From IMG/VR virus record IMGVR_UViG_3300025466_000048, positions 1 through 53,455 of that record: a stretch of DNA of 53,455 bases; one strand, given 5' to 3'. Source of the stretch: a virus (lineage: Duplodnaviria > Caudoviricetes). The translations under genes and the position numbers were made by a program. The notes beneath the pieces are model-generated. The model made no database searches. It saw nothing but the letters and a program-made list of their open reading frames with translations, and was not told where the DNA came from. This document shows, one piece after another, positions 1 to 53,455 of this stretch. Numbering within the stretch: position 1 is the stretch's first letter; the number at the start of each line of letters is the position of its first letter.

Positions 1-252
1 TACCAAAATGAACAGTGGCACAAAGCCGCAATCAGGTTTGGCGAGAAGTTGGCATCTGTTGGGCCTGTTGGCTATTACGAAATGGACGCAAAAGAATGGC
101 TTGATTGGGCTATGTCAACCGTACAAACTCGCACATGGGTAGGACTGACGGATGATGAATTTAATGAACTTTACGATAAATATGTTCCAGAATCTTGCTA
201 CGCATTGTTAATTGAAAAAGTAGAAGCCAAGCTGAAGGAGCGTAACCAATGA
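1..252 (+). CDS. 5'-truncated phage hypothetical protein (WVGLT...EAKLKE family)
   Basis: Frame open from base 1 (YQNEQWHKAAIRFGEKLASVGP...); C-terminus TWVGLTDDE...EAKLKERN shared with 249..446 and 51952..52311. Confidence 0.7.
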   Translation, partial: YQNEQWHKAAIRFGEKLASVGPVGYYEMDAKEWLDWAMSTVQTRTWVGLTDDEFNELYDKYVPESCYALLIEKVEAKLKERNQ

Positions 253-446
253 AGCCATGCCCAAGCTGTGGGGGTGACTGCGGTTACACCAAAAAGAAAG
301 GGTGTCAGTATCAATCTGGAGAGAGTGAATGGGTAGGACTGACAGAAGATGAAATCAAAGAATGCTTTGCCATAACTCCTGATCAGTTTTTGCCGTGGCA
401 AATCTACAAAAGAATTGAAATTAAGCTGAAGGAGCGCAACACATGA
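249..446 (+). CDS. small hypothetical protein, CxxC + WVGLT module
   Basis: ATGA overlap with upstream stop, AAGGAG RBS, paralogous C-terminus. Confidence 0.7.
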   Translation: MKPCPSCGGDCGYTKKKGCQYQSGESEWVGLTEDEIKECFAITPDQFLPWQIYKRIEIKLKERNT

Positions 447-709
447 CTGACAAAGAAGATAAACGATTTCAAACAAGATTGGCAACATTCATTATTGATG
501 GTCTTGATGCGACTGAAGCTGAAGACTTGGCGTATTCAATGATGATGCGTGATCGTGATGGCTATGATGATCGTCGTCTCTGTTACGAATGTGAACACTA
601 CAAAAATGGTTTATGCCACGCCATTCTTGACAAGAAGGGTAAGCCAACACAACAGTTGAGATTCATTCTCCAACGGTGCCCACAATTTAAACTTAAAGGA
701 ACTAAATGA
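443..709 (+). CDS. hypothetical Cys-rich protein
   Basis: Translationally coupled; DDRRLCYECEH...C...RC possible Zn site. Confidence 0.7.
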   Translation: MTDKEDKRFQTRLATFIIDGLDATEAEDLAYSMMMRDRDGYDDRRLCYECEHYKNGLCHAILDKKGKPTQQLRFILQRCPQFKLKGTK

Positions 710-1155
710 TTTACTGTGGAGTTGACCCTGGCTTCTCAGGCGCATGGGGAATGATCGACCACCACGGTGACTATTGGTCGTGTGGAGACATGATCCATAA
801 CGGTGACCACTTGTTGAGTCGTGACATCATTGCCGAGATGAAACAAGCCATCGAACGCCAAGACGTAGAGTTCATCTTAGAAGCCGTCCACGCCATGCCC
901 AAGCAAGGAGTCAGTTCCACATTCAAATTTGGTATGGCGTTTGGTTCTGCGATCACCATCATTGAACGGTTCTCAAAGGTGGTTCACATGGTCACACCAC
1001 AGCAATGGAAGAAGGACATGGGATTGACCTCCAACAAGGCCGATAGCATGGCTATGGCGCGAGAACTGTGGCCACTGGCACCCTTGCATAGGCAGAAGGA
1101 TAACGGACGCGCTGAGGCGCTTTTATTGGCTGAATGGTACAGGAGACAGACATGA
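706..1155 (+). CDS. RuvC-like Holliday junction resolvase
   Basis: GVDPG, LEAVHAMPKQGVSSTFKFG, TPQQWKK, DNGRAEALLLA acidic motifs. Confidence 0.88.
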   Translation: MIYCGVDPGFSGAWGMIDHHGDYWSCGDMIHNGDHLLSRDIIAEMKQAIERQDVEFILEAVHAMPKQGVSSTFKFGMAFGSAITIIERFSKVVHMVTPQQWKKDMGLTSNKADSMAMARELWPLAPLHRQKDNGRAEALLLAEWYRRQT

Positions 1156-1490
1156 AAGAGAAAGACATCAACGACGCGGTCACGCACATTTACACCCACG
1201 GCATGAAATACGCTGAGGCCAAGGGAGAATTAACTTACTTGGAAGAATTCAGGAAGAGTAAGAAGGCCATGCTGATGAAGACTGCTATGGAGAATGGGTG
1301 CAAGTCAGTTGCCGCGGCCGAAATGGAAGCCTACGCAGACGTCGAGTACATTGAGCTAATCAAAGGGCTTAGCGTGGCTGTAGAGAAGGCGGAGGGACTC
1401 AGGTGGGGCTTAGTAGCAGCACAGGCAAGGGTAGACGTCTGGCGCTCTTTGGAGGCCAGTAATCGCAATACAGATAGGGCAACAATGTGA
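1152..1490 (+). CDS. conserved helical phage protein
   Basis: AGGAG RBS and ATGA overlap at 1152; helical/coiled-coil composition. Confidence 0.7.
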   Translation: MKEKDINDAVTHIYTHGMKYAEAKGELTYLEEFRKSKKAMLMKTAMENGCKSVAAAEMEAYADVEYIELIKGLSVAVEKAEGLRWGLVAAQARVDVWRSLEASNRNTDRATM

Positions 1491-1759
1491 ACAATCAACT
1501 GACTGCAAAAGAAAAAGCCTACGTGGGGCTCGTGAAGCTCCTCCCTTGCTCAGTGTGTGATCAAGAGGGGCCAAGCGACGCCCACCACGTCAAACAGCAT
1601 AGGCAGTACACGGTCATAGCACTCTGTAAGAGTTGCCATCAAGGGAGCAAGATGGGTTGGCACGGGGAGAAAAGGGCTTGGGCTATAGCCAAGATGGATG
1701 AGATTGACGCATTAAACGTGACTGTCAAGAGGGTAGTGGAGTTGATTCATAACAGTTGA
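1487..1759 (+). CDS. Ref/DUF968-like HNH-type Zn nuclease
   Basis: CSVC...DAHH...IALCKSCH. Confidence 0.7.
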   Translation: MNNQLTAKEKAYVGLVKLLPCSVCDQEGPSDAHHVKQHRQYTVIALCKSCHQGSKMGWHGEKRAWAIAKMDEIDALNVTVKRVVELIHNS

Positions 1760-1775
1760 GTGGCAACAACTCCAC
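1760..1775 (+). repeat. dispersed 16-bp site GTGGCAACAACTCCAC (perfect, intergenic)
   Basis: Direct read; immediately after the stop of 1487..1759. Confidence 0.95.
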
Positions 1776-1838
1776 TTTAAGCAAAAAAGCAACAAACTAA
1801 AATATTTTCAATTATTTTACAAAAATAAGGGTTTCCCC

Positions 1839-1868
1839 TAGACAGAATATCTAATATTTTGTTAGACT
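1839..1868 (+). promoter_or_regulatory. putative sigma70 promoter
   Basis: TAGACA-18bp-TAGACT with TGn extension, AT-rich upstream. Confidence 0.5.
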
Positions 1869-1913
1869 ACAAGAACTGAAACAAATTCAGGTTTAACCAA
1901 AAAGGAAATTATC

Positions 1914-2234
1914 ATGATTACAGAAACACAAGCAACTATCCAAGCTCTCGCAACAGTAGAGTCTTTATCATCTGACATCGATGCACTCTACGTGCTCGAC
2001 CAACAAGCCAAAGCATTGGCTGACAAAGTCAAAGAATTAAAAGCTTCCATCGCCAACAAGTACGATGTAGGCACACACAAAGGCGAGTTGCACTCAGTCA
2101 ACGTTGCTCTCTTCGAAGTCAAGGGTACAGTTGACTATCAAGCTCTCTGTGTTGCATACGGTATCACAGAAGAAGTTCTCAACACCTTCCGCAAAGAAGG
2201 CCGTGCTGACATCCGCGTTACCCCCAAGAAGTAA
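1914..2234 (+). CDS. hypothetical protein
   Basis: AAGGA RBS; clean ORF followed by a hairpin. Confidence 0.75.
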   Translation: MITETQATIQALATVESLSSDIDALYVLDQQAKALADKVKELKASIANKYDVGTHKGELHSVNVALFEVKGTVDYQALCVAYGITEEVLNTFRKEGRADIRVTPKK

Positions 2235-2241
2235 ATTTAAT

Positions 2242-2255
2242 GCCCCTTCGGGGGC
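2242..2255 (+). other. GCCCC-TTCG-GGGGC stable hairpin (weak terminator or stabiliser)
   Basis: C(UUCG)G tetraloop; no U-tract. Confidence 0.5.
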
Positions 2256-2270
2256 TATAAGGAGATATTC

Positions 2271-2453
2271 ATGAGCGACTCAGTAAGAATTCAAGCAGAC
2301 GAAAATCGTGCAGTATATGTTGGACAATTTGATCAAGACATTTGGTTGTCCATTCAAGTGCATGGTGGGGGTGCCCACTGCGTTATCCCAAGGGATCAAG
2401 CTAAGATAATGCTTGAGACTTTACAAAACTTTTTAACAAAAGAGGTGATATGA
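2271..2453 (+). CDS. hypothetical protein
   Basis: TAAGGAG RBS. Confidence 0.65.
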   Translation: MSDSVRIQADENRAVYVGQFDQDIWLSIQVHGGGAHCVIPRDQAKIMLETLQNFLTKEVI

Positions 2454-3406
2454 ATGAGTTGGCTCTTTTCGCAGGCGCTGGTGGAGGCATTCTCGGAGGA
2501 CATCTGCTCGGATGGCGAACCGTCTGTGCAGTCGAGTGGGAACCCTACCCAGCAAGCGTATTGTGCGCCCGACAAAATGACAAAATTCTTCCGCCTTTCC
2601 CGATTTGGGATGACGTACAAACCTTTGACGGAAGACCGTGGCGAGGAATTGTGCAAGTCGTATCGGGAGGCTTTCCTTGCCAGGACATCAGTTCCGCAGG
2701 CAAGGGAGCTGGTATCTCAGGCAAGCGGTCAAGTATGTGGGGACACATGGCACGGATTATTGGCGAGGTACGACCCCAATTCGCATTCGTGGAAAACAGC
2801 CCAATGCTCACTGTTCGAGGACTTGGAGTTGTCCTTGGAGACCTTTCCGAAATGGGGTATGACTGTCGGTATGGAGTTGTATCCGCTTCCAGTGTTGGTG
2901 CAAACCACAAGCGAGACAGAATCTGGATTGTGGCCTACTCCCAACACATTGGAGGGACTGAAGCCCAAAAAGATAGAGAGAATTATGGAATACAACCAGA
3001 AAGCTCGTCCAGGTCGCAGTTATGCGTCAATGAATTTGAGGGAGCAAGTTGTTTACGGGAAACAACCGATATGGCCTACACCCAACGCATGGGACGGGAA
3101 GAGAGGTCCAATGAGCAAAGAATTGATGGAGTCGGGAGCACATCAGATTACCTTGGTAACTGCGGTGAAACACTTTCAAACTCCAGTAGCAAGAATGTTC
3201 AAGGACAATGGACAATCCCCTGCGGAGTTGAACAGAAACTCGGAGACATTGGCAATGCAAGCTGGTGGGAGTCTGAACCCAACGTGGGTAGAGTGGCTAA
3301 TGGGGTGGCCTCTAGGGTGGACAGACTTAAAGCCATTGGAAATGGACAAGTCCCACTCTGCGCTGCAACAGCATGGACATTATTAAATAAAAGGTTGGAG
3401 GAATAA
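2450..3406 (+). CDS. dcm: C5 cytosine DNA methyltransferase, alpha-like chain
   Basis: Motif I LFAGAGG, IV GGFPCQD, VI ENSP, VIII HKRDRIWIV, X RLKAIGNGQVP; motif IX not evident in this frame. Confidence 0.9.
   Translation: MNELALFAGAGGGILGGHLLGWRTVCAVEWEPYPASVLCARQNDKILPPFPIWDDVQTFDGRPWRGIVQVVSGGFPCQDISSAGKGAGISGKRSSMWGHMARIIGEVRPQFAFVENSPMLTVRGLGVVLGDLSEMGYDCRYGVVSASSVGANHKRDRIWIVAYSQHIGGTEAQKDRENYGIQPESSSRSQLCVNEFEGASCLRETTDMAYTQRMGREERSNEQRIDGVGSTSDYLGNCGETLSNSSSKNVQGQWTIPCGVEQKLGDIGNASWWESEPNVGRVANGVASRVDRLKAIGNGQVPLCAATAWTLLNKRLEE
2454..3386 (+). CDS. overprinted +1-frame ORF, putative methyltransferase beta chain (TRD + motif IX)
   Basis: 310 stop-free codons; WPTP repeats; LNPTWVEWLMGWP resembles motif IX; true start uncertain. 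Confidence 0.7.
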   Translation: MSWLFSQALVEAFSEDICSDGEPSVQSSGNPTQQAYCAPDKMTKFFRLSRFGMTYKPLTEDRGEELCKSYREAFLARTSVPQARELVSQASGQVCGDTWHGLLARYDPNSHSWKTAQCSLFEDLELSLETFPKWGMTVGMELYPLPVLVQTTSETESGLWPTPNTLEGLKPKKIERIMEYNQKARPGRSYASMNLREQVVYGKQPIWPTPNAWDGKRGPMSKELMESGAHQITLVTAVKHFQTPVARMFKDNGQSPAELNRNSETLAMQAGGSLNPTWVEWLMGWPLGWTDLKPLEMDKSHSALQQHGHY

Positions 3407-3408
3407 AA

Positions 3409-3615
3409 ATGGATAAAGATTATGTTTATACCCCAGCGGGCACCGACATCGCCATTCGGTGGAAGGCCATGGGATGGATACCACCAAGCGAGCAGCCAGA
3501 GTATCAACAGAAGTGGAAGTTCTACCAAGAGCTACCCATGAGAAAGTTAGACGATAATGCCAAGAAAGAGTATGAGGCAGTCATGCGTAAGGCCAAAGTA
3601 GCAAGGATTAAATAA
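3409..3615 (+). CDS. hypothetical protein
   Basis: GGAGG RBS. Confidence 0.7.
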   Translation: MDKDYVYTPAGTDIAIRWKAMGWIPPSEQPEYQQKWKFYQELPMRKLDDNAKKEYEAVMRKAKVARIK

Positions 3616-3875
3616 TGGGATTTGCAAAACAAATATCTCCAACTAATCGAATACTTGAGCAACTAGACTTAAGTGAAAAAGTTCATCGCCTTGGCATGAT
3701 AGTTCCATTAGAGTTCAAAAACGAAGAGGGAAACAATCTAGCAATCTGCTCATCATGCTATGTTTTTAGCGCTCAAAAATTGCAAGAGTTTGTTTCTGAG
3801 ATTGTTGATTTCTCATACGATGAAACTTTTAATTTGATTAAAAGAAAAATGAGACAGATGGAGGAAACAGAATAA
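3615..3875 (+). CDS. hypothetical protein
   Basis: TAATG coupling at both ends. Confidence 0.6.
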   Translation: MGFAKQISPTNRILEQLDLSEKVHRLGMIVPLEFKNEEGNNLAICSSCYVFSAQKLQEFVSEIVDFSYDETFNLIKRKMRQMEETE

Positions 3876-4171
3876 TGGAAAAGAAAGAACTCAGTGGGTT
3901 GGCTCGCCAACTCCTACAAACATCAGGGGCTCAGACGTTCTTCACTCAGGCAGAGTTTGACGATGCCATAGCAATAGCCCAGGCAGAGATCATGCACATA
4001 GCAGTGGAGACCACCAAGAAAGCCATCTTTATTGAGCGCCAAGCATGCGCAGAATTGGCATTGCAAGGCACGGATGAGCCTGTACTGATCAAAACATTGG
4101 AAATACTCCAAGCAGAGCGTCAACGCATTCATGATGCCATCCTGAACCGCATACCATCACAAAGGCAGTAG
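3875..4171 (+). CDS. hypothetical protein (ERxAC motif)
   Basis: Coupled ORF; ERQACAELA resembles the 52-53 kb paralogues. Confidence 0.65.
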   Translation: MEKKELSGLARQLLQTSGAQTFFTQAEFDDAIAIAQAEIMHIAVETTKKAIFIERQACAELALQGTDEPVLIKTLEILQAERQRIHDAILNRIPSQRQ

Positions 4172-4261
4172 TATGAAAGACAAAACTGAATGGGCTCTAT
4201 ACTTGACGTATGTTTTTGCAGTTGTGGTGATCTTATTGGACATGCTATTTTGGAGGCAAGG

Positions 4262-4504
4262 ATGAACGATAAAGAAAGAGAAGAGTTAGATCAAAAGTTC
4301 GAGGAAGAGTACCAACGCATGGTGAGGCGCAATGACTGGAACGCAACCATCAGGATGGAGGTACCTTTGACCACCAAGCTTGTAATCCCTGACATGTTCA
4401 GGAATGCAGTATTGGAAGAAGTCGCGCTAGAGTTTGACAAGCTGAAGAACTTCGGAGATACAAGCCAATCGTTCGCAGCCTTTGTTCGAGGTATGAAGAA
4501 ATGA
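4262..4504 (+). CDS. hypothetical protein
   Basis: GGAGG RBS before ATG 4262; RNAVLEEVA motif. Confidence 0.6.
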   Translation: MNDKEREELDQKFEEEYQRMVRRNDWNATIRMEVPLTTKLVIPDMFRNAVLEEVALEFDKLKNFGDTSQSFAAFVRGMKK

Positions 4505-4658
4505 TCAATCCACCATCAAAGGATGTATGTTTGTATTTATCTCGTTATTACAACGAGCGAACAGGAAAACAATTCGAAAAGCTGTCATGGATGTGGCTTC
4601 TCTGTTGGGGGTTTTACGATCATTGGGTAGAAGACTGGTTACAAACAGAGGATTAAAT

Positions 4659-4916
4659 ATGGCAACCGCAACAAAAAAAGTGGCAACAACTCCACCCAAG
4701 AAGGCAGTGGCAACAACTCCAAAAAAAGAGAAGGTGGTAACGTTACCAGAGAAGATGTATTCCATGCCTGAAGAGGTTAAGGAATGGATAGACCAAGCCA
4801 TGAGTCGAATGAGGCACATGCAAGGAGAAATCTCGCGCCTCAAGGAAGAGAACGCACAACTCAAAGCCTATAGGAAGTTCGCAGAGCATAGAATCTTGAG
4901 AAGCGAAGCAGAATAA
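4659..4916 (+). CDS. hypothetical coiled-coil protein with Lys-rich N-tail
   Basis: GAGG RBS before ATG 4659; N-tail encoded by two 16-bp sites. Confidence 0.7.
   Translation: MATATKKVATTPPKKAVATTPKKEKVVTLPEKMYSMPEEVKEWIDQAMSRMRHMQGEISRLKEENAQLKAYRKFAEHRILRSEAE
4680..4722 (+). repeat. two 16-bp sites (4680 perfect, 4707 15/16), starts 27 bp apart
   Basis: Direct read; both read as VATTP. Confidence 0.95.
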
Positions 4917-5027
4917 GATAAACTTCAGGCTATGCACTGAAATATCGTGCGAAAGGACTGAAATCATGTCGTTAACACTAAAGTTATCAATTGGAAATAA
5001 ACAATTTAAAAATATTGGGAGGAGAGT

Positions 5028-5393
5028 ATGACTCCTAATAGGAAGGGCGCGGGGAGACCATCAGGAAGCCCCAACAAGGCAACATCAGACGCTAGGATAG
5101 CTATAGCTTCATTTGTGGATGGAAACGCTTATAGGCTCTCTGGATGGCTTGATCAAGTAGCCAATGGAGTTCCTAAGTTGGATGAGGATGGTAATCCTAC
5201 AGGGGAGTATGTCATACCACCGAATCCAGCGAAGGCGTTTGACCTGTTCCAAAGCGTAGTGGAGTATCACATCCCCAAACTGGCAAGGACTGAGTTGACT
5301 GGATCAGATACAGCACCAGTGATCATTGAGCACAACATCAATGTGTTTGGCCAGTTGTTGGAGAACATCAAGGCTTCGAGGCAATCCCAATGA
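5028..5393 (+). CDS. terS: terminase small subunit (putative)
   Basis: GAGRPSGSPNK N-terminus, YHIPKL...ELTG; upstream of terL. Confidence 0.7.
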   Translation: MTPNRKGAGRPSGSPNKATSDARIAIASFVDGNAYRLSGWLDQVANGVPKLDEDGNPTGEYVIPPNPAKAFDLFQSVVEYHIPKLARTELTGSDTAPVIIEHNINVFGQLLENIKASRQSQ

Positions 5394-5653
5394 AGTTCCG
5401 CAAGAAGCCTGTGGTGATCGAAGCCACGCAGTGGTTCAAGATGGGAGATCACCCGATGGTCTATGAGGTCATGGGTAATCCCAAGGAGATCAATGGATGG
5501 ATTAGGATTATTCCAACAGGAGAATACGCCATCAAAACCCTTGAAGGCCATCACATTGTCAGTACAGGCGACTGGATCATCACTGGCGTGAAGGGTGAGC
5601 ACTATCCATGTAAGCCAGACATCTTTGAGATGACTTATGAGGTGGCAGAATGA
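5390..5653 (+). CDS. PGDYG-like conserved phage protein
   Basis: FRKKPVVIEA...TLEG...GDWIITGVKGEHYPCKPDIF. Confidence 0.75.
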   Translation: MKFRKKPVVIEATQWFKMGDHPMVYEVMGNPKEINGWIRIIPTGEYAIKTLEGHHIVSTGDWIITGVKGEHYPCKPDIFEMTYEVAE

Positions 5654-5669
5654 ACCACTTCAAGCATAG

Positions 5670-7103
5670 ATGAGCGAAGTCATTGACGAAGTCCTCCTAG
5701 ACCCCAAGACTCAGGAGGAGTTCTATAAGCTATCAGTAGTCGATCAGACAGTATTCCTATGGCAGTATCAGTGGCTGAAAGAGAAGGCGCATAAGCACCA
5801 GATTGAGCCATCAGGGGATTGGTGGAGTATTTGGCTGATGCTCGCTGGTCGTGGGGCAGGCAAGACTAGAGCCGCCTCGGAATGCTTGGCATGGTGGGCA
5901 TGGAGTCAGCCTGGTACCCGTTGGCTAGTATCGGCTCCAACTTCAGGGGACTTGAAGGGCACATGCTTTGAGGGTGACTCAGGGTTGATGACCATCATCC
6001 CCCCAATGCTGATTGAGAAGTACAACTCCAGTCTGCATGAGATACACTTGACGAATGGATCCTTCATCAAGGGGATCGCAGCGTCCGAGCCTGAGCGCTT
6101 CCGTGGCCCTCAGTTCCATGGTGGATGGTGTGATGAGTTGGCAGCGTGGGAGTACATCCAAGAAGCTTGGGATATGATGCAGTTCGGCCTCCGACTGGGT
6201 AAGAAGACCAAGCTGATCTGCACCACAACTCCAAAGCCCAAAGACTTGATCCTTGATTTGGTCGGACGTGAGGGGGATGACGTGGCCATCACACGGGCAT
6301 CGACCTACTCGAACATCAAGAATCTGGCGGAGAACTTCCAGAAGCAGATCCTTCAGTATGAGTCCACCAAGCTCGGACGGCAAGAGATCTATGCTGAGTT
6401 GATCGACCCAGAGGCGGATGGTATCGTCAAGAGGGATTGGTTCAGACTATGGCCAGATGGCAAGCCCTTTCCCAAGCTTGAGTATGTCATCCAATCCTAT
6501 GACTGCGCAACCTCGGACAAGACATACAACGATCCTACAGGATCAATCACGCTAGGCGTGTTCAAGCCACTGGATGGAGGTATGTGCGTCATGGTGCTCG
6601 ACTGTTGGCAAGAACACCTCCAATACCCTGATCTCCGCCCCAAAGTCCTTGAGGAGTTCGAGGTGGCGTATGGAGAAGGAAGGGAGAAGAAGCTCGTAGA
6701 CGTGGTTCTGGTGGAGGACAAGTCCGCTGGCATCTCATTGATCCAAGACTTACAGAGGGCGCACATCCCAGTCATTGCATACAACCCTGGGCGAGCCGAC
6801 AAGATACAACGCCTCTCCATCGTGGCAAACATCATCAAAGCAGGACGAGTGTGGGTGCCTGAGTCATCCGTCCGTAAAGGATACGTAAAGGACTGGGCTG
6901 AAGGCATGGTGAGCCAGATCTGCTCGTTCCCTGAGACGGCTCATGATGAGTTCGTGGACTGCATCAGCCAAGGGCTCAGATACCTCAGAGACGCTGGATG
7001 GATCAGCATTGACATGCCAAGGCGTGATCCTTATGATGACTCAGACATTTTGGATGCGGATGAGCATAACAACAGAAGCCGAGCCAACCCATATGCACAG
7101 TAA
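5670..7103 (+). CDS. terL: terminase large subunit
   Basis: Walker A AGRGAGKT, Walker B WCDE, TTTP coupling motif, nuclease SYD...HDEFVD. Confidence 0.95.
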   Translation: MSEVIDEVLLDPKTQEEFYKLSVVDQTVFLWQYQWLKEKAHKHQIEPSGDWWSIWLMLAGRGAGKTRAASECLAWWAWSQPGTRWLVSAPTSGDLKGTCFEGDSGLMTIIPPMLIEKYNSSLHEIHLTNGSFIKGIAASEPERFRGPQFHGGWCDELAAWEYIQEAWDMMQFGLRLGKKTKLICTTTPKPKDLILDLVGREGDDVAITRASTYSNIKNLAENFQKQILQYESTKLGRQEIYAELIDPEADGIVKRDWFRLWPDGKPFPKLEYVIQSYDCATSDKTYNDPTGSITLGVFKPLDGGMCVMVLDCWQEHLQYPDLRPKVLEEFEVAYGEGREKKLVDVVLVEDKSAGISLIQDLQRAHIPVIAYNPGRADKIQRLSIVANIIKAGRVWVPESSVRKGYVKDWAEGMVSQICSFPETAHDEFVDCISQGLRYLRDAGWISIDMPRRDPYDDSDILDADEHNNRSRANPYAQ

Positions 7104-7104
7104 G

Positions 7105-7136
7105 GTGGCAACAACTCCACGTGGCAACAACTCCAC
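7105..7136 (+). repeat. two abutting perfect 16-bp sites
   Basis: GTGGCAACAACTCCAC x2 just after the terL stop. Confidence 0.95.
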
Positions 7137-7141
7137 TAGGG

Positions 7142-7170
7142 TTGAACATAATCAGGATAGAAGGCATAAT
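7142..7170 (+). promoter_or_regulatory. putative sigma70 promoter
   Basis: TTGAAC-17bp-CATAAT upstream of 7197. Confidence 0.5.
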
Positions 7171-7196
7171 GCAATCTATCCACTCTCATTCAGACC

Positions 7197-8519
7197 ATGG
7201 CTAAAAAACCCACACTAGACGAAATGCGCCTTGCCTTGAGTAAGGGTAAGACTAAGCATGAGCACGCTCATGAGAAGGCTAGACTTAACGCCATCAAGAT
7301 GCTTGGGTTACATGAAAAGAACACGGCTCAAGACCGAGCCAAAGCTATGGGCATGAACACAGATGTTTATCATGGGTCAAAGCAAGACATAAAAGGCGGA
7401 TTTAGCCCTGGCTATGACGACGAACTGTCTTTTGTAACGCCACATCCTGAGTTTGCTAATAAGTGGATAGGCAAAGGTAAATTCAACGAACGCACAGGCG
7501 ATCAAGCCAAAGCTGAAAGAGATGTTGCTGACGCTTTGTACAAGCAAATTAAATACAAAAACATGGATTATGAAAGCCTTGATAAATTAAAGGGCGATGA
7601 ATTCCATAATGAATATGACCGAAGAAATGCATTATCTAAATTTGATCTTGCAAAAGAATTTGGAACTCAAGGTCATCCAATGGGATTACATAACACTGTG
7701 TATCCATTAAAAATAAAGGCACACAAGACTTTTAATCCTGAAACAGACATGCATGTGATGGAAGAGTTCTTTAGAAATAATGGAATTCCACAAAGTAATA
7801 TTGATCTGTATAAAACTGGCAATTACATGATGTACGAGACTAAACCAGTTGTTAACTATTTGAAGAGCAAAGGCTATGACTCAATGAGATTACGTGAGTC
7901 AACTGATGATAATTACCCAACAATTGCTGTGTTTGATCCAAAACATGTTCGCTCAAGATTTGCAGCGTTTGATCCTGCTAGAGAGCATGAAAACGATTTG
8001 CTTGCTGCCAAAGGCGGTGAGGTGTTGCCCCATCATCAGCGTGAGGCAAATAAGGCTAAGTTCCTTGAGTCAAGTGCCGTTAAAGATAGGGTGTTTCATG
8101 GAACTACAAAAGACTTTACGGCATTTAAAAAGGGTCGAAACTGGTTTTCAACTGACCCAGAGTATGCCAACATTTATGGCGGAGAACTAACTGAAAATCA
8201 TGGTGAGAATGGAAGAGTAATGCCTTTACATGTTCAAGCCAAGAATCCAAAGACATTTCATGCATCACAAAAAGGAATGATGGAATGGACTAAATCTGAG
8301 CATCATGATCAACATTTAAAACGCAAAGGGCATGATTCAGTTTTATTTGTTGACGACAATGGCAAAGTTGCAACTGGATATACATTTGAACCAACTCAGA
8401 TTAAGTCAGCCATCGGTAACCGTGGCACATACGACGTCAATGAGCCAGACATTACAAAAGCCAAGGGTGGACAAGTCACCCACGCACATCATTTAGAAAT
8501 AGAGGAGCGCCCGTTATGA
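7197..8519 (+). CDS. polyvalent protein with two ADP-ribosyltransferase-like (ART-PolyVal-like) domains
   Basis: Two copies of the (Y/F)HG...F.T....A...V.PL...LK.KG.DS...F.P...S pattern. Confidence 0.7.
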   Translation: MAKKPTLDEMRLALSKGKTKHEHAHEKARLNAIKMLGLHEKNTAQDRAKAMGMNTDVYHGSKQDIKGGFSPGYDDELSFVTPHPEFANKWIGKGKFNERTGDQAKAERDVADALYKQIKYKNMDYESLDKLKGDEFHNEYDRRNALSKFDLAKEFGTQGHPMGLHNTVYPLKIKAHKTFNPETDMHVMEEFFRNNGIPQSNIDLYKTGNYMMYETKPVVNYLKSKGYDSMRLRESTDDNYPTIAVFDPKHVRSRFAAFDPAREHENDLLAAKGGEVLPHHQREANKAKFLESSAVKDRVFHGTTKDFTAFKKGRNWFSTDPEYANIYGGELTENHGENGRVMPLHVQAKNPKTFHASQKGMMEWTKSEHHDQHLKRKGHDSVLFVDDNGKVATGYTFEPTQIKSAIGNRGTYDVNEPDITKAKGGQVTHAHHLEIEERPL

Positions 8520-11500
8520 ATGAGTTAGTCGGCAAGGGCAGACCCTTCTATTCAGCTTTGGACATGGGGGCTAAGGCCCTCAAGCGTAAGGTAGGAACTG
8601 GTGCTGAGTTCCTCAAGGAGTTGATGGCATTGCCTGGTGTCAAACCCACCGAGTTGAAAGAGCGTGGACTAGAAGAATTGATGAATGCGCCTAAGATGAC
8701 GCATGATCAGTTCCTTGGCCAACTGGCAAGAAAACCAGCGCCCAAGATCAATGAGAAGGTACTGACTGAAGGTGGCAACGACGAAACAATCCAAGAGTTA
8801 ATAGACAGAGATGCTAGGGAATACGCTAATCGAGAGATTGGAACTAGCCCAAGGATGCGTGATGATTGGTCAGAAACTTATGATGACTTCGTTGAAAACG
8901 CCAATCAGAATAAGTATTTAGAATACCAAAAAGAAGCTGACAAGTTAGTTAGACAAGGATTGGCTGACCCTGCGGTGGCTCACTTTGAATACACATTGCC
9001 TGGCGGTGAGAACTACAGAGAGATGTTGATTAAAGACCCACAAGGTAAGTTTGGAGGCGTCCCAGCACACTTCCATGGCGAGCCTAACATCATAGCTTCG
9101 ATGCGTCTTAAAGACCGTACAGGCCCTAACGGTGAGAAATTGTTGCACCTAGAGGAGTTACAGTCAGACTGGCATCAACAAGGTAGAGAAAAAGGTTATT
9201 CACAAGGTTTGACACCTGAAGAACAAGCTGAATTAGTTAAGTTAAGTAGCTTACCATATAATTATTTGCATGATAATAAACATTTATCAGAAAAATATTA
9301 TGCATTAGCAGAAAAGAAAAAAGGTGTACCCGATGCCCCATTCAAAAAGAATTGGGAAGAGATGGCCATCAAACGGTTGATCCATCACGCTGCTGAGAAG
9401 GGCTACCATGGCATCGTCATGACGCCTGGAAAAGAACAAAACAAACGATATAGGTTGTCTAAACATGTTGGATCTGTTTCATATAACCCAGAAGATCAAC
9501 ACTTTCAGGCTTTTAAACCAAATAGAGAAACTGTTGTCAACGAAAAATTTGCTAGTCCTGAACGTGTTGCTGAATTGATTGGCAAAGAGGCATCAGAAAA
9601 GTTATTGTCGGCACCCAAACAAATGGGACACCATTACCTTGAAGGTGAAGACTTAGACATTGGTGGCCAAGGCATGAAAGGCTTTTACGACAAAAAAGTC
9701 CCCAACATATTTAATGCTGTGGGTAAGAAGCATGGCGTTAAGATGGAGTTGCATAAACATCCAATTGAAACTGGCAAAGAACAAATGATTCCTGACAATG
9801 CTAGACTTGGAATGATTAGATCAGGTAATCCAGAACATGCTCAATTACACCACTTCCCCATCACAGAACCAATGCGTGAAGACGTATTAAAGAACGGACT
9901 ACCTCTATACAAAACAGGTGGAGTAGTCCATAAAGCCGAAGGAGGCAACGTGCAACCTACAGTCGAACAAATGCGCATGGCGCTACAAAACAAGAGTACG
10001 TTTCCAAAGTTTGGCATTCAGTCCATCGGAGCCAATGAAGCGCCTGACTTGTCTCCCAAGTATTACATCCAACCCAACAAAGATGGCAACTTAGGTGTTG
10101 GTGGTGTGGACATGGATAACATAACCCCTGGCATGCAATTGGTAAAGCAAGAAATACCAAACATGAATCCACCCAATAGTCCCAATGCTCCACAAGCCCC
10201 ACAAAGCCCGTTGGGAGCACCTCCAAGCCCTCAAGGTGGACAAAGCAATATCCTTAACCTGACACCACAAGGACAAGCATTGGGCGCTATGACGCCTTCA
10301 CAGACCCCACAGGGTTTAGCTAAAGGAGGTACACCTAAATCAGTTGAGGACATGAAAGCAGAATTGTCCAAAAAGAAAACTGAAAAATCTAAACGTGTTG
10401 AAGTTAAAGCTGAAGGATCAGGTGGCGTTAAGGGAATTGTTGTTCCTCGTCATTTGATTGAAGGTAACCCTAAAGCAAGTGCTGAAGGGTTAAAAAATAT
10501 GATGAGTGCAAGAGCTAAAATATATGGTTCAGAACATCGTGAGCCTTTAACACTTGGGCAAATGGCAAAAATTCACAAAGATATACTAAGTCAACATTTT
10601 GCCCAACCAAGAGAAATCCAATTACAAAATGAATCAAGTGCATTAAATCGCATTCGCTCAGCTAAGTTTATCAAACACAACAAAGACACACTAGACGAAT
10701 CTGAAAAATTAGATACCGTTCATCATGAACATGACTCACAAGGTCGATCTTATGTTGGATATGCATCTAAAGGTATAGCAGGACATGCTTTGTATCCTAG
10801 AGGCCATGGCAAAAATATGGATTACAAAGTGATTAATACTTGCCCTGGTCAAACCGAAGGTTGTGGTGGTGGTACTGATGCCAAAGGAATTGTTGACACA
10901 AGTAAGGGTACATGTTTTGCACCTAATTCAGAATCACAGTACGCGGCAGCCGCTAGTCGTCGTGCAGGTCACGCCATTGCAAAACATGATCCTGAAATGA
11001 CTAAAGATTGGATATTAGCCCATACAGGTTCAATTAGAAATGCTACAGAAAGAGCAGATAAACAAAACAAAAGAATGTTGTTTCGTCCTAATGTAGTGGA
11101 TGAAACAGATGTGTCTTCTCGTCATGTTATTCGCCATTTGAATGAACAACGTGCAAAAGAAGGAAAACCACCAATTATTGCTAATTCATATGGGAAGACC
11201 AATGAGTTGCATGACCCTGAAAATGGATATTATGTAACTCACTCCAACGTTGGCCCTAAAACCAAGCATGGACAATCAATTGCTGAAAACATATCACGTG
11301 ATAAAGCAAGAATAAGAAACACAATTTTAGCTGCTGATAACAGAGGCGACTTTGTAAATGAACAAGGACACAAAACACCACCCAAAGGTTCTTACATGGT
11401 TACAAATGTAAAACGTGGATCACCCATGGCAAAAAACATGGAAAAGGTTATTAAGCATGCCAAGTATTGGTCTGTAGGACGTCCACAAAACGAATTGACC

Positions 11501-12178
11501 AAAGAAGAAAGAGAAGAAGGCCCTGAAGGGCATTTCAATGGATTGGGTCATCCAACAACAGAAGACAAATCCCATTATGGTCACAAGACTTTAAATGATT
11601 TGAGATTTGACTATCAACGACAACATATTCTTCATCCACGTTTAGTGCAAGTTGGTCACAATGATGACGGTACTCCACACATGATTCCTACTGACTCAAG
11701 ATTTAAAGATGAAGAGGTATTAAACAAACAAGTCAAAAATCGTTATATGACTAAAAATGGCAAAGTTGCTGGACATATTTTAATGACCACACCAACTGAA
11801 TCTACTAGCAATGTGGGACATCAAACATCATTTACACATAATGTAAGTGATGAAGACATCAAACACGCTGTAAAAACAAAAGGTGAATACGTAATTGACA
11901 AACCTGAAGATCAGTTACGAAGCGCAAACAAAGAATATGTTGCACCACAACCAATTAAGATTATTCGCAAAGCGGACGGTGGTTTGGTTGGTGAAAGACA
12001 TCGGGGTTATAGTGATGATGATTTCCATGCATTCCCTGAGCAAAACCCAATTGCACAACGTCACTTAGCAATGCGTCGTGGTGAAGATGAAGATATGCCT
12101 TATCATGCGCCCAAACCAAATGTTATGATTAACAAAAACTTGGATACTATGATTCTTGAATTGATGAGGAAAAAATAA
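8516..12178 (+). CDS. large polyvalent protein (LPD-like N-region, GP88-like C-region)
   Basis: FYSAL, YTLPGGENYREML, EELQSDWHQQGR, PDAPFK; C-terminal TCP...C...CFA...RPN..D. Confidence 0.65.
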   Translation: MNELVGKGRPFYSALDMGAKALKRKVGTGAEFLKELMALPGVKPTELKERGLEELMNAPKMTHDQFLGQLARKPAPKINEKVLTEGGNDETIQELIDRDAREYANREIGTSPRMRDDWSETYDDFVENANQNKYLEYQKEADKLVRQGLADPAVAHFEYTLPGGENYREMLIKDPQGKFGGVPAHFHGEPNIIASMRLKDRTGPNGEKLLHLEELQSDWHQQGREKGYSQGLTPEEQAELVKLSSLPYNYLHDNKHLSEKYYALAEKKKGVPDAPFKKNWEEMAIKRLIHHAAEKGYHGIVMTPGKEQNKRYRLSKHVGSVSYNPEDQHFQAFKPNRETVVNEKFASPERVAELIGKEASEKLLSAPKQMGHHYLEGEDLDIGGQGMKGFYDKKVPNIFNAVGKKHGVKMELHKHPIETGKEQMIPDNARLGMIRSGNPEHAQLHHFPITEPMREDVLKNGLPLYKTGGVVHKAEGGNVQPTVEQMRMALQNKSTFPKFGIQSIGANEAPDLSPKYYIQPNKDGNLGVGGVDMDNITPGMQLVKQEIPNMNPPNSPNAPQAPQSPLGAPPSPQGGQSNILNLTPQGQALGAMTPSQTPQGLAKGGTPKSVEDMKAELSKKKTEKSKRVEVKAEGSGGVKGIVVPRHLIEGNPKASAEGLKNMMSARAKIYGSEHREPLTLGQMAKIHKDILSQHFAQPREIQLQNESSALNRIRSAKFIKHNKDTLDESEKLDTVHHEHDSQGRSYVGYASKGIAGHALYPRGHGKNMDYKVINTCPGQTEGCGGGTDAKGIVDTSKGTCFAPNSESQYAAAASRRAGHAIAKHDPEMTKDWILAHTGSIRNATERADKQNKRMLFRPNVVDETDVSSRHVIRHLNEQRAKEGKPPIIANSYGKTNELHDPENGYYVTHSNVGPKTKHGQSIAENISRDKARIRNTILAADNRGDFVNEQGHKTPPKGSYMVTNVKRGSPMAKNMEKVIKHAKYWSVGRPQNELTKEEREEGPEGHFNGLGHPTTEDKSHYGHKTLNDLRFDYQRQHILHPRLVQVGHNDDGTPHMIPTDSRFKDEEVLNKQVKNRYMTKNGKVAGHILMTTPTESTSNVGHQTSFTHNVSDEDIKHAVKTKGEYVIDKPEDQLRSANKEYVAPQPIKIIRKADGGLVGERHRGYSDDDFHAFPEQNPIAQRHLAMRRGEDEDMPYHAPKPNVMINKNLDTMILELMRKK

Positions 12179-14664
12179 TGAGTAACCAAGACGATATGAA
12201 CATTGACGAGCAAGACGATGGTTCTGCTCTTGTTGACATGCCTGAGATGGAAACCGAAGAGCAAGAAGACGGCTCAGCGATTGTCACCATACCAAGCAGT
12301 GGCCCAGAAGAGAATCCAGACTTTTATGCAAACATGGCAGAAGACTATGACGAAGGTGAACTTCGTACTATTGCCATGCGCTACATGGACTTAGTCAAGA
12401 ATGACAAAGAAGCCCGTGAACTAAGAGATAAGCAATACGAAGAAGGATTAAAGCGTACTGGCATGGGGAATGATGCCCCTGGCGGTGCTACCTTCATGGG
12501 AGCGTCTAAGGTTGTGCACCCTGCGATGGCTGAGGGTTGCGTTGACTTCGCTGCTCGCGCCATCAAAGAGATGTTCCCACCAGATGGCCCTGTCAGGACT
12601 AAGATCCTTGGCAAAGTCGATGAAATGAAGACTCAGAAAGCTGAGCGTAAGCGTGACTATCTGAACTGGCAAATTACAGAGCAGATTGAAGAGTTCAGGG
12701 ATGAGCAAGAGCAGTTGCTGACTCAGTTGCCATTGGGTGGAAGCCAATACTTTAAGCTATGGTTTGATGAGGATAAGAAGCGCCCATGTGTGGAGTTTTT
12801 GCCAATTGATAGGGTGATACTACCGTTTGCAGCGACCAACTTCTATACAGCCCAACGAGCTGCAGAGGTGCATGAAATTACCCATTGGGAGTTTAACCGT
12901 CGCATTGCCAGTGGAATGTACCGTGATGTGAATGTTATCCAAGCGGTGTCTGAACCCGATCAAACTAAACCACAGAAAGCCAACGACAAGATTGAAGGTA
13001 AAAAGTGGGAGGACAACAAAGACGGATTGCGCAAGGTTTACCACATCTACACCTACCTTGAGTTGGAAGAGGACAAGTACAGCAAGGGCAAGATGGTTCC
13101 TTACATCCTGATGATTGACGAGCTAGACAACGAAGTTGTTGGCTTGTACAGGAACTGGGAAGAAGAAGATGAGACCATGACCAAGCTAGATTGGATTGTG
13201 GAGTTTAAGTTTATCCCTTGGAGGGGTGCATATGCGATTGGTCTCCCTCATCTCATTGGTGGATTGTCCGCTGCCCTCACTGGATCACTTAGAGCGCTTC
13301 TGGACTCTGCTCACATCAACAACGCAGCCACCATGCTCAAGCTCAAAGGGGCTAAGATTAGTGGCCAATCCCAACAGGTTGACATCACTCAAATTGTTGA
13401 AGTTGAGGGAGCACCTGGCGTATCAGACATCCGTCAGATAGCCATGCCCATGCCGTTCAATCCACCTAGCGAAGTGCTTTTTAGCCTTCTAGGATGGCTT
13501 GACACCGCAGCCAAGGGGGTAGTCAGTACCAGTGAAGAAAAGATCGCTGACGTCAATGCACAAGCCCCTGTGGGTACAACTCAGGCGTTGATTGAACAAG
13601 GTGCAGCGGTCTTCTCCGCCATCCACGCAAGGATGCACGAGTCACAAGCAAGGGTGCTAAAGATCCTTTGCAGACTGAATCGTTGGCACTTTGATGAGAT
13701 GCGCAAGTCTGAAGTTGTTGCCGACTTAGAAATTGAACGCGAAGACTTCTCACGCAATACAGACGTTGTTCCTGTATCAGATCCTCACATATTCTCAGAA
13801 ACTCAGAGAATGGCTCAGAACCAAGCTGTGTTGGCTTTGGCTGAAAAGCACCCAGACCAGTTCAACATGAGTCAAGTGTTGTCACGTTTCCTCAAGCAAT
13901 TGAAGGTGCCAAACGTGAATGAATTGATGAAAGATGTGCCAGCGCCTGAGCAGAGGACATCTGCGGATGAGAACGCAGCCATGTTGCTAGGACAGCCCTC
14001 ATACGCTTACATGCAACAAGACCATATTGCACACATCCAAGATCACTTGCAATTTGGATTGAATCCATTCTTTGGTCAGTCACCGTTTGCCGACCCCAAC
14101 TACATTAACAACTTGATTGAACACATCAAGCAACACATGACATTGTGGTACTTGAACCGCAGTAATGCATATGTGGCACAGTCGCAAGGTGGCAAGCCAA
14201 TCAACAACTATGATGATCCTAGCCTTACAGCGACCATAGACAAGCTATACACGACCGTTGGCGCACATGTGGAGTTGGATACCAAAGACGTGTTTAAAGC
14301 GTTTGTACCCGCCTTCCAACAGCTTATACAAGTGGCATCACAACGCGCCCAAGCAGCTCAGGGTAATCTACCCCCAGCAGAGCAAGTCGTTAAAGAGACA
14401 AGCATGGCTGAGACACAACGCAAGACACAAGCTGATCAAGCCAAGTCTCAGTATGAGCAAGCAAGGTTGAAAGCGGATATGCAAAAATCTCAGATGGACA
14501 ATCAAACAAAGATTGCCATTGAGAACGCCAAGCTAACGCATGAGACAATCCAAAACATAGCTCAGGCACAACCGCCTGAGATGCAACCGCCTATGGGACA
14601 ACCCATGGCACAACCACAGGCGCAACCGCCACAACCCCAAGGAGCCCCAAATGGCAACATCTGA
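12178..14664 (+). CDS. portal protein
   Basis: 828 aa; VVHPAMAE, LPLGGSQYFKLW, APVGTTQALIEQG, Q/P-rich tail; position after terminase. Confidence 0.85.
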   Translation: MSNQDDMNIDEQDDGSALVDMPEMETEEQEDGSAIVTIPSSGPEENPDFYANMAEDYDEGELRTIAMRYMDLVKNDKEARELRDKQYEEGLKRTGMGNDAPGGATFMGASKVVHPAMAEGCVDFAARAIKEMFPPDGPVRTKILGKVDEMKTQKAERKRDYLNWQITEQIEEFRDEQEQLLTQLPLGGSQYFKLWFDEDKKRPCVEFLPIDRVILPFAATNFYTAQRAAEVHEITHWEFNRRIASGMYRDVNVIQAVSEPDQTKPQKANDKIEGKKWEDNKDGLRKVYHIYTYLELEEDKYSKGKMVPYILMIDELDNEVVGLYRNWEEEDETMTKLDWIVEFKFIPWRGAYAIGLPHLIGGLSAALTGSLRALLDSAHINNAATMLKLKGAKISGQSQQVDITQIVEVEGAPGVSDIRQIAMPMPFNPPSEVLFSLLGWLDTAAKGVVSTSEEKIADVNAQAPVGTTQALIEQGAAVFSAIHARMHESQARVLKILCRLNRWHFDEMRKSEVVADLEIEREDFSRNTDVVPVSDPHIFSETQRMAQNQAVLALAEKHPDQFNMSQVLSRFLKQLKVPNVNELMKDVPAPEQRTSADENAAMLLGQPSYAYMQQDHIAHIQDHLQFGLNPFFGQSPFADPNYINNLIEHIKQHMTLWYLNRSNAYVAQSQGGKPINNYDDPSLTATIDKLYTTVGAHVELDTKDVFKAFVPAFQQLIQVASQRAQAAQGNLPPAEQVVKETSMAETQRKTQADQAKSQYEQARLKADMQKSQMDNQTKIAIENAKLTHETIQNIAQAQPPEMQPPMGQPMAQPQAQPPQPQGAPNGNI

Positions 14665-14788
14665 TCAAGAACAAAAGAGCATCAACGTACCCCAACACAA
14701 GCGCTTGGCTCAAGGCGCCCCTGTGAACGGACAAAGCATGAAGGATGGCGGTAAGAAAACTGCTTCCCCTTTGTCTAAGAAAAAATGA
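14651..14788 (+). CDS. small hypothetical protein, 45 aa (not in ORF track)
   Basis: AGGAG RBS; MATSDQEQKSINVPQHKRLAQG...MKDGGKK. Confidence 0.6.
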   Translation: MATSDQEQKSINVPQHKRLAQGAPVNGQSMKDGGKKTASPLSKKK

Positions 14789-14964
14789 TTGAACAATTGA
14801 TCCATGTGATCAAACTTCGCCAAGCCGAGTTAGCTGCGTCTCTTGCCTTCGGGAACGCAACCACTTGGGAGGCTTATCAGCGCATGGTCGGTGAGTATCA
14901 GGGACTGCAATACGTCATGAACTCATTTGACCGCATGGCTGAGGAAGAAGAAGGAAGAGAATAG
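14785..14964 (+). CDS. small head-module protein, 59 aa (not in ORF track)
   Basis: ATGA coupling; MIEQLIHVIK...WEAYQRMVGEYQGL. Confidence 0.7.
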   Translation: MIEQLIHVIKLRQAELAASLAFGNATTWEAYQRMVGEYQGLQYVMNSFDRMAEEEEGRE

Positions 14965-15042
14965 GTCGCACTCCGCGACTGAGGCCGCGCTGAAAAGCGC
15001 TTTAACGATGCACCTGAGATATGGTGTTTTTTAGGAGTTAGT

Positions 15043-15495
15043 ATGAGTGAGAAAGAGAAGATCCCTACGATTGAGGGAAGCCAAGGTACGCCCAATGCAG
15101 AAGATTTAGCATGGGCATTCCCAGACGTAAACCCAGGGCAACGCCCTTTTGGTGGTCGAGTGATCGTCCAACTTCGACGAATAAAAAAGAAGTCTGGAAT
15201 GATCATCATTGTTGATGAAACCAAAGAGAACGAAAAGTGGAACAACATGATCGGTAAGGTCGTGGCTATTGGCCCACTTGCGTTCAAGAACAGAGACACC
15301 ATGCAACCGTGGGCTGAAGGCTCATGGGCTGAGCTTGGCGACTTTGTAAGAGTTCCAAGATGGGGTGGAGACCGTTGGGAACGCAAAGTTCCTACTGAAG
15401 ACGGTGAAGATCCTGTTTTGTTCATGACTATCAACGACCACGAACTGATTTCGGCCATCACAGATGATCCGTTGTCGTTCAAAACATACGTATAA
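15043..15495 (+). CDS. groES: GroES-like co-chaperonin
   Basis: PFGGRVIV, SGMII, GKVVAIGP, GDFV, INDHELI. Confidence 0.85.
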   Translation: MSEKEKIPTIEGSQGTPNAEDLAWAFPDVNPGQRPFGGRVIVQLRRIKKKSGMIIIVDETKENEKWNNMIGKVVAIGPLAFKNRDTMQPWAEGSWAELGDFVRVPRWGGDRWERKVPTEDGEDPVLFMTINDHELISAITDDPLSFKTYV

Positions 15496-15506
15496 GGGAA
15501 AATATC

Positions 15507-16505
15507 ATGGCAGAAGATAAAAAAACACCAGATTTAAAGATAGAAGAGGCGCAAGACGGCTCTGCTGTCGTTGAATTAGACGAAAACTTGCTCACAAATG
15601 ACGAAGATGATCAATTAAATGATGTGGCAACAACTCCACCTGAGAAAAAAGAAGGTGGAACGGTTGAAGATGAGGATGCAGACCATCCAGATGATGATCA
15701 AGCCCTCAGAGACGCCAAAAGAAACCGTCGTAGAGCTAAAAAAGACCTGATTCGCAAGACAAATGAGGAAAAAGACCTCCGTTTGCAACAACTCCAACGT
15801 GAAAACGAGGAGTTTAAGCGTCGTTTGACAGAGGTGGAGAGCAGAACACGCCAGTCAGACGTCATGCGGATCGACAAAAACATCGAGGACACCCAAGTTC
15901 GCTTGGAATACGCCAAGATGAAGATGGCTGAGGCGGTAAGTTCCAATGATGGACAAGCCATGGTGGAGGCTCAAGACCTTTTAGATGAGGCAAAAGCCAA
16001 CCTAAGCCAACTCAATCAAATAAAAAGACAGGCAACACAAGCCCCACAACAACAAAATCTTGACAACATCAGGTTGCCTGACCCAGAGACGCAGAGAAAC
16101 GCTGCTCAATGGATCAATAAGCACAGTTGGTACAAGGTAGACGGCACAGATAGGGACAGTAAAGTCACTTTGAAGGCGTCTGAAATGCTAGTTGAAGAGG
16201 GTTGGGATCCAAAAGATCCAGATTATTGGGATGAACTCGATAGTCGCTTGCAAAAATCTCTCCCACATCGTTATAATGAAACCACAGACAGTAATTCCAC
16301 TGTTCGAAGACCGAGGAATGTTGTGGGAAGTTCAGGACGCGAGGCATCTGCAGCTTATGGGGGTACAAACCGTACCCAGTTCATCCTCACCCCAGAAAGA
16401 GTGAGTGCTATGAAGGAAGCTGGTGCATGGGAGAACCCTGTGCGCAAAGCGAAGATGATTGAAAATTTCATCAAGTTTGACCGTCAGAATAAAAACCGTA
16501 ACTAA
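15507..16505 (+). CDS. capsid scaffolding protein (putative)
   Basis: Acidic N-terminus, long coiled coil, position before capsid genes. Confidence 0.7.
   Translation: MAEDKKTPDLKIEEAQDGSAVVELDENLLTNDEDDQLNDVATTPPEKKEGGTVEDEDADHPDDDQALRDAKRNRRRAKKDLIRKTNEEKDLRLQQLQRENEEFKRRLTEVESRTRQSDVMRIDKNIEDTQVRLEYAKMKMAEAVSSNDGQAMVEAQDLLDEAKANLSQLNQIKRQATQAPQQQNLDNIRLPDPETQRNAAQWINKHSWYKVDGTDRDSKVTLKASEMLVEEGWDPKDPDYWDELDSRLQKSLPHRYNETTDSNSTVRRPRNVVGSSGREASAAYGGTNRTQFILTPERVSAMKEAGAWENPVRKAKMIENFIKFDRQNKNRN
15624..15639 (+). repeat. 16-bp site (perfect)
   Basis: Direct read; in the acidic linker of the scaffold. Confidence 0.95.
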
Positions 16506-16520
16506 TACTTGGAGTAAAAC

Positions 16521-17066
16521 ATGGAATCACGTCTAAAAAAATCTTTGAATGCAAGTGGTCGCCAAGACCGTGATAACGGGGAAGCATCCCACAAAGCACC
16601 TGAAGATAAGTTCATTTCTACGCAGGAACGTAAAAAAATGTGGAGCGAGGAGTGGACGCAATCAGCACTGCCAAAACTACCCAACGTAGATGGGTGGCAC
16701 CTTTGCTGGCTTTCAACAACCAACAGCTACGATTCAATTGATAAGCGGATTCGCCTTGGGTACGTACCCGTTAAGTCGGAAGAGTTACCAGGCTATGAAG
16801 ATTACAAAATTAAATCGGGTGAGTACGTAGGTTACATATCGTGCAACGAGATGTTGCTTTTCAAATTGCCCATGGATATTTTCCAAGAGGTCATGACCTA
16901 TCAGCATCACGACAAACCTCGTGAAGAAGCTGACAAGATTCGTGTACAGATTGAGAGTCTCCAAGGACAACGTGATAGCAACGGAAAGTCGCTTGTAAAT
17001 GTTGAGGGTGAAGGTATTGGCGGAATTGAACAGCAACCAAGCAAAACACCCGTATTTTCGGGTTAA
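16521..17066 (+). CDS. conserved head-module protein
   Basis: GGAG RBS; position between scaffold and capsid genes. Confidence 0.7.
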   Translation: MESRLKKSLNASGRQDRDNGEASHKAPEDKFISTQERKKMWSEEWTQSALPKLPNVDGWHLCWLSTTNSYDSIDKRIRLGYVPVKSEELPGYEDYKIKSGEYVGYISCNEMLLFKLPMDIFQEVMTYQHHDKPREEADKIRVQIESLQGQRDSNGKSLVNVEGEGIGGIEQQPSKTPVFSG

Positions 17067-17083
17067 CCTAAAGGAGTTTGACT

Positions 17084-17725
17084 ATGTCAGCAACTAATGC
17101 TCCGTTTGGCTTGCGCCCTGCGTTCCACCCCTCTGGTCTGGATCGCGCTCAGGCGCTTGCTGGCGGTATTCAATCTGGTTTGTCCGTAAACATTTTAAAA
17201 GGACAACCAGTTTCTTACGTCACAGCCGCAGTTTTGACAGCCACAAGCTTGTCAGGAATTGCTAACGGCACAATCGTTCCTTCTGCCACCCCTGGCAATA
17301 GCGCAGCATCATCGGGCTACCAAGTCGCTGGTGCATTCGCAGGCGTACAGTGGACAGATACAACTGGTCGTGCACGTATTTCTAACTATTGGCCAGCAAG
17401 CACTTCTTACACAGCAGGATCTTGCGTTGCTTACTTCTACAACGACGAAAAAATCGTTTATGAAATTCAAGCAGATGGTTCAATGGCTCAAACGTCTATT
17501 GGCGACGAGTACAACTTCAGCAACATTACCGCTGGTTCAACAACCACTGGTTTGTCGCAAGCAACTTTGGCATCAGCTTCTAACCAAGCTAACGGTGCTC
17601 AAGGTCAAATGCGTGTCGTTGATCTCGCTCCCTATGTGGACAACGCTTGGGGTGATGCATACACGATTGTTCGTGTAACGTTGCCATATGTTCAATTTGT
17701 TGCTGCTACTACTGCAGTCGTTTAA
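17084..17725 (+). CDS. capsid decoration/minor capsid protein (putative)
   Basis: AAGGAG RBS; NAPFGLRP N-terminus; directly before the MCP. Confidence 0.65.
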   Translation: MSATNAPFGLRPAFHPSGLDRAQALAGGIQSGLSVNILKGQPVSYVTAAVLTATSLSGIANGTIVPSATPGNSAASSGYQVAGAFAGVQWTDTTGRARISNYWPASTSYTAGSCVAYFYNDEKIVYEIQADGSMAQTSIGDEYNFSNITAGSTTTGLSQATLASASNQANGAQGQMRVVDLAPYVDNAWGDAYTIVRVTLPYVQFVAATTAVV

Positions 17726-17740
17726 TAAAGGAGTATTGCA

Positions 17741-18655
17741 ATGGCAGCACCAATGCGAAGTACGGACTTTAGATCAATCGTTGAGCCAATTCTTAACGAG
17801 TGTTTTGACGGAGTCTATGACCAACGTGCCGACGAGTGGAGCCGAGTGTTCCGCGAAGAAGACGGCATTCCCCGTAACTACCACGAAGAGCCCGTCCTTT
17901 ATGGATTTGGCGCAGCACCCCAACTCCCTGATGGCACTCCAGTGACCTATCAACAGGGTGGTGTGTTATTCCTCAAGCGCTATTTGTACAAAGTGTATGG
18001 CCTAGCCTTCGCTTTGACAAAAGTGTTGGTGGAAGATGGCGACCACATCCGTATCGGTCAAGTGTACGCACGCCACTTGGCACAATCTTTGGTTGAGACC
18101 AAAGAGTTGTTGTCAGCTAACGTGTTGAACACAGCTTTCAATAGCGCCTACGCTGGCGGTGACGGTGTGTCTTTGATCAGCACAGCACACCCCATCGTTA
18201 ACGGCACATTCAGCAACCAGTTGGCCACAGCCGCTGTTTTGTCTCAAACATCTCTCGAACAGATGTTGATTCAAATTCGCCAAGCAGTTGACAACAACGG
18301 TAAGCGTATTCGTTTGGTACCACGTCAATTGATCGTGGCTCCAGGCAATATCTTCCAAGCTGAAGTATTGTTGAAATCTGTTTTACGTACAGGCAACGCC
18401 AACAACGACATCAACCCAATCAAATCTATCGGTTTGCTTGACGAGGGTGCCGCAGTGTTGTCACGTTTGACTTCATCTACAGCATGGTGGGTTCAGACTG
18501 ATGCTCCCGAAGGCTTCAAGCTTTTGATGCGCAGACGTCTAGAGAAAACCATGGAAGGCGACTTTGAAACTGACTCTATGCGCTACAAAGCCACAGAGCG
18601 TTACGACGTTGGCTTTACAGATCCCCGTTGTGCCTACGGTACACCTGGAGTCTAA
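17741..18655 (+). CDS. major capsid protein
   Basis: 304 aa; GGDGVSL..TAHP, PRQLIVAP, DFETDSMRYKATERY; terminator follows. Confidence 0.88.
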   Translation: MAAPMRSTDFRSIVEPILNECFDGVYDQRADEWSRVFREEDGIPRNYHEEPVLYGFGAAPQLPDGTPVTYQQGGVLFLKRYLYKVYGLAFALTKVLVEDGDHIRIGQVYARHLAQSLVETKELLSANVLNTAFNSAYAGGDGVSLISTAHPIVNGTFSNQLATAAVLSQTSLEQMLIQIRQAVDNNGKRIRLVPRQLIVAPGNIFQAEVLLKSVLRTGNANNDINPIKSIGLLDEGAAVLSRLTSSTAWWVQTDAPEGFKLLMRRRLEKTMEGDFETDSMRYKATERYDVGFTDPRCAYGTPGV

Positions 18656-18662
18656 TCAAAGT

Positions 18663-18691
18663 GGGGTGGAGTTGTTTCCACCCCTTTTTTT
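18663..18691 (+). terminator. intrinsic terminator containing a reverse 15/16 copy of the 16-bp site
   Basis: GGGGTGGA-GTTGTT-TCCACCCC + T7. Confidence 0.85.
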
Positions 18692-18726
18692 AAACCCTGA
18701 GTGGTTCAAGCCACAAGGAGAAAAAA

Positions 18727-19728
18727 ATGCCTCAATTTTCAGATGATCTATTTTTGGGTACAGCCCAAGGCTACATTGGTACCAATGTAACCAACAGTGA
18801 AGCTGTTATCACTGGTTCCGTAACTGGCACCACAATGACAGTAACCGCAATGAACTCTGGTGACTCGCTCACCCTCGGACAGTATGTAAACGGAACTGGC
18901 ATTACAGCCAACTCTTACATTACTGCTTTTGTAACTGGTGCGGGTGGAACAGGTACTTACACGCTAAGTGCTTCATCATCAGCAACTGGTTCAATCACAA
19001 TTTACGCTTCAGGCAACTATGGCTTGCAAGATCCATCCCCAATGGAAGTTGGTGTTGGCCCCTTGGGTCGTGAGTATGTCTGGGATGTAATTCCTCAAAC
19101 ATTAAACACAAGCAACATTGCTGCGTCACAAACCCCTGCTGCTTCAGGCAACTTGACGCTGACCGCTGGTACTAATGCCAAGTCATTCCTTCGCAATGAT
19201 GGTACAACAGTCATTCAATTGGACACACCCCGTGCAGTTCAGTTGACTACAGCTTCTGGAACTATTTCCACTAGCCGTAACTTGACAGTGTCTGGATACG
19301 ATTATTACGGACAAGCAATGTCTGAAGTGATTGCTACAGGTACAACATCTTCTGCTGTTGCTAATGTCTCTGGCAAGAAAGCTTTCTACCAAATATCTAG
19401 CATTGCAATTAATGGTTCTTTGCCAGTGGCAATTACTGTTGGTACAACAGATATTTTAGGTTTTCCTTTGCGTGTATTTGACGCAGGCTACATTGTTCGT
19501 GTGGGTTGGAATAACACTCTAGCCAATGACACAGGTGGTAATAGCGCATTTACTGCAGCGGATTTGACCACACCTGCAACATCAACAACTGGTGATGTGC
19601 GCGGTACTTATGTGCCTTCTACGGCATCAAACGGTGTAAAACGTTTGGTCGTTGTGATTGCATTGCCTGGTATTGCAGCTGGCCCCAATGCAACACGCAC
19701 TGGTGCTCTTGGCGTAACTCAAGCCTAA
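18727..19728 (+). CDS. virion structural protein (head decoration/fibre-like)
   Basis: AAGGAG RBS; T/G/S-rich beta composition; ATSTTGDVRGT. Confidence 0.65.
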   Translation: MPQFSDDLFLGTAQGYIGTNVTNSEAVITGSVTGTTMTVTAMNSGDSLTLGQYVNGTGITANSYITAFVTGAGGTGTYTLSASSSATGSITIYASGNYGLQDPSPMEVGVGPLGREYVWDVIPQTLNTSNIAASQTPAASGNLTLTAGTNAKSFLRNDGTTVIQLDTPRAVQLTTASGTISTSRNLTVSGYDYYGQAMSEVIATGTTSSAVANVSGKKAFYQISSIAINGSLPVAITVGTTDILGFPLRVFDAGYIVRVGWNNTLANDTGGNSAFTAADLTTPATSTTGDVRGTYVPSTASNGVKRLVVVIALPGIAAGPNATRTGALGVTQA

Positions 19729-19740
19729 TAGGAGGGCATC

Positions 19741-21192
19741 ATGGGTCAATTTAAACCAATGGTAAAAATGTACACCGATGAGCCTTCAGTCATTCTGAAG
19801 CTCAAAAAAGGTGGAAAAGTGCATCACAAAGGCATGAAAGCCGAAGAGCATGGCCACAAATCCATGCACGAAGCTTCTGGTGGCATGATGCACGGTGCTC
19901 ATCACGCATTTGAGGCTGAGCATGGTAAGGCTCCTAAGAAGCCTTCTATGTCTGAGCGTCGTAAGGCAATGAACCCCAACCAATACAAAAAGGGTGGCAA
20001 GGTTGAGCACAAGCTTGACGGTGGCATGATGGGCGCTCCTATGGCTCCTATGGCTAGACCAGCAATTGCAGCGATGGATCCCCGTGCTCGCATGGCTCGC
20101 GCTGCAATGGTGAGAAAAGCATTGACTGGCATGAAAAAAGGCGGTCACATGGGCATGGAAAAGCACATTGAGAAGTTGGAGAAAGAACTCCATCATCACG
20201 AGTCTATGCCAATGGAAAAAGCTCATAAGATGCACCACAAGGCATCTGGTGGCGCTATTGACCGTGACGAGACCAAAACAACAATCAAGGGTAATGCGAA
20301 GAAATTCGAGAAAACCATGGTTGTTGATGGTCAACATCATGACAAGCACCATGGCACAGGCGAAATCCATGAAGGTAAACCAGCAGGTTACAAACACGGT
20401 GGCAAGACGCACAAAATGCATCACAAAGCCACTGGAGGCGCTATCCCTTCAGACACTCATGAGAAAGTCAACAAGGGCAAAATCAAGATGCATGGCACCA
20501 TTGAGGACAATGAGCATGACTACTTGAACACTGAGATGCACTCAGCCAAGCGTGACAAAGCGCATGGTACTGGTGGCATCAAGGAGTCCAACGCTGGTGG
20601 CTTCAAGCATGGCGGTAAAGCCCACAAGATGCATCATAAGGCTACTGGCGGTGCAATCCCAGCAGCAACCATGAAGGGCAAACAGGAAGGTCATTTCAAG
20701 CATGACACAGTGGAAGGCGGAGACTGGGAAAACCGTTCTGCTGACACTGCTACCGCAGGCAAGAAAATGGGTCACACTGGTGAAGTTCATGAGTCCAATG
20801 CAGGTGGATACAAGCATGGAGGCCACGCAGCAAAAAAGCACTACGCCACAGGGGGTAATGTAGTCGATGATGGTAAGGCAGTAAAAATGCCTCACCACTT
20901 CGTCAGCCGTCCTGTGGCTAACAGCTTGCAATCTGGTACTTTTAAAAAAGGTGGGCGTGCAACAAAAAAGTTTGATGGAGGTGGAAGCACCTCCGACGAC
21001 CAATTTGCACAAAAGGCTAACCAAGACTACGCAAACTGGGAAAAAGCCCAACGCGCTGAGAATGAAGCAGATAAAAATATGATTCCCAATGCTATCAAAA
21101 GCGGAGTGAATGCAATTAAGAATCTGTTTAGTTCTAAAGAAACTCCAAAAGCACCCGCTAAAAAACGTGGTGGCTCAATGAGAAAGTGTTGA
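19741..21192 (+). CDS. His/Lys/Gly-rich repetitive protein, probably internal head protein
   Basis: About 15 xxGG motifs; HKMHHKA(S/T)GGAI x3. Confidence 0.7.
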   Translation: MGQFKPMVKMYTDEPSVILKLKKGGKVHHKGMKAEEHGHKSMHEASGGMMHGAHHAFEAEHGKAPKKPSMSERRKAMNPNQYKKGGKVEHKLDGGMMGAPMAPMARPAIAAMDPRARMARAAMVRKALTGMKKGGHMGMEKHIEKLEKELHHHESMPMEKAHKMHHKASGGAIDRDETKTTIKGNAKKFEKTMVVDGQHHDKHHGTGEIHEGKPAGYKHGGKTHKMHHKATGGAIPSDTHEKVNKGKIKMHGTIEDNEHDYLNTEMHSAKRDKAHGTGGIKESNAGGFKHGGKAHKMHHKATGGAIPAATMKGKQEGHFKHDTVEGGDWENRSADTATAGKKMGHTGEVHESNAGGYKHGGHAAKKHYATGGNVVDDGKAVKMPHHFVSRPVANSLQSGTFKKGGRATKKFDGGGSTSDDQFAQKANQDYANWEKAQRAENEADKNMIPNAIKSGVNAIKNLFSSKETPKAPAKKRGGSMRKC

Positions 21193-21198
21193 GTAAGA

Positions 21199-21226
21199 TG
21201 GGAGGGCTTCGGCTCTCCCACTTTTT
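21199..21226 (+). terminator. intrinsic terminator
   Basis: TGGGAGGGC-TTCG-GCTCTCCCA + CTTTTT. Confidence 0.85.
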
Positions 21227-21237
21227 AAGGAAAAATT

Positions 21238-22032
21238 ATGAGTAACGGAATCACTGCGTCAATTACTAGGGCAGGTGCATATGAGCCATTTGACCTTCAA
21301 GTAGCTCGCGGTCAAATTTATGGACACAGCGTTGTTAGTTTGTTTGGTTACAACGGTGGTATTACATCGTCAACCGCTCCTACAACTGCACCAATTCCAA
21401 TGTGGGAAAACGCTACTGCGTATACTTTCCCCTCATCTGCTGCAGTTTTGACTGTTGTTAGTTCATCTACATCAGACAATACATCAGCTTCTATTTTAAT
21501 TACTGGATTAGACGCAAGTTATAACCCATTGTCAGAAACATTATTTTTAAATGGAACAACTGCTGTAACTTCTGTAAACAGTTACTACAGAGTTAATGGT
21601 GTAGCTTTAGTATCTGCTGGTACAAGCCAAGTTACTAATGTAGGAACAATTACCTTTAAACAAAGTACAAATATTGTTGCTCAAATAAACCCTAAAGTTG
21701 GTAAAAATCAAGCGAGCATTTATTCTGTTCCTAATGGGTATACATTTTATTTGAATGTAGTAGAAGTTAATTCTGATAATACATTGGGCAGTGGCAATGG
21801 AATGTATTACAACGTTCAACAAACAGTAAATGGTGTTCAATACAATGTATTGACTCAAGGCTTTAGTTCAGTTTATGTAATTGACAGATCTTCAGCACCA
21901 TTTGCATACCCACAAAAATCAGACATTCAATGGCAGATTGCAACAACCAGTTCAACTGCTATTTTGTCTGGAGCAATTATTATTGGTAAGTTAATTCAAA
22001 ACAATAACACCATAACTGGAGTGGGAACTTAA
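21238..22032 (+). CDS. virion structural protein (beta-rich)
   Basis: AAGGA RBS; [16 protein letters not shown]. Confidence 0.65.
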
Positions 22033-22034
22033 TC

Positions 22035-22220
22035 ATGCCTTTAACTAAATCTAAATCCAAAAAAGCTTTTGAGCACAACATTGAAGCTGAGATTCACGCA
22101 GGCAAGCCCCAGAAGCAGGCAGTGGCGATTGCCTACAGTGTAAAAAGACACGCTAAAAAGGCTCATGGTGGTAACGTTTCCACTCATCATGAGAATTCAA
22201 AACACAAAGGATGTTGGTAA
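22035..22220 (+). CDS. small basic protein
   Basis: [13 protein letters not shown] motif; KAHGG. Confidence 0.7.
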
Positions 22221-22612
22221 TGAAGAACGGTCTTTATGCCAACATCCATAGAAAACAAGAGAGAATCGCTCATGGCTCTGGTGAAAAGATGCGTAAGGTC
22301 GGCTCTAAGGGCGCACCGACTGCTGAAGCTTTCCGTGAATCAGCTAAAACGGCTAAACTCAAAGAGGGTGGCCCATCTTTAGCCGTAGGACGGGGTGAGA
22401 AGCTCTCAGTTGAGCGCGGAGCAGGTCTGACAGCCAAAGGTAGGGAAAAGTACAATCGAGAGACTGGGAGCCATTTAAAGGCTCCTCAGCCTCAAGGTGG
22501 TGCTAGGAAAGATTCATTTTGTGCAAGAATGTCTGGGGTAGTGAAGCATGCTTCAGGTGACGCTCCAAGAGCGAAAGCGTCATTGAAGAGATGGAACTGC
22601 CCTGGTTGGTAA
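22220..22612 (+). CDS. basic hypothetical protein
   Basis: GLYANIH...GLTAKGR...RKDSFCARM...LKRWNC. Confidence 0.7.
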   Translation: MKNGLYANIHRKQERIAHGSGEKMRKVGSKGAPTAEAFRESAKTAKLKEGGPSLAVGRGEKLSVERGAGLTAKGREKYNRETGSHLKAPQPQGGARKDSFCARMSGVVKHASGDAPRAKASLKRWNCPGW

Positions 22613-22621
22613 GGATTAACA

Positions 22622-23695
22622 ATGGCCTATAGCGGTACAGTCGGTCAAACGGTCATAACCGTACAAAACTTTATTGACCAAGGCGCTCGCTTGTCGGGCA
22701 AACTGGCGGAAGAGTTGACGAGTGAGCAAGTTCAGGGTTCCAAACAAGCCTTGTTCTTTGTCCTTAGCAACCTGATCAATCAAGGCATTAACTATTGGGC
22801 TATCAATAAACAGGTTTATGGCCTTATTCCAGACCAGTACGAGTATTTGCTACCCGTAGGCGGTGTTGACGTCTTAAATGCGCTCTATCGCACGATGAAC
22901 CGCCCTAGCGGATCGTATTCATCAAGTTCTGGTGGAGTTGTTGCCAATATCTATGATGGAAATACCCAAACATATTGCCAACAATCGTCAGCAAATGGTA
23001 ATTTCACAGTCGATTTTGGTACAAATAACTCAATCTACATTGGCTCGATTGGCTTTATGCCATACGTTGCTAATAATGGTTCTGCAACTTGGAGCTATAA
23101 CTTCCAATATTCATATGATGGAACGACTTGGACGACGTTATATACAGCTAACAACGTAACTGTGTATGACGGACAGTGGATATGGCAAGACATTGACCCT
23201 GGGGCGACCGCAGAGTTTTACCGTTTTCAAGCAACAGGTGGTACAACTTTAGCGTTGCGTGAATGGTACCTTGGCAACAACTCCACTGAAGTCACGATGG
23301 CTCGATTGAACCGTGATGACTATACCAATCTGCCTAACAAGAATTTCACAGCCAATCAGCCTTATCAGTATTGGTTCAACAGGACAATTCCACAGGCAAC
23401 GATCACGTTATGGCCTGCCCCCTCTAATGCTTTTGTACAAATGACCATATGGTATTCACGTCAAATTGATGATGTTGGATCGCTGAATGGACAGTTGGAG
23501 ATTCCTCAGAGATGGAATCAAGCTATTCAATACTTACTAGCTCACCAGATGAGCTTGATCCTCCCTGCGGTTGATATTGCAAGAATTCAATACTTGGAAA
23601 CACAAGCCAATAATTACTTCATTATGGCTGAGAACGAAGAGCGAGACCGTTCGCCAATATATTTTTCGCCGAACATTTTGCCGTACACAAGGTAA
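22622..23695 (+). CDS. head-tail adaptor-like protein with inserted beta-sandwich domain
   Basis: NQGINYW, LNRDDYTNLPNK..PYQYWF, ITLWPAP; contains 16-bp sites at 22932(-) and 23271(+). Confidence 0.6.
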   Translation: MAYSGTVGQTVITVQNFIDQGARLSGKLAEELTSEQVQGSKQALFFVLSNLINQGINYWAINKQVYGLIPDQYEYLLPVGGVDVLNALYRTMNRPSGSYSSSSGGVVANIYDGNTQTYCQQSSANGNFTVDFGTNNSIYIGSIGFMPYVANNGSATWSYNFQYSYDGTTWTTLYTANNVTVYDGQWIWQDIDPGATAEFYRFQATGGTTLALREWYLGNNSTEVTMARLNRDDYTNLPNKNFTANQPYQYWFNRTIPQATITLWPAPSNAFVQMTIWYSRQIDDVGSLNGQLEIPQRWNQAIQYLLAHQMSLILPAVDIARIQYLETQANNYFIMAENEERDRSPIYFSPNILPYTR

Positions 23696-23697
23696 GC

Positions 23698-24084
23698 ATG
23701 CCACGCTTTCTAGACACCACAGGAAACGCAGTAATTGCAATCTTTATTTGCGATAGGTGTCGTTTCAAAAGACCAATTATTCAGGCTATGCCTGATCCGA
23801 ATTTCCCTGGTCTACGGGTGTGTCAAGAAGGGTGTGCAGATCAAAAAGATCCCTATCGCTTACCTGCGAGAAAGACGGAAAGAATCACGTTGCAATTTCC
23901 ACGTCCTGATGTCAGTGTCGCAACGAATGACAACGGTTTGGTGGTAACTCCAACAGGAACTAACATCCCTCTTGGCAATCCTACTGAGGTGTACATCAGC
24001 ACACAAAATGGAACAACTATTCCCCAACAAACAGGCAACACCGATATAATTAGTCCAAGCCCTAACCCATCTACGAGCCAATAA
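23698..24084 (+). CDS. conserved CDRC-motif protein
   Basis: ICDRCRF...VC..C.D...PRPD. Confidence 0.65.
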   Translation: MPRFLDTTGNAVIAIFICDRCRFKRPIIQAMPDPNFPGLRVCQEGCADQKDPYRLPARKTERITLQFPRPDVSVATNDNGLVVTPTGTNIPLGNPTEVYISTQNGTTIPQQTGNTDIISPSPNPSTSQ

Positions 24085-24085
24085 T

Positions 24086-26113
24086 ATGAGTGGACAAGTA
24101 ACAATTCTTCAGTTGCCAACCGCGTCTGCATTGTCAGGGAATGAATCCGTACCCATCGTTCAGAATGGCGTTACTGTTCAAACCACGACAGGGTTAATTG
24201 CTAACCAACCCACTCAAACGCAAACTTTTTTGACTGTTGGACAACAACCAAGCTTAGCCAATAGTCGTCAGATTGCGGTATCTACAGGGTTATCTTTTAC
24301 TGATGGTGGTGCTCAAGGTAGCTACACCATAGCAGTGACAGGCGCTCTAGCGTCATTAATCAGTTCAGGTACAGGGATTCAAGTCAAGACAGGAGCATCC
24401 ACGCTGACATCACGTCAGATCACTGTCAACTCAGGGTTGTCAATCACCAATCCTGATGGCGTGAGTGGTAATCCTACGATCAGTCTCTCCACCCTTTTGC
24501 AGAACTTCAACAGCGTCAGTGGAACAGGTTTATTGGCTCTTAATGGCACCGCAGTGAGCGTCACAGGGGTGACAGGTGTAGGCGGTCAAGTATCAGTTAC
24601 AAACGGCACTACAGCCCCACAAATCGGTCTTGCAACCACTTCGGTAACCGCAGGTACTTACACCGCCCCAACGATCACTGTTGATGCATATGGACGGATT
24701 ACTTCAGCGACGACTGTGAGTTATTTAACTCAGATCACCGCAGGAACAGGGCTTTCAGGTGGAGTTATCACAGGTTCAGGAACAATTTCCTTAGCGACTG
24801 TGGGAACTGCAGGTACATATGGTGACTATTCAAGAGTTCCTGTGTTCACCACGAATGCTTATGGTCAGATCACAGGCGTTACCAACACATCAATATCCAT
24901 CTCAGCAAACCAAGTCACAAGTGACATTTTGCCGATTGCACGAGGTGGTACAAACAATAACGCAACTCCTACGTCAGGAACTGTTGTCTATGGAAATGGG
25001 ACTGCACTTGCCTATACTTCCGTGGGAGCTTCTGGACAAGTTTTAACAAGTCAAGGTTCAGGCGCTCCAATATGGACGAGCGTTGGTGGAACAGGTACGG
25101 TGACCACGGTTTCAGTTGTATCAGCAAATGGATTTGCAGGAACAGTAGCAACCGCAACAACAACCCCTGCAATTACACTGACCACAACCGTCACAGGAAT
25201 CATCAAGGGTAATGGAACTGCGATAAGCTCGGCTACCGCAGGGACTGATTACCTTGCGCCTCCAAGTGGAACGGCAATTCTCAAAGCCAATAGCGGTGGG
25301 GCATTAGCAAATGCTGTTTCAGGAACTGATTATGCTCCACCCACATCAGGCACTTCCATTCTTTATGGTAATAACACAGGTGGATTCAGCAACGTCACCA
25401 TAGGTTCAGGGGTGAGCTTTAGCGCAGGTACATTGTCCGCAACAGGTACAGGTGGAACGGTTACTTCAGTATCGTTTACAGGTGGTATTGTCAATGTAGC
25501 TACATCCACCACGACGCCTGCGTTAACTGTTGCAGGTACATCAGGTGGTATTGTTTATTTCTCAAGCGCAAGCACATGGGCGTCAAGTTCACTCTTGTCT
25601 GCAAACGCATTGATGGTTGGAGGTGGTGCAGGGTCTGCTCCAAGTACCATCACAACAGGAACAGGTGTAGTAACCGCTTTAGGCGTGAATACAGGCTCTG
25701 TAGGCGCTTTTGTAGTGAATGGTGGAGCGTTGGGTACTCCAAGCTCTGGAACCGTCACAAACCTCACGGGAACTGCTTCTATCAACATCAATGGAACAGT
25801 AGGCGCAACAACTCCAACAACTGGAGCGTTTACCACTGTTTCAGCGTCTGGACAGATTACTTCTACAGTGGCAACGGGAACAGCACCTTTTGTAGTCTCA
25901 AGCACGACTCAAGTGGCAAACTTAAACGCGGCTACCGCAGGAACCGCAACCAATGCGACTAATGTGGCAATTACAACTGGATCAGGTGCTACAAATTATC
26001 TGTACTTTGGCCCTGTATCTAGTGGTAATTCTGCTACCAACATTAACGCATCTTTGACTTACAATTACACCAATAACGCCATTACAAGTGGCATCAACGG
26101 GGGAACATTCTAA
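24086..26113 (+). CDS. tail fibre protein
   Basis: G/T/S-rich repeats: TVDAYGRITSA, GTGGTVTSV, GTDY. Confidence 0.75.
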   Translation: MSGQVTILQLPTASALSGNESVPIVQNGVTVQTTTGLIANQPTQTQTFLTVGQQPSLANSRQIAVSTGLSFTDGGAQGSYTIAVTGALASLISSGTGIQVKTGASTLTSRQITVNSGLSITNPDGVSGNPTISLSTLLQNFNSVSGTGLLALNGTAVSVTGVTGVGGQVSVTNGTTAPQIGLATTSVTAGTYTAPTITVDAYGRITSATTVSYLTQITAGTGLSGGVITGSGTISLATVGTAGTYGDYSRVPVFTTNAYGQITGVTNTSISISANQVTSDILPIARGGTNNNATPTSGTVVYGNGTALAYTSVGASGQVLTSQGSGAPIWTSVGGTGTVTTVSVVSANGFAGTVATATTTPAITLTTTVTGIIKGNGTAISSATAGTDYLAPPSGTAILKANSGGALANAVSGTDYAPPTSGTSILYGNNTGGFSNVTIGSGVSFSAGTLSATGTGGTVTSVSFTGGIVNVATSTTTPALTVAGTSGGIVYFSSASTWASSSLLSANALMVGGGAGSAPSTITTGTGVVTALGVNTGSVGAFVVNGGALGTPSSGTVTNLTGTASININGTVGATTPTTGAFTTVSASGQITSTVATGTAPFVVSSTTQVANLNAATAGTATNATNVAITTGSGATNYLYFGPVSSGNSATNINASLTYNYTNNAITSGINGGTF

Positions 26114-27540
26114 TGTCCGCAACAGGTTACACACCGATCATACTGCTCAACAGTACAACTTCTGGCAACACTCCAACGACAAGTAATCTTGCTGTCGGTG
26201 AATTAGCAATTAATATTGCTGATGGTAAGTTATTTTTCAACCAATCTGGGACTATTAAAGTTCTAGCCAATGCAACTTATGCAACAAGCGTAAGTACGAT
26301 TTCTTTTGGTACTACTGGTCTCACACCCAGTACAGCTACAAATGGCGTGGTGACCGTTGCAGGCACATTGGTAACAACTAATGGTGGTACTGGACTATCA
26401 ACCTACACCGCAGGTGATTTGCCTTACTATGCGTCTGGTACAGCATTATCCAAATTGGGGATAGGTTCTAGCGGTCAAATTCTTACTTCAACTGGTTCTG
26501 CACCGCAATGGTCAACATTGTCAGGCGTTGCAGTTACTACATTCAGCGCAGGGACAACAGGATTTACGCCTTCTACTGCAACAAGTGGTGCTGTTACTCT
26601 TGCAGGCACACTAGGAACTACCAATGGCGGCACAGGACTAACATCATTTACAGCAAATGGTGTGGTGTATGCGTCTAGTACAAGTGCTTTGGCTACTGGT
26701 TCTAATTTAGTATTTGATGGAAGTAATTTGGGTGTTGGAACTACAAGTCCTAGCAGTTACGGAAAAACTTCTATCCGAGGTTATGTTAATGTTTCTGGTC
26801 AAGGAAATGTATCGTTAAATTTATCTGATGCCTTGACAAGCGATTTCTCTTTTGTTCATGCTAGTGGTGTTGCAACAATGATGGTTCCAGGGCCACAAGC
26901 CCTTGCTTTTGCTACAAACGCTACAGAACGGATGCGTATAGACTCTAGTGGTAACTTGTTAGTGGGGACTACTACTGTTTCAAACAGTTCAATCGCAACT
27001 TTTTACAAAACGGCAACAGCATCAAATCAACGAGTTGCCACTTTTATAAATAACGGGACATCTGGGTCAACTACTGCCGCTGGAATTATTATTTCTTACC
27101 CTAACGCTTCTAGCGGTAATGGTTCAACTTTTATTCAATGTTCAGACAGTAATACAGATAGATTTTATGTTTTGGGAAGCGGGAATGTTCAAAACGCAAA
27201 CAACAGTTATGGCGCTATATCTGACGTTAAATTAAAAGATAACATTACAGATGCTACTCCTAAACTTGCTGACTTACTTAAAGTTCAAGTGAGAAACTAC
27301 AACCTTAAATCAGACCCATCACATAAACAATTGGGTGTAGTAGCACAAGAACTTGAACAGGTATTCCCATCAATGGTTGAAGAATCTTCAGATAAAGATA
27401 TTGAAGGCAACGACCTTGGCACAACAACAAAATCAGTAAAGTATTCTGTGTTTGTCCCTATGCTCATAAAAGCAATTCAAGAACTTAACGCAGAAATTCA
27501 ATCACTCAAGGCTGAAGTAGCCGCACTCAAAGGAGCTTAA
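26113..27540 (+). CDS. tail fibre with C-terminal peptidase S74 intramolecular chaperone
   Basis: SDVKLKDNI...GVVAQEL...LIKAIQEL; ERMRIDSSGN. Confidence 0.85.
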   Translation: MSATGYTPIILLNSTTSGNTPTTSNLAVGELAINIADGKLFFNQSGTIKVLANATYATSVSTISFGTTGLTPSTATNGVVTVAGTLVTTNGGTGLSTYTAGDLPYYASGTALSKLGIGSSGQILTSTGSAPQWSTLSGVAVTTFSAGTTGFTPSTATSGAVTLAGTLGTTNGGTGLTSFTANGVVYASSTSALATGSNLVFDGSNLGVGTTSPSSYGKTSIRGYVNVSGQGNVSLNLSDALTSDFSFVHASGVATMMVPGPQALAFATNATERMRIDSSGNLLVGTTTVSNSSIATFYKTATASNQRVATFINNGTSGSTTAAGIIISYPNASSGNGSTFIQCSDSNTDRFYVLGSGNVQNANNSYGAISDVKLKDNITDATPKLADLLKVQVRNYNLKSDPSHKQLGVVAQELEQVFPSMVEESSDKDIEGNDLGTTTKSVKYSVFVPMLIKAIQELNAEIQSLKAEVAALKGA

Positions 27541-27542
27541 TT

Positions 27543-27902
27543 ATGTCTAACAACACTTACAACTGGATCGTGGAAGCAATGGATTGCTATCCCACATATG
27601 AATCACAAACAGACGTAGTATTTACAGTCCACTGGCGTTGCTACGCAACATCAGACCAAACGCACGTTGTCAATGGTCAGACTGTGCCTTATACAGCGAC
27701 TATATACAGCACGCAAGGGTTGACCTACACAGCGGGTTCACCTTATACGCCCTACGCACAACTTACACAACAACAAGTGCTAGGATGGATTTGGGCTAGT
27801 GGCGTGTCAGAAACAGGCACACAGACTGCGCTAGATAACATGATTAACGCACAGATCAATCCTACTGTGGTTACGCCTAAATTGCCTTGGCAAACGGCAT
27901 GA
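27543..27902 (+). CDS. tail-fibre-associated protein
   Basis: VVFTVHWR, PYAQLT..VLGW, LPW end; AAGGAG RBS. Confidence 0.65.
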   Translation: MSNNTYNWIVEAMDCYPTYESQTDVVFTVHWRCYATSDQTHVVNGQTVPYTATIYSTQGLTYTAGSPYTPYAQLTQQQVLGWIWASGVSETGTQTALDNMINAQINPTVVTPKLPWQTA

Positions 27903-27987
27903 CAAAAGTAATCAAGTTTATTTGTCATCCAATGGTGGCTTTTATAATTGGTTACGCAATGGGAATTTTAATTTCTAAAGGATAAAA

Positions 27988-28146
27988 ATGGACAAAGTAA
28001 CTTTATCAACCACACTCGTGAATAACATCATGGCTTACCTTGGAACACGCCCATTCCAAGAAGTGTTCCAATTGATTGATGCTGTGCAAAAAGAAGCTCA
28101 GGCACAAACTTCTGTGGCAACAACTCCACCTGAAACCAATGTCTGA
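27988..28146 (+). CDS. small hypothetical protein, 52 aa (not in ORF track)
   Basis: AAGGA RBS; YLGTRPFQEVFQLI; tail encoded by a perfect 16-bp site at 28114..28129. Confidence 0.7.
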   Translation: MDKVTLSTTLVNNIMAYLGTRPFQEVFQLIDAVQKEAQAQTSVATTPPETNV

Positions 28147-28333
28147 TACTGAGAAAGACTTGGCCGTCCACATTGCAGTCTGCGATGAGCGCTACCGCAA
28201 CATTGAGCAATCGTTGAAAAGTGGCGAAAGGCGCATGACCAAGATCGAGTATTTGATCTATGCTGTCATGGCAATGGTCATGTTTGGGCCAGGGGTTGCG
28301 GCATCGTTCTTTCATAAAGTTTTTGGGTTGTAA
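28139..28333 (+). CDS. small membrane protein, holin-like candidate
   Basis: HIAVCDERY, coiled coil, one C-terminal TM; in lysis region. Confidence 0.6.
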   Translation: MSDTEKDLAVHIAVCDERYRNIEQSLKSGERRMTKIEYLIYAVMAMVMFGPGVAASFFHKVFGL

Positions 28334-28335
28334 AA

Positions 28336-29058
28336 ATTGATCCATTCACCCTTGTCGCTCTGGCAACTTCGGCGTTTAAACTCGTCAAAGAATCCTGTGA
28401 AATGTACAAGGAGGGACGGCAGTTCGTTGTTGATGCCAAGAAAGAGATTGACGGAGTTGTGGGTGATATCAAGGGCATACAAAAAGATGCTCAAGGAATA
28501 TTTGGGTTTTTCAAAAAACTTTTTGGCGTTCAACAAGAAACTCAAAAGCAACAAACTCAAGTCGGATCTGCTCCTGTTAAAAAGACCAAAAAGAAAGCGG
28601 TCGAGTTTGATGAAAATCAAATTTATGCCCAAGTCGCAGATGCCCTCACCAAGTTTTTTCACGCTTACAACGGCTTAAAGGCTTACACAAAAGAGCAAGA
28701 AGAGTTGGCGCTGACTGCCAACAACGAAGAAGGAAATGATATTGCGATCAAGTTGGTTATTGCTAACTTACAGATGGAAAAGTTGAATGAAGAGATGAGG
28801 GAGTACATGGTCTACCATGTGCCTCCTGAGATGAAGGACTTGTACAGTCGGGTGAATAAAATGATTGGGCATATTGCCAATCAGCAAGCATTAGCACGAA
28901 AGGCGGAGCTAGACAAGAAACGGAAAGCGCAATGGCTAAAGCGTCAAAGAGCGGAGGAATTCCAAGACAAAGCAATAGCTACAGTAATAACGTTTCTGAT
29001 GATAGCGTGGATATGGGGAATGATGATGATCGTTCGTTCTACATCTACGTCATCGTGA
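28336..29058 (+). CDS. coiled-coil membrane protein (possible ATT start; first ATG at 28402)
   Basis: IDPFTLVALATSAF in frame upstream of the ATG; C-terminal TM. Confidence 0.6.
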   Translation: MDPFTLVALATSAFKLVKESCEMYKEGRQFVVDAKKEIDGVVGDIKGIQKDAQGIFGFFKKLFGVQQETQKQQTQVGSAPVKKTKKKAVEFDENQIYAQVADALTKFFHAYNGLKAYTKEQEELALTANNEEGNDIAIKLVIANLQMEKLNEEMREYMVYHVPPEMKDLYSRVNKMIGHIANQQALARKAELDKKRKAQWLKRQRAEEFQDKAIATVITFLMIAWIWGMMMIVRSTSTSS

Positions 29059-29167
29059 TTTTGATGATTGTGATTTTGTTGTTTATCCCTCTTTTGTCAT
29101 GGATGTATATTGATATCAAGATGATGGAGATTAGAGTCAACAAAGCTCTTGCAAGGATTGAAGGAAA

Positions 29168-29341
29168 ATGAAGTGGTTGCTATTAACTCTTTTGTTGGTG
29201 TCTTGTGAAGACCATTGGAGATATTTTTGCCAGAACCCAGAAAATTGGGAAAAGGTTGACTGCAAGCCTCCTATTTGTGTGGCCAAACAAAATTGCCCAG
29301 AATTTTTTAATAAACCAAAAAATGGCACACAAAACCCCTGA
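29168..29341 (+). CDS. small Cys-rich lipoprotein, 57 aa (not in ORF track)
   Basis: MKWLLLTLLLVS-C lipobox; YFCQNPENW..DCKPPIC...CP. Confidence 0.7.
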   Translation: MKWLLLTLLLVSCEDHWRYFCQNPENWEKVDCKPPICVAKQNCPEFFNKPKNGTQNP

Positions 29342-29786
29342 ACAACTTGAAGCCGAGACAAAAGCGTTTATTTTAAAAACGTTCTGTTTTATTCTTGTGC
29401 TTGTGACGGTGCTATTTTCATATAGCATTGTTTTTAATGAACAACCATTGTTTGTTGAAGCGCCTGCTGACAAGGCAATTTTGGCTATTTTGTCTTCAAT
29501 CATGGTGCAGATATTCACCGTGGTCAGTTTGGTGCTTACAGGCAAGTCTAGCGTGCCTCCAACTCCTCCGATGCCTTTTAATCCTTGTATGGGTCAACCT
29601 ATGATGGGGCAAATGGGATATGGATCACCTATGCAATTTCAAAGTGGCAACAACTCCACTTCAGGATTCAGCATTGATCCTACCCAAGCTTGGACACCTC
29701 CTCCTCCGCCCACAACTCCACCGACTTTAGAACATGAGGAAGAGCGAGAGCGTATGGCAAATGCAAGGGCTAGTGTAAATGCTTGA
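29322..29786 (+). CDS. two-TM membrane protein with Pro-rich tail (holin candidate)
   Basis: Two hydrophobic helices; perfect 16-bp site at 29644..29659. Confidence 0.6.
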   Translation: MAHKTPEQLEAETKAFILKTFCFILVLVTVLFSYSIVFNEQPLFVEAPADKAILAILSSIMVQIFTVVSLVLTGKSSVPPTPPMPFNPCMGQPMMGQMGYGSPMQFQSGNNSTSGFSIDPTQAWTPPPPPTTPPTLEHEEERERMANARASVNA

Positions 29787-30339
29787 GTTTTTTGCTAACA
29801 TTTTTCTATATATTGCCTATTGTGTACTTATTTTGGCTATTTTGGTACACGTTGTGTCCTATGTGTTCCCGTTGGGTACATATAAGTTTCCAGTACAAAT
29901 TGTCAGTTTAATCTTAGTTATTTTAGGAGGTTACTATGTCGCAGATCATCACGGCTATGAAAGACGGGTTGCAGAAGATCAAGCAGAAATTATCCGACTT
30001 AATGACGAAGCTCGCGCCAAAGAAGCCGAACTGAACAAGAAGCTCTCAGGCGTAACCACTGCACTTGTAAAGGCGAGAAACGATGTTAAAACAAAGCAGT
30101 CTAGTATTAATTCTAGGATTGACTCTGGCGAGTTGCGCCTCCCCACCAGTTGTCCCGTTCAAACCTCCACAGATGCCGCCTCTCCCAGAGGAGATTCAAC
30201 CAATGACGGCCAATCTGAGCGACAGGCTATTAAAGATATTGCAGCCATCGCAGCAGACGGGGACATCGCCATCACCCAGCTCAACGCCTGTATCAACACC
30301 TACCAAAAAGTAAGGGAGATGGTCAATGTTAAGCCCTGA
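29779..30339 (+). CDS. i-spanin (Rz-like)
   Basis: N-terminal TM, coiled coil, GD.AI.QLNAC. Confidence 0.8.
   Translation: MLEFFANIFLYIAYCVLILAILVHVVSYVFPLGTYKFPVQIVSLILVILGGYYVADHHGYERRVAEDQAEIIRLNDEARAKEAELNKKLSGVTTALVKARNDVKTKQSSINSRIDSGELRLPTSCPVQTSTDAASPRGDSTNDGQSERQAIKDIAAIAADGDIAITQLNACINTYQKVREMVNVKP
30083..30313 (+). CDS. o-spanin (Rz1-like lipoprotein) embedded in Rz
   Basis: LAS-C lipobox then Pro-rich region, in the +1 frame. Confidence 0.8.
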   Translation: MLKQSSLVLILGLTLASCASPPVVPFKPPQMPPLPEEIQPMTANLSDRLLKILQPSQQTGTSPSPSSTPVSTPTKK

Positions 30340-30916
30340 GAAACTCCACAAACTAGGTATTGGGGCTGAATGGGCTCAACCCTTGATGGATACGTTTGTC
30401 AAGTTTGGCATGGTCAGTCCAAAGGAACAAGCATCTTTCATAGGGCAATGCAGTCATGAGAGCAACCATTTCCGAGTCTTGGAAGAAAATCTTAACTATC
30501 GAGCAGAGACCCTTCAAGCTTTGTTCGGTCACAAGTTCAAACCCGAAGAAATTCAATCTTACGCCCATAATCCACAGCGCATTGCCAATAGGATTTACGC
30601 CAATCGCATGGGAAACCGTGACGAAGCCTCTGGGGATGGGTACCGCTTTAGGGGAAGAGGGCTTGTTCAACTCACCGGGCATGACAACTACTGGCACTGT
30701 GGCCAAGCGGTGGGTCAGGATTTTGTGATGAATCCTGACTTGGTGGCAACTCCAACATTCGCTGCGATGAGCGCTGGGTGGTTCTGGCAGACCCATCATT
30801 GCGGATCTTTAATAGATAATCAAGAGCAACTTTGTAAACGTGTAAATGGTGGATTAATAGGACTCCAAGATAGAATAGCTCAAACCCAAAATGCACTTGC
30901 TGTTTTGACTGCCTAG
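30326..30916 (+). CDS. GH19 family endolysin
   Basis: QCSHES, LEENLNY, FRGRGLVQLTG..NY, SAGWFW, VNGG..G..DR. Confidence 0.92.
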   Translation: MLSPEKLHKLGIGAEWAQPLMDTFVKFGMVSPKEQASFIGQCSHESNHFRVLEENLNYRAETLQALFGHKFKPEEIQSYAHNPQRIANRIYANRMGNRDEASGDGYRFRGRGLVQLTGHDNYWHCGQAVGQDFVMNPDLVATPTFAAMSAGWFWQTHHCGSLIDNQEQLCKRVNGGLIGLQDRIAQTQNALAVLTA

Positions 30917-30945
30917 TGGGAAAATAGACTAAAAATGGGGAAATC

Positions 30946-31611
30946 ATGACCACCACACTTGTTGCTACGCCAGCCAATCCTAACTCATGGGTTTTGACCT
31001 ATGACAACTTGATTGCCATCGTTCCACAGTATTTGGAGAGGTCAGATACCGCAACAATTAATGCAATTCCTACGTTCATTACTTTGGCTGAGTTTGAGAT
31101 AGCTCAGCAGATCAAGACTTTGGGTCAGTTGCAGATTGTTGAGGCGACAATGACCGCAGGTAACCCAGTCATCCAAAAGCCCTCCAGATGGCGTAAAACC
31201 GTCTCTATGAACTACACGGACAGCAGTGGTAACCGTAACCCTATCTTGCTTCGTAAGTACGAGTATTTGACCAACTATTGGCCAGTCAACACGCAGACAT
31301 CTGCACCTTTGTTTTATTCGGATACAAGTTGGGATTTTTGGTACATAGCGCCAACTCCAGATCAATCGTATAACTTTGAGGTGCTTTACTATGAGCGCAT
31401 TCAGCCTTTGAGTTCTACCAATCAGACCAATTGGCTGACACAGAATGCACCCAATGCCATGCTTTTTGGCACGTTGTTGCAAGCCATGCCTTTCCTTAAA
31501 AATGACCAACGTCAGATCTTCGAGCAGAAATATCAGGAAGCTATTCAAGCCCTGAAAGCTGAGGATGTATCTAGAGTTGGAGATCGCCAATCTGTTGCAG
31601 TGGATAGTTAA
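30946..31611 (+). CDS. tail adaptor-like protein
   Basis: IPTFITLAE, APTPD..Y, TNWL...PN..L.G.L. Confidence 0.65.
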   Translation: MTTTLVATPANPNSWVLTYDNLIAIVPQYLERSDTATINAIPTFITLAEFEIAQQIKTLGQLQIVEATMTAGNPVIQKPSRWRKTVSMNYTDSSGNRNPILLRKYEYLTNYWPVNTQTSAPLFYSDTSWDFWYIAPTPDQSYNFEVLYYERIQPLSSTNQTNWLTQNAPNAMLFGTLLQAMPFLKNDQRQIFEQKYQEAIQALKAEDVSRVGDRQSVAVDS

Positions 31612-31613
31612 TC

Positions 31614-32843
31614 ATGACCTACTATGTAAACCCCTATACAGGTTCCACGATCAGCCCATCTCAGGTTGGTTATGAGAGCCTCACAATCAGTGCTAACACC
31701 ACGCTTCAGTGGCCAGTCAACGGAAACACAAGTGGAGTTGTTGCCAACATTATTGAAGTGACAGCCACAACGACTGGCCTAAAGTTGATTTTGCCCACTG
31801 CGACTCAAGTCTCTACAGGGCAGTCATTTTTAATTAAAAACATAGCAACCAATCCTTTTACGGTCTATGAAAATGACACCACGACTAGCCTGATCACCAT
31901 CAATTCAGGAATCTCTTACTACATTTACTTGACCAACAACACCACTACAAATGGTTCTTGGTCGGTTTTACAGTTTGGCGCTAGTACATCATCAGCTAAC
32001 GCATCAAGCTTGGCAGGTTATGGAATAAGCGCGACAAATACAACGCTCAACACAATCACACCGATTGTGAGCTATTACAGTAACATCACTTTACCAAACA
32101 GTGCTCAGTCCCAAATTTCATCATGGACTGGTGGAGTTGGCACCATTACTTTACCGACATCAACAAGCGCAACAGCAAGTTGGTACACCATTGTCAAGAA
32201 CAACGGAACAGGTATATTGACAATTGCTTGCCAAGGCGCAGATGTCATTGATGGCGGTACAAGCTCATTCCAACTCCAAGTTGGAGAATCTTTGTATTTG
32301 ATCTCTAATGGCTCAACAGGATATACGTCTTGGGGTTATGGTCAAAGTTCAGTATTCTTTTTCACACAAGAACAGATTTCGGTTACAGGTGCAGGTGCAA
32401 CAATTACTTTGACGAGTACGCAAGCATCCTATACTTTACAGAACTACACTGGAACATTGGGTCAAAACACAAATGTTATTGTTCCTCCGACTGTTCAGTT
32501 TTACATTATCACTAACAGCACATCGGGTGCTTTTACACTAACATTTAAGACAAGTGTTGGTGGGGGCGCTACAGTAGCAGTTCCATCTGGAACAACTGTA
32601 GGATTAATTTGTGATGGCACAAACGTTACTGCGATCTCGACTGTAACCAATAGCGCAAACAATTTAACGCTTCAAGTGGGATCGGCATCTAATCCATCGT
32701 TGAACTTCTTGAGTAATTTAACGACTGGTCTTTACGTACCAAGCTCCAACACGATTGGATTTGCATCAAATGGAACACAAGCCGCGACACTTGGCCCATC
32801 AGGACTTTATGTTGCTAATGGTATTAGTGGGGGTTCATTTTGA
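31614..32843 (+). CDS. tail structural protein
   Basis: Beta-rich T/S/G composition; 16-bp site (-) at 31732. Confidence 0.6.
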
Positions 32844-35095
32844 CCGCTAAGGTTGTATCCCTTACAGTCCCACCAGGCATTCAAAGGGATGGTACTGTAT
32901 TTGCGTCTGCATCCTATGTTGATGGTCAGTGGGTTCGATTCCAACGTGGTTTGCCAAGAAAGATTGGCGGATACACGGGCGCATTTTTGAACTCATTTGG
33001 ATTGTCTCGTGGTTTGATCATGAGCGCATCAAATGGGCTGAATTACATTATCTCTGGTTATAGCGCAGGGGTTCAGCAATGGATTACCAACAACGTCACA
33101 GCAATTGGGACTGGGCCAAATCCTTTTTCCATGCCCTCTACGTTTATGCCAAATGCCAACAACTTATGGCAATTTGACATTGGGTATGACTCTTCGGGTG
33201 GTGGAAATCTTCAGTTGATTGCACACCCTGGTCAGAATCTCCAGTACATCACAAGCACCACAAACACTCGACCCTTGTATGGTCAGTTCACAGGCACGTC
33301 ATTAGCCCCTGTAGGCGTTTTTACTGCTACGGGTACACTGACATCAGGCTCTAGTCTTGTGACGTTTGCAAGCACGATTGTGGCGATTGGCGCAGGGGTT
33401 TCAGTCTCAGGCACTGGCATACCCTCCAACACCACGGTTGTCTCATCTAGTCTTCAAGGATATGGCCCTGTTGGTCAGGTCACTATCAATACGCAAGGCA
33501 CAGGATATACAACAGGGACACACACAGGTGTATCCATTGTTGGTGGACAAATTGGTTCAGGCGCACAAGCCACTGTTGTTGTCACGGGCGGTGCGATCAC
33601 TTCGGTAACGGTTACCCTTGGTGGGTCAAATTACTTGTACCAAGATACATTCACCCTATCTGGTGGTGGTATAGGATCAGGCACAGGTTTTCAAGGATCT
33701 ATCAGTGCTTTGGCGTCAATCACCTCTAATTTGTGGACAGCTTTTTTAAACAATAGCGCAACCACAAGCGGAGCGCAGACATTGACATTCGACAACAATA
33801 TCTCTGTGTCGGGTGGAGTTGTGATGTTATTTCCTTACCTCTTTGTGTATGGAAATAATGGACTGATACAGAACTGCGCTGCAGGCGACTTTAACAACTG
33901 GACAAGCGCTGACTCAAATGCCAACAACGTGTCCTCTACAAAGATCGTCAAGGGTCTTCCTCTGCGTGGTGGTACTACCTCACCATCGGGTCTATTTTGG
34001 TCTTTAGACAGCGTTATACGTGTTTCCTATACACCAACTACAGTGACTTCAGGAACCACTTCTAGCACGTTCTATTGGCGTTATGACTTAATCTCTCAAC
34101 AAACCTCAATCATGTCTTCAAGTTCCGTGATTGAATATGATGGCATCTTTTACTGGGCAGGGATTGATCGTTTCTTGATGTACAACGGAGTTGTTGCCGA
34201 AGTTCCAAATTCAATGAATCTGAATTGGTTCTACGATAATGTGAATTATTCACAGCGTCAAAAGGTTTGGGTAACGAAAGTTCCACGGTTTAATGAGATT
34301 TGGTGGTTCTATCCACGTGGTGATGCGACTGAATGTACAGATGCAATTATTTACAATATAAAAGATAAGATTTGGTATGACGCTGGTTCAGCACCAGGGG
34401 CACGTCGCTCCGCAGGGTGGTTTACCGAAGTGTTTCCCAAACCTATTTGGGGTGGAACAGATACAGCAACCACGCTGTCTATTGTTGGATCAGTGTCTGG
34501 CACTACATTGACTGTGACACAAGTCAATCTTGGAGTTGTTACCATAGGTCAAGTGCTGACAGGTTCAGGCATACCTGATCAAATGGTAATTACCGCTTTG
34601 GGATCAGGATCAGGTGGAACAGGGACTTACACTGTCAATAACCCTTCAAGCACCACTGTTTCATCTACTACCATGATTGCCAATTCAAGCATCATTTGGC
34701 AACACGAGACAGGTACGAATCAAGTCTATTTGACCAACAATGATGCAATTTATTCGGCTTTTGAGACCCCTGTTTTGGGCAATCTATTGGGGTATGTAGG
34801 ATCGACTCAACAGCCTGGTGAGAATAACTGGACACGCTGCGAACGCATAGAGCCTGACTTTGTACAAGTTGGTGGCATGGATGTGATTGTGACTGGTAAG
34901 GGTTATGCCGATGACATTGATCGTCCATCAGTTCCATATACATTTGACCCAACAACTCTTAAAATTGACATGCGTGAGCAACGTCGTGAGATGAGATTAA
35001 GGTTTGAATCAAATACTTTTAACGGTAATTACCAAATGGGTAAGATCGTTCTCAGCGTTGAGACAGGTGATGTACGCGGAACGGGTAACCCATGA
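32840..35095 (+). CDS. tail nozzle/stabilisation-like protein with fibre-like inserts
   Basis: [28 protein letters not shown]. Confidence 0.6.
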
Positions 35096-35352
35096 CCGTC
35101 TACGACCCAAGAGGGATGACATGGGATCAATGGTGTGCGCTGATGGCGGAGTTGTTTGCGCCTAATCAGTTGGGGACACTACCTGAAGAAAGATGGAGAG
35201 AATGGGGTGATGCGGTAGCAGGCATTGGTTACTTCATGGCATCAGGCATTGCGGATACAAGGGGATTTGAGACGTGGCAAGATTGGGCTTTTCATATGGT
35301 TGGGACAATGACAATCATAGGGACGGCTAGTTCAACAAATGCGGTGGCGTAA
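35092..35352 (+). CDS. Trp-rich hypothetical protein
   Basis: Coupled at both ends. Confidence 0.7.
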
Positions 35353-38300
35353 TGGCAGATGATACAGGTTTAGTTAATAGTTGGTTCGCAGCTAACCCGA
35401 ACGCTACACAGGCGGATGCGGCGGCTGCGGTGCAAGCCTATGGTGGACTGACACCTGACTTGGCACAAGCCTTGGCTACTCACTATGGCACTTCGGCTGA
35501 CAACGTCAACACTGCATATCAGCAGTTGACTGCGCCCACTCCAACTCCTACTCCAACTCCCGTTCCTGCGCCTACTCCAGTCCCAACGCCTACACCGACT
35601 TCATCACCACTGGCAACACCAACTTATACACAGTACACACCAGATCAAATACAAAACTATTTGACCTCAAACCCTGGTGTCAATGTTGCGTTGGCTGAAC
35701 AAAAAACAAATGCAGATCCAAACGCAGTTGCCTCTGTAATCGCTGGGATGGCAACAACTCCAAATAATCCATTGGCATCAATTGTCCAAGGAAATATAAA
35801 GCCAACATATACCAATACAGAGATAGCGGCTGATGCGAATGCTATCTTGAATAGTGGTGGAACTTATGCTGACGTTGCAAAAGAGCTAGATGCAAAGGGT
35901 GTGACGCCCACGCAGTTGGCCACGGCATTGAATATAAACCCTGCTTACGTACAGAATCAGTACAACATAGCTGATCCTACAGGCTCACAAGTCAAGGCTT
36001 ATTCGGGTGATAAGGCACCATCGACCGCATCAGACACAAGTAATAACTTCAACACAACATACAACGCGCTTCAATATGGAAATACAAAAGTTGTTCAAAC
36101 TGGAGCAGATGAATCAGGCGCTCCAACGTATGGCCTTCAAGATGCCAACGGCAACATATTGCCTGGCACTCCTATTGATATGGGGAATGGCGTCTATGAC
36201 GTTCAAGTTGGCTCTGCTGGTGGAATCATTCACACATATACAACTCTTAGTTCTGATGGGACATTAAATCCTGTTACCGACTACAGTACACAAGTTGACT
36301 ACACGGGTGGAAACAAGGGTGGATTTGTAAATCAAGTGGCATCAGGTATTTCTGCTTTATCGCCTGTGCTTGGCCCAGCCTCAGCTATCCTAGCCCCAGA
36401 GCTTCCATTGTTGGGAACTGTGCTTTCTGGTGCTAACACTGTCAATGCTATCAACAACAACAATCCATTGGGTGCTCTTTTGGGTGGAGTTAACACCGCC
36501 CTATCATTGAATGGAACTGGGCCTGTAACAGATAAATCTCCTTTAGATCAAGGAACTGTTGATTTATTAAAGAATGCACAGACTGGTCTAACCATAGCCA
36601 ATGCTATTAAAACAAATAATCCATTGGCTCTTGCTAGTACGGTATCTAAAGCTTTGGGGATCAATACTGACCCATTGGTTGCGAATGCACTCACAGGTGC
36701 AAGTCTTGCTCTTGCAATATCCAAGAATGACATGAATGGAATGATGTCCGCAGCGATGTCATTGGCAAAGAGCAACAACCCAACAATTGCATCATCTGCG
36801 CAAAAAGTTATTGATACAGCCAACAATGGTGGTGATGTTACGCAAGCTGCGAGTGACATGACTCAATACGTTGACAAGGCACAAAAATACTATGACTACG
36901 CAATTAGTCAAGGCAAGTCAGATGCTGAAGCCACCATGTTTGTGAACGCTACATTGGGCGGTGGTGGCGGTGGATCAATGGTGAATACCATGCTAGATTT
37001 GGGAACCGTTGGTGGATATCCAAACGGTATGCCAATAGTTCCACCTGCAACCTTGGGCTCATCAGGCGTTGGGACATCTGCTAATGTAAATAGTGGAGGA
37101 ACCAATGCACCTTCATACATACCATTAGACAAGTTAGATGTTGGTAATCCTTTGGTTACCAACGCAACCAATGCAATCAATAATGCAATAGATACTAATG
37201 GAGTTCCTGAAGGCACTGATTTGAGTGGCGGAACTTACGTTAAAAGTGAAAATGATCCTGATACTGGTGAAACAGTATTCAGTGTCCAAAAGCCTGTTTC
37301 GTTCACAAATGCAGATGGTCAGTCTACAGGATACACAATCATGTATGAGCCTGTTTCAGGCAAGACCATGTATGTGTATCAGCAATATAACAACCAAACG
37401 GGTAATTGGACTATTGCGCAAAGTGCGCAACCACCTACATTCAACGATCAATCACAGCAATTTGACAACATCAAGCCATTGGACATACCTCCAGAGGCAA
37501 AAGACAGTACATCAAAAACTGACACAACAACTGAGTCTCCTTTAGTCAATGCGGGTGTAACGGATAACACCAAAAATGATGTCAACTCAAAAGTCAACTC
37601 ACCCTTAGTTGATAATAAACCAACCTCAAATGACGTTAATCCTGATCTTGTGAGCCCATTGGCAACACAAACAGGGCCAAATAGCACATCTAAAGTTCCA
37701 AGCAATATATCTGGGCCATTTCCCTTGGGAGGTTCGCCAGTAGGCGCGATAGCCAATACTAATGGCACAAGTCCAAGTGGAGTTGTTGCCAATGTATCTC
37801 CAAATTACAATAATTTTGGTGTTCCATCAGGTGTGCCCACTGGTACTCCTTCTGGTACGCCTTCAGGCACTCCATCAGGAACACCTTCAGGAACGCCTTC
37901 GGGAACTCCTACACCTACATCTACACCTACATCTACACCAACACCGACTTCTACTCCTAGTTCCACACCTAGCTCATCTCCATTGAGTACACCTACAAAA
38001 ACAACCACAACCACTACAGGTGGTGGTTCATCCAACACATCATTGCCTATGGTTGCTACCATGTTGGCAGGGGCGCCCGTCTATGGTGATCAAGCACATC
38101 TACAGAAGTTAAAACAACTGTACGATAGCCTTGACCCTGGGCTTGCACAGCTTTTAGCCAAAGAAGGCATCAAAGCGCCTGAAGTGGCAAAACAGCAAGA
38201 ACAATCTGACCAACCTACTGCTGAGCAATTGGCTGAAATCAATAAAGAGATCAAGTCAGAACAACCCCCAGTGGCTGAACAAATGTTGATGGCAGACGGT

Positions 38301-38969
38301 GGTAGCACTTTCCAAGATTTGGTAAAACAAACAGAGTACAAGAACATTGCGCCTGTAGCCCCTACGATTTTGCAAGCCGCGCCCGTGACTCAACAAGAGT
38401 CTAGGATAAGCCCTCTACATTACCTCAAGCAAGGCATCAGGAGAGAAGCTCCAAGCACTTCTTTGCTTGCCAAAGGGGGGTTACCCAAGAAGTACCATGA
38501 AGCCATGCCAGAGGGTCATAATCCCGAATTTATCACTGGTTTGACGGGTTACTATGCCAGTGGCAAAGGAACGGGTCAGAGCGATGATATCCCAGCGATG
38601 CTCCACGAAGGTGATCATGTGGCTGATGCTGATGTAGTTGCAGCATTGGGTGATGGATCAAGCAAAGCTGGCGCCCAAGTTTTAGATAATTTAAGAAAAA
38701 GTATTCCTTATGCAAAAGGTGGTGAGGCTAAATCTGAGCCAGTACCCGCCAAAATTGCAGATGGTGAATATGTTTTTCCTGCGGCATTTGTAACTGCACT
38801 TGGTGGTGGGGATAATAAATTAGGTGCAAAATTATTAGATACTATGAGGGAAGAGCTAAGAAAACACAAGCGATCAGCTCCAGATAACAAAATTCCCCCA
38901 AAAGCCTTTTCCCCATTAAAATACATAGAAATGGGACTTAAGGGCAATGGCACAAGAAAATTTAAGTAA
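35352..38969 (+). CDS. large internal virion/ejection protein (putative)
   Basis: 1205 aa; PT and GTPS repeats; G.GTGQSDDIPAML and ADGEYV motifs; sites at 35748(+) and 37777(-). Confidence 0.65.
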   Translation: MADDTGLVNSWFAANPNATQADAAAAVQAYGGLTPDLAQALATHYGTSADNVNTAYQQLTAPTPTPTPTPVPAPTPVPTPTPTSSPLATPTYTQYTPDQIQNYLTSNPGVNVALAEQKTNADPNAVASVIAGMATTPNNPLASIVQGNIKPTYTNTEIAADANAILNSGGTYADVAKELDAKGVTPTQLATALNINPAYVQNQYNIADPTGSQVKAYSGDKAPSTASDTSNNFNTTYNALQYGNTKVVQTGADESGAPTYGLQDANGNILPGTPIDMGNGVYDVQVGSAGGIIHTYTTLSSDGTLNPVTDYSTQVDYTGGNKGGFVNQVASGISALSPVLGPASAILAPELPLLGTVLSGANTVNAINNNNPLGALLGGVNTALSLNGTGPVTDKSPLDQGTVDLLKNAQTGLTIANAIKTNNPLALASTVSKALGINTDPLVANALTGASLALAISKNDMNGMMSAAMSLAKSNNPTIASSAQKVIDTANNGGDVTQAASDMTQYVDKAQKYYDYAISQGKSDAEATMFVNATLGGGGGGSMVNTMLDLGTVGGYPNGMPIVPPATLGSSGVGTSANVNSGGTNAPSYIPLDKLDVGNPLVTNATNAINNAIDTNGVPEGTDLSGGTYVKSENDPDTGETVFSVQKPVSFTNADGQSTGYTIMYEPVSGKTMYVYQQYNNQTGNWTIAQSAQPPTFNDQSQQFDNIKPLDIPPEAKDSTSKTDTTTESPLVNAGVTDNTKNDVNSKVNSPLVDNKPTSNDVNPDLVSPLATQTGPNSTSKVPSNISGPFPLGGSPVGAIANTNGTSPSGVVANVSPNYNNFGVPSGVPTGTPSGTPSGTPSGTPSGTPSGTPTPTSTPTSTPTPTSTPSSTPSSSPLSTPTKTTTTTTGGGSSNTSLPMVATMLAGAPVYGDQAHLQKLKQLYDSLDPGLAQLLAKEGIKAPEVAKQQEQSDQPTAEQLAEINKEIKSEQPPVAEQMLMADGGSTFQDLVKQTEYKNIAPVAPTILQAAPVTQQESRISPLHYLKQGIRREAPSTSLLAKGGLPKKYHEAMPEGHNPEFITGLTGYYASGKGTGQSDDIPAMLHEGDHVADADVVAALGDGSSKAGAQVLDNLRKSIPYAKGGEAKSEPVPAKIADGEYVFPAAFVTALGGGDNKLGAKLLDTMREELRKHKRSAPDNKIPPKAFSPLKYIEMGLKGNGTRKFK
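37818..37980 (+). repeat. coding tandem repeats (12-nt GTPS units, then TPTS)
   Basis: GGTACTCCTTCT-like units with synonymous variation. Confidence 0.8.
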
Positions 38970-38983
38970 AGGCAATCAATATC

Positions 38984-40084
38984 ATGGCTAACCTTTTACA
39001 GTCATCACAAACGCAAAATACAACCGCACCAGATTACTACACAAACTATCTGAGCAATATTGCCTCTCAGGGCGCTGCAGCGGTAAATCCCACAACTGGC
39101 GCTCAGTTTGTTGGCCCTACTGACTTACAAAATCAAGCCTTTAAAGATGTTAGTGGCGCAGCGAGTGCTTATCAGCCTACCCTTCAGGCGGCTGGCACTA
39201 CTCTTACGAGTGCAGGTACTTCAACATCTCCGTTGGCATCGGCTAATCCTTATCTAACTGCGGCGGGTGCGAACCCAGCGCAAGAAGCCGCTGCGAACAT
39301 GAATCCTTTTGCCTCTTCAGTTGCTAATCAATTGAGCAACATAGGCATGAGGAACATTCAACAGAACCTTGATCCGAACGCGACCGCTGCAGGCGTGGGA
39401 ACAGGTCAGTATGGTTCACAACGTGGTGCTCAAGTATTGGGTCAAGTTAACGCAAATGCACTGAATGATTTGAACACACAAATTGGTCAGTTGATGAACA
39501 CTGGCTACAACACCGCCTTGACGACTGCTGAGCAACAGAATCAATTGCAAGGACAGTTGGGAAGCACGGCTGCGAATGCGGCCTCTGCAGGTCAACAAAA
39601 CCTCACAAATCTTGGTGCTCAACAGTCAGCGCTCGCAGCTCAAAATCAAGCTCTTGGGTTGGGTGATGTCAATGCATTGTCTACTCTTGGTGGCCAACAA
39701 CAGACCATCGCTCAGAATCAACAGTTGTTTCCATTGACAAACTTGTCTACCTTGTCAGGTTTACTTCGTGGATACAACGTGCCTACAAGCACTACTACAA
39801 TTGCACAAGGTTCTCCATTGTCTGGATTGGCTACAGTTGGATCTGGTTTAGCAGGATTAATGCAAACACCTTCTAGTGGTGGTCAAAGCTTATTCACTCA
39901 ATTAACAGGCAAGTCTAATTTGAGCGATTTAATCAATGGGACACCGTCTGGAGGAACTCCATTTGATGGAAATCCATTGGGTGCATCTAATGTTGATACA
40001 AGTGGTTGGAAGCAAGTTGGAGATAACATGTTTACTACAAGCACTGGTCAATTAGTTGACTCTGAAGGTAATCCTCTTGCATAA
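38984..40084 (+). CDS. DNA ejection/transfer protein (putative)
   Basis: Q/A/G-rich; GQYGSQRG. Confidence 0.6.
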   Translation: MANLLQSSQTQNTTAPDYYTNYLSNIASQGAAAVNPTTGAQFVGPTDLQNQAFKDVSGAASAYQPTLQAAGTTLTSAGTSTSPLASANPYLTAAGANPAQEAAANMNPFASSVANQLSNIGMRNIQQNLDPNATAAGVGTGQYGSQRGAQVLGQVNANALNDLNTQIGQLMNTGYNTALTTAEQQNQLQGQLGSTAANAASAGQQNLTNLGAQQSALAAQNQALGLGDVNALSTLGGQQQTIAQNQQLFPLTNLSTLSGLLRGYNVPTSTTTIAQGSPLSGLATVGSGLAGLMQTPSSGGQSLFTQLTGKSNLSDLINGTPSGGTPFDGNPLGASNVDTSGWKQVGDNMFTTSTGQLVDSEGNPLA

Positions 40085-40094
40085 GGAATAAATC

Positions 40095-41537
40095 ATGGCT
40101 GAAAAAACACCTTTGATGTACGATGTTCAAGCACCTGATCAATCTAAAATTAATCCAGCAGGATTTGAAGACCCACGCATAGCTAAAACTTACGAAGATG
40201 TTAATGCATCAAGAGAACAATTAATAAAATCTCTTGAAGAACGTTATGCACAACCAAATTGGTGGAAGATAGCAGCAGGGTTTGCTAAACCACAATTAGG
40301 TGGTTTCATGGCTTCTCTTGGATCTGCTTCAGAGGCGCTTGGAGAGAATGTTGAGCAACAACGTGCCATACAACCTACTATTGCTAACATGAGATCACAG
40401 TTGGCTCAACAAAACTTAGCATTAACACAAAGCAAAGTTGCGGATGAAATTTTGCAAAAAGAAGGAGTTAATTCGCAATCAACTGCAAAAATTGTAAGGC
40501 TTGCGCCTGAGTCACCACAAGCTAAAGCGCTTTTGCAATCGGCACAAGTTGCTAGTACACAAGCTGGCACAAAATCAACAGAATTAAGTACACAAGTCAA
40601 AGCATTGGAATCATCTGGAAAAGATCCACGTATGGCTGCCTTAGCCACAATTTATGCACCAGATGTAAAATTAGAAGATCGAAAAGCAGCTGAAAAAATT
40701 ATCAATGATAGCAAGCCACCTCAAATTGAAGATCAAACATGGGTTGGTATGAGCCCTTATGATAAACAAGAAGCTGTGCGCAAGTATGCAGATACACAAC
40801 GTGAAATAGGACTCACGGAAGAAGAAAAATCACGAGAGCAAGCAAAATCTGCTTATGATCGTTTGCCACTTTTAAGAAACATTCGTGAAACCGCACTTGG
40901 TTTAGGTGTACCTAGTATCAAAGATCCAAATGGGAAAGTTGTTAGTGGCCAAGAGCAAATGGCAGGTTTGTTAAATTATTTTGGTGGAAACAATCCAATT
41001 GAAGTTATTGCTCGCGCTGCAGCAGATGGAAAGTTTGGAGATTTATTAGCAAACATTGATACTTATGCACGTCAATCAGGTATGAGTCCAGAAGCTAGAG
41101 ATAATTTCCAAAAACTTGTAAAAATGTTGAATGAAAATCAAATTAGTATGCGTGGTTCATCATTGAATCCTACTGACGCATTTTCATCAATGCAAACAAT
41201 GGCATCTCCTAATATTGGCAATTCTCAAAAAGCATTGGTAACTTTAGTTGATTTAATGGGGCACTCTGAAAAGCATGCCCAAGAACGACATGGTTACATG
41301 ATTAATGCTGGTATACCTGCACGTCAATTACGTCTTGATCCACAATATCTTTCTTTAGAAAAAAAATATGCGGATCAACATGCAGAAATTGCTAAAAATG
41401 ATCCTACAAAATCTACACCACCCTGGTATAGCCCACCACAGCCATCCACACCTTCTACTAAATCAAGTGCGCGTTCATCTAATGATGGTTTGCCACTTGG
41501 ATTTCACAGAGAAGGAAAAAGAATTGTAAGGGATTAA
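40095..41537 (+). CDS. internal virion protein (putative)
   Basis: TAAGGA RBS; helical; position in ejection cluster. Confidence 0.55.
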   Translation: MAEKTPLMYDVQAPDQSKINPAGFEDPRIAKTYEDVNASREQLIKSLEERYAQPNWWKIAAGFAKPQLGGFMASLGSASEALGENVEQQRAIQPTIANMRSQLAQQNLALTQSKVADEILQKEGVNSQSTAKIVRLAPESPQAKALLQSAQVASTQAGTKSTELSTQVKALESSGKDPRMAALATIYAPDVKLEDRKAAEKIINDSKPPQIEDQTWVGMSPYDKQEAVRKYADTQREIGLTEEEKSREQAKSAYDRLPLLRNIRETALGLGVPSIKDPNGKVVSGQEQMAGLLNYFGGNNPIEVIARAAADGKFGDLLANIDTYARQSGMSPEARDNFQKLVKMLNENQISMRGSSLNPTDAFSSMQTMASPNIGNSQKALVTLVDLMGHSEKHAQERHGYMINAGIPARQLRLDPQYLSLEKKYADQHAEIAKNDPTKSTPPWYSPPQPSTPSTKSSARSSNDGLPLGFHREGKRIVRD

Positions 41538-41538
41538 C

Positions 41539-42792
41539 ATGGCAACTATTGCACAAGACTATAACAATCCTGGAAACTTACGCCCACCCAAAGGCGTAAC
41601 TTATGAAGGACAAATTGGTATTGGTGACAAAGGTTTTGCTATCTTTGAAACTCCCGAAGCTGGCAGAACTGCGCTAATTAATGACATACAACACAAAATA
41701 CAAAATGGTTTAAATACGCCAGATTCTTTTTTAGATAAATATGCACCTGAAGGTGACAACCCTGATGATGTTAGAGACAGATACAAAATTCACTTAATGA
41801 ATCATTTAGGTCTTAAAAGTAGTGATGAGCCTTTTCCTAAAGAATCACATGAAAAATTAGCTGATGCTATTGCACAATTTGAAAGTGGAACACCTAACAT
41901 TGTTGAGCCCAAAACCACAGAAACACAGTCAGAATCAAAAGAAACAATTCCATCAGAAACAGTTAAATCTGTAGAAACAGTTAAATCAGCACCATCACAA
42001 ACAGTTTCTCCTATTGTTGGTGGTGCAATTGGTGCATCATTGGGTGCCTCTGCTGGATCAGTTGCTTCTATTGCTAAAGCCAAATATGACTTGGCAAAAA
42101 AAGGCCTACAAATGGCTGGGATAATTGATAAGCCACAAGCTCAGGTAATTGCGCCCACTCAACCTATTGTTAGTGAACCTGTTCAAAGCGCAGAACTAAC
42201 TGGAGAAACTCCAGGAGGTAAGTGGGGCGCTAAAACTGGCTATGGTGTTGGAGAAGGTACAGTAGAAGATGTTGCTTCTGCATACAAGAGAAGAGCAGGT
42301 CAAGGAAAAATTACAAGTCGACTTTCAAAAATGTATGGAGTCAGAAAACCAGGAGAAAGTCCTGATCTTTTTCAACGCATGATTGACAGAAAAAATGCTA
42401 AAGAAACGGCCGATCTTTTGGCTGAAACACAAAAGGCAGAAGAAGCAGCAACTGCAGCAAAGTTGGCCGAACAAGCAAAGTCAGTGTCTCCTTTGTATGA
42501 ATATGCTAAAAAACTTATTTCTTATCCTGTTAGAGGTTTAATTGGAGGAGCATCACTAGGTGCGGGTGGTGTTGATGCATACAATAAATTTCATCAAGGA
42601 CTAACAGATGAAGCCATATCTTCTGGTCTTGGCGGTATTGCAGGTGCAATTACATCGCCACTTGCTTTGCCAATAGTTGGTGCTTCTCAACTGTATAACG
42701 CTGCTGGTGAACGAATTAGACATCTACAAAAAAATCCAGAAGATTACAAGTTAGACACTAACCAATATGATCCTATGGGAAATCTTCAATGA
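41539..42792 (+). CDS. virion protein with N-terminal lysozyme-like domain
   Basis: NNPGNLR...FAIFETPEAG...KYAP...AIAQFES. Confidence 0.65.
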   Translation: MATIAQDYNNPGNLRPPKGVTYEGQIGIGDKGFAIFETPEAGRTALINDIQHKIQNGLNTPDSFLDKYAPEGDNPDDVRDRYKIHLMNHLGLKSSDEPFPKESHEKLADAIAQFESGTPNIVEPKTTETQSESKETIPSETVKSVETVKSAPSQTVSPIVGGAIGASLGASAGSVASIAKAKYDLAKKGLQMAGIIDKPQAQVIAPTQPIVSEPVQSAELTGETPGGKWGAKTGYGVGEGTVEDVASAYKRRAGQGKITSRLSKMYGVRKPGESPDLFQRMIDRKNAKETADLLAETQKAEEAATAAKLAEQAKSVSPLYEYAKKLISYPVRGLIGGASLGAGGVDAYNKFHQGLTDEAISSGLGGIAGAITSPLALPIVGASQLYNAAGERIRHLQKNPEDYKLDTNQYDPMGNLQ

Positions 42793-42897
42793 TCATTCAT
42801 AATAAAAAACACAAGCCAAAAAACTGATGAATGTAATAAAGCTAAAACAATAAATATCGCAAGTACCATTTTTACCTCTTCTTTGCAGAAGCCATTT

Positions 42898-42929
42898 TCC
42901 CCCAGACTCATCATCTGGGGGATTTTTTT
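42898..42929 (+). terminator. intrinsic terminator at the convergence of + and - blocks
   Basis: TCCCCCAGA-N7-TCTGGGGGA + T7. Confidence 0.85.
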
Positions 42930-43161
42930 ACTTCTCGTTGAGTTCGTAGTAGCGCACTTGCTTTAAGCGCTGACCCACCAATGTGTTGAGACCACTTGCA
43001 ATCTCCACGCACTTCTCTAGCTCATCAGTCCTGATGAAGGGCTCAGCAAAGCGTACAAACGCGTTTGCCATCAAGACGAGGTCATCCTCTAGGAAGTTAT
43101 GATTCTCCTCAAGCATGACCGTTCTGAAGGCGTCTCCGACCTGTTTAGCATTTAACTCCAT
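42928..43161 (-). CDS. hypothetical protein
   Basis: GGAG RBS before ATG 43161 (MELNAKQVG...). Confidence 0.65.
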   Translation of the reverse strand: MELNAKQVGDAFRTVMLEENHNFLEDDLVLMANAFVRFAEPFIRTDELEKCVEIASGLNTLVGQRLKQVRYYELNEK

Positions 43162-43162
43162 A

Positions 43163-43954
43163 TTAAACTCCAAAAGAATTTTTGATTTTCCAGTAGTGCA
43201 AAAGGGTTTGGAACATCTCCCACCCACGTTTGAGGTCGGCTTCTGACCATTCGACAATTCGAATGAGGCCAGGGTAACTAACCGATGCAAACACATTCGC
43301 ACAGCGAGCATGGGGGATGCCGAGTCCGTAGCGGTAGGCTGCGAGTTGCATACACTGTTCGTCATAGCCCTCGATCTTGTCGTCCTCACCAAACTCCTTG
43401 GTCTTCGCATCTAAAACGATCCCCAAGGGGGCTGTTTCGTCTGGCATGCAATGCAAATCCACCTTACCACCGTACCCCATGTTGTTGGAGAAAGAACGCT
43501 CTGTGAGCCATTCTTGGAAGGGGTGAGTACCGAAGTGCTCGAATACCTTTTCCTCGAATGCCTTGGCGATGTCAATGTGCTCGACATCCTTGCGTCCACC
43601 GTACCACTTCTCAATGGATTCGTGGACACGGGTTCCCCGTTCGGCTGCGCGTTTTCCCGTTTCTTTGGAGTCGGCAACGATGCGAGCAATGAAGGCTTGC
43701 TCGGTCTCGCCTTGGACTCGTGGGAGGGTGAGCGCTGCCAACAGCATCTGCTCGTTCTTCCAGACCTCTAGACCGGGCTTAGCGATGACTTTCAAGATGG
43801 TTGATACCGAAGGCACCAAGTTCATCTTGCGAGCGTCTCCAAGCGTTGTAGGGCGGTCTGAGCCGTTCTTTGCCTTAACTGTGTACTGTGGTGCTCCATC
43901 CTCTGCACGGTACCAATGCGTTCCTTCAGAAGCTCTTGCAATAATTGTTGTCAT
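43163..43954 (-). CDS. PD-(D/E)xK (Cas4/lambda-exo-like) exonuclease
   Basis: PSVSTIL, RGTRVH, YGGKVD, LDAKT, QLAAY. Confidence 0.85.
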   Translation of the reverse strand: MTTIIARASEGTHWYRAEDGAPQYTVKAKNGSDRPTTLGDARKMNLVPSVSTILKVIAKPGLEVWKNEQMLLAALTLPRVQGETEQAFIARIVADSKETGKRAAERGTRVHESIEKWYGGRKDVEHIDIAKAFEEKVFEHFGTHPFQEWLTERSFSNNMGYGGKVDLHCMPDETAPLGIVLDAKTKEFGEDDKIEGYDEQCMQLAAYRYGLGIPHARCANVFASVSYPGLIRIVEWSEADLKRGWEMFQTLLHYWKIKNSFGV

Positions 43955-44139
43955 AGTTTCCTCGCTTTCATCATTTCATCTGCTAATGCGTATGCATCTA
44001 ATGCAATAGCATCAATTGGTGCATCTTCGTAGTCAGGACGACTATTCATTGATTGCATGGCAAGACCAGCGAACCAGTCTCTCAAGTCCATGCCTTGTTG
44101 AAAACTCAATGTCTTGTCGTTATATGGAAATGCTTTCAT
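43951..44139 (-). CDS. conserved small phage protein
   Basis: GMDLRDWFAGLAMQ...AYALADEMMKAR. Confidence 0.8.
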   Translation of the reverse strand: MKAFPYNDKTLSFQQGMDLRDWFAGLAMQSMNSRPDYEDAPIDAIALDAYALADEMMKARKL

Positions 44140-44525
44140 TTTCTTCTCTCCAAAATAGGAAGGTTAGCTTCTGTGGGCACATAGATGATTTGGTTTTGTG
44201 AGTGCTCCAAATTGTTAATGTACAAATAGCGCAAATACGCCTCATTGTTGTTGAGTGAGTCACCGATGATTTTGTTGGCCTTGGCTACACCTTCAGCGCG
44301 GATCACCTCAGCGTCAGCAAGGAGCTTGGCTGATTCCATCTTGGCGTGAGCCTCTTGGATGGCGGTCTGCTTAGAGTAGTTGGCTCTGGCTAACTCGGCC
44401 TCACCTTCATTGCGTTGTTCATAGATTTTGTACTGTGGCATGACTAACATGCACGACGGCACAAACACAATTCCAAGGCAAATAAACGCAAGTATTATTC
44501 TGATTAATGATTTATTTTCATCCAT
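44136..44525 (-). CDS. membrane-anchored SPFH-related coiled-coil protein
   Basis: TM then GEAELA...RAEGVAKAN...YLRY...IYVPTEANLPILE. Confidence 0.7.
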   Translation of the reverse strand: MDENKSLIRIILAFICLGIVFVPSCMLVMPQYKIYEQRNEGEAELARANYSKQTAIQEAHAKMESAKLLADAEVIRAEGVAKANKIIGDSLNNNEAYLRYLYINNLEHSQNQIIYVPTEANLPILERRK

Positions 44526-44553
44526 TTTGCTCTCCTAATTTAATCCTTTAGTT

Positions 44554-45195
44554 CTAAAACGGAATATCCGAGTCCACATCTTCATCAATACTTGCAACAG
44601 ATGAAGTGGAGTTGTTGCCACCCTTGGCTTTATTGAACTCAGGGGAAGCAATGATTTTTTGCTTCAAGTTGTCGCTGAATGTCTCAAACATATCCCAGTT
44701 GGGGTTGTCGAGGTTGAACATCTCGATCTTATTGACGCCTTCAGGAAGACCTGCCTTCTTCATCATGGATGGGACTGGCGTCACGGTGTCAATGTTGACG
44801 TAGGTTTTGCCGTCCTTGCCTGGTCGCTCAATCACGTTCAGCAAGCACCAAGCGCCAAGGACTGTTTCCAAGTCAAAGCGACGCATTTCCTCTTGGGTGA
44901 ATGGCTTACCCCTCCATGACTGTAGATCAAGCCTTAGATTGGCTTTCTCGCTCCACGATAGGGTGTAGTTCTTGAACATTGCAAAGGGACGACCATCACG
45001 CATTTTGAGCGTTGTGCCATCCTCTTTGGTGGTGTGGATTTCCCATCCAAGCATGATCTTGTGTAGGAACTTGACTTGACCCATGTACTCAGACTTCTGA
45101 GTGCCTAGATCAACGATTCGGTAGCACCGTGCGAGGTGCATACCAGGTGGACATGATTCAAATGCTCCACCAGATTCTTCAACGTAAAAAGCCAT
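44554..45195 (-). CDS. single-stranded DNA-binding protein (putative)
   Basis: ARCYRIVDLGTQ; acidic tail ending DIPF; perfect 16-bp site at 44606..44621. Confidence 0.75.
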   Translation of the reverse strand: MAFYVEESGGAFESCPPGMHLARCYRIVDLGTQKSEYMGQVKFLHKIMLGWEIHTTKEDGTTLKMRDGRPFAMFKNYTLSWSEKANLRLDLQSWRGKPFTQEEMRRFDLETVLGAWCLLNVIERPGKDGKTYVNIDTVTPVPSMMKKAGLPEGVNKIEMFNLDNPNWDMFETFSDNLKQKIIASPEFNKAKGGNNSTSSVASIDEDVDSDIPF

Positions 45196-45242
45196 AACAT
45201 TCTCCAATAACGAGATAACACGTTCAAATCGAACGCAGACGA

Positions 45243-45291
45243 ACTATAACACGAAATTAGATTAGACAACAACAAATTATTAGATTACAAT
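45243..45291. promoter_or_regulatory. divergent overlapping promoters
   Basis: + strand TAGACA(45263)-17bp-TACAAT(45286); - strand TGnTATAGT at 45251..45243; ATTAGA x3. Confidence 0.6.
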
Positions 45292-45298
45292 AAAAATA

Positions 45299-45446
45299 AC
45301 ACCAAGAAGTGTGGGGGCTGAGTGGGCATGAAGTCGGTCAAGGGCGCTCTGAACTGCAGTGTCTGGCCAGTAAATTGTAGTTAACGCTTTCATCCCGATA
45401 CTCCACGCAGGTCGCAACTGCAATCAGTCTTCACTCTTGTTGGTGT
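45299..45446 (+). ncRNA. candidate structured RNA or long leader, about 150 nt
   Basis: Nested long-range stems with G-U pairs, starting at the predicted TSS. Confidence 0.5.
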
Positions 45447-45466
45447 CATAACAAAAGGAATAAAGA

Positions 45467-45667
45467 ATGACATTGGAGGAATATTTTAAAGACGAGCCAA
45501 GGGGGGCTAAAGCTGAGATGGCTGAGTATTTGGGCATCTCCCCTACATGGCTTGGGCAAATACTTAGTGGGGTGAGGAAGGCATCTCCTAAGCTTGCAAT
45601 AGCGATTGAGAAGGCGACACAAGGCTTGGTCACACGCAAAGACATGCGACCAGACTTGTATCTCTAA
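45467..45667 (+). CDS. Cro/YdaS-like HTH regulator
   Basis: KAEMAEYLGISPTWLGQI..G.RK.SP.LA..IE.AT.G.V....RPD. Confidence 0.88.
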   Translation: MTLEEYFKDEPRGAKAEMAEYLGISPTWLGQILSGVRKASPKLAIAIEKATQGLVTRKDMRPDLYL

Positions 45668-45685
45668 AAAATGATATAGTATTGT

Positions 45686-45762
45686 AGAACACGGATAAGT
45701 TGGGATTGATCCCCTAACTGAAAAGCGTACCTCCCGCCTGCCGTTGTTTCTTTCTGGAGGTG
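45686..45762 (+). promoter_or_regulatory. candidate cis-regulatory RNA with pseudoknot onto GGAGG
   Basis: Multi-stem element; loop TACCTCC complementary to GGAGGTG at 45756. Confidence 0.45.
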
Positions 45763-45775
45763 TTGCGAGGTTTAC

Positions 45776-46369
45776 ATGAAAATTTGTTCTACATGCAAGG
45801 CATCAAAGCCTTTTGAAGAGTTCTATATAAATAAAAGAACTCTTGATGGTTATTGCTATCAATGCAAAAAATGCCAAATTATTTATAACAAAAAATGGAT
45901 TGAAAAAAATCCAGAAAAAAAACAAATATATAAAGAAAAAGATATTTCAAGATTTAATGCTTGGAGCAAAAAATGGCGTGCTGAAAATCCTGAAAAAATT
46001 AAAGAGAGAGATGCAAAATATTATAAAAAAAATTCAGAAAAAATTAAAGAAAAAAAACAAATATATAGAAAAGAAAATCCTGAAATTATTTCTGTTGCAA
46101 GACACCGTTATAGAGCATTAAAACGTAATGCAAGTGGTTCTTATAACAAAGAAGACATTCAATTTTTGTTTATTGCGCAACGTGGTCTTTGTGCCATGTG
46201 TCAGGTAGACATTAAAAAACAAAAACATCATGTAGATCACATCATGCCATTAGCGCGTCAAGGAACAAATGATAAAACAAATTTGCAATTACTTTGCCCA
46301 ACATGCAATCGCAAAAAAAGTGCAAAACACCCCATAGACTTTGCCCAACAAATGGGCTTTCTTTTATAA
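45776..46369 (+). CDS. HNH endonuclease (free-standing, homing-like)
   Basis: N-terminal CxxC...CxxC; CAMC...HVDHIMPL..G.N...NLQLLCPTCNRKK; markedly AT-rich. Confidence 0.92.
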   Translation: MKICSTCKASKPFEEFYINKRTLDGYCYQCKKCQIIYNKKWIEKNPEKKQIYKEKDISRFNAWSKKWRAENPEKIKERDAKYYKKNSEKIKEKKQIYRKENPEIISVARHRYRALKRNASGSYNKEDIQFLFIAQRGLCAMCQVDIKKQKHHVDHIMPLARQGTNDKTNLQLLCPTCNRKKSAKHPIDFAQQMGFLL

Positions 46370-46383
46370 CTTTGGAGAACAAT

Positions 46384-47181
46384 ATGGCAATAAGAATGGT
46401 AAATTTGAAAGACATACGGATTGATGGAGGCACACAATTCCGTGAAGCAATTGATCAAGACTTGGTCAAAGAGTACAAAGAAGACATGCTCGGTGGAGAC
46501 GTTTTTCCTCTGATAGACTGCACATTTGATGGTTCAACTTATTGGTTGGCTCGTGGGTTTCACCGATACTTTGCCATGCAAGCTTTAGGGCTGAAACAAG
46601 TGGAGATCAACTATAAGCCTGGTACTCAAGAGGATGCCCAAGACTGGGCTTTGGGGGACAACGCTGAACATGGCTTGCGTCGCAGTCCAAAGACCAAGCG
46701 CAATCAAGTGGAGTCTGCTCTGTCCATGGAACGCCATAAGGACAAGTCTGACCGTGAAATAGCAAAACTCTGTAAGGTAAGCCACACCTTTGTGGCGTCT
46801 ATGAGAAATCCCAAGGTCAAAGAACGCCAAGCAGAAAACCAGAAAAAACACAAGGAAAGTGGCAACAACTCCACTCCTGTTGAGACTGGCAACAACTCCA
46901 CTTATGTGGAAAAACCATCCATGACTCAAGACTTTGCGCCCTCTGCGGAGGAGCTTGAGGCGAATCAATTGATGATTCAGCGCGACATGGAGGTCATGAA
47001 TAAGATTCTAGAATCTGATGATGTGATTGCTACCCTACACGCTGAAGTCAAGAGGTTAAGCGATGACAATGCAAGCTTACAGAGCCGAGTCAATGCTTTG
47101 ATGAGAGAAAAGAACAAAGCTGTGGAGTTGTTACAGAAAGCCCAACGTGAATTAGACAAACTCAAGAAAGCCAAAAAATGA
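46384..47181 (+). CDS. ParB-like protein (ParB/Srx N-domain + HTH + coiled coil)
   Basis: GGAG RBS; TQFR, FP.I, GFHRYFA, N..HG; HTH SDREIAKLCKVSHTFVASMR; C-terminal heptads. Confidence 0.8.
   Translation: MAIRMVNLKDIRIDGGTQFREAIDQDLVKEYKEDMLGGDVFPLIDCTFDGSTYWLARGFHRYFAMQALGLKQVEINYKPGTQEDAQDWALGDNAEHGLRRSPKTKRNQVESALSMERHKDKSDREIAKLCKVSHTFVASMRNPKVKERQAENQKKHKESGNNSTPVETGNNSTYVEKPSMTQDFAPSAEELEANQLMIQRDMEVMNKILESDDVIATLHAEVKRLSDDNASLQSRVNALMREKNKAVELLQKAQRELDKLKKAKK
46859..46901 (+). repeat. two 16-bp sites (46859 perfect, 46886 15/16) inside the ParB-like gene, starts 27 bp apart
   Basis: Direct read; both read as GNNST. Confidence 0.95.
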
Positions 47182-47360
47182 ACAAAATTGGTGCAATTCT
47201 TTTTTTATTTAAATGCACGTTTATTGTTGCTTTAAGAATGATTAAAGGCTTAACGTGGAACATTATTATGGTTGATCTTGAAGAAAAAAACGGAACACGA
47301 ACACAATTAACTTTTAAACGTGGTATGAAAGACTACCACTTACATGAATGGAATAGATAA
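47178..47360 (+). CDS. small hypothetical protein
   Basis: Coupled at both ends; AT-rich. Confidence 0.5.
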   Translation: MNKIGAILFLFKCTFIVALRMIKGLTWNIIMVDLEEKNGTRTQLTFKRGMKDYHLHEWNR

Positions 47361-49705
47361 TGAACCAAGTCCTAGCTCCAAGTGAGAGTGATGATGGAAC
47401 AACCTTCCCACCACCAAGACCCTTCCAAACTCAAGCCCATGAAGCACTTCGCCAAGGGTTTAAGAATGGCCACAAGAACCAAGTGATCATGGCTCCTACG
47501 GGGGCTGGGAAGACCTACCTCGGCATGCGCATCTGCAACGAAGCCATGCAAAAGGGGAAACGTGCAGTCTTCCTTTGTGATCGAACTACCCTGATTGATC
47601 AAACCTCCGATGTGGCTGAGAAATATGGCCTCAAAGATCATGGCATTATCCAAGCCAACCATTGGAGGCGTGATCCAGATCAACTCCTACAGATCGCTTC
47701 AGTTCAGACCATCGCCAAGCGTCAGTTCTGGCCAAAGATGGATGTCCTCGTGGTGGATGAGTGCTTCCCCGGCGACACATTGATTTCAACCCCTTACGGG
47801 CCAAAAGAGATACGCACACTGCATAGTGGTGGACTCATATATAATGCAATGGGCGTTGGCCGAATTGATTCCATTTTTTCCAAGCCAGCATCATCAATTT
47901 GCACTGTGAGGTTGTCCGATGGAACAAAGTTTGAATGCACGCCAGACCATCCAATATTTACCAACGTGGGATGGCGACCCGCTGGCTTCTTGGAAGTCGG
48001 TACGAGGTTATTTCGCTTTCAAGACGTGTGCGGTTTGTACAAAATCCTTCACACCAAAAATGGTGAAAGGCTACAACGGGAAACCAATGCCGCAACTAGA
48101 ATCGAACTTCAGTCAACAGAAATGCTGTGGGAAATCTTGTGCGAAGAAGTTGAAGAACCCGATGCACTCCGAAGAATCGCGCCTGAAGATGCAGAAAACA
48201 TTGAAGGCAATAAAGCATGGGCCAAAGGTACGTGGAGGCAATGGTACTGGTCTAACAAGACCACAAAGCATGGCGGTACAAGCGTTAGGCTCCCAGTGGC
48301 TTACGGAGGTCGTTATTTGCACTATGAAGTCCTCGAAGCAGGGTTATCCGCATCATTACAAAGTGGATGTGGCGAACAAGGAACTGATGATTGCAATCGA
48401 GTTGGATGGCCAGAGTCATGGCTCCTTGAAGCGCCAGTCACAGGACAGAAAAAAGGATTCTTTGCTTCGCAGCCTTGGGTGGAAAGTGTTGAGGTTGAAG
48501 AACGAGGAAGCGATGAACTTGTTTACAACCTACGGGTCTCAGGCCATCCATCATATTTTGCAAATGGCGTGCTAGTTCACAACTGCCATACCATGTACAA
48601 GGCGTGGACTGACTATGCGGTGCAAACGGGGGCTGCGGTCATTGGTCTGTCAGCAACTCCATTCTCTACTGGGATGGGAAAGATCTTCTCAAACCTCATT
48701 AACGCCACCACAATGCACGATTTGACGGTGTCAGGGGTGTTGGTACCCATGAGGATATTTTCTTGCACCAAGCCCGATATGAAGGGCGCTGAGACCGCTG
48801 GTGGGGAGTGGACAGACAAGGCGGCCGAAGAACGTGGCATGAAGATCGTGGGGGACGTGGTCACCGAATGGAGGCGTTTTGCTGAGAATCGGAAGACGAT
48901 TGTCTTTGGGGCTACGATTGCTCACTGTAAAGAGTTGGCTAAGCAGTTCATTGACCAAGGCGTGATGGCTGCTGTCTTTACCTCTGAGACCACTAAGGCT
49001 GAGCGCAAGATGCTCTTGGATGAGTATAGAAAGAATGATAGTGTTCTCAAGATTTTGATCAGCGTGGAAGCCTTAGCCAAGGGATTTGACGTGCCCGACG
49101 TAGGCTGTGTGTGTGATGCACGACCATTGAGGAAGTCATTGTCCACCGCAATCCAGATGTGGGGGCGTGGGCTGAGGTCGGCACCCAACAAGGAGGACTG
49201 TTACCTCTTAGACTTCAGTGGCAACATCATCCGCTTTGCTGAGGACTATTCGGATATTTACTTCAACGGTCTTGACGCCTTAGACGATGGCGAGAAGCTT
49301 GACAAGAAGATCAGAAAGGACGAAGACTACGAGTTGAAGGGTTGCCCTCGGTGTGGATATAAACCCTTTGCCAAGCGTTGTATGGGCTGTGGGTACGAGA
49401 AGATCAGCCAAGCAATCACGGAAACGTTGCCAGGTCACATGCAAGAGATCTTTATCGGTGAGGGGAAGAATAAGAAAAAGCTCGCGGACAACGCTCAGCA
49501 CTTGTGGCATCAAGTGGTAACCTATGCCAAGTTCCATAGTAAGCCTGAGACCCAAAAGGGTAGGGCATATCACTTGTACAAAAAGATCACTGGTCAAGAT
49601 CCTATGTGGCAATTTTCCTCAGCACCACAGGTTGAGATATCTAGAAATGTTGTGAACAAAATCACACAATTGAACATGGCCTGGCGTAAGGGGATGCAAA
49701 AATGA
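47360..49705 (+). CDS. SF2 DExH helicase (RadD/YejH-like) with intein
   Basis: APTGAGKT, DE|CH, GLSATP, KGFDVP, QMWGRGLR, CPRC..CMGC. Confidence 0.92.
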   Translation: MNQVLAPSESDDGTTFPPPRPFQTQAHEALRQGFKNGHKNQVIMAPTGAGKTYLGMRICNEAMQKGKRAVFLCDRTTLIDQTSDVAEKYGLKDHGIIQANHWRRDPDQLLQIASVQTIAKRQFWPKMDVLVVDECFPGDTLISTPYGPKEIRTLHSGGLIYNAMGVGRIDSIFSKPASSICTVRLSDGTKFECTPDHPIFTNVGWRPAGFLEVGTRLFRFQDVCGLYKILHTKNGERLQRETNAATRIELQSTEMLWEILCEEVEEPDALRRIAPEDAENIEGNKAWAKGTWRQWYWSNKTTKHGGTSVRLPVAYGGRYLHYEVLEAGLSASLQSGCGEQGTDDCNRVGWPESWLLEAPVTGQKKGFFASQPWVESVEVEERGSDELVYNLRVSGHPSYFANGVLVHNCHTMYKAWTDYAVQTGAAVIGLSATPFSTGMGKIFSNLINATTMHDLTVSGVLVPMRIFSCTKPDMKGAETAGGEWTDKAAEERGMKIVGDVVTEWRRFAENRKTIVFGATIAHCKELAKQFIDQGVMAAVFTSETTKAERKMLLDEYRKNDSVLKILISVEALAKGFDVPDVGCVCDARPLRKSLSTAIQMWGRGLRSAPNKEDCYLLDFSGNIIRFAEDYSDIYFNGLDALDDGEKLDKKIRKDEDYELKGCPRCGYKPFAKRCMGCGYEKISQAITETLPGHMQEIFIGEGKNKKKLADNAQHLWHQVVTYAKFHSKPETQKGRAYHLYKKITGQDPMWQFSSAPQVEISRNVVNKITQLNMAWRKGMQK
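47762..48583 (+). mobile_element. intein, 274 aa, in helicase Walker B
   Basis: Starts CFPGDT, block B CTPDHPIF, ends VYNLRV..HPSYFANGVLVHN, +1 Cys; splicing restores DECH. Confidence 0.93.
47919..48575 (+). CDS. Vsr/DUF559-like endonuclease overprinted in the +1 frame of the intein
   Basis: GAGG 7 nt before ATG; CAVC...CGKSC; KVDVA...IAIELDGQSH...DRKKD..L...GWKVLR. Confidence 0.82.
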   Translation: MEQSLNARQTIQYLPTWDGDPLASWKSVRGYFAFKTCAVCTKSFTPKMVKGYNGKPMPQLESNFSQQKCCGKSCAKKLKNPMHSEESRLKMQKTLKAIKHGPKVRGGNGTGLTRPQSMAVQALGSQWLTEVVICTMKSSKQGYPHHYKVDVANKELMIAIELDGQSHGSLKRQSQDRKKDSLLRSLGWKVLRLKNEEAMNLFTTYGSQAIHHILQMAC

Positions 49706-50577
49706 GCTTCATAGACTTTGCACGAGCCCATGGGGTGGAGGTCGATCCATCCCGTTTATACCCTTCCGACAAGATCAAACGCTGCGGTACCGTGGATAAG
49801 CCTAAGAGTGGCAACGGTGCTTACTTCTGGGACGGTCAGCGCGGATGGGTCTTTGACTGGTCAGGAGAGGCTAGGACGATCTGGTACGAGGATCCCCATG
49901 CCAAACCATGGACAGATCAAGAAAAGCGCCAATGGGCTTTAAAACGCCAAGTGGCGAATTCAGAGAAGGATCGAGCCTATGAGTTGGCGTCTGAAAAGGC
50001 TGACATCATTCTAAAAAGGGCTGACCTCAAAGAGCATGGTTACCTCGTAATCAAAGGCTTTCCAGAAGAGCTAGGCTTAGTCTCTGAAGATCGTCTTTTA
50101 ATCCCCATGAGGAACGTGGTCACGAATAAACTCCAAGGCTATCAGTCAATCTGGTGGAACATGGAGGAGAGGAAGTACGAGAAGAAAATGCTTTTAGGCA
50201 TGAGGGCTAAGAATGCAGTCCACCGACTAGGCTCTAAAACAGCGTCAGAGACGTGGTTGGTCGAAGGATATGCCACAGGCTTGTCCGTGTACCATGCGCT
50301 TCGTAGCATCGGTTCTGATGCGTCTGTGGTGGTTTGCTTTTCGGCATCCAATCTGGTTCAGGTTGCCGATCAGATCAAGGGGCAACGTTTTGTCTTTGCT
50401 GACAACGATGAGAGCAAGACAGGCGAGAAGTCTGCGGAGCAAACAGGACTCCCTTGGACGATGGCAGATACTGTTGGATTTGATGCCAATGATCTACACG
50501 TTAAGAGTGGATTGTTTGCTGTTGTTGGAAAAATTATGCAATTACGTAGAAAGGTGTTGACAAGCGTTGGTGCTTGA
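49702..50577 (+). CDS. Toprim-domain DNA primase
   Basis: LLIPMR, EGYATG, FADND, DAND. Confidence 0.85.
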   Translation: MSFIDFARAHGVEVDPSRLYPSDKIKRCGTVDKPKSGNGAYFWDGQRGWVFDWSGEARTIWYEDPHAKPWTDQEKRQWALKRQVANSEKDRAYELASEKADIILKRADLKEHGYLVIKGFPEELGLVSEDRLLIPMRNVVTNKLQGYQSIWWNMEERKYEKKMLLGMRAKNAVHRLGSKTASETWLVEGYATGLSVYHALRSIGSDASVVVCFSASNLVQVADQIKGQRFVFADNDESKTGEKSAEQTGLPWTMADTVGFDANDLHVKSGLFAVVGKIMQLRRKVLTSVGA

Positions 50578-50587
50578 TGGGTATAAT
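50557..50587 (+). promoter_or_regulatory. putative sigma70 promoter
   Basis: TTGACA-19bp-TATAAT (perfect hexamers, long spacer). Confidence 0.55.
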
Positions 50588-50596
50588 TCATTTAAC

Positions 50597-50715
50597 TTGT
50601 TGGAAGTGAGACGCCAACAAAAGAACCGTTAGTTCAAGCTCCGGCCCCGTTAGGGGTTGGCTCCCTCGAAAGGGGTTGCCCGTCTCACTCGGGGCTTGAC
50701 CTAACGGTTTTTTTT
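50597..50715 (+). ncRNA. candidate pseudoknotted RNA ending in a terminator-like stem
   Basis: Hairpin loop AGTGAGACG complementary to CGTCTCACT; multibranch closed by AACCGTTAG/CTAACGGTT + T-run. Confidence 0.6.
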
Positions 50716-51046
50716 CGTCTTAATCCAGCCGTACTCCGCACGATAGCAAGCACCCCAGTCGTGGTGGCGCGGAAGGAAAGCGTATCCTACTAGAACGACT
50801 AACTAGTGGGTGTGAGCCTTAGTAAGGGGACTCACACAGGCATACACGATTGTGACGGCGTTAGCGTGTATCCCGATGAACTGCTCGTCATGCGCACTTG
50901 GCCTTTTTGAGTCACTGACCATTAAGGTGGAGATTGTGAACTTCATCCGTTCACCTTGTGTAGCTTTGGCTGAAATTTTTTTGACTTTGAAATCAAACTT
51001 TGTGTTAGACTAGTCAGACCACGACGTTGTGGGGTAAGGAGTAAAG

Positions 51047-51511
51047 ATGAAATACAGGTTAACGTACTCGGTGATGGATGCAATGATGGCGAGCCCTGAC
51101 CATCCGATGAAGGCTCAAAGGCGTGACTATCAGATGATGATCATTAGGACTTCCTTGGCGTCGATTGAACGCGCGGAGAATCCAACGACTGATGATTGGA
51201 AGATCATTTCTCAGGCGATCAACATGATGGAGATGTTAGTCGAGATGGGGTTTGCGAAAGATGAAGATGGCTTGATCAAAGATGCGATAGATGCCATGGC
51301 GAGTTCTGCGCAAAGATACAAAGACAAGAAGGTGATGAGATTCTCTGGCAACGAAATGAAAGTTATACGTGGAATCATTGACGACTATCAGACGATGATA
51401 GAGAACTTAGATGAGCGAACCATGATCCACTGCCACCGTAAGACGGAAATGCGCTTACAAGAGATTCTAAGTGGCAAGAAACGCCCAACTGATGTGAGGA
51501 TACCAGCATGA
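51047..51511 (+). CDS. hypothetical protein
   Basis: TAAGGAG RBS; upstream TTGACT...TGnTAGACT promoter-like sequence. Confidence 0.75.
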   Translation: MKYRLTYSVMDAMMASPDHPMKAQRRDYQMMIIRTSLASIERAENPTTDDWKIISQAINMMEMLVEMGFAKDEDGLIKDAIDAMASSAQRYKDKKVMRFSGNEMKVIRGIIDDYQTMIENLDERTMIHCHRKTEMRLQEILSGKKRPTDVRIPA

Positions 51512-51792
51512 CTAAAGAAGAAATCATTGAGATGGCGCACAAGTCAGGTCTTCATTTGGCAACTGATGTGAACTGGATGCCAATCATTGGGCTTGAGTAT
51601 CTTGAGAAATTTTCCAAACTGGTAGCAGAAAAAGCAGTTGAAGAAGCAAACCATATTATTTTTAAAAGTTGCATCAATCAACCACATTGGAAAAGATCAG
51701 CAATGCGTTATTTAAAACGCAATGCGCCAATGTTGCATCACCAAGCTGTACATGAATTTAACGAACATCCTGATGGAAGGGGACAAGAATGA
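51508..51792 (+). CDS. hypothetical protein (MTKEEIIEMA family)
   Basis: Paralogous N-terminus; coupled. Confidence 0.65.
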   Translation: MTKEEIIEMAHKSGLHLATDVNWMPIIGLEYLEKFSKLVAEKAVEEANHIIFKSCINQPHWKRSAMRYLKRNAPMLHHQAVHEFNEHPDGRGQE

Positions 51793-51974
51793 AAACCAAA
51801 GAAGAAATTAAAGAAGAAATCATTGAGTTGTATGGTGCGAACAAAGCGTTAGGTGAAGTGTCAACTCGTTTGCACCAACAACAGATAGAAATTACAAAGA
51901 GACTATACGCTTTAAACCATATGTTGGGAGCAATGAAAGAAGGGGAAAAAGATGAATCACGAAAAAACATTTGA
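51789..51974 (+). CDS. hypothetical protein
   Basis: ATGA coupling. Confidence 0.6.
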   Translation: MKTKEEIKEEIIELYGANKALGEVSTRLHQQQIEITKRLYALNHMLGAMKEGEKDESRKNI

Positions 51975-52311
51975 AGCAATCAACAAACTCAAAGAAATAG
52001 AGATTGAATTGCATCGTTTGAAGAACGCTTTGGAAATGACCAACAGAGCACTAGAAACAAAAGATGAGCCTGTGGGATGGATAGACAGTAAAGGCTACAT
52101 GATTTGTGTAAAGACAGATGAATCTTGCAGACCTCTCTACACCACACCACAACGCACATGGGTAGGACTGACTGAAGATGAAATTCATGAGTGTTTTGAG
52201 GAATGTTGCAATCTTAAAGTTGTTGACCCGAAAGGCGGTGTTAGAGGAAGCGTAAACATTTTTGATGTGGGTATGGCAATTGAAGCCAAGCTGAAGGAGA
52301 AAAACACATGA
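51952..52311 (+). CDS. hypothetical protein (EPVGW..PLYT + WVGLT module)
   Basis: Shares C-terminal module with 1..252 and 249..446. Confidence 0.7.
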   Translation: MNHEKTFEAINKLKEIEIELHRLKNALEMTNRALETKDEPVGWIDSKGYMICVKTDESCRPLYTTPQRTWVGLTEDEIHECFEECCNLKVVDPKGGVRGSVNIFDVGMAIEAKLKEKNT

Positions 52312-52526
52312 GATTTTGGTTATATGTTATTAAAGCAGTTTGGCGTTCTGTTAGAGGGCGATGGTATGTATGGCGTGATGTACCGACAGATGTTGTGAGA
52401 AAAATTGCATCACTTTGGTACTTTGAGCGAAAAAATGAGAAAAATGAATTGGTGTATGAAGCGTATAAAGAATATCAACTTAGAAAATTAAAGGGAAAAA
52501 AACATGAATCCATTTCCAACATATAA
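52308..52526 (+). CDS. hypothetical protein
   Basis: AAGGAG RBS, ATGA coupling. Confidence 0.6.
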   Translation: MRFWLYVIKAVWRSVRGRWYVWRDVPTDVVRKIASLWYFERKNEKNELVYEAYKEYQLRKLKGKKHESISNI

Positions 52527-52824
52527 AGAAAATGGTGAGCTAGACACTAGGTTAAGAGTAGACCCAGTAACTGGGGATGTAGGCATAGGAACACCAAAAG
52601 GAGCGCACCATATGACTAAAGATGAAATCATAGAGATGGCTTGCCAAGCATTTGGTGGCGTTATTAAAAAAGAAGAACGTGACAATTTCATAGCCTTTGC
52701 CAAACTGGTAGCAGAACATGAGCGTGAGGCTTGTGCAAGTTTGGCAGAAGAATACGCTAATGGGTTGGAACGCAATTACTCTGAGATTATTGCTGAAAAC
52801 ATTCGAGCAAGGGGAAAAGAATGA
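52504..52824 (+). CDS. hypothetical protein (MTKDEIIEMA...EREAC...IRARG family; internal start 52612)
   Basis: AAAGGAG before ATG 52612. Confidence 0.65.
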   Translation: MNPFPTYKENGELDTRLRVDPVTGDVGIGTPKGAHHMTKDEIIEMACQAFGGVIKKEERDNFIAFAKLVAEHEREACASLAEEYANGLERNYSEIIAENIRARGKE

Positions 52825-53054
52825 CTAAAGAAATAGTTTTAATGAATGGCTTTGGATCAATAGCAAAAACTGCTTTTGTTGTTGTTAAAACCTCAGACAA
52901 TCAAATTCAATTTTCAACTGAAACTGGGTTTGGATCATTGTTTACAGATAAAGTAAAAACAGGCAATGGTCAAACAGTTGGGGAAAGAAATAGATCTAAT
53001 CTTCATGCCATGTTAGACGCATGGATTGACAAAAAAGAATGGGTGCAAGAATGA
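52821..53054 (+). CDS. hypothetical protein
   Basis: ATGA coupling. Confidence 0.55.
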   Translation: MTKEIVLMNGFGSIAKTAFVVVKTSDNQIQFSTETGFGSLFTDKVKTGNGQTVGERNRSNLHAMLDAWIDKKEWVQE

Positions 53055-53236
53055 CTGATGACGAAATCATAGAGATGTCTAGTAAGGCTGGCTTCAATGG
53101 TCTTTTTTCACTGATTGTATTTGCCAGAATGGTAGCAGAGCGTGAACGTGAGGAATGTGCAAAGATTGCAGAAGAACCGTGGCAAGGCAGTCCTAAAGCA
53201 ATAGCAGAACTAATCCGAGCAAGGGGACAAGAATGA
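53051..53236 (+). CDS. hypothetical protein (MTDDEIIEM...EREEC...IRARG family)
   Basis: Paralogue of 52612..52824. Confidence 0.65.
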   Translation: MTDDEIIEMSSKAGFNGLFSLIVFARMVAEREREECAKIAEEPWQGSPKAIAELIRARGQE

Positions 53237-53406
53237 CTAACACAGAAACTAAAATTACTTTTTACAAACCTCCTGAACCAGTTGGTTATTGGTGTTTGTA
53301 TGGTGGTGGGCCTACAACAAAATTTGCTATGTTTCAAAAGCCAACTGATGAACAAATCAAAAACACAACTGAATTGTTGGGATGGATTTGGGAGGATGCG
53401 AAATGA
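53233..53406 (+). CDS. hypothetical protein, 57 aa (not in ORF track)
   Basis: ATGA coupling at both ends; PEPVGYW...LLGWIWED. Confidence 0.6.
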   Translation: MTNTETKITFYKPPEPVGYWCLYGGGPTTKFAMFQKPTDEQIKNTTELLGWIWEDAK

Positions 53407-53455
53407 CTGACGAAGAACTAGTTGAGATGGTTAAGAAGTCTGGATGGTCTGGCAT

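Follow-up and report, generated by a model that had tools for sequence, protein, structure and literature searches.

A 16-bp word is dispersed through a freshwater phage genome

The window, meaning the whole stretch of 53,455 nucleotides analysed here, is a nearly complete freshwater phage genome in which the 16-mer GTGGCAACAACTCCAC occurs as nine exact copies and as 18 at up to two mismatches. Exact copies lie directly 3' of ORF 1487-1759 (1760-1775, plus strand), in the K-rich ORF 4527-4916 (4680-4695, plus), in tandem from 2 nt after the terL stop codon (7105-7136, plus), in ORF 15507-16505 (15624-15639, plus), in the tail of the small ORF 27988-28146 (28114-28129, plus), in ORF 29205-29786 (29644-29659, plus), in the minus-strand SSB-like gene 44554-45207 (44606-44621, minus, sense to the gene), where the site sits in the linker that leads into the protein's acidic ...DSDIPF tail, and in the linker of a ParB-like gene at 46384-47181 (46859-46874, plus). 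Copies matching at 15 of 16 positions were found at 4707-4722 (plus) in the same K-rich ORF, at 18666-18681 (minus) 3' of the capsid-like gene 17741-18655, at 22932-22947 (minus) and 23271-23286 (plus) in ORF 22622-23695, at 31732-31747 (minus) in ORF 31614-32843, at 37777-37792 (minus) in ORF 35352-38969 and, as a second copy in the ParB-like linker, at 46886-46901 (plus). ORF 35352-38969 also holds a 14/16 copy (35748-35763, plus). Besides the pairs in the ParB-like linker and behind terL, about a dozen sites are spread across packaging, virion, lysis and recombination genes (1.7-47 kb).

All nine exact copies, all seven 15/16 copies and the 14/16 copy at 35748 stand where an earlier sequence-only reading had placed them, and the weaker copies that it named (15782, 25802, 34185 and 34530) each match the 12-mer core GGCAACAACTCC at up to one mismatch. 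Its by-eye count was, as it had allowed, incomplete: 12790 (minus, 14/16) and 13709 (minus) had been missed. At 34185-34200 (minus, in ORF 32840-35095) the core is exact and the arms have diverged. The near-copy at 12790-12805 lies in the portal gene and is probably coincidental, because the DNA encoding the conserved peptide CVEFLPI is identical in the relative G007, which uses a different site. A palindromic variant, GTGGTAACGTTACCAC, is present as 15/16 copies at 4734-4749 (plus), 27 bp after the 4707 site, and in intergenic DNA at 22168-22183 (plus), the latter conserved in the relatives G002 and G003.

The word is enriched at the level of DNA

Exact copies of the 16-mer were absent from 100 shuffled sequences, and copies at up to two mismatches averaged 0.03 in shuffles, with a largest count of 1. 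The core is matched 23 times at up to one mismatch (17 exactly) against a shuffle mean of 0.33, and the 14-mer TGGCAACAACTCCA occurs 16 times in the window. Comparison of the flanks across copies revealed no conservation. Within genes, 5, 11 and 13 copies were observed at zero, up to one and up to two mismatches, compared with means of 0.01, 0.18 and 1.06 (five copies outside the shuffled codons subtracted) in 200 synonymous-codon shuffles, which preserved all proteins as well as codon usage.

The word is read as VATTP (4680, 15624, 28114; MATTP at 35748), as GNNST (SGNNST at 29644 and 46859, LGNNST at 23271, TGNNST at 46886) and, on the opposite strand, as GVVA (GGVVAN at 22932, SGVVAN at 31732 and 37777). 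The word occurs in all three frames and in either strand orientation and is lost under codon-preserving shuffling, and so behaves as the DNA-level site that the sequence-only reading had proposed; the placement of copies in linkers or tails, also noted there, holds for several, for example in ORF 4527-4916 and in the SSB-like and ParB-like genes. Among 14 exact 15-mers, 11 are sense and 3 antisense to transcription. Copies arose in situ by point changes, some of which altered amino acids at positions conserved among relatives (Q to A at 34185, a change relative to five of five relatives that completes the core; V to N at 23271, where relatives have LGVNST; S to G at 31732), in agreement with the earlier idea that the site was selected into the genome.

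An assembly artefact was ruled out. In four of four other sequencing runs contigs cover the stretch and the word is present; contig X12 record 12 bridges 7105-7136 and three other-run contigs bridge 4680-4722, each with 0 differences. The word was also found at homologous places in five other viral records.

Related phages carry their own words at shared positions

Nine related genomes each carry a site of their own, 13-17 bp long and usually palindromic, which occupies the ParB-like linker, a spot immediately 3' of the large terminase gene and further homologous places; the sequence-only reading had asked whether relatives have dispersed words of their own, and they do. The linker holds such a site in 23 of 29 homologous genes, mostly as a perfect palindrome, and none was found there in the other six. 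Across the genome of each complete relative no other 12-mer recurs as often as the linker site, which has 8 copies in G006, 5 in G007, 8 in G009, 7-14 in G008 and 8 in MW202545.1. Among genomes with a well-aligned terL C-terminus and a contig continuing beyond it, 9 of 10 have their own site, or in the case of G001 a related palindrome, within about 80 nt 3' of terL. MW202545.1 shows the same, and close relatives have four or five copies there, or two of a palindromic variant. The place homologous to 1760 likewise holds the relatives' own site, and for the homologues of 1760, 4527-4916 and 22622-23695 alike the place is kept and the word is changed.

A promoter-like element, TTGAAC-17-CATAAT, lies at 7142-7170 (plus), 5 nt after the tandem sites. 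It is a consensus match, and promoter-like matches in the region were not above shuffles; the -10-like GGCATAAT is retained 3' of terL in 7 of 9 genomes examined.

An orphan ParB-like protein is the candidate reader

The ParB-like gene (46384-47181, plus) encodes 265 aa and is the only source of a ParB-fold HTH protein in the genome; next to it lie a Cro-like ORF, an HNH insert and a helicase. Neither ParA (AAA_31) nor a tyrosine integrase was found in the window. In the protein, a ParB/Srx-type N-domain is followed by an HTH (helices 123-130 and 134-141), then by a disordered linker (163-183) and finally by a C-terminal coiled coil (188-264). It matches PHROG 1033 (E 6e-16), and its profile matches sulfiredoxin (3.8e-7) and ParB (2.3e-5) in the PDB; counting against the assignment, Pfam ParB_N (PF02195) scores 15.7 bits, below the 26.3 cut-off. 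The AF2 model (mean pLDDT 86, below 50 over residues 163-183) retrieves ParB-CDP (5e-8), then Noc and KorB, in Foldseek. The arginine patch reads GFHRYFA, and nucleotide binding is therefore uncertain.

The protein is modelled as a homodimer joined by a parallel coiled coil (ipSAE 0.53 against 0.00 for the best control), with at least 69% of contacts common to the runs and a partner pLDDT of at least 66. Of the 30 solved homo-pairs 20 attained this ipSAE mark, as did 1 of 23 single chains, and a coiled coil may pass it through resemblance to known ones.

Recognition-helix residues covary with the site

Each HTH of such a dimer would read one 8-bp half-site, with GTGGAGTT, the opposite-strand sequence of the word's right half, as the canonical one. 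Two recognition-helix residues track bases 4 and 6 of the half-site. More specifically, base 4 is G where the first residue is H (11 of 11 cases), C where it is D (4 of 4) and T where it is V (2 of 2). Base 6 is G in 12 of 13 cases with T or S as the second residue, and A in 7 of 7 with P. These counts overstate independence because many rows are related. In a tree from which the HTH and linker were left out, three sister pairs differ in T/S versus P together with G versus A at base 6, and branches far apart share the pairings HP-GTGGAATC and V-GTGT. The relative G003 is about 92% identical to the window with its N-domain and HTH swapped, and has the palindrome GTGGTAACGTTACCAC exactly in its ParB-like linker and 3' of terL.

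Taken with the HTH candidate and the modelled homodimer, this covariation lends computational support to the dimeric binding protein postulated by the sequence-only reading, and we consider it likely that the orphan ParB-like protein encoded by the phage has the 16-mer as its cognate DNA site. Several observations count against this. The protein and its linker site are adjacent and co-inherited. G003 retains eight A-type sites despite its P-type protein and linker sites; in G010 the linker site is confined to the gene and another palindrome, TGGCAACGTTGCCA, is dispersed in three copies; G001 has a different though related palindrome, TGTAGTTAACTACA, 3' of terL and only four A-type sites. In the window, symmetry is limited to arms of 3-4 bp (GTGG/CCAC) and the eight inner bases are all fixed in 16 copies; a symmetric dimer does not explain this fixed asymmetric interior.

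Alternative explanations

The ParB-like protein might bind the sites in an enzymatic or recruiting role, nicking or cutting at them through its N-domain or bringing to the phage genome a DNA-modifying enzyme such as the window's C5-cytosine methyltransferase, which we regard as improbable. A relative's gene in GenBank is annotated 'parB-like nuclease domain', a C5-cytosine methyltransferase is encoded at 2450-3406 of the window, and MW202545.1 encodes a putative 2OG-Fe(II) oxygenase. Phage ParB-like proteins are described as switching on thymidine dioxygenases; in the accessible part of that report, these proteins lack the HTH DNA-binding domain present here and adjoin their enzyme (10.1101/2025.08.14.668559), whereas the gene in the window adjoins the Cro-like ORF, the HNH insert and the helicase.

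We give slightly less weight still to another reader, such as the Cro-like HTH protein (45467-45667) or components of the packaging machinery, with the ParB-like gene merely carrying copies. Conservation of position is highest at the end of terL, and the Cro-like ORF is found a short way upstream of the ParB-like gene. The Cro-like proteins of G003 and the window, however, differ at one residue outside the HTH, yet the two genomes have P and A sites, respectively; a spread over 45 kb is unlike a pac site; and the site covaries with two ParB-like recognition-helix residues in pairings that recur in distant branches.

It is very unlikely that the word is an RNA or single-strand hairpin acting in termination or transcript stability. 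The strongest terminator-like hairpin in 1-20000 has the 18666 site as its stem-loop, lengthened by the variant base of the site (z -3.13), the 1760 site pairs with an inverted half-site at 1736-1743 (1730-1790, z -3.06), and relatives' sites are palindromes. Three of five folded site regions are nevertheless no better than shuffles (z -0.5 to -1.2), the word alone has only a 4-bp stem, copies in ORFs occur in both orientations, no Rfam family matched, and covariation with HTH residues would not be expected of a hairpin. A host-linked signal copied by the phage (uptake sequence, Chi-like site or restriction-related word) is the least credible reading: such words are short, dispersed and frame-independent, but the 15-mer is scattered over at least 120 stretches of 185,579 species genomes (one match each among the 80 listed), where about 1,100 chance matches are expected in 596 Gb, and phages 92% identical carry different words at the same places.

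Comparison with known systems and proposed role

The preferred reading, a site bound by the phage's own ParB-like protein, has parallels elsewhere. RK2 carries 12 OB sites. The available text on KorB describes a ParB-family HTH protein, a CTP-gated sliding clamp, that controls near and far promoters from several palindromic sites spread over its own replicon (PMC11790492). The KorB chain 8qa9 is among the Foldseek matches of our protein (E 2e-5). KorB is part of a ParA-type partition system and acts together with KorA, and no ParA was found here; the window's sites are mostly in coding sequence, two of them in the protein's own gene, and dimerisation would be through a coiled coil. Noc of Bacillus, in the portion of its report available, is a ParA-less ParB paralogue binding many dispersed palindromic sites (10.1101/2022.02.28.481274), and its structures 7ng0, 7nfu and 7ol9 are among the top Foldseek matches. 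Noc is a chromosomally encoded protein that anchors DNA to the membrane and inhibits division, whereas our protein is phage-borne and, because it begins with the N-domain (strand at residues 2-7), has no room for an N-terminal membrane helix.

The four centromere sites of the phage-plasmid N15 are scattered through its genome. Its ParB-family SopB, phage-borne as here, has the separate inverted-repeat sites IR1-4, according to the part of the source available (PMC7205306). N15 differs in having SopA and in being a plasmid prophage, and the window has about four times more sites, most in ORFs. Chromosomal ParB-parS resembles the proposed system in that an HTH dimer recognises a 16-bp inverted repeat, and the fold match covers about 140 residues (N-domain and HTH); parS inside the parB (spo0J) gene parallels the in-gene sites; our protein lacks ParA, the ParA-binding N-terminal peptide and an unaltered arginine patch, and its site is asymmetric. 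The stoperators of mycobacteriophage L5 and the C1 operators of phage P1 are asymmetric 13-17-bp sites in tens of copies per phage genome, some in-gene, each bound by one phage protein with global transcription control. These proteins are immunity repressors, not of ParB fold, and stoperators are strictly oriented with transcription, in contrast to the 11 to 3 split here. Orphan phage ParB-like proteins without ParA are described as widespread and mostly of unknown role, and the accessible parts of two reports name no cognate DNA sites in phage genomes (PMC12704722, 10.1101/2025.08.14.668559).

The phage probably has a protein and cognate sites organised as in KorB-OB or Noc-NBS, with a putative regulatory role; the sites would serve, like KorB operators or Noc-binding sites, as binding places for the protein. 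The most likely output of this candidate system is transcription control. The best-conserved position adjoins a conserved promoter-like element that precedes the virion genes, and a further site forms part of a terminator-like hairpin. Should the N-domain have kept the function of a nucleotide-gated clamp, the protein would load at the sites and slide; with one site per ~3 kb, most of the genome would then be within its reach.

A repeated word in the window

A 16-bp site dispersed over the genome, weaker copies included, had been proposed by the sequence-only reading as the target of a dimeric protein. The scan recovered all nine exact copies of the 16-mer GTGGCAACAACTCCAC (hereafter A) where that reading had located them, with 0 in 100 dinucleotide-preserving shuffles. 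Allowing up to 2 mismatches raises the count to 18 (shuffle mean 0.03, maximum 1). Of the 12-mer core GGCAACAACTCC the window has 17 exact copies, or 23 when 1 mismatch is tolerated (shuffles, 0.33), and the 14-mer TGGCAACAACTCCA, with 16 copies, is the top repeated 14-mer of the window. The dispersed word is real. Because positions 1 (G/T/A/C) and 16 (C/A) vary, its fixed part is 14 bp, and no conservation was found in the flanks beyond the word itself.

Roughly three in four copies fall within ORFs, one of them (28114) in the tail of a 52-aa ORF, and the peptides read from the word are indeed VATTP, GNNST and, from the other strand, GVVA(N). When codons were shuffled synonymously (200 shuffles, five copies outside the shuffled codons being set aside), the in-gene copies fell from 5, 11 and 13 to means of 0.01, 0.18 and 1.06 at 0, up to 1 and up to 2 mismatches; therefore the proteins do not account for the DNA word. 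The 14 exact 15-mers divide into 11 sense and 3 antisense copies (one-sided binomial, about 0.03); with weaker copies added the numbers are 15 to 8, and we do not rely on the strand bias.

Alignment to relatives shows, as far as sequence comparison goes, that copies of the word arose by change in place. At 34185, NGVVQE (5/5 relatives) reads NGVVAE in the window, which completes the 12-mer core; at 23271, LGVNST (4 relatives) reads LGNNST; and at 31732, the change is from SSVVAN to SGVVAN, accompanied by synonymous ones. The near-copy at 12790, which encodes a conserved CVEFLPI, is probably a coincidence, because the related genome G007 has the same DNA and uses another site.

An assembly artefact had been named as a possible source of the motif, and this concern is removed by contigs of four other public runs, which leave none of the 30 bins of 1500-19000 uncovered. 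One such contig runs through the tandem pair (7105-7136) and three run through 4680-4722, all with 0 differences. Positions 7105-7108, at the end of the large terminase gene (terL, 5670-7103), are an end point of contigs in three of the four runs, as expected for a short repeat of variable copy number, and the tandem sites at this locus number 2, 4 or 5 among relatives. Because contigs end there and the relatives' counts differ, the copy number probably varies within the population.

Sites in related genomes

The word A is present in all of the related genomes G001-G005 (records examined in full or in part), mostly at homologous places. G002-G005 share 88-95% identity with the window over the aligned parts, and G001 71.5% over 19.5 kb. 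Viral contigs with the word mostly carry single matches, and one set carries several, among them tandem arrays in which the 16-bp unit is repeated up to five times. G003 has, besides A, another word, GTGGTAACGTTACCAC (P), which is perfectly palindromic. At two loci P stands at exactly the positions that A has in the window, namely the pair after terL and the pair inside the ParB-like gene (46384-47181 in the window). P-like copies are found in the window at 4734 and 22168. Both genomes also hold, in a lysine-rich stretch, a triplet with 27-bp spacing made of A, a 15/16 copy of A and a 15/16 copy of the P-type palindrome (window 4680-4749, G003 17936-18005).

For the ParB-like gene, 295 IMG/VR relatives were found and 80 loci retained; 28 were tabulated together with the GenBank relative MW202545.1. 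Of these 29 genes, 23 have, in the linker that follows the helix-turn-helix (HTH), a site of 13-17 bp, once or twice, mostly as a perfect palindrome; no linker site was found in the other 6 genes tabulated. Examples are GTGGAGTC-G-GACTCCAC, GTGGAATC-G-GATTCCAC, GTGCAGTT-A-AACTGCAC, GTGTAATC-G-GATTACAC, CGCGATT-G-AATCGCG, TCGGTT-T-AACCGA and TACTAGTC-A-GACTAGTA. The expectation that related phages might each carry a dispersed word of their own held in four of five further complete genomes, where the linker site is the most repeated 12-mer. Own sites number 8 in G006, 5 in G007, 7-14 in G008, 8 in G009 and 8 in MW202545.1. Many copies of one inverted-repeat site lie on the phage's own replicon, both in the window (16, counted as the 14-mer) and in relatives (5-14). 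The exception is G010, in which the linker site is confined to the gene and another palindrome, TGGCAACGTTGCCA, occurs three times. Other 12-mers repeated in this 63-kb genome (L342-L345) have no relation to the ParB-like site, such as GAACAAAATGTA with 7 copies.

The sites also recur at fixed places. In the first 80 nt or so 3' of the terL stop, A is found twice in the window, four times in G002 and five times in G004, P twice in G003, each genome's own palindrome in G006 (twice), G007, G008 and G009, and a related palindrome, TGTAGTTAACTACA, in G001; MW202545.1 has two site copies 3' of terL. For this comparison, the G005 contig ends at the locus and the G010 terL aligns weakly. Own-type sites further lie 3' of the homologue of ORF 1487-1759 (G006, G007, G009), in the homologues of the lysine-rich ORF 4527-4916 (G001, G003, G009) and of 22622-23695 (G001, G008, G009), and at the capsid-gene terminator (G006). 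Six loci of more distant phages that have a ParB-like gene (L274, L277, L279, L288, L289, L308) carry the repeat AGGAGATCAGAC(GAATGA), 4-7 per locus, which looks like a conserved ribosome-site-plus-start context.

The ParB-like protein

The gene product matches the PHROG family 'ParB-like partition protein' (E 6e-16), and a profile of 28 homologues matches sulfiredoxin 6ky4 (E 3.8e-7), ParB 7o0n (E 2.3e-5) and Spo0J 1vz0 (E 7.9e-4) in the PDB. An AlphaFold model (mean pLDDT 86) gave ParB-CDP, Noc, ParB-parS and KorB as best Foldseek matches (7bnk, E 5.1e-8; 6sdk, E 7.5e-8), aligned over about 140 residues that comprise the N-domain and the HTH. On these profile and model matches, the N-terminal domain is predicted to have the ParB/Srx fold. 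A Pfam scan of the protein at E <= 0.01 gave no match, and ParB_N (PF02195) stayed below its cut-off (15.7 bits vs 26.3, E 5.8e-4). Alignment of the nucleotide boxes to ParB 7o0n pairs TQ-R with QPR, GFHRYFA with GARRWRA, and N93 with the N of ENL. Residues T17, Q18, R20, G58, H60, R61 and A64 are invariant in the 28 homologues; two arginines of the patch are replaced by H and F. The putative nucleotide-binding boxes are partly kept (Q18-x-R20, G58, R61, A64, N93).

In the model, residues 163-183 are further predicted as a disordered linker and 188-264 as a single long helix. Modelled as two copies, the protein assembles as a parallel coiled coil with an ipSAE of 0.53 (best control 0.00), a score that 20 of 30 solved homo-pairs also attain, compared with 1 of 23 single chains. 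The dimer runs share no less than 69% of their contacts and give a partner pLDDT of at least 66. The modelling supports a homodimer as a prediction. The modelled protein starts at the N-domain, with no ParA-binding N-terminal peptide ahead of it; ParA (AAA_31) has no match in this genome, estimated by its IMG/VR record as 97% complete, and none appeared in the PHROG and Pfam scans of the window ORFs submitted. On these searches, the system is not a canonical ParABS one, which has both ParA and the ParA-binding peptide.

Compared with the window protein, that of G003 has a nearly identical coiled coil and a diverged N-domain and HTH, whereas that of G001 is far more distant overall, yet has a similar HTH and A in its linker. 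No second ParB-like protein or similar HTH was found in the window or in G010. A tblastn search for cultured relatives returned four phage records; the sole cultured one, Acidovorax phage AP1, matched in the coiled coil alone.

Covariation of the recognition helix with the half-site

We set the half-sites in a common register and compared them with X1 and X2, the first two recognition-helix residues in V-S-X1-X2-F-V. In these rows, which are not independent since several come from close relatives, base 4 is G for X1 = H (11/11), C for D (4/4), T for V (2/2), C for G (1 case) and A or T for Q (1 case each). Base 6 is G when X2 is T or S (12/13, the exception being G010) and A when X2 is P (7/7). 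On a protein tree built without the HTH and linker, the change between T/S and P goes together with that between G and A in the sister pairs L253/L256, L260/L269 and window/L250. HP-GTGGAATC is found in two distant branches (L256, L273), as is V-GTGT (L271, L272), and A is common to the window and G001, which are non-sisters. The neighbouring Cro-like protein (45467-45667) is, unlike the ParB-like protein, the same in the window and G003 save for one residue outside its HTH. From this covariation and from the position of the sites, we consider it likely that the word is the site of the ParB-like protein. The earlier binding-site proposal is thereby supported and sharpened, with the ParB-like protein as putative reader of the word.

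Asymmetry of A

Most relatives' sites are perfect palindromes, whereas A is symmetric in its arms only. On the opposite strand its right half reads GTGGAGTT, as would be expected of the half-site for an H-T helix, and palindromes of this half are present in the L260 gene and in G001; its left half is GTGGCAAC, a palindrome of which is found in G010. By this comparison of sequences, A joins two half-sites into a hybrid that measures 16 bp instead of 17 bp and in which none of the inner bases varies. Symmetric-dimer binding does not explain these fixed asymmetric inner bases. Likewise, the 8 A sites that G003 keeps beside its P-type protein, and the A-A-P triplet of both phages, do not follow from the reading of each word as a cognate site. 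The half-site AACTCCAC, counted by itself, occurs 27 times in the window against 1.6 expected, 10 of them outside full sites; such places include 716(-), 1736(-), 29714 and 36484(-).

Gene content and other explanations of the word

The window encodes a Holliday-junction resolvase (706-1155), a C5-cytosine methyltransferase (2450-3406), a portal (12178-14664), a capsid-like gene (17741-18655), a tail fibre (26113-27540), a spanin (29779-30339) and an endolysin (30326-30916). Between terL and the portal (7197-12178), downstream of the terL-proximal sites, lie an ART-PolyVal (ADP-ribosyltransferase) protein (7197-8519) and a 1220-aa protein. A minus-strand block holds an exonuclease (43163-43954(-)) and an SSB-like protein of an unknown PHROG family (44554-45207(-)) that ends in DEDVDSDIPF, an acidic tail that we take to resemble the tails of SSB proteins; one site of the word lies in the linker directly before this tail. 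An HNH endonuclease gene (45776-46369) stands between the Cro-like ORF and the ParB-like gene; G003 and G001 lack it at the homologous place, and by this sequence comparison it resembles a homing-type insertion. Downstream follow a 781-aa helicase with an intein (47360-49705; Pfam Intein_splicing, E 4e-9) and a primase (49702-50577). The G003 and G001 helicase homologues have 507 aa and no intein. No tyrosine integrase was found in the window.

A host-type word, such as an uptake sequence or Chi, would be dense in host genomes. In 185,579 species genomes (one each), the 15-mer gave single scattered matches in unrelated phyla, in at least 120 stretches; among the 80 matches listed there was one per entry, and about 1,100 chance matches are expected in 596 Gb. 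As the species genomes listed gave single matches, no more than chance would produce, this explanation was set aside. Sigma-54 promoters and T5/phiKMV-type nick sites were dropped because copies lie in both orientations in ORFs and differ between close relatives. A small mobile element was rejected on the unconserved flanks and on the disruption of reading frames that 16 bp would cause, and a known RNA on the scans of the window, which gave no tRNA and 0 Rfam matches at gathering scores.

Directly downstream of the terL-end sites, at 7142-7170, lies a promoter-like element, TTGAAC-17-CATAAT, whose GGCATAAT is kept in 7 of 9 genomes. Promoter-like matches in the scan were not above shuffles, and this element is a lead only. 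A repeated promoter word was dropped, as AGGCATAAT occurs a single time in the window. The copy at 18666 forms part of the strongest terminator-like hairpin in 1-20000 and that at 1760 belongs to a stable hairpin; three other site regions folded no better than shuffles.

Proposed role and significance

The stoperators of phage L5 and the C1 operators of P1 are parallels to the dispersed word. By analogy of fold and layout, we infer that the system may work like KorB-OB or Noc-NBS, in which case a ParA-less ParB-type dimer would act from many sites on its own replicon. Much less confidence attaches to its mode, which might be that of a nucleotide-gated sliding clamp, a plain repressor or activator, a DNA organiser or an enzyme recruiter. 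For KorB, a clamp-and-operator mechanism is described (PMC11790492), and N15 SopB acts with sites IR1-4 (PMC7205306). Many orphan, ParA-less homologues on phages and prophages are reported in a survey of the ParB-CTPase fold, with roles mostly uncharacterised (PMC12704722), and a preprint describes phage ParB-like proteins, without a DNA-binding domain, that activate thymidine dioxygenases (10.1101/2025.08.14.668559). Within the literature covered, to which subscription journals and supplements did not belong, we found no phage ParB-like protein with cognate genome-dispersed sites.

A further reading, which we think rather doubtful, is that in these freshwater phages a fast-evolving orphan ParB-like clamp and loading sites written through the genes form an 'identity tag'. 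The loading sites would be kept even at the cost of amino-acid changes, under a two-residue code in which helix residue 1 sets base 4 and residue 2 base 6. After a switch of specificity, sites at fixed places would be rewritten, those of the protein's own linker and the terL-proximal promoter first, and near-identical co-circulating phages would split into groups of differing specificity. Such a tag would serve in mixed infections, where it would let the phage chromosome be recognised as self in transcription or packaging. A, made from two half-sites that are palindromic in relatives, would represent either an intermediate caught in the act or a directional form.

If the ParB-like protein is the reader of the word, the DNA targets of this phage ParB-fold family would be readable directly from genomes. 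The family would combine target positions that stay fixed with a predicted residue-to-base code, would provide natural switches of specificity among phages that are nearly identical, and would indicate the extent to which a DNA-binding protein shapes coding sequence, with even amino acids changed. For annotation, it would account for a type of repeat that ranks at the top in phage contigs and has lacked an explanation. The KorB/Noc idea of a ParB-type protein with many dispersed sites would thereby be extended to tailed phages without ParA.

Follow-up and report, generated by a model that had tools for sequence, protein, structure and literature searches.

The phage genome analyzed here, a 53.5-kb record from a freshwater phage that represents a whole virus genome at 97% completeness (referred to below as the window), contains a gene for a ParB-like protein whose own codons include two copies of a 16-bp word, GTGGCAACAACTCCAC (motif A), that recurs at distant positions along the same DNA. 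This locus raises the question of whether the ParB-like protein reads the repeated word and what such a reader would do in a lytic-looking phage.

Searches of the window for TGGCAACAACTCCACT with up to 2 mismatches returned 18 matches, 12 on the plus strand and 6 on the minus strand, versus 0.07 expected; the largest number found in 100 shuffles was 2. The site total comes to 18 A-type and 2 B-type sites at 16 loci (Table 1), spaced slightly more evenly than random (CV of 0.63 versus 0.92; P = 0.04). As had been noticed from the sequence, two copies lie inside the ParB-like gene just after the helix-turn-helix (HTH) region, where they encode SGNNST..TGNNST, within or beside a stretch of the protein that is predicted to be disordered. 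Because the 18 copies occupy three reading frames (yielding GNNST or VATTP) and both strands, including the non-coding strand of 4 genes, and because the relative L221 encodes the same GNNST peptide with different codons, which match its own recurring motif, motif A is a DNA-level element. A peptide-level repeat was rejected on the grounds of these frames and strands and of the synonymous variants in L221. Motif A is not palindromic; its symmetric part is GTGG/CCAC only, with arms of just 4 bp.

Table 1. Genes and candidate sites in the window
Feature	Position	Strand	Remarks
Motif A	1760..1775	+	Directly past stop of ORF 1487-1759
Three sites in 27-bp steps: A, A, palindromic B-type GTGGTAACGTTACCAG	4680..4749	+	In ORF 4527-4916; same triplet in G007
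Two tandem motif A copies	7105..7136	+	Begin 2 nt past terL stop codon
Promoter-like TTGAAC-17-CATAAT	7142-7170	.	After tandem terL-side sites
Motif A, 2 mismatches	12790..12805	-	Portal gene
Motif A	15624..15639	+	In ORF 15507-16505
Motif A variant	18666..18681	-	Upper stem and loop of terminator-like hairpin after major head gene
B-type near-palindrome GTGGTAACGTTTCCAC	22168..22183	.	
Motif A, TTGG variant	22932..22947	-	In ORF 22622-23695
Motif A, TTGG variant	23271..23286	+	In ORF 22622-23695; homologous place has own motif in G013, G012, and G016
Motif A	28114..28129	+	
Motif A	29644..29659	+	In ORF 29205-29786
Motif A, TTGG variant	31732..31747	-	
Motif A, 2 mismatches	35748..35763	+	
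Motif A, TTGG variant	37777..37792	-	
Motif A	44606..44621	-	C-terminal tail of ORF 44554-45207 (-)
Cro-like HTH gene	45467..45667	+	Upstream of ParB-like gene
ParB-like gene	46384..47181	+	265 aa; N-domain, residues 1-120; HTH, ~121-145; linker, ~146-185; C-terminal helices, 188-264
Intragenic site 1, motif A, exact	46859..46874	+	Encodes linker residues ~159-164
Intragenic site 2, motif A, CTGG variant	46886..46901	+	27 bp past site 1
SF2 helicase gene, intein-containing	47360..49705	+	Pfam/PHROGs; downstream of ParB-like gene
Toprim primase gene	49702..50577	+	Pfam/PHROGs; downstream of helicase

The gene order in the original prediction, with the ParB-like gene upstream of helicase and primase, was borne out by Pfam and PHROGs matches in the window and by related loci: in 77 of 80, SF2 helicase and primase genes follow on the same strand, down to 31% identity, and stop/start overlaps are frequent. 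Throughout positions 1 to 42.8 kb of the window, the genes are on the plus strand. The absence of ParA and of an integrase also held, as six-frame searches of the window gave no match to AAA_31, the one ParA-type model searched, and none to Phage_integrase, the one recombinase model searched, which covers tyrosine integrases.

The ParB-like protein belongs to a family of 469 database proteins (E ≤ 1e-5) that is represented in 316 viral stretches. It matches the “ParB-like partition protein” family phrog_1033 in PHROGs (E = 9.8e-16; residues 3 to 167). The ParB_N domain of Pfam (PF02195) is not matched by the window protein itself at E ≤ 0.01; it is matched by 16 of 62 aligned relatives (best E = 8.8e-5), and precomputed matches exist for 49 of the 120 homologues listed. 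In the AlphaFold2 model (mean pLDDT, 83.8), the N-domain and HTH are confident (residues 1 to 150), residues 162 to 178 form a disordered stretch with pLDDT below 50, and long helices extend over residues 188 to 264. The best Foldseek matches of this model (E = 2e-7 to 1e-4) are ParB (7bnk and 6sdk), Noc (7ng0 and 7nfu), KorB (8qa9; TMq, 0.41; rmsd, 3.3 Å), and sulfiredoxin (6ky4; TMt, 0.81), and the family profile scores against both Srx (E = 1.7e-7) and ParB (E = 1.1e-6). The predicted architecture of a ParB/Srx N-domain, an HTH, and C-terminal helices is thereby corroborated, and the N-domain of the modeled protein has the ParB/Srx-superfamily fold.

The description of this protein as a CTPase finds no support in the canonical sequence motifs. 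Its sequence GFHRYFA (residues 58 to 64) retains the minimal GxxR, which defines the P-motif (PMC12704722): G58-F-H-R61 is invariant in 62 sequences and aligns with GERR of ParB and GCHR of Srx. Box II as a whole reads GFHRYF (GERRxR in ParB) and is Srx-like, and box III reads (G)DNAEH (ENLQR in ParB). The GERRxR and ENLQR residues that bind CTP and Mg in canonical ParB are not found as a set, and only R61 and N93 have counterparts among them. The family-invariant residues are located in boxes I to III, and H60, H96, and N93 are conserved across the family. According to PMC12704722, the nucleotide bound by a ParB-fold protein is not predictable from its sequence. The window protein begins at the first strand, MAIRMVNLKDIRIDGG, and is devoid of the N-terminal ParA-binding peptide LG(R/K)GL.

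In relatives, the same linker holds other words of 13 to 17 bp, most of them palindromic. Among 15 homologue-bearing genomes examined, the linker contains a 12-mer with at least 3 genome copies in 13 and the top non-low-complexity 12-mer of the genome in 8, with about ten different motifs in all, while the linker makes up about 0.25% of a genome. When the analysis was confined to the 10-kb flanks on either side (48 clusters at 90% identity), 21 of the 49 recurring 13-mer segments were in the linker, which constitutes 18% of the gene length (binomial p = 6e-5 for the excess), and 13 of these 21 contained an inverted repeat. The expectation that homologue genomes carry a dispersed motif stood for these 13 of 15 genomes; the more distant homologues (32 to 37% identity) are mostly without dispersed copies, so that dispersal is not universal in the family. 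G019 has the intragenic pair and no dispersed copies, and no motif signal was found in G020, G022, and G017. Twelve genomes, each with its own type of site, were compared for the places of these sites: 10 have one no more than 70 bp from where terL ends, 4 have one in the terminator that follows the major head gene, and 6 have one where the ORF 1487-1759 homologue ends. The places are conserved while the sequences of the sites switch.

The homologue test that had been proposed, namely, that the intragenic site, the dispersed motif, and the recognition helix of the HTH change together, came out as anticipated. Where the recognition-helix residue after C.VS (X1; His134 in the window protein) is His, 14 of 16 proteins have G as the fifth site base counted from the dyad center. 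In the other two, the site call itself is doubtful: for the window, the automatic palindrome finder took the incidental TCCACTTATGTGGA as its own site, and the call for L277 is doubtful as well. With the recurrent motif used for the window and L277 removed, X1 and the base agreed in 39 of 39 rows, in a table that leaves out 35 of 82 rows, mostly at 31 to 36% identity, whose HTH is off pattern. Other pairs are Val-T, Gly-C, Asp-C, and Gln-A or Gln-T; Glu is found with C in 3 cases and with T in 3. On a tree from which the HTH and linker were excluded, X1 and the site base change 6 times each, and all 4 independent pairs go in the same direction (sign test p = 0.125), the co-variation being confounded by descent. 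The window protein and L222 share the helix VSHTFVAS and have different motifs.

A further case is G007, which is ~99% identical to the window in many genes, yet its N-domain, HTH, and linker sites are of the B type, as are its sites after terL, about 12.5 kb away. Between the window protein and the G007-type protein, identity is 50% in the N-domain, 46% in the HTH, 40% in the linker, and 99% in the C-domain. In this pair, the N-domain, HTH, and sites apparently swap as one block, in line with the earlier suggestion that linkage of HTH and site would let specificity travel as a unit. G007 keeps 8 A-type beside its 7 B-type sites and the window keeps 2 B-type sites; therefore, site type and allele are not fully matched.

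Because motif, linker, and helix change together and the copies occupy conserved places, we infer that the ParB-like protein very probably reads the dispersed sites. Our preferred explanation, to which we assign a probability of about 60%, is that a dimeric HTH protein of the ParB/Srx fold, specific for motif A, nucleates at dispersed sites without ParA. It would recognize the 16-mer specifically, the target in relatives being a lineage-specific 13- to 17-bp palindrome; its sites would comprise the pair contained in its disordered-linker codons, another pair immediately downstream of terL, and about a dozen solitary copies distributed over the genome at conserved places. Expressed together with the helicase-primase module, it would act in the ParA-less manner of KorB, Noc, or BisD by nucleation at cognate sites and might close as a nucleotide-gated clamp through the conserved GxxR pocket and the C-terminal dimer; nucleotide gating, sliding, and the downstream role are speculative. 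The non-palindromic motif of the window is odd for a symmetric dimer and counts against this explanation, as do the nonconserved canonical CTP-binding residues, the distant homologues without dispersal, the mixed site types in G007 and the window, the helix shared with L222 despite different motifs, the descent that confounds the co-variation, and the missing ParB_N match of the window protein and of most aligned relatives. As for the role, a replication-linked one is the leading, still tentative candidate, followed by control of transcription or operon boundaries and then by genome organization, protection, or self-marking; any other role appears improbable.

The foremost alternative, itself rather doubtful, is an origin-binding initiator, for which the intragenic pair would be the origin, helicase and primase would be recruited by the protein, and the copies farther away would resemble SPP1 oriR as secondary origins or fork barriers. 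The position of the gene, directly after the cro-like gene and ahead of the helicase-primase genes, accords with such a role, and so does the fact that intragenic sites are the most widespread feature, the only one in G019. There are also precedents. The lambda O gene has ori in its own linker codons. SPP1 gp38 binds oriL, which is located within gene 38, and also oriR of the late region (PMC6316719). The window resembles both in the candidate sites within the protein's own gene, the adjoining helicase genes, and the second, distant site cluster. However, the sequence beside the linker sites (46902-47000) contains no AT-rich stretch that could serve as an unwinding element, the 16 site loci per genome are far above known origins, and a terminator hairpin incorporates one of the sites. 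The fold is unrelated to those of gp38 and lambda O, the helicase is of the SF2 and not the DnaB type, and neither Pfam nor PHROGs revealed similarity of the ParB-like protein to initiator families. We know of no ParB-fold initiator, and a literature search likewise returned none. GC skew in the window was uninformative on the origin position, and a complex prediction for two copies of the C-domain (residues 180 to 265) with the intein-less L210 helicase (score, 0.10; mark, 0.32) speaks neither for nor against binding. An unlikely alternative is a global transcription regulator or roadblock, which, like KorB, BisD, or the stoperator repressors, would stop, allow, or activate late-module transcription at operon boundaries. 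It draws on the sites directly past stop codons and in the head-gene terminator, present in several lineages with the respective own motif, and on the terL-downstream site, which ends about 27 to 29 nt before a conserved CATAAT in G000, G007, G013, and G014. Repressors of Cluster A mycobacteriophages offer a parallel, with up to about 30 dispersed, syntenic stoperators that co-evolve with the repressor; these are asymmetric 13-mers oriented with transcription and bound by a monomeric repressor with a function in lysogeny (PMC6550527, PMC9283540). The window family shares with them a phage protein, dispersed candidate sites at syntenic places, and motif-protein co-evolution, but it has a ParB-like fold, palindromic or mixed-orientation sites, and no integrase. 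About two-thirds of the window sites are within coding regions, far from gene starts; no promoter would fit between the terL-side site and the adjoining RBS in W01, G012, G015, and G016; and no conserved flanks or common promoter element were found around the 20 window sites.

That the motif is read by the Cro-like protein, the small terminase, or a host factor and is merely tolerated by a disordered linker appears improbable. Other tolerant linkers and tails do contain copies (ORF 4527-4916; tail of ORF 44554-45207), a site array adjoins terL, and 2 of 62 family members show a weak match to Terminase_4 (best E = 6e-4); this reading is at odds with the repeated word in the linker of nearly all genomes examined, the co-variation of an HTH residue with a site base, and the block swap of N-domain, HTH, and sites. 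Least probable of all is a host-related or structural sequence, such as a DNA-uptake or Chi-like motif, an RNA hairpin or terminator element, or a recombination hotspot at mosaic boundaries. Palindromes can fold, one copy is part of a terminator, and variable genes flank the terL array, but the short arms of motif A form no hairpin and close relatives of equal G+C have different motifs. The exact 16-mer occurs in 87 IMG/VR stretches, 52 of them relatives of this phage and 35 without a hit. A 14-mer match was found in 11 of 401 bacterial genomes of one order, once in each and never more, five MAGs had 1 or 2 motif matches each, and the bacterial contig scan gave, among the matches listed, single matches only, in at least 120 stretches. 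A host uptake or Chi-like motif was accordingly rejected for the genomes searched (≤2 copies in each, among the matches listed). The hotspot was rejected too, as among 35 homology breakpoints a single one is no farther than 40 bp from a site, versus a random mean of 0.93. The host-related or structural reading is thus largely refuted.

A more far-reaching version of the preferred explanation, which we regard as quite unlikely, would treat the protein and its sites as a genome “barcode”: the reader would load only on DNA with its own allele-specific sites (in the linker, after terL, and at module boundaries), restricting replication, expression, or packaging to its own genome, and selection among co-infecting relatives would keep the specificities distinct, a form of kin discrimination or incompatibility among lytic phages. 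If so, sites within the reader's own codons would keep reader and mark linked through recombination. Beside this reading may be placed the roughly ten site types and the presence of A and B in ~99% identical genomes, with two loci ~12.5 kb apart switched together.

Among known systems, chromosomal ParB (Spo0J)-parS has a 16-bp parS inside spo0J and further copies nearby. It is matched in the window by a ParB N-domain followed by an HTH, 16-bp sites, a site inside the protein's own gene, and several further copies. Canonical ParB sites are palindromes, as are most of the 13- to 17-bp words of relatives; the window 16-mer is symmetric only in part. The window differs from Spo0J-parS in having no ParA or ParA-binding peptide, in the nonconserved CTP residues of boxes II and III, in a C-terminus made of long helices, and in genome-wide sites in a lytic-looking phage. 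KorB-OB of plasmid RK2, Noc-NBS of Bacillus, and BisD of ICEclc are CTP clamps that use dispersed sites for non-partition tasks (PMC11790492, PMC8429893, PMC12409273). With these and VirB the window shares dispersed, specific candidate sites and the absence of ParA; unlike KorB, Noc, and BisD, it shows no KorA-like partner or membrane helix. To our knowledge, intragenic site pairs and family-wide switching of specificity have not been described for KorB, Noc, or BisD. The comparison suggests a system of the ParB/KorB/Noc kind whose specificity would be inscribed in its own gene. Our literature search, with supplementary files outside its scope, found no description of such a protein-site system.

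ParB-fold proteins outside partition are a current topic, and their targets are mostly unidentified (PMC12704722). In the family described here, the protein's gene itself displays the putative DNA target, about ten specificities occur, and residues visibly correspond to bases; a large family with readable targets therefore provides a ready-made series for the evolution of ParB-type HTH specificity. It would also represent a candidate ParA-less genome-marking system in lytic-looking phages and a possible starting point for interpreting puzzling palindromes dispersed in other phages, for example the Cluster O mycobacteriophages, in which the 17-bp palindrome TGTTCGGNNNCCGAACA occurs in more than 30 copies, with no binder assigned (PMC4351075). 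Like the window, these are non-temperate, ParA-less phages with a ParB-like domain protein and dispersed dyad-symmetric repeats. Unlike the intragenic pair of the window, none of the 24 repeats found in 24.8 kb of Corndog is inside its ParB-like gene, gp90. Another group of orphan phage ParB-fold proteins, the activators of thymine dioxygenases, acts on phage DNA without ParA, consists of an N-domain and a C-terminal dimer, and has no DNA-binding domain (PMC13229309). These differ from the window protein, which has an HTH, and have a dioxygenase partner. No 2OG oxygenase was found among the window ORFs scanned; in MW202545, the annotation places a gene for such an enzyme close to the homologue.

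The 16-mer TGGCAACAACTCCACT (motif A, or A-type) has 18 matches at up to 2 mismatches in the 53,455-bp window (97% complete; G+C, 44.9%), 12 on the plus strand and 6 on the minus strand, against an expectation of 0.07 and a largest count of 2 over 100 shuffles. Its full form is GTGGCAACAACTCCAC, and no extra conserved bases were found flanking it. The motif is translated as GNNST in some genes and as VATTP in others and falls on the non-coding strand in four genes; because it is read in several frames and on the non-coding strand, it must be a DNA element, and the same observations rule out a peptide repeat. The two copies that the original prediction placed in the linker just behind the helix-turn-helix (HTH) of the ParB-like protein were located there (see the table).

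Coordinates of features in the window
Feature	Position	Details
ORF	1487-1759
DNA methyltransferase gene	2450-3406	phrog_363, E = 2.3e-64
Site pair and variant	4680/4707	spacing 27 bp; palindromic variant GTGGTAACGTTACCAG follows at 4734
Tandem site pair	7105/7121	two copies in tandem
Region after the terL-side sites	7197-8519 and 8516-12178	ART-PolyVal ADP-ribosyltransferase domain (E = 1.1e-15)
Terminator-like hairpin	18663-18684	GGGGTGGAGTTGTTTCCACCCC, then T-run; contains the motif
Cro-like HTH gene	45467-45667	upstream of HNH and ParB-like genes
HNH endonuclease gene	45776-46369	between cro-like and ParB-like genes
ParB-like gene	46384-47181 (+)	265 residues
Intragenic site pair	46859 and 46886	27 bp apart, in the ParB-like gene; encodes SGNNST and TGNNST of the disordered linker
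SF2 helicase gene	47360-49705	intein at residues 169-408 (Pfam Intein_splicing)
Nested ORF	47919-48575	other frame within the intein region; DUF559 match (Vsr-like endonuclease), E = 5.6e-11
Small paralogous gene families	51508-53431; 135-446 and 52158-52311	both record ends; conserved starts (ATGACTAAAGAAGAAATCAT...)

The family is large, numbering 469 proteins at E ≤ 1e-5; of 336 candidate viral stretches, 316 were confirmed. Among the best 120 of the 469 proteins, the linker holds short words that differ by lineage, in many cases repeated twice or three times (e.g., GNNST, GNVTT, VESDST, GVSST, RGLTA, VKLHP, and VVNYT), which at the DNA level are palindromes of 13 to 17 bp. In relatives' genomes and loci, these include GTGGTAACGTTACCAC (G007 and G006), ACTAGTCWGACTAGT (MW202545), GTGGAGTCSGACTCCAC (G009), GTGGAATCSGATTCCAC (G011), CGGTTWAACCG (G012), GCGATTSAATCGC (G013), GTGGAATTSAATTCCAC (G014), and CCAGTTAAACTGG (L243 and L253), with several more elsewhere. 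The related locus L221 specifies the GNNST peptide of the window through different codons (GTGGAAACAATTCCAC), and its flanks repeat that variant.

The original prediction implied that genomes with a homologue carry a dispersed motif. In a set of 15 whole or partial genomes with homologues 38 to 100% identical, a 12-mer from the linker (residues ~146 to 177) has at least 3 genome copies in 13 and ranks first in copy number among the genome's non-low-complexity 12-mers in 8 (n = 5 to 18); such a recurrent word is missing from an 18-kb fragment (G008) and from a provirus with 38% identity (G017). In a stricter comparison, limited to flanks of ±10 kb and to one locus in each of 48 clusters at 90% identity, 21 of 49 recurring 13-mer segments fall in the linker window, which makes up 18% of the gene length (P = 6e-5), and 13 of these 21 contain an inverted repeat. 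Among four distant genomes with homologues at 32 to 37% identity, G021 has a dispersed motif resembling the B-type (the palindromic variant typical of G007), of which its linker contains a version with 2 mismatches, G019 has a site pair confined to the gene, and in G020 and G022 neither a dispersed nor a linker motif was found, so that the expected dispersal did not hold for these last three. G019 (the 63-kb contig of L260, 32% identity) has no copy of its linker pair GTGGATACGAATCCAC elsewhere; a different palindrome, GGCAACGTTGCC, occurs in 6 copies outside its ParB-like gene.

A natural experiment for the switching of protein and sites is provided by G007, a relative in which many genes are 98 to 100% identical to those of the window. 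Its ParB-like protein is 99% identical to that of the window in the C-domain, versus 50% in the N-domain, 46% in the HTH, and 40% in the linker. The linker sites of G007 are B-type, as is the terL-side pair ~12.5 kb away, which is A-type in the window; its remaining sites stay A-type, giving totals of 8 A and 7 B. The place of the methyltransferase gene differs in content in G007 and has an additional B-type site.

The proposal that recognition helix and site co-vary was supported by a comparison of 40 distinct proteins that have both a linker palindrome and an HTH of the recognisable form C.VS-X1-X2-F/L-V (X1 being the first recognition-helix residue, His134 in the window protein), scored at the fifth base from the dyad centre. 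Of the 16 proteins with His at X1, 14 have G at this base; the other two are the window, whose site was mis-called, and L277, for which the site call is doubtful. C goes with Asp (10 of 10), Glu (3), and Gly (1); T with Glu (3), Val (2), Gln (2), and Ser (1); and A with Gln (1). These pairings match common amino-acid-to-base contacts. On a tree built from the N- and C-domains only, His at X1 and G at the base change 6 times each and are concordant across all 39 rows, with the window scored by its recurrent motif and L277 dropped. Independent pairs on supported branches all go in the same direction (4/4); since there are just four, the sign test falls short of significance (P = 0.125). As counterpoints, A and B types stand side by side in both the window and G007, and the window and L222 have identical recognition helices but different motifs.

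When sites from 12 genomes were placed on the gene map of the window, the motif proper to each lineage was found no more than 70 bp from the terL end in 10 (exceptions, G010 and G018), often paired; at or just past the end of the homologue of ORF 1487-1759 in 6; and 14 to 20 bp past the major head gene in 4. In the window, G007, G009, and G014, the head-gene-side motif is part of a terminator-like hairpin with a T-run behind it, each genome building the upper stem and the loop from its own motif; the window's hairpin is the top intrinsic-terminator-like site in 1 to 20 kb. The terL-side tandem array (homologous to 7105-7136) varies among the close relatives L011, L016, L050, and L054 from 2 to 5 copies of the 16-mer, with a period of 16. 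The ART-PolyVal gene that follows retains only 35 to 47% identity between relatives that share 95 to 100% identity in the genes next to it, and this stretch looks like a “polyvalent protein” region that swaps rapidly. The ~8-kb region housing the small paralogous families has no motif copies.

The ParB-like protein belongs to the ParB/Srx fold superfamily, and AlphaFold2 and Foldseek agree with the predicted N-domain and HTH. Residues 3 to 167 match phrog_1033 (“ParB-like partition protein”; E = 9.8e-16); Pfam gives no ParB match at E ≤ 0.01. The AlphaFold2 model, based on an alignment of 62 relatives (mean pLDDT, 83.8), has a confident α/β N-domain, helices as far as residue 162, a disordered stretch (162 to 178; pLDDT < 50), and two long helices (188 to 264). 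The top Foldseek matches span ~140 residues of the N-domain and HTH and include Myxococcus and Bacillus ParB, Noc, KorB (8qa9; rmsd, 3.3 Å), and sulfiredoxin; the family profile matches plant sulfiredoxin (E = 1.7e-7) and ParB (E = 1.1e-6). GFHRYFA (residues 58 to 64) aligns with ParB GERRWRA and with Srx GCHRYEA, and DNAEH aligns with ParB ENLQR. These alignments do not support the “CTPase” label: the minimal P-motif GxxR is retained, but the canonical CTP residues (GERR.R and ENLQR boxes) are not conserved. In the available text of a fold survey, the choice of nucleotide is not predictable from sequence (PMC12704722). The residues invariant in the 62 relatives (D14, G15, T17, Q18, R20, G58-F63, N93, and G97) all lie within three boxes, and a conserved pocket for a putative ligand is therefore likely.

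Its gene is followed by a 60-codon ORF, an SF2 helicase with an intein, and a Toprim primase; the original prediction had likewise placed it upstream of helicase and primase. Of 80 related loci, with identities as low as 31%, 77 have helicase and primase downstream on the same strand, and stop and start codons often overlap. Six-frame scans of the window gave no match to AAA_31 (ParA-type) or tyrosine integrase, in line with the reported lack of both; other ORFs scanned include DNA methyltransferase, terL, portal, head, and tail-fibre genes. The protein is not a canonical ParABS ParB, as it lacks conserved boxes II and III and has neither ParA nor a peptide for binding ParA.

The genomes thus display a specific DNA word, in excess and at conserved places, with copies in the linker of its reader gene and changing in concert with the HTH. 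We infer, with a probability of about 75%, that the ParB-like protein binds the sites through its HTH as a dimer joined by its C-terminal helices; the asymmetry of the window's own motif is a counterpoint to dimer binding. By analogy with ParB, KorB, and Noc, which load at sites, the bound protein might close into a nucleotide-gated clamp and slide, a speculative and rather improbable step.

As to the role of such binding, a link to replication (origin binding, helicase loading, or fork barriers) is a tentative suggestion with a slight lead over the others. It draws on the conserved linkage of the gene to helicase and primase, on own-gene sites comparable to those of lambda O and SPP1 gp38, and on a second, distant site cluster resembling oriR (available text of PMC6316719); no AT-rich element was found at the linker sites. 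Control of transcription or of boundaries, with sites past stop codons, a site within a terminator, and sites adjoining a conserved CATAAT in four genomes, is an almost equally tentative suggestion, and genome organisation, protection, or self-marking is somewhat less probable.

The protein-site system of the window is real, and the literature searched (open main texts) yielded no account of a family of phage ParB-fold proteins that has sites in its own genes and switches specificity. The system would work like site-loaded proteins of the ParB/KorB/Noc type, and it resembles stoperator systems in having genome-wide sites that co-evolve with the protein (available text of PMC6550527). The Cluster O mycobacteriophages combine an unexplained dispersed 17-bp palindrome with a ParB-like gene (available text of PMC4351075); in contrast to the window, the ParB-like gene of Corndog, a Cluster O phage, holds none of 24 palindrome copies. 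Phage ParB activators of thymine dioxygenases are described without a DNA-binding domain (available text of PMC13229309).

The exact 16-mer is present in 87 IMG/VR stretches, of which 52 encode relatives of window-phage proteins and 35 have no match, the latter, by a rough estimate, near chance level. A bacterial genome scan gave single matches per stretch among the matches listed (at least 120 stretches), five metagenome-assembled genomes (MAGs) have 1 or 2 copies each, and a survey of 401 genomes from the order of a Burkholderiales MAG gave a single copy in 11 and more than one in none. Across the genomes covered, the 16-mer is not a host motif.

The HNH gene is absent at the same place in MW202545 and G007 and is therefore probably a mobile insertion. 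The helicase of relatives is intein-less (507 aa), and the ORF nested out of frame in the window's intein region is a possible free-standing homing endonuclease.

What the first reader, a model, noticed from the sequence alone, without database searches (positions are those of the whole stretch)
47762..48583. Intein whose endonuclease is overprinted in another reading frame
Seen: a canonical class-1 intein splits the helicase DECH motif. Its in-frame middle (about 160 aa) shows no LAGLIDADG or HNH motif and looks like off-frame read-through. The +1 frame (47919..48575) is a 218-aa ORF with its own GAGG RBS, a Zn-ribbon-like CxxC..CxxxC, a NUMOD3-like stretch and a full Vsr/DUF559-like nuclease motif set. 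The ORF is wholly inside the intein and overlaps splicing blocks B and F/G. Established: intein homing endonucleases are normally in frame. Inference: the nuclease is translated separately or by frameshift, so homing is uncoupled from splicing, and both frames are kept stop-free over 657 nt. Alternate-frame endonucleases may already be reported in some phage elements, so novelty needs a literature check.
Basis: partly seen in the sequence, partly recalled or inferred. Interest (0 to 1): 0.8.

Follow-up and report, generated by a model that had tools for sequence, protein, structure and literature searches.

The report
Helicase intein with overprinted +1 endonuclease
A phage helicase gene carries a self-splicing protein insert (intein) whose middle also encodes, one base out of step, a separate DNA-cutting "homing" enzyme; the double coding is real, kept by selection and still spreading, but this kind of layout has been described before.

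Summary
The helicase ORF (47360..49705) is split at motif II (DE|C...HN|CH) by a 274-aa class-1 intein (47762..48583). The +1 frame holds a 218-aa ORF (47919..48575) that passes Pfam DUF559 and whose model best matches the homing endonuclease I-Bth0305I.

It is neither an error nor a relic:
- The same +1 layout occurs in 31 of 37 IMG/VR loci and 7 of 7 GenBank phage records examined.
- The host frame has 0 stops in 35 of 35 loci, against 4.5-17.7 expected.
- Selection switches frame. In the centre, dN/dS is 0.09-0.19 in the +1 frame and 0.73-1.85 in the host frame.
- The host-frame centre is predicted disordered.
- A Shine-Dalgarno match plus ATG precedes most endonuclease ORFs, which points to separate translation.

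The element is mobile. The intein is 97.6% identical between helicases only about 70% alike. Intein-free alleles 95-97% identical in the exteins exist, and both alleles occur in the same three lake metagenome runs.

Out-of-frame or antisense intein endonucleases are already in print (1998 as cited by others; preprints of 2025-26), and phage APSE-1 has an annotated +1 nested one. A sense-strand +1 Vsr-like endonuclease in a contiguous intein appeared in none of the texts I searched. This scan has noted the same layout before on other DNA.

The parts
47360..49705 (+). Host gene: phage superfamily-2 helicase, 781-aa precursor that includes the intein
   Evidence: ORF listed. Pfam ResIII 6.2e-17 and Helicase_C 1.4e-12; PHROG 16 'DNA helicase' 2.4e-72.
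47360..47761 (+). N-extein, ending in ...VLVVDE (first half of helicase motif II)
   Evidence: Translation. Intein-free relatives read VVDEAH.
47762..48583 (+). Class-1 intein, 274 aa, read in the helicase frame
   Evidence: C1; block B T60..H63; H273-N274; +1 Cys. Pfam Intein_splicing 40.2 bits against a cut-off of 35.8. C1, H63, H273 and N274 are invariant in 24 homologues.
47762..48046 (+). N-terminal splicing (Hint) lobe, intein residues 1-95; block B TPDH lies at 47939..47950
   Evidence: AlphaFold2 pLDDT 89-96 for residues 1-90. dN/dS in the host frame is 0.06-0.34 before the endonuclease start.
48047..48466 (+). Host-frame spacer, intein residues about 96-235: stop-free read-through of the endonuclease gene with no domain of its own
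   Evidence: Residues 132-235 have pLDDT 26-38. No Pfam hit. Host-frame dN/dS 0.73-1.85 in the centre. 0 stops against 8.8 expected.
48467..48583 (+). C-terminal splicing lobe (blocks F/G), intein residues 236-274, ending VLVHN
   Evidence: pLDDT 92. H273 and N274 invariant.
48584..48586 (+). +1 Cys of the C-extein (the C of DECH). Intein-free alleles have Ala here (DEAH)
   Evidence: The joint shows GAC GAA GCC in the intein-free allele.
47908..47911 (+). Shine-Dalgarno-like GAGG, 7 nt upstream of the endonuclease ATG. It overlaps a +1-frame TGA at 47907..47909
   Evidence: An SD match of 4 nt or more precedes 24 of 30 endonuclease starts, against 23% of 1639 control ATGs (one of the 30, L003, was entered with a wrong coordinate).
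47919..48575 (+). Endonuclease gene in the +1 frame, 218 aa plus TAG: zinc ribbon, NPM helix, GGNG, Vsr-like/DUF559 nuclease domain
   Evidence: Pfam DUF559 5.6e-11. dN/dS 0.09-0.19 in this frame. AlphaFold2 mean pLDDT 81.5. Foldseek top hit 3r3p, I-Bth0305I.
48027..48140 (+). Zinc-ribbon-like CxxC...CxxxC of the endonuclease (C37, C40, C70, C74)
   Evidence: All four Cys are invariant in 28 sequences.
48156..48245 (+). Conserved NPM (N80-M82) with its helix, and GGNG (G106-G109): presumed DNA-binding linker modules
   Evidence: Invariant columns. Helices at residues 72-79 and 85-97 in the model. The function is inferred.
48294..48518 (+). Vsr-like / PD-(D/E)xK-type nuclease domain (endonuclease residues about 126-200), with invariant D150, E161, D163, H167, D176
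   Evidence: Pfam DUF559 covers residues 126-200. Invariant columns. Profile hits to 3hrl at 1.8e-10 and 3r3p at 0.0018.

Best explanation
This is a mobile, contiguous class-1 intein inserted at helicase motif II. Its homing endonuclease is a separate gene overprinted in the +1 frame.

The helicase frame is translated straight through. It yields two Hint splicing lobes joined by a disordered spacer of about 140 aa. That spacer is simply the off-frame reading of the endonuclease gene. The intein then splices itself out and leaves DECH. Splicing is inferred from intact motifs and from the gene being a replication helicase.

The endonuclease has a zinc ribbon, conserved linker motifs and a Vsr-like/EDxHD-type nuclease domain. 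It is most likely made from the same mRNA by internal initiation at its own SD and ATG (inferred). It then cuts intein-free helicase alleles near the DEAH-coding site, and repair copies the whole intein in (inferred from population and comparative data).

The host frame is kept open at no cost to the endonuclease protein. A host-frame stop would need a T at the third base of an endonuclease codon followed by AA, AG or GA. That T is never used.
For: **Shown**
- The junctions and splicing residues are canonical and conserved.
- The +1 ORF is a DUF559/Vsr-like nuclease.
- The identical +1 layout occurs in 31 of 37 IMG/VR loci and in 7 of 7 GenBank records examined out of 42 with hits. Some of these loci are near-duplicates.
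- The host frame has 0 stops in 35 of 35 loci. Each locus has P(0)<=0.004 under synonymous shuffling.
- 0 of 1940 'risk' codons end in T, against 26.7% T elsewhere. Four in-frame or free-standing controls carry 14-20 T each in that context.
- In the centre, dN/dS is 0.09-0.19 in the +1 frame and 0.73-1.85 in the host frame. The reverse holds in the N-terminal lobe, and both frames are constrained in the two overlaps.
- The host-frame centre has pLDDT 26-38 while both splicing lobes exceed 89.
- SD plus ATG is enriched (24 of 30 against 23% of control ATGs), and a +1-frame stop lies just upstream of the ATG.

**Mobility**
- Intein nucleotide identity between the window and L005 is 97.6%, against 71% and 67% for the exteins.
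- Intein-free alleles L043 and L044 are 95-97% identical in the exteins.
- Mismatches cluster at the junction: 5 of 30 positions, against 52 of 1494 elsewhere for L043 (65 of 1494 for L044).
- Intein-plus and intein-minus contigs occur in the same three metagenome runs.

**Exclusions**
- No Rfam intron hit was found.
Against: - No protein, ribosome-profiling or cleavage data exist. Translation of the +1 ORF, its start site, its cleavage target and splicing itself are all inferred.
- 6 of 30 endonuclease starts lack an SD match.
- The loci compared are not phylogenetically independent, so the SD statistic is inflated.
- No promoter-like site was found inside the intein. Expression must therefore depend on internal initiation on a translated mRNA, which may be inefficient.
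- The match to I-Bth0305I is weak in sequence (E=0.0018; Foldseek E=2.6e-3, TM 0.61 on the target).
- In that alignment the residue opposite D163 is Asn in 3r3p.
- The RNA-library contigs over the intein do not prove transcription.
Confidence: 0.85

Rival explanations
1. Programmed ribosomal frameshifting. Ribosomes translating the helicase shift +1 inside the N-terminal intein lobe and make an N-extein/N-intein/endonuclease fusion. There would be no independent initiation.
For: Both ORFs lie on one strand and one mRNA. No internal promoter-like site was found. In the window the endonuclease's first 35 or so residues overlap the splicing lobe and are poorly modelled (pLDDT 49-55 for residues 1-20).
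Against: A +1-frame stop lies 3 codons before the ATG in the window. In several loci it directly abuts the ATG, so any shift would have to occur downstream of it. ATG plus SD is conserved. I did not look for a shared slippery motif. In many homologues the ATG sits 1-10 codons before the first CxxC. That fits a true N-terminus.
Confidence: 0.05
2. A decaying relic. An originally in-frame Vsr-like endonuclease domain was knocked out of frame by two compensating indels. The +1 ORF would then be a not-yet-decayed pseudogene and the intein effectively an immobile mini-intein.
For: In-frame versions of the same endonuclease architecture exist inside inteins (L037-L041: DUF559 within Intein_splicing).
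Against: The +1 frame is under strong purifying selection (dN/dS 0.09-0.19) down to 58% protein identity. The catalytic and Cys residues are invariant in 28 sequences. The ORF stays open with its own start in all loci. The intein moved recently between helicases about 70% identical. Plus and minus alleles coexist.
Confidence: 0.03
3. Sequencing or assembly artefact. Two compensating frameshift errors put an in-frame endonuclease out of frame.
For: None was found. This is only the a priori rarity of the layout.
Against: Thirty-five independently assembled loci show the same frames. Three metagenome runs give an identical 897-nt contig with no indels. The host frame would be stop-free by chance in fewer than 1 of 1000 shuffles.
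Confidence: 0.01
4. The endonuclease is a free-standing selfish gene that uses the intein only as a safe harbour. It cuts some other site, so the intein and the endonuclease do not form one homing unit.
For: It has its own SD and ATG. A free-standing relative exists (L036). The model of Dassa et al. 2009 (PMC2677866, passages read) has free-standing endonucleases invading inteins.
Against: The block of high identity ends exactly at the intein borders. The plus and minus alleles differ by the whole intein plus a few flanking bases. The endonuclease is never seen moving without the intein in the 31 loci. The same intein/endonuclease pairing is found at three insertion contexts (DE|CH, DEAH|C, terminase).
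Confidence: 0.06

Closest known systems
Non-canonical actinobacteriophage inteins (Gosselin, Arsenault & Gogarten, bioRxiv 10.1101/2025.01.02.630785; abstract and sections 8 and 15 read, supplements not seen)
   Same: The intein is contiguous, with intact splicing lobes in the host frame. The homing endonuclease is a separate ORF that overlaps the intein's middle. The proposed origin is invasion of an intein by a free-standing endonuclease. There is evidence of continued horizontal transfer.
   Different: Their layouts are antisense LAGLIDADG, antisense VSR-like, and a frame-3 endonuclease VII-like gene. Their hosts are DNA polymerase, minor capsid, terminase and thymidylate synthase. Here a Vsr-like endonuclease lies on the sense strand in frame +1. 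It is mostly in helicase motif II, in phages of Vibrio, Pseudomonas and Corynebacterium and in uncultured freshwater phages.
Cyanobacterial dnaX intein with an out-of-frame LAGLIDADG endonuclease (Phillips, DeSimone & Gogarten, bioRxiv 10.64898/2026.09.14.751524, abstract and section 17 read; Gorbalenya 1998 known only as cited there)
   Same: The endonuclease ORF overlaps a contiguous intein. dN/dS is low in the endonuclease frame and raised in the host frame across the overlap. Intein-plus and intein-free alleles coexist in populations.
   Different: That case has a +2 ORF, a LAGLIDADG nuclease and a cellular (cyanobacterial) host gene.
Fractured genes (Dassa, London, Stoddard, Schueler-Furman & Pietrokovski 2009, PMC2677866; passages read)
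   Same: The endonuclease family is the same (Vsr-like). The genes are phage DNA-metabolism genes, including helicases. The endonuclease has its own translation signals, and its 3' end overlaps the C-intein coding region.
   Different: There the host gene is broken into two ORFs with a split intein, and overlaps are only 6-69 bp. Here the host frame is continuous (0 stops) and the overlap is the whole 657-nt ORF. That paper states that Vsr-like endonucleases were not then known in inteins.
I-Bth0305I, prototype of the EDxHD homing endonucleases (Taylor et al. 2011, PMC3239194, passages read; PDB 3R3P)
   Same: It has a Vsr-like nuclease fold and is the best structural match to the +1 product. 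The architecture is bipartite, with N-terminal DNA-binding modules and a C-terminal nuclease.
   Different: I-Bth0305I is encoded in a group I intron of recA. Its N-terminal region has two NUMOD2-like repeats, whereas this protein has a CxxC...CxxxC zinc ribbon plus NPM and GGNG motifs. Sequence similarity is weak (E=0.0018 with a profile).
Phage APSE-1 DNA polymerase P45 intein with nested ORF P46 (NC_000935; a record, not a paper)
   Same: The intein is contiguous (..GGKS|CLAKGT...LIVHN|CEN..). A separately annotated endonuclease CDS lies on the same strand in the +1 frame.
   Different: P46 is annotated as an HNH endonuclease (141 aa) and is not a Vsr-like/DUF559 protein. The host gene is a DNA polymerase. 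I tested no homology to the window's endonuclease beyond its absence from the tblastn hits.

Membership tests
Class-1 intein (Hint/intein splicing domain) | N-terminal nucleophile Cys/Ser at position 1 | tested here: met
   C1 at 47762..47764, invariant in 24 of 24 aligned inteins.
Class-1 intein (Hint/intein splicing domain) | Block B TxxH | tested here: met
   T60-P-D-H63. H63 is invariant and T60 is conserved in at least 90% of sequences.
Class-1 intein (Hint/intein splicing domain) | C-terminal His-Asn followed by a +1 Cys/Ser/Thr | tested here: met
   VLVHN|C. H273 and N274 are invariant, and the +1 residue is Cys in all loci with a mapped junction.
Class-1 intein (Hint/intein splicing domain) | Profile match above the curated threshold | tested here: met
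   Pfam Intein_splicing: 40.2 bits for the intein alone and 36.8 for the whole protein, against a cut-off of 35.8.
Class-1 intein (Hint/intein splicing domain) | Protein splicing activity | not testable with these tools
   Inferred only, from intact motifs, confident Hint lobes (pLDDT above 89) and the likely importance of a replication helicase.
DUF559 / Vsr-like endonuclease (Pfam PF04480) | Profile match above the gathering score | tested here: met
   42.7 bits against a cut-off of 20.6, E=5.6e-11, residues 126-200. The profile also hits PDB 3hrl at 1.8e-10.
EDxHD homing endonucleases (I-Bth0305I family) | Vsr-like nuclease fold | tested here: met
   Foldseek top hits are 3r3p chains B and A: probability 1.00, TM 0.61-0.62 on the target, E=2.6e-3. 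The model has mean pLDDT 81.5.
EDxHD homing endonucleases (I-Bth0305I family) | Conserved catalytic residues forming the composite EDxHD motif | tested here: inconclusive
   D150, E161, D163, H167 and D176 are invariant in 28 sequences. I did not map them residue by residue onto the published motif. In the HMMER alignment, 3r3p has Asn opposite D163.
EDxHD homing endonucleases (I-Bth0305I family) | N-terminal NUMOD-type DNA-binding modules | tested here: inconclusive
   There is no Pfam NUMOD hit at E<=1. A zinc ribbon plus an NPM helix is present instead. The 'NUMOD3-like' label rests on recall only.
EDxHD homing endonucleases (I-Bth0305I family) | Site-specific cleavage of the element-free allele | not testable with these tools
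   Indirect evidence only: a sharp identity break at the intein borders and coexisting plus and minus alleles.
Fractured gene / split intein (Dassa et al. 2009) | Host gene broken into two ORFs, each carrying one intein half | tested here: not met
   The host frame is continuous over 781 aa, with 0 stops across the endonuclease gene.
Non-canonical intein with an overlapping, separately encoded homing endonuclease | Endonuclease ORF in another frame or strand inside a contiguous intein, under purifying selection in its own frame | tested here: met

The most novel reading that the evidence does not exclude
The +1 Vsr-like endonuclease/intein pair may not be a short-lived intermediate between a 'mini-intein invaded by a free-standing endonuclease' and a fused or split intein. 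It may instead be one old, stable and very widespread lineage of phage inteins, largely unannotated.

Two features could make the dual coding self-stabilising. First, the host frame can be kept open purely by the endonuclease's wobble choice (never NNT before AA, AG or GA). Second, any indel breaks both products.

Internal initiation on a heavily translated helicase mRNA would then act as a built-in throttle on endonuclease dosage. The lineage has also switched exteins: two helicase sites and the terminase.
Probability: 0.45. Interest if true: 0.5.

Novelty: new variant of a known kind. Interest (0 to 1): 0.4.

Why it matters
Three things follow from this case.

1. **Annotation.** Gene callers miss the nested ORF. 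None of the 7 GenBank records examined annotates it. In the protein collection it turns up mostly on contigs of about 1-3 kb, with a few longer. Many phage "mini-inteins with a long linker" may therefore be fully armed mobile elements.

2. **A natural example of the invasion step.** In the model where free-standing endonucleases invade inteins, the next steps are fusion in frame or splitting of the gene. Free-standing, overprinted and in-frame forms of one endonuclease architecture are all on hand for comparison here.

3. **A cheap route to a 657-nt dual-coding stretch.** The stretch is maintained by a single wobble rule. The case also comes with a matched natural pair of intein-plus and intein-minus alleles in the same lake samples. 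That pair would make homing, splicing and internal initiation directly testable.

The general phenomenon is already described, so the value is incremental.

Tried and rejected
- **Group I/II intron or other RNA element.** The Rfam E-value scan of 47300..49000 gave 0 hits.
- **Internal promoter or terminator.** No sigma-70-like or terminator-like site was found in 47300..48800. This scan has weak power.
- **RNA hairpin sequestering the endonuclease RBS** (as reported for other phage endonuclease genes). The -45..+25 region was folded in 22 loci. The mean z was +0.26, so there is no excess structure.
- **PDB search with the single sequence.** It gave only spurious repeat-protein hits. The profile search was informative.
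- **Representative bacterial and archaeal genomes.** Alignment A2 was too divergent for pattern building (error). With A1, 92 pattern matches were found but none was confirmed by tblastn. The patterns were narrow, so this does not show absence from cellular genomes.
- **Other copies in the window.** tblastn of the endonuclease and the intein against the window found only themselves.
- **RNA-library run X20.** Three 151-nt contigs lie inside the intein. DNA carry-over cannot be excluded, so this is not counted as evidence of transcription.
- **Gorbalenya 1998 (PMC147447).** The paper is not held. It is cited here only as others cite it.
- **Supplementary tables of the 2025 preprint.** These could not be seen and might list sense-strand Vsr-like cases.
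- **SD count.** One entry (L003) used a wrong start coordinate. Without it the count is 23 of 29.
Full report
**1. What is in the sequence**

The window carries a 781-aa ORF at 47360..49705. It has ResIII and Helicase_C domains and a strong PHROG 'DNA helicase' match.

Its motif II is interrupted...VLVVDE|CFPGDTLIS...GVLVHN|CHTMYKAW.... The 274-aa insert at 47762..48583 has every hallmark of a class-1 intein:
- Cys1.
- Block B T60-x-x-H63.
- His273-Asn274.
- A +1 Cys.

On its own the insert passes Pfam Intein_splicing (40.2 bits against a cut-off of 35.8). The closest annotated relative is MW202545, at 73% nucleotide identity. It has an uninterrupted VVDEAHTTYKAW.

The +1 frame holds a 218-aa ORF at 47919..48575. 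It sits behind GAGG-N7-ATG and directly after a +1-frame TGA. It passes Pfam DUF559 (E=5.6e-11, 42.7 bits against a cut-off of 20.6). The host-frame middle of the intein matches no domain. Only the 'NUMOD3-like' label could not be confirmed.

**2. It is not chance, an error or a relic**

*Conservation of the layout.*
- tblastn of the +1 protein against GenBank phages found 42 records. Most of those listed lie under CDSs annotated as helicases.
- In all 7 records I examined, the match is at +1 relative to the annotated helicase CDS. These are Vibrio phages CP-T1, 104E43.1, 159E43-1b, 1.088.O and 1.194.O, Pseudomonas phage MR14 and Corynebacterium phage phi673.
- In all 7 the helicase CDS reads through without a stop and the intein junctions are canonical. 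None annotates the nested ORF.
- A pattern scan of IMG/VR returned 37 loci. In 31 of them the endonuclease frame is +1 inside a continuous host ORF of 670-1321 aa. One is a free-standing 218-aa ORF. Five carry a distant relative in frame within an intein of another phage protein.
- Some of the 31 are near-duplicates.
- Most hosts are helicases cut at DE|CH. Three are cut after DEAH, and L025, L026 and L031 are terminase large subunits.

*Openness of the host frame.*
- Across 35 loci the host frame has 0 stops over the endonuclease ORF.
- Synonymous-codon shuffles give means of 4.5-17.7 stops, and at most 4 of 1000 shuffles were stop-free per locus.
- The third frame has 8-46 stops.
- The mechanism is visible. 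A host-frame stop needs an endonuclease codon ending in T followed by a codon starting AA, AG or GA.
- 0 of 1940 such codons end in T, against 26.7% T in other contexts. Four in-frame or free-standing controls have 14-20 T each in that context.
- Keeping the host frame open therefore costs the endonuclease no amino-acid change.

*Selection in each frame.* The six closest inteins (window, L005-L009) are all exactly 822 nt and align without gaps. Results:

| Intein region (nt) | Host-frame dN/dS | +1-frame dN/dS | Where differences fall |
|---|---|---|---|
| Before the endonuclease start (0-156) | 0.06-0.34 | mostly above 1 (0.84-3.36) | host codon position 3 |
| Centre (270-726) | 0.73-1.85 | 0.09-0.19 | host codon position 1 (= endonuclease position 3) |
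| Two terminal overlaps (156-270, 726-822) | below 1 | below 1 in all pairs but one (L008-L009 in 726-822: 1.93) | mixed |

In the two terminal overlaps the endonuclease ORF runs over block B and blocks F/G.

*Structure.*
- The host-frame intein model has two confident Hint lobes (residues 1-95 and 236-274, pLDDT about 89-96).
- These are joined by a segment with pLDDT 26-38 (residues 132-235).
- The +1 protein folds confidently (mean pLDDT 81.5).
- Its best PDB matches are the catalytic domain of the homing endonuclease I-Bth0305I (3r3p: probability 1.00, TM 0.61 on the target) and the DUF559 protein 3hrl.
- A 28-sequence profile hits 3hrl at 1.8e-10 and 3r3p at 0.0018.
- Invariant residues are C37, C40, C70 and C74 (zinc ribbon), N80-P81-M82, G106-G109, and D150, E161, D163, H167, D176.

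*Sequence accuracy.* Three freshwater metagenome runs each contain an 897-nt contig covering 47719..48615 with 0 differences and no indels.

**3. It is mobile now**

- Between the window and L005 the intein is 97.6% identical in DNA, while the flanking exteins are 71% and 67% identical.
- The same contrast holds for L006 and L007 against the window (89-91% against 71-76%), and for L006 against L007 (95% against 72%).
- Identity falls off within 30 nt of each border.
- A search with the C-extein found two IMG/VR contigs (L043, L044) whose exteins are 95-97% identical to the window's but which lack the intein. They read GTGGTGGACGAA|GCCCAT, which encodes DEAH.
- The window differs from them at 5 of the 30 positions around the insertion point, against 52 of 1494 (L043) and 65 of 1494 (L044) elsewhere. 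At those positions it carries GATGAG|TGC, the same as the intein-bearing L005. This looks like a short co-conversion tract.
- In the three metagenome runs that hold the intein allele, a second contig joins 47757 to 48586 with CGAAGC between. That is exactly the intein-free DEAH allele. Its contig depth is of the same order: 13 against 26, 108 against 193, and 8.3 against 9.7. Contig depths are rough, and the runs may belong to one campaign.
- A second plus/minus pair exists (L047 against L008/L048).

**4. How it most likely works**

- *Shown:* a contiguous intein with intact splicing lobes; a nested +1 gene under purifying selection; joint movement of the two as one block bounded by the intein ends.
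- *Inferred:* the helicase precursor is translated through the spacer and splices to give DECH.
- *Inferred:* the endonuclease is initiated internally at its own SD and ATG. An SD match of 4 nt or more precedes 24 of 30 endonuclease starts, against 23% of 1639 control ATGs in the same ORFs. One of the 30 was entered with a wrong coordinate, and the loci are not independent.
- *Inferred:* the endonuclease cuts the DEAH allele near the insertion site.
- The +1-frame stop just before the ATG, which directly abuts it in several loci, argues against an upstream frameshift fusion.
- No Rfam intron, no promoter- or terminator-like site and no conserved hairpin at the RBS were found.

**5. Comparison with what is known**

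Overlapping intein endonucleases are in print:
- The 2025 actinophage survey reports antisense LAGLIDADG, antisense VSR-like and frame-3 endonuclease VII-like genes in full inteins. It attributes the first such observation to Gorbalenya 1998.
- The 2026 dnaX preprint reports a +2 LAGLIDADG ORF with the same frame-dependent dN/dS pattern and coexisting alleles.
- An out-of-frame HNH insert that is not an intein is described in a phage methylase.
- The APSE-1 RefSeq record annotates a +1 nested 'HNH endonuclease' inside the DNA polymerase intein.
- Vsr-like endonucleases were first tied to inteins only as free-standing genes between split-intein halves, with overlaps of 6-69 bp. They were stated not to be known in inteins. 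I-Bth0305I is the characterised prototype.

In six literature searches I found no text describing a sense-strand +1 Vsr-like endonuclease overprinted in a contiguous intein.

This scan's own notes list the same layout in at least 28 other genomes. One of those notes supplied the APSE-1 lead, which I checked.

**6. Verdict**

The observation and the interpretation are both right, and the evidence for dual coding and for current mobility is strong. The kind of element is known. This is a further architecture of it (sense +1, Vsr-like). It seems common in phages and is almost never annotated. Interest is moderate.

Noticed in passing
window 45776..46369 (+): A free-standing HNH endonuclease gene (197 aa; Pfam HNH 3.5e-13) lies just upstream of the helicase module. 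Its 3' end overlaps the next ORF (46294..47181) by 76 nt. It is a second candidate mobile nuclease in the same replication cluster.
   Followed up: partly
window 46294..47181 (+): This 295-aa ORF sits where the relative MW202545 annotates a 'parB-like nuclease domain' protein, yet it gave no Pfam hit at E<=0.001. The listed TTG start is probably too far upstream.
   Followed up: no
window 49702..50577 (+): A Toprim_3-domain primase-like gene starts with ATGA overlapping the helicase stop. The order ParB-like, helicase, primase is shared with MW202545 and Acidovorax phage AP1.
   Followed up: partly
L045, L046, L049 (IMG/VR): These intein-free helicase alleles already read DECH rather than DEAH at the insertion site. 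They could be natural Cys variants, or footprints of precise intein loss that kept the +1 Cys.
   Followed up: no
L037-L041 (IMG/VR): The same endonuclease architecture (zinc ribbon, KKKNPM, DUF559) occurs in frame inside an intein of a large phage protein, with junctions ...PLHPR|CF... and ...VVHN|CRC.... In-frame Vsr-like intein endonucleases therefore exist as well.
   Followed up: partly
L025, L026, L031 (IMG/VR): The +1 endonuclease/intein pair also sits in a terminase large subunit (ICW|CF...VHN|CEEAQ; Pfam Terminase_3 1.4e-33). This points to extein switching between ATPase genes.
   Followed up: partly
window 47762..48583 and L005-L009: All six inteins of this subgroup are exactly 822 nt with no indels, even at 58% endonuclease identity. 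Most relatives in the protein collection are exactly 218 aa. Length seems frozen, as expected if any indel damages both products.
   Followed up: partly
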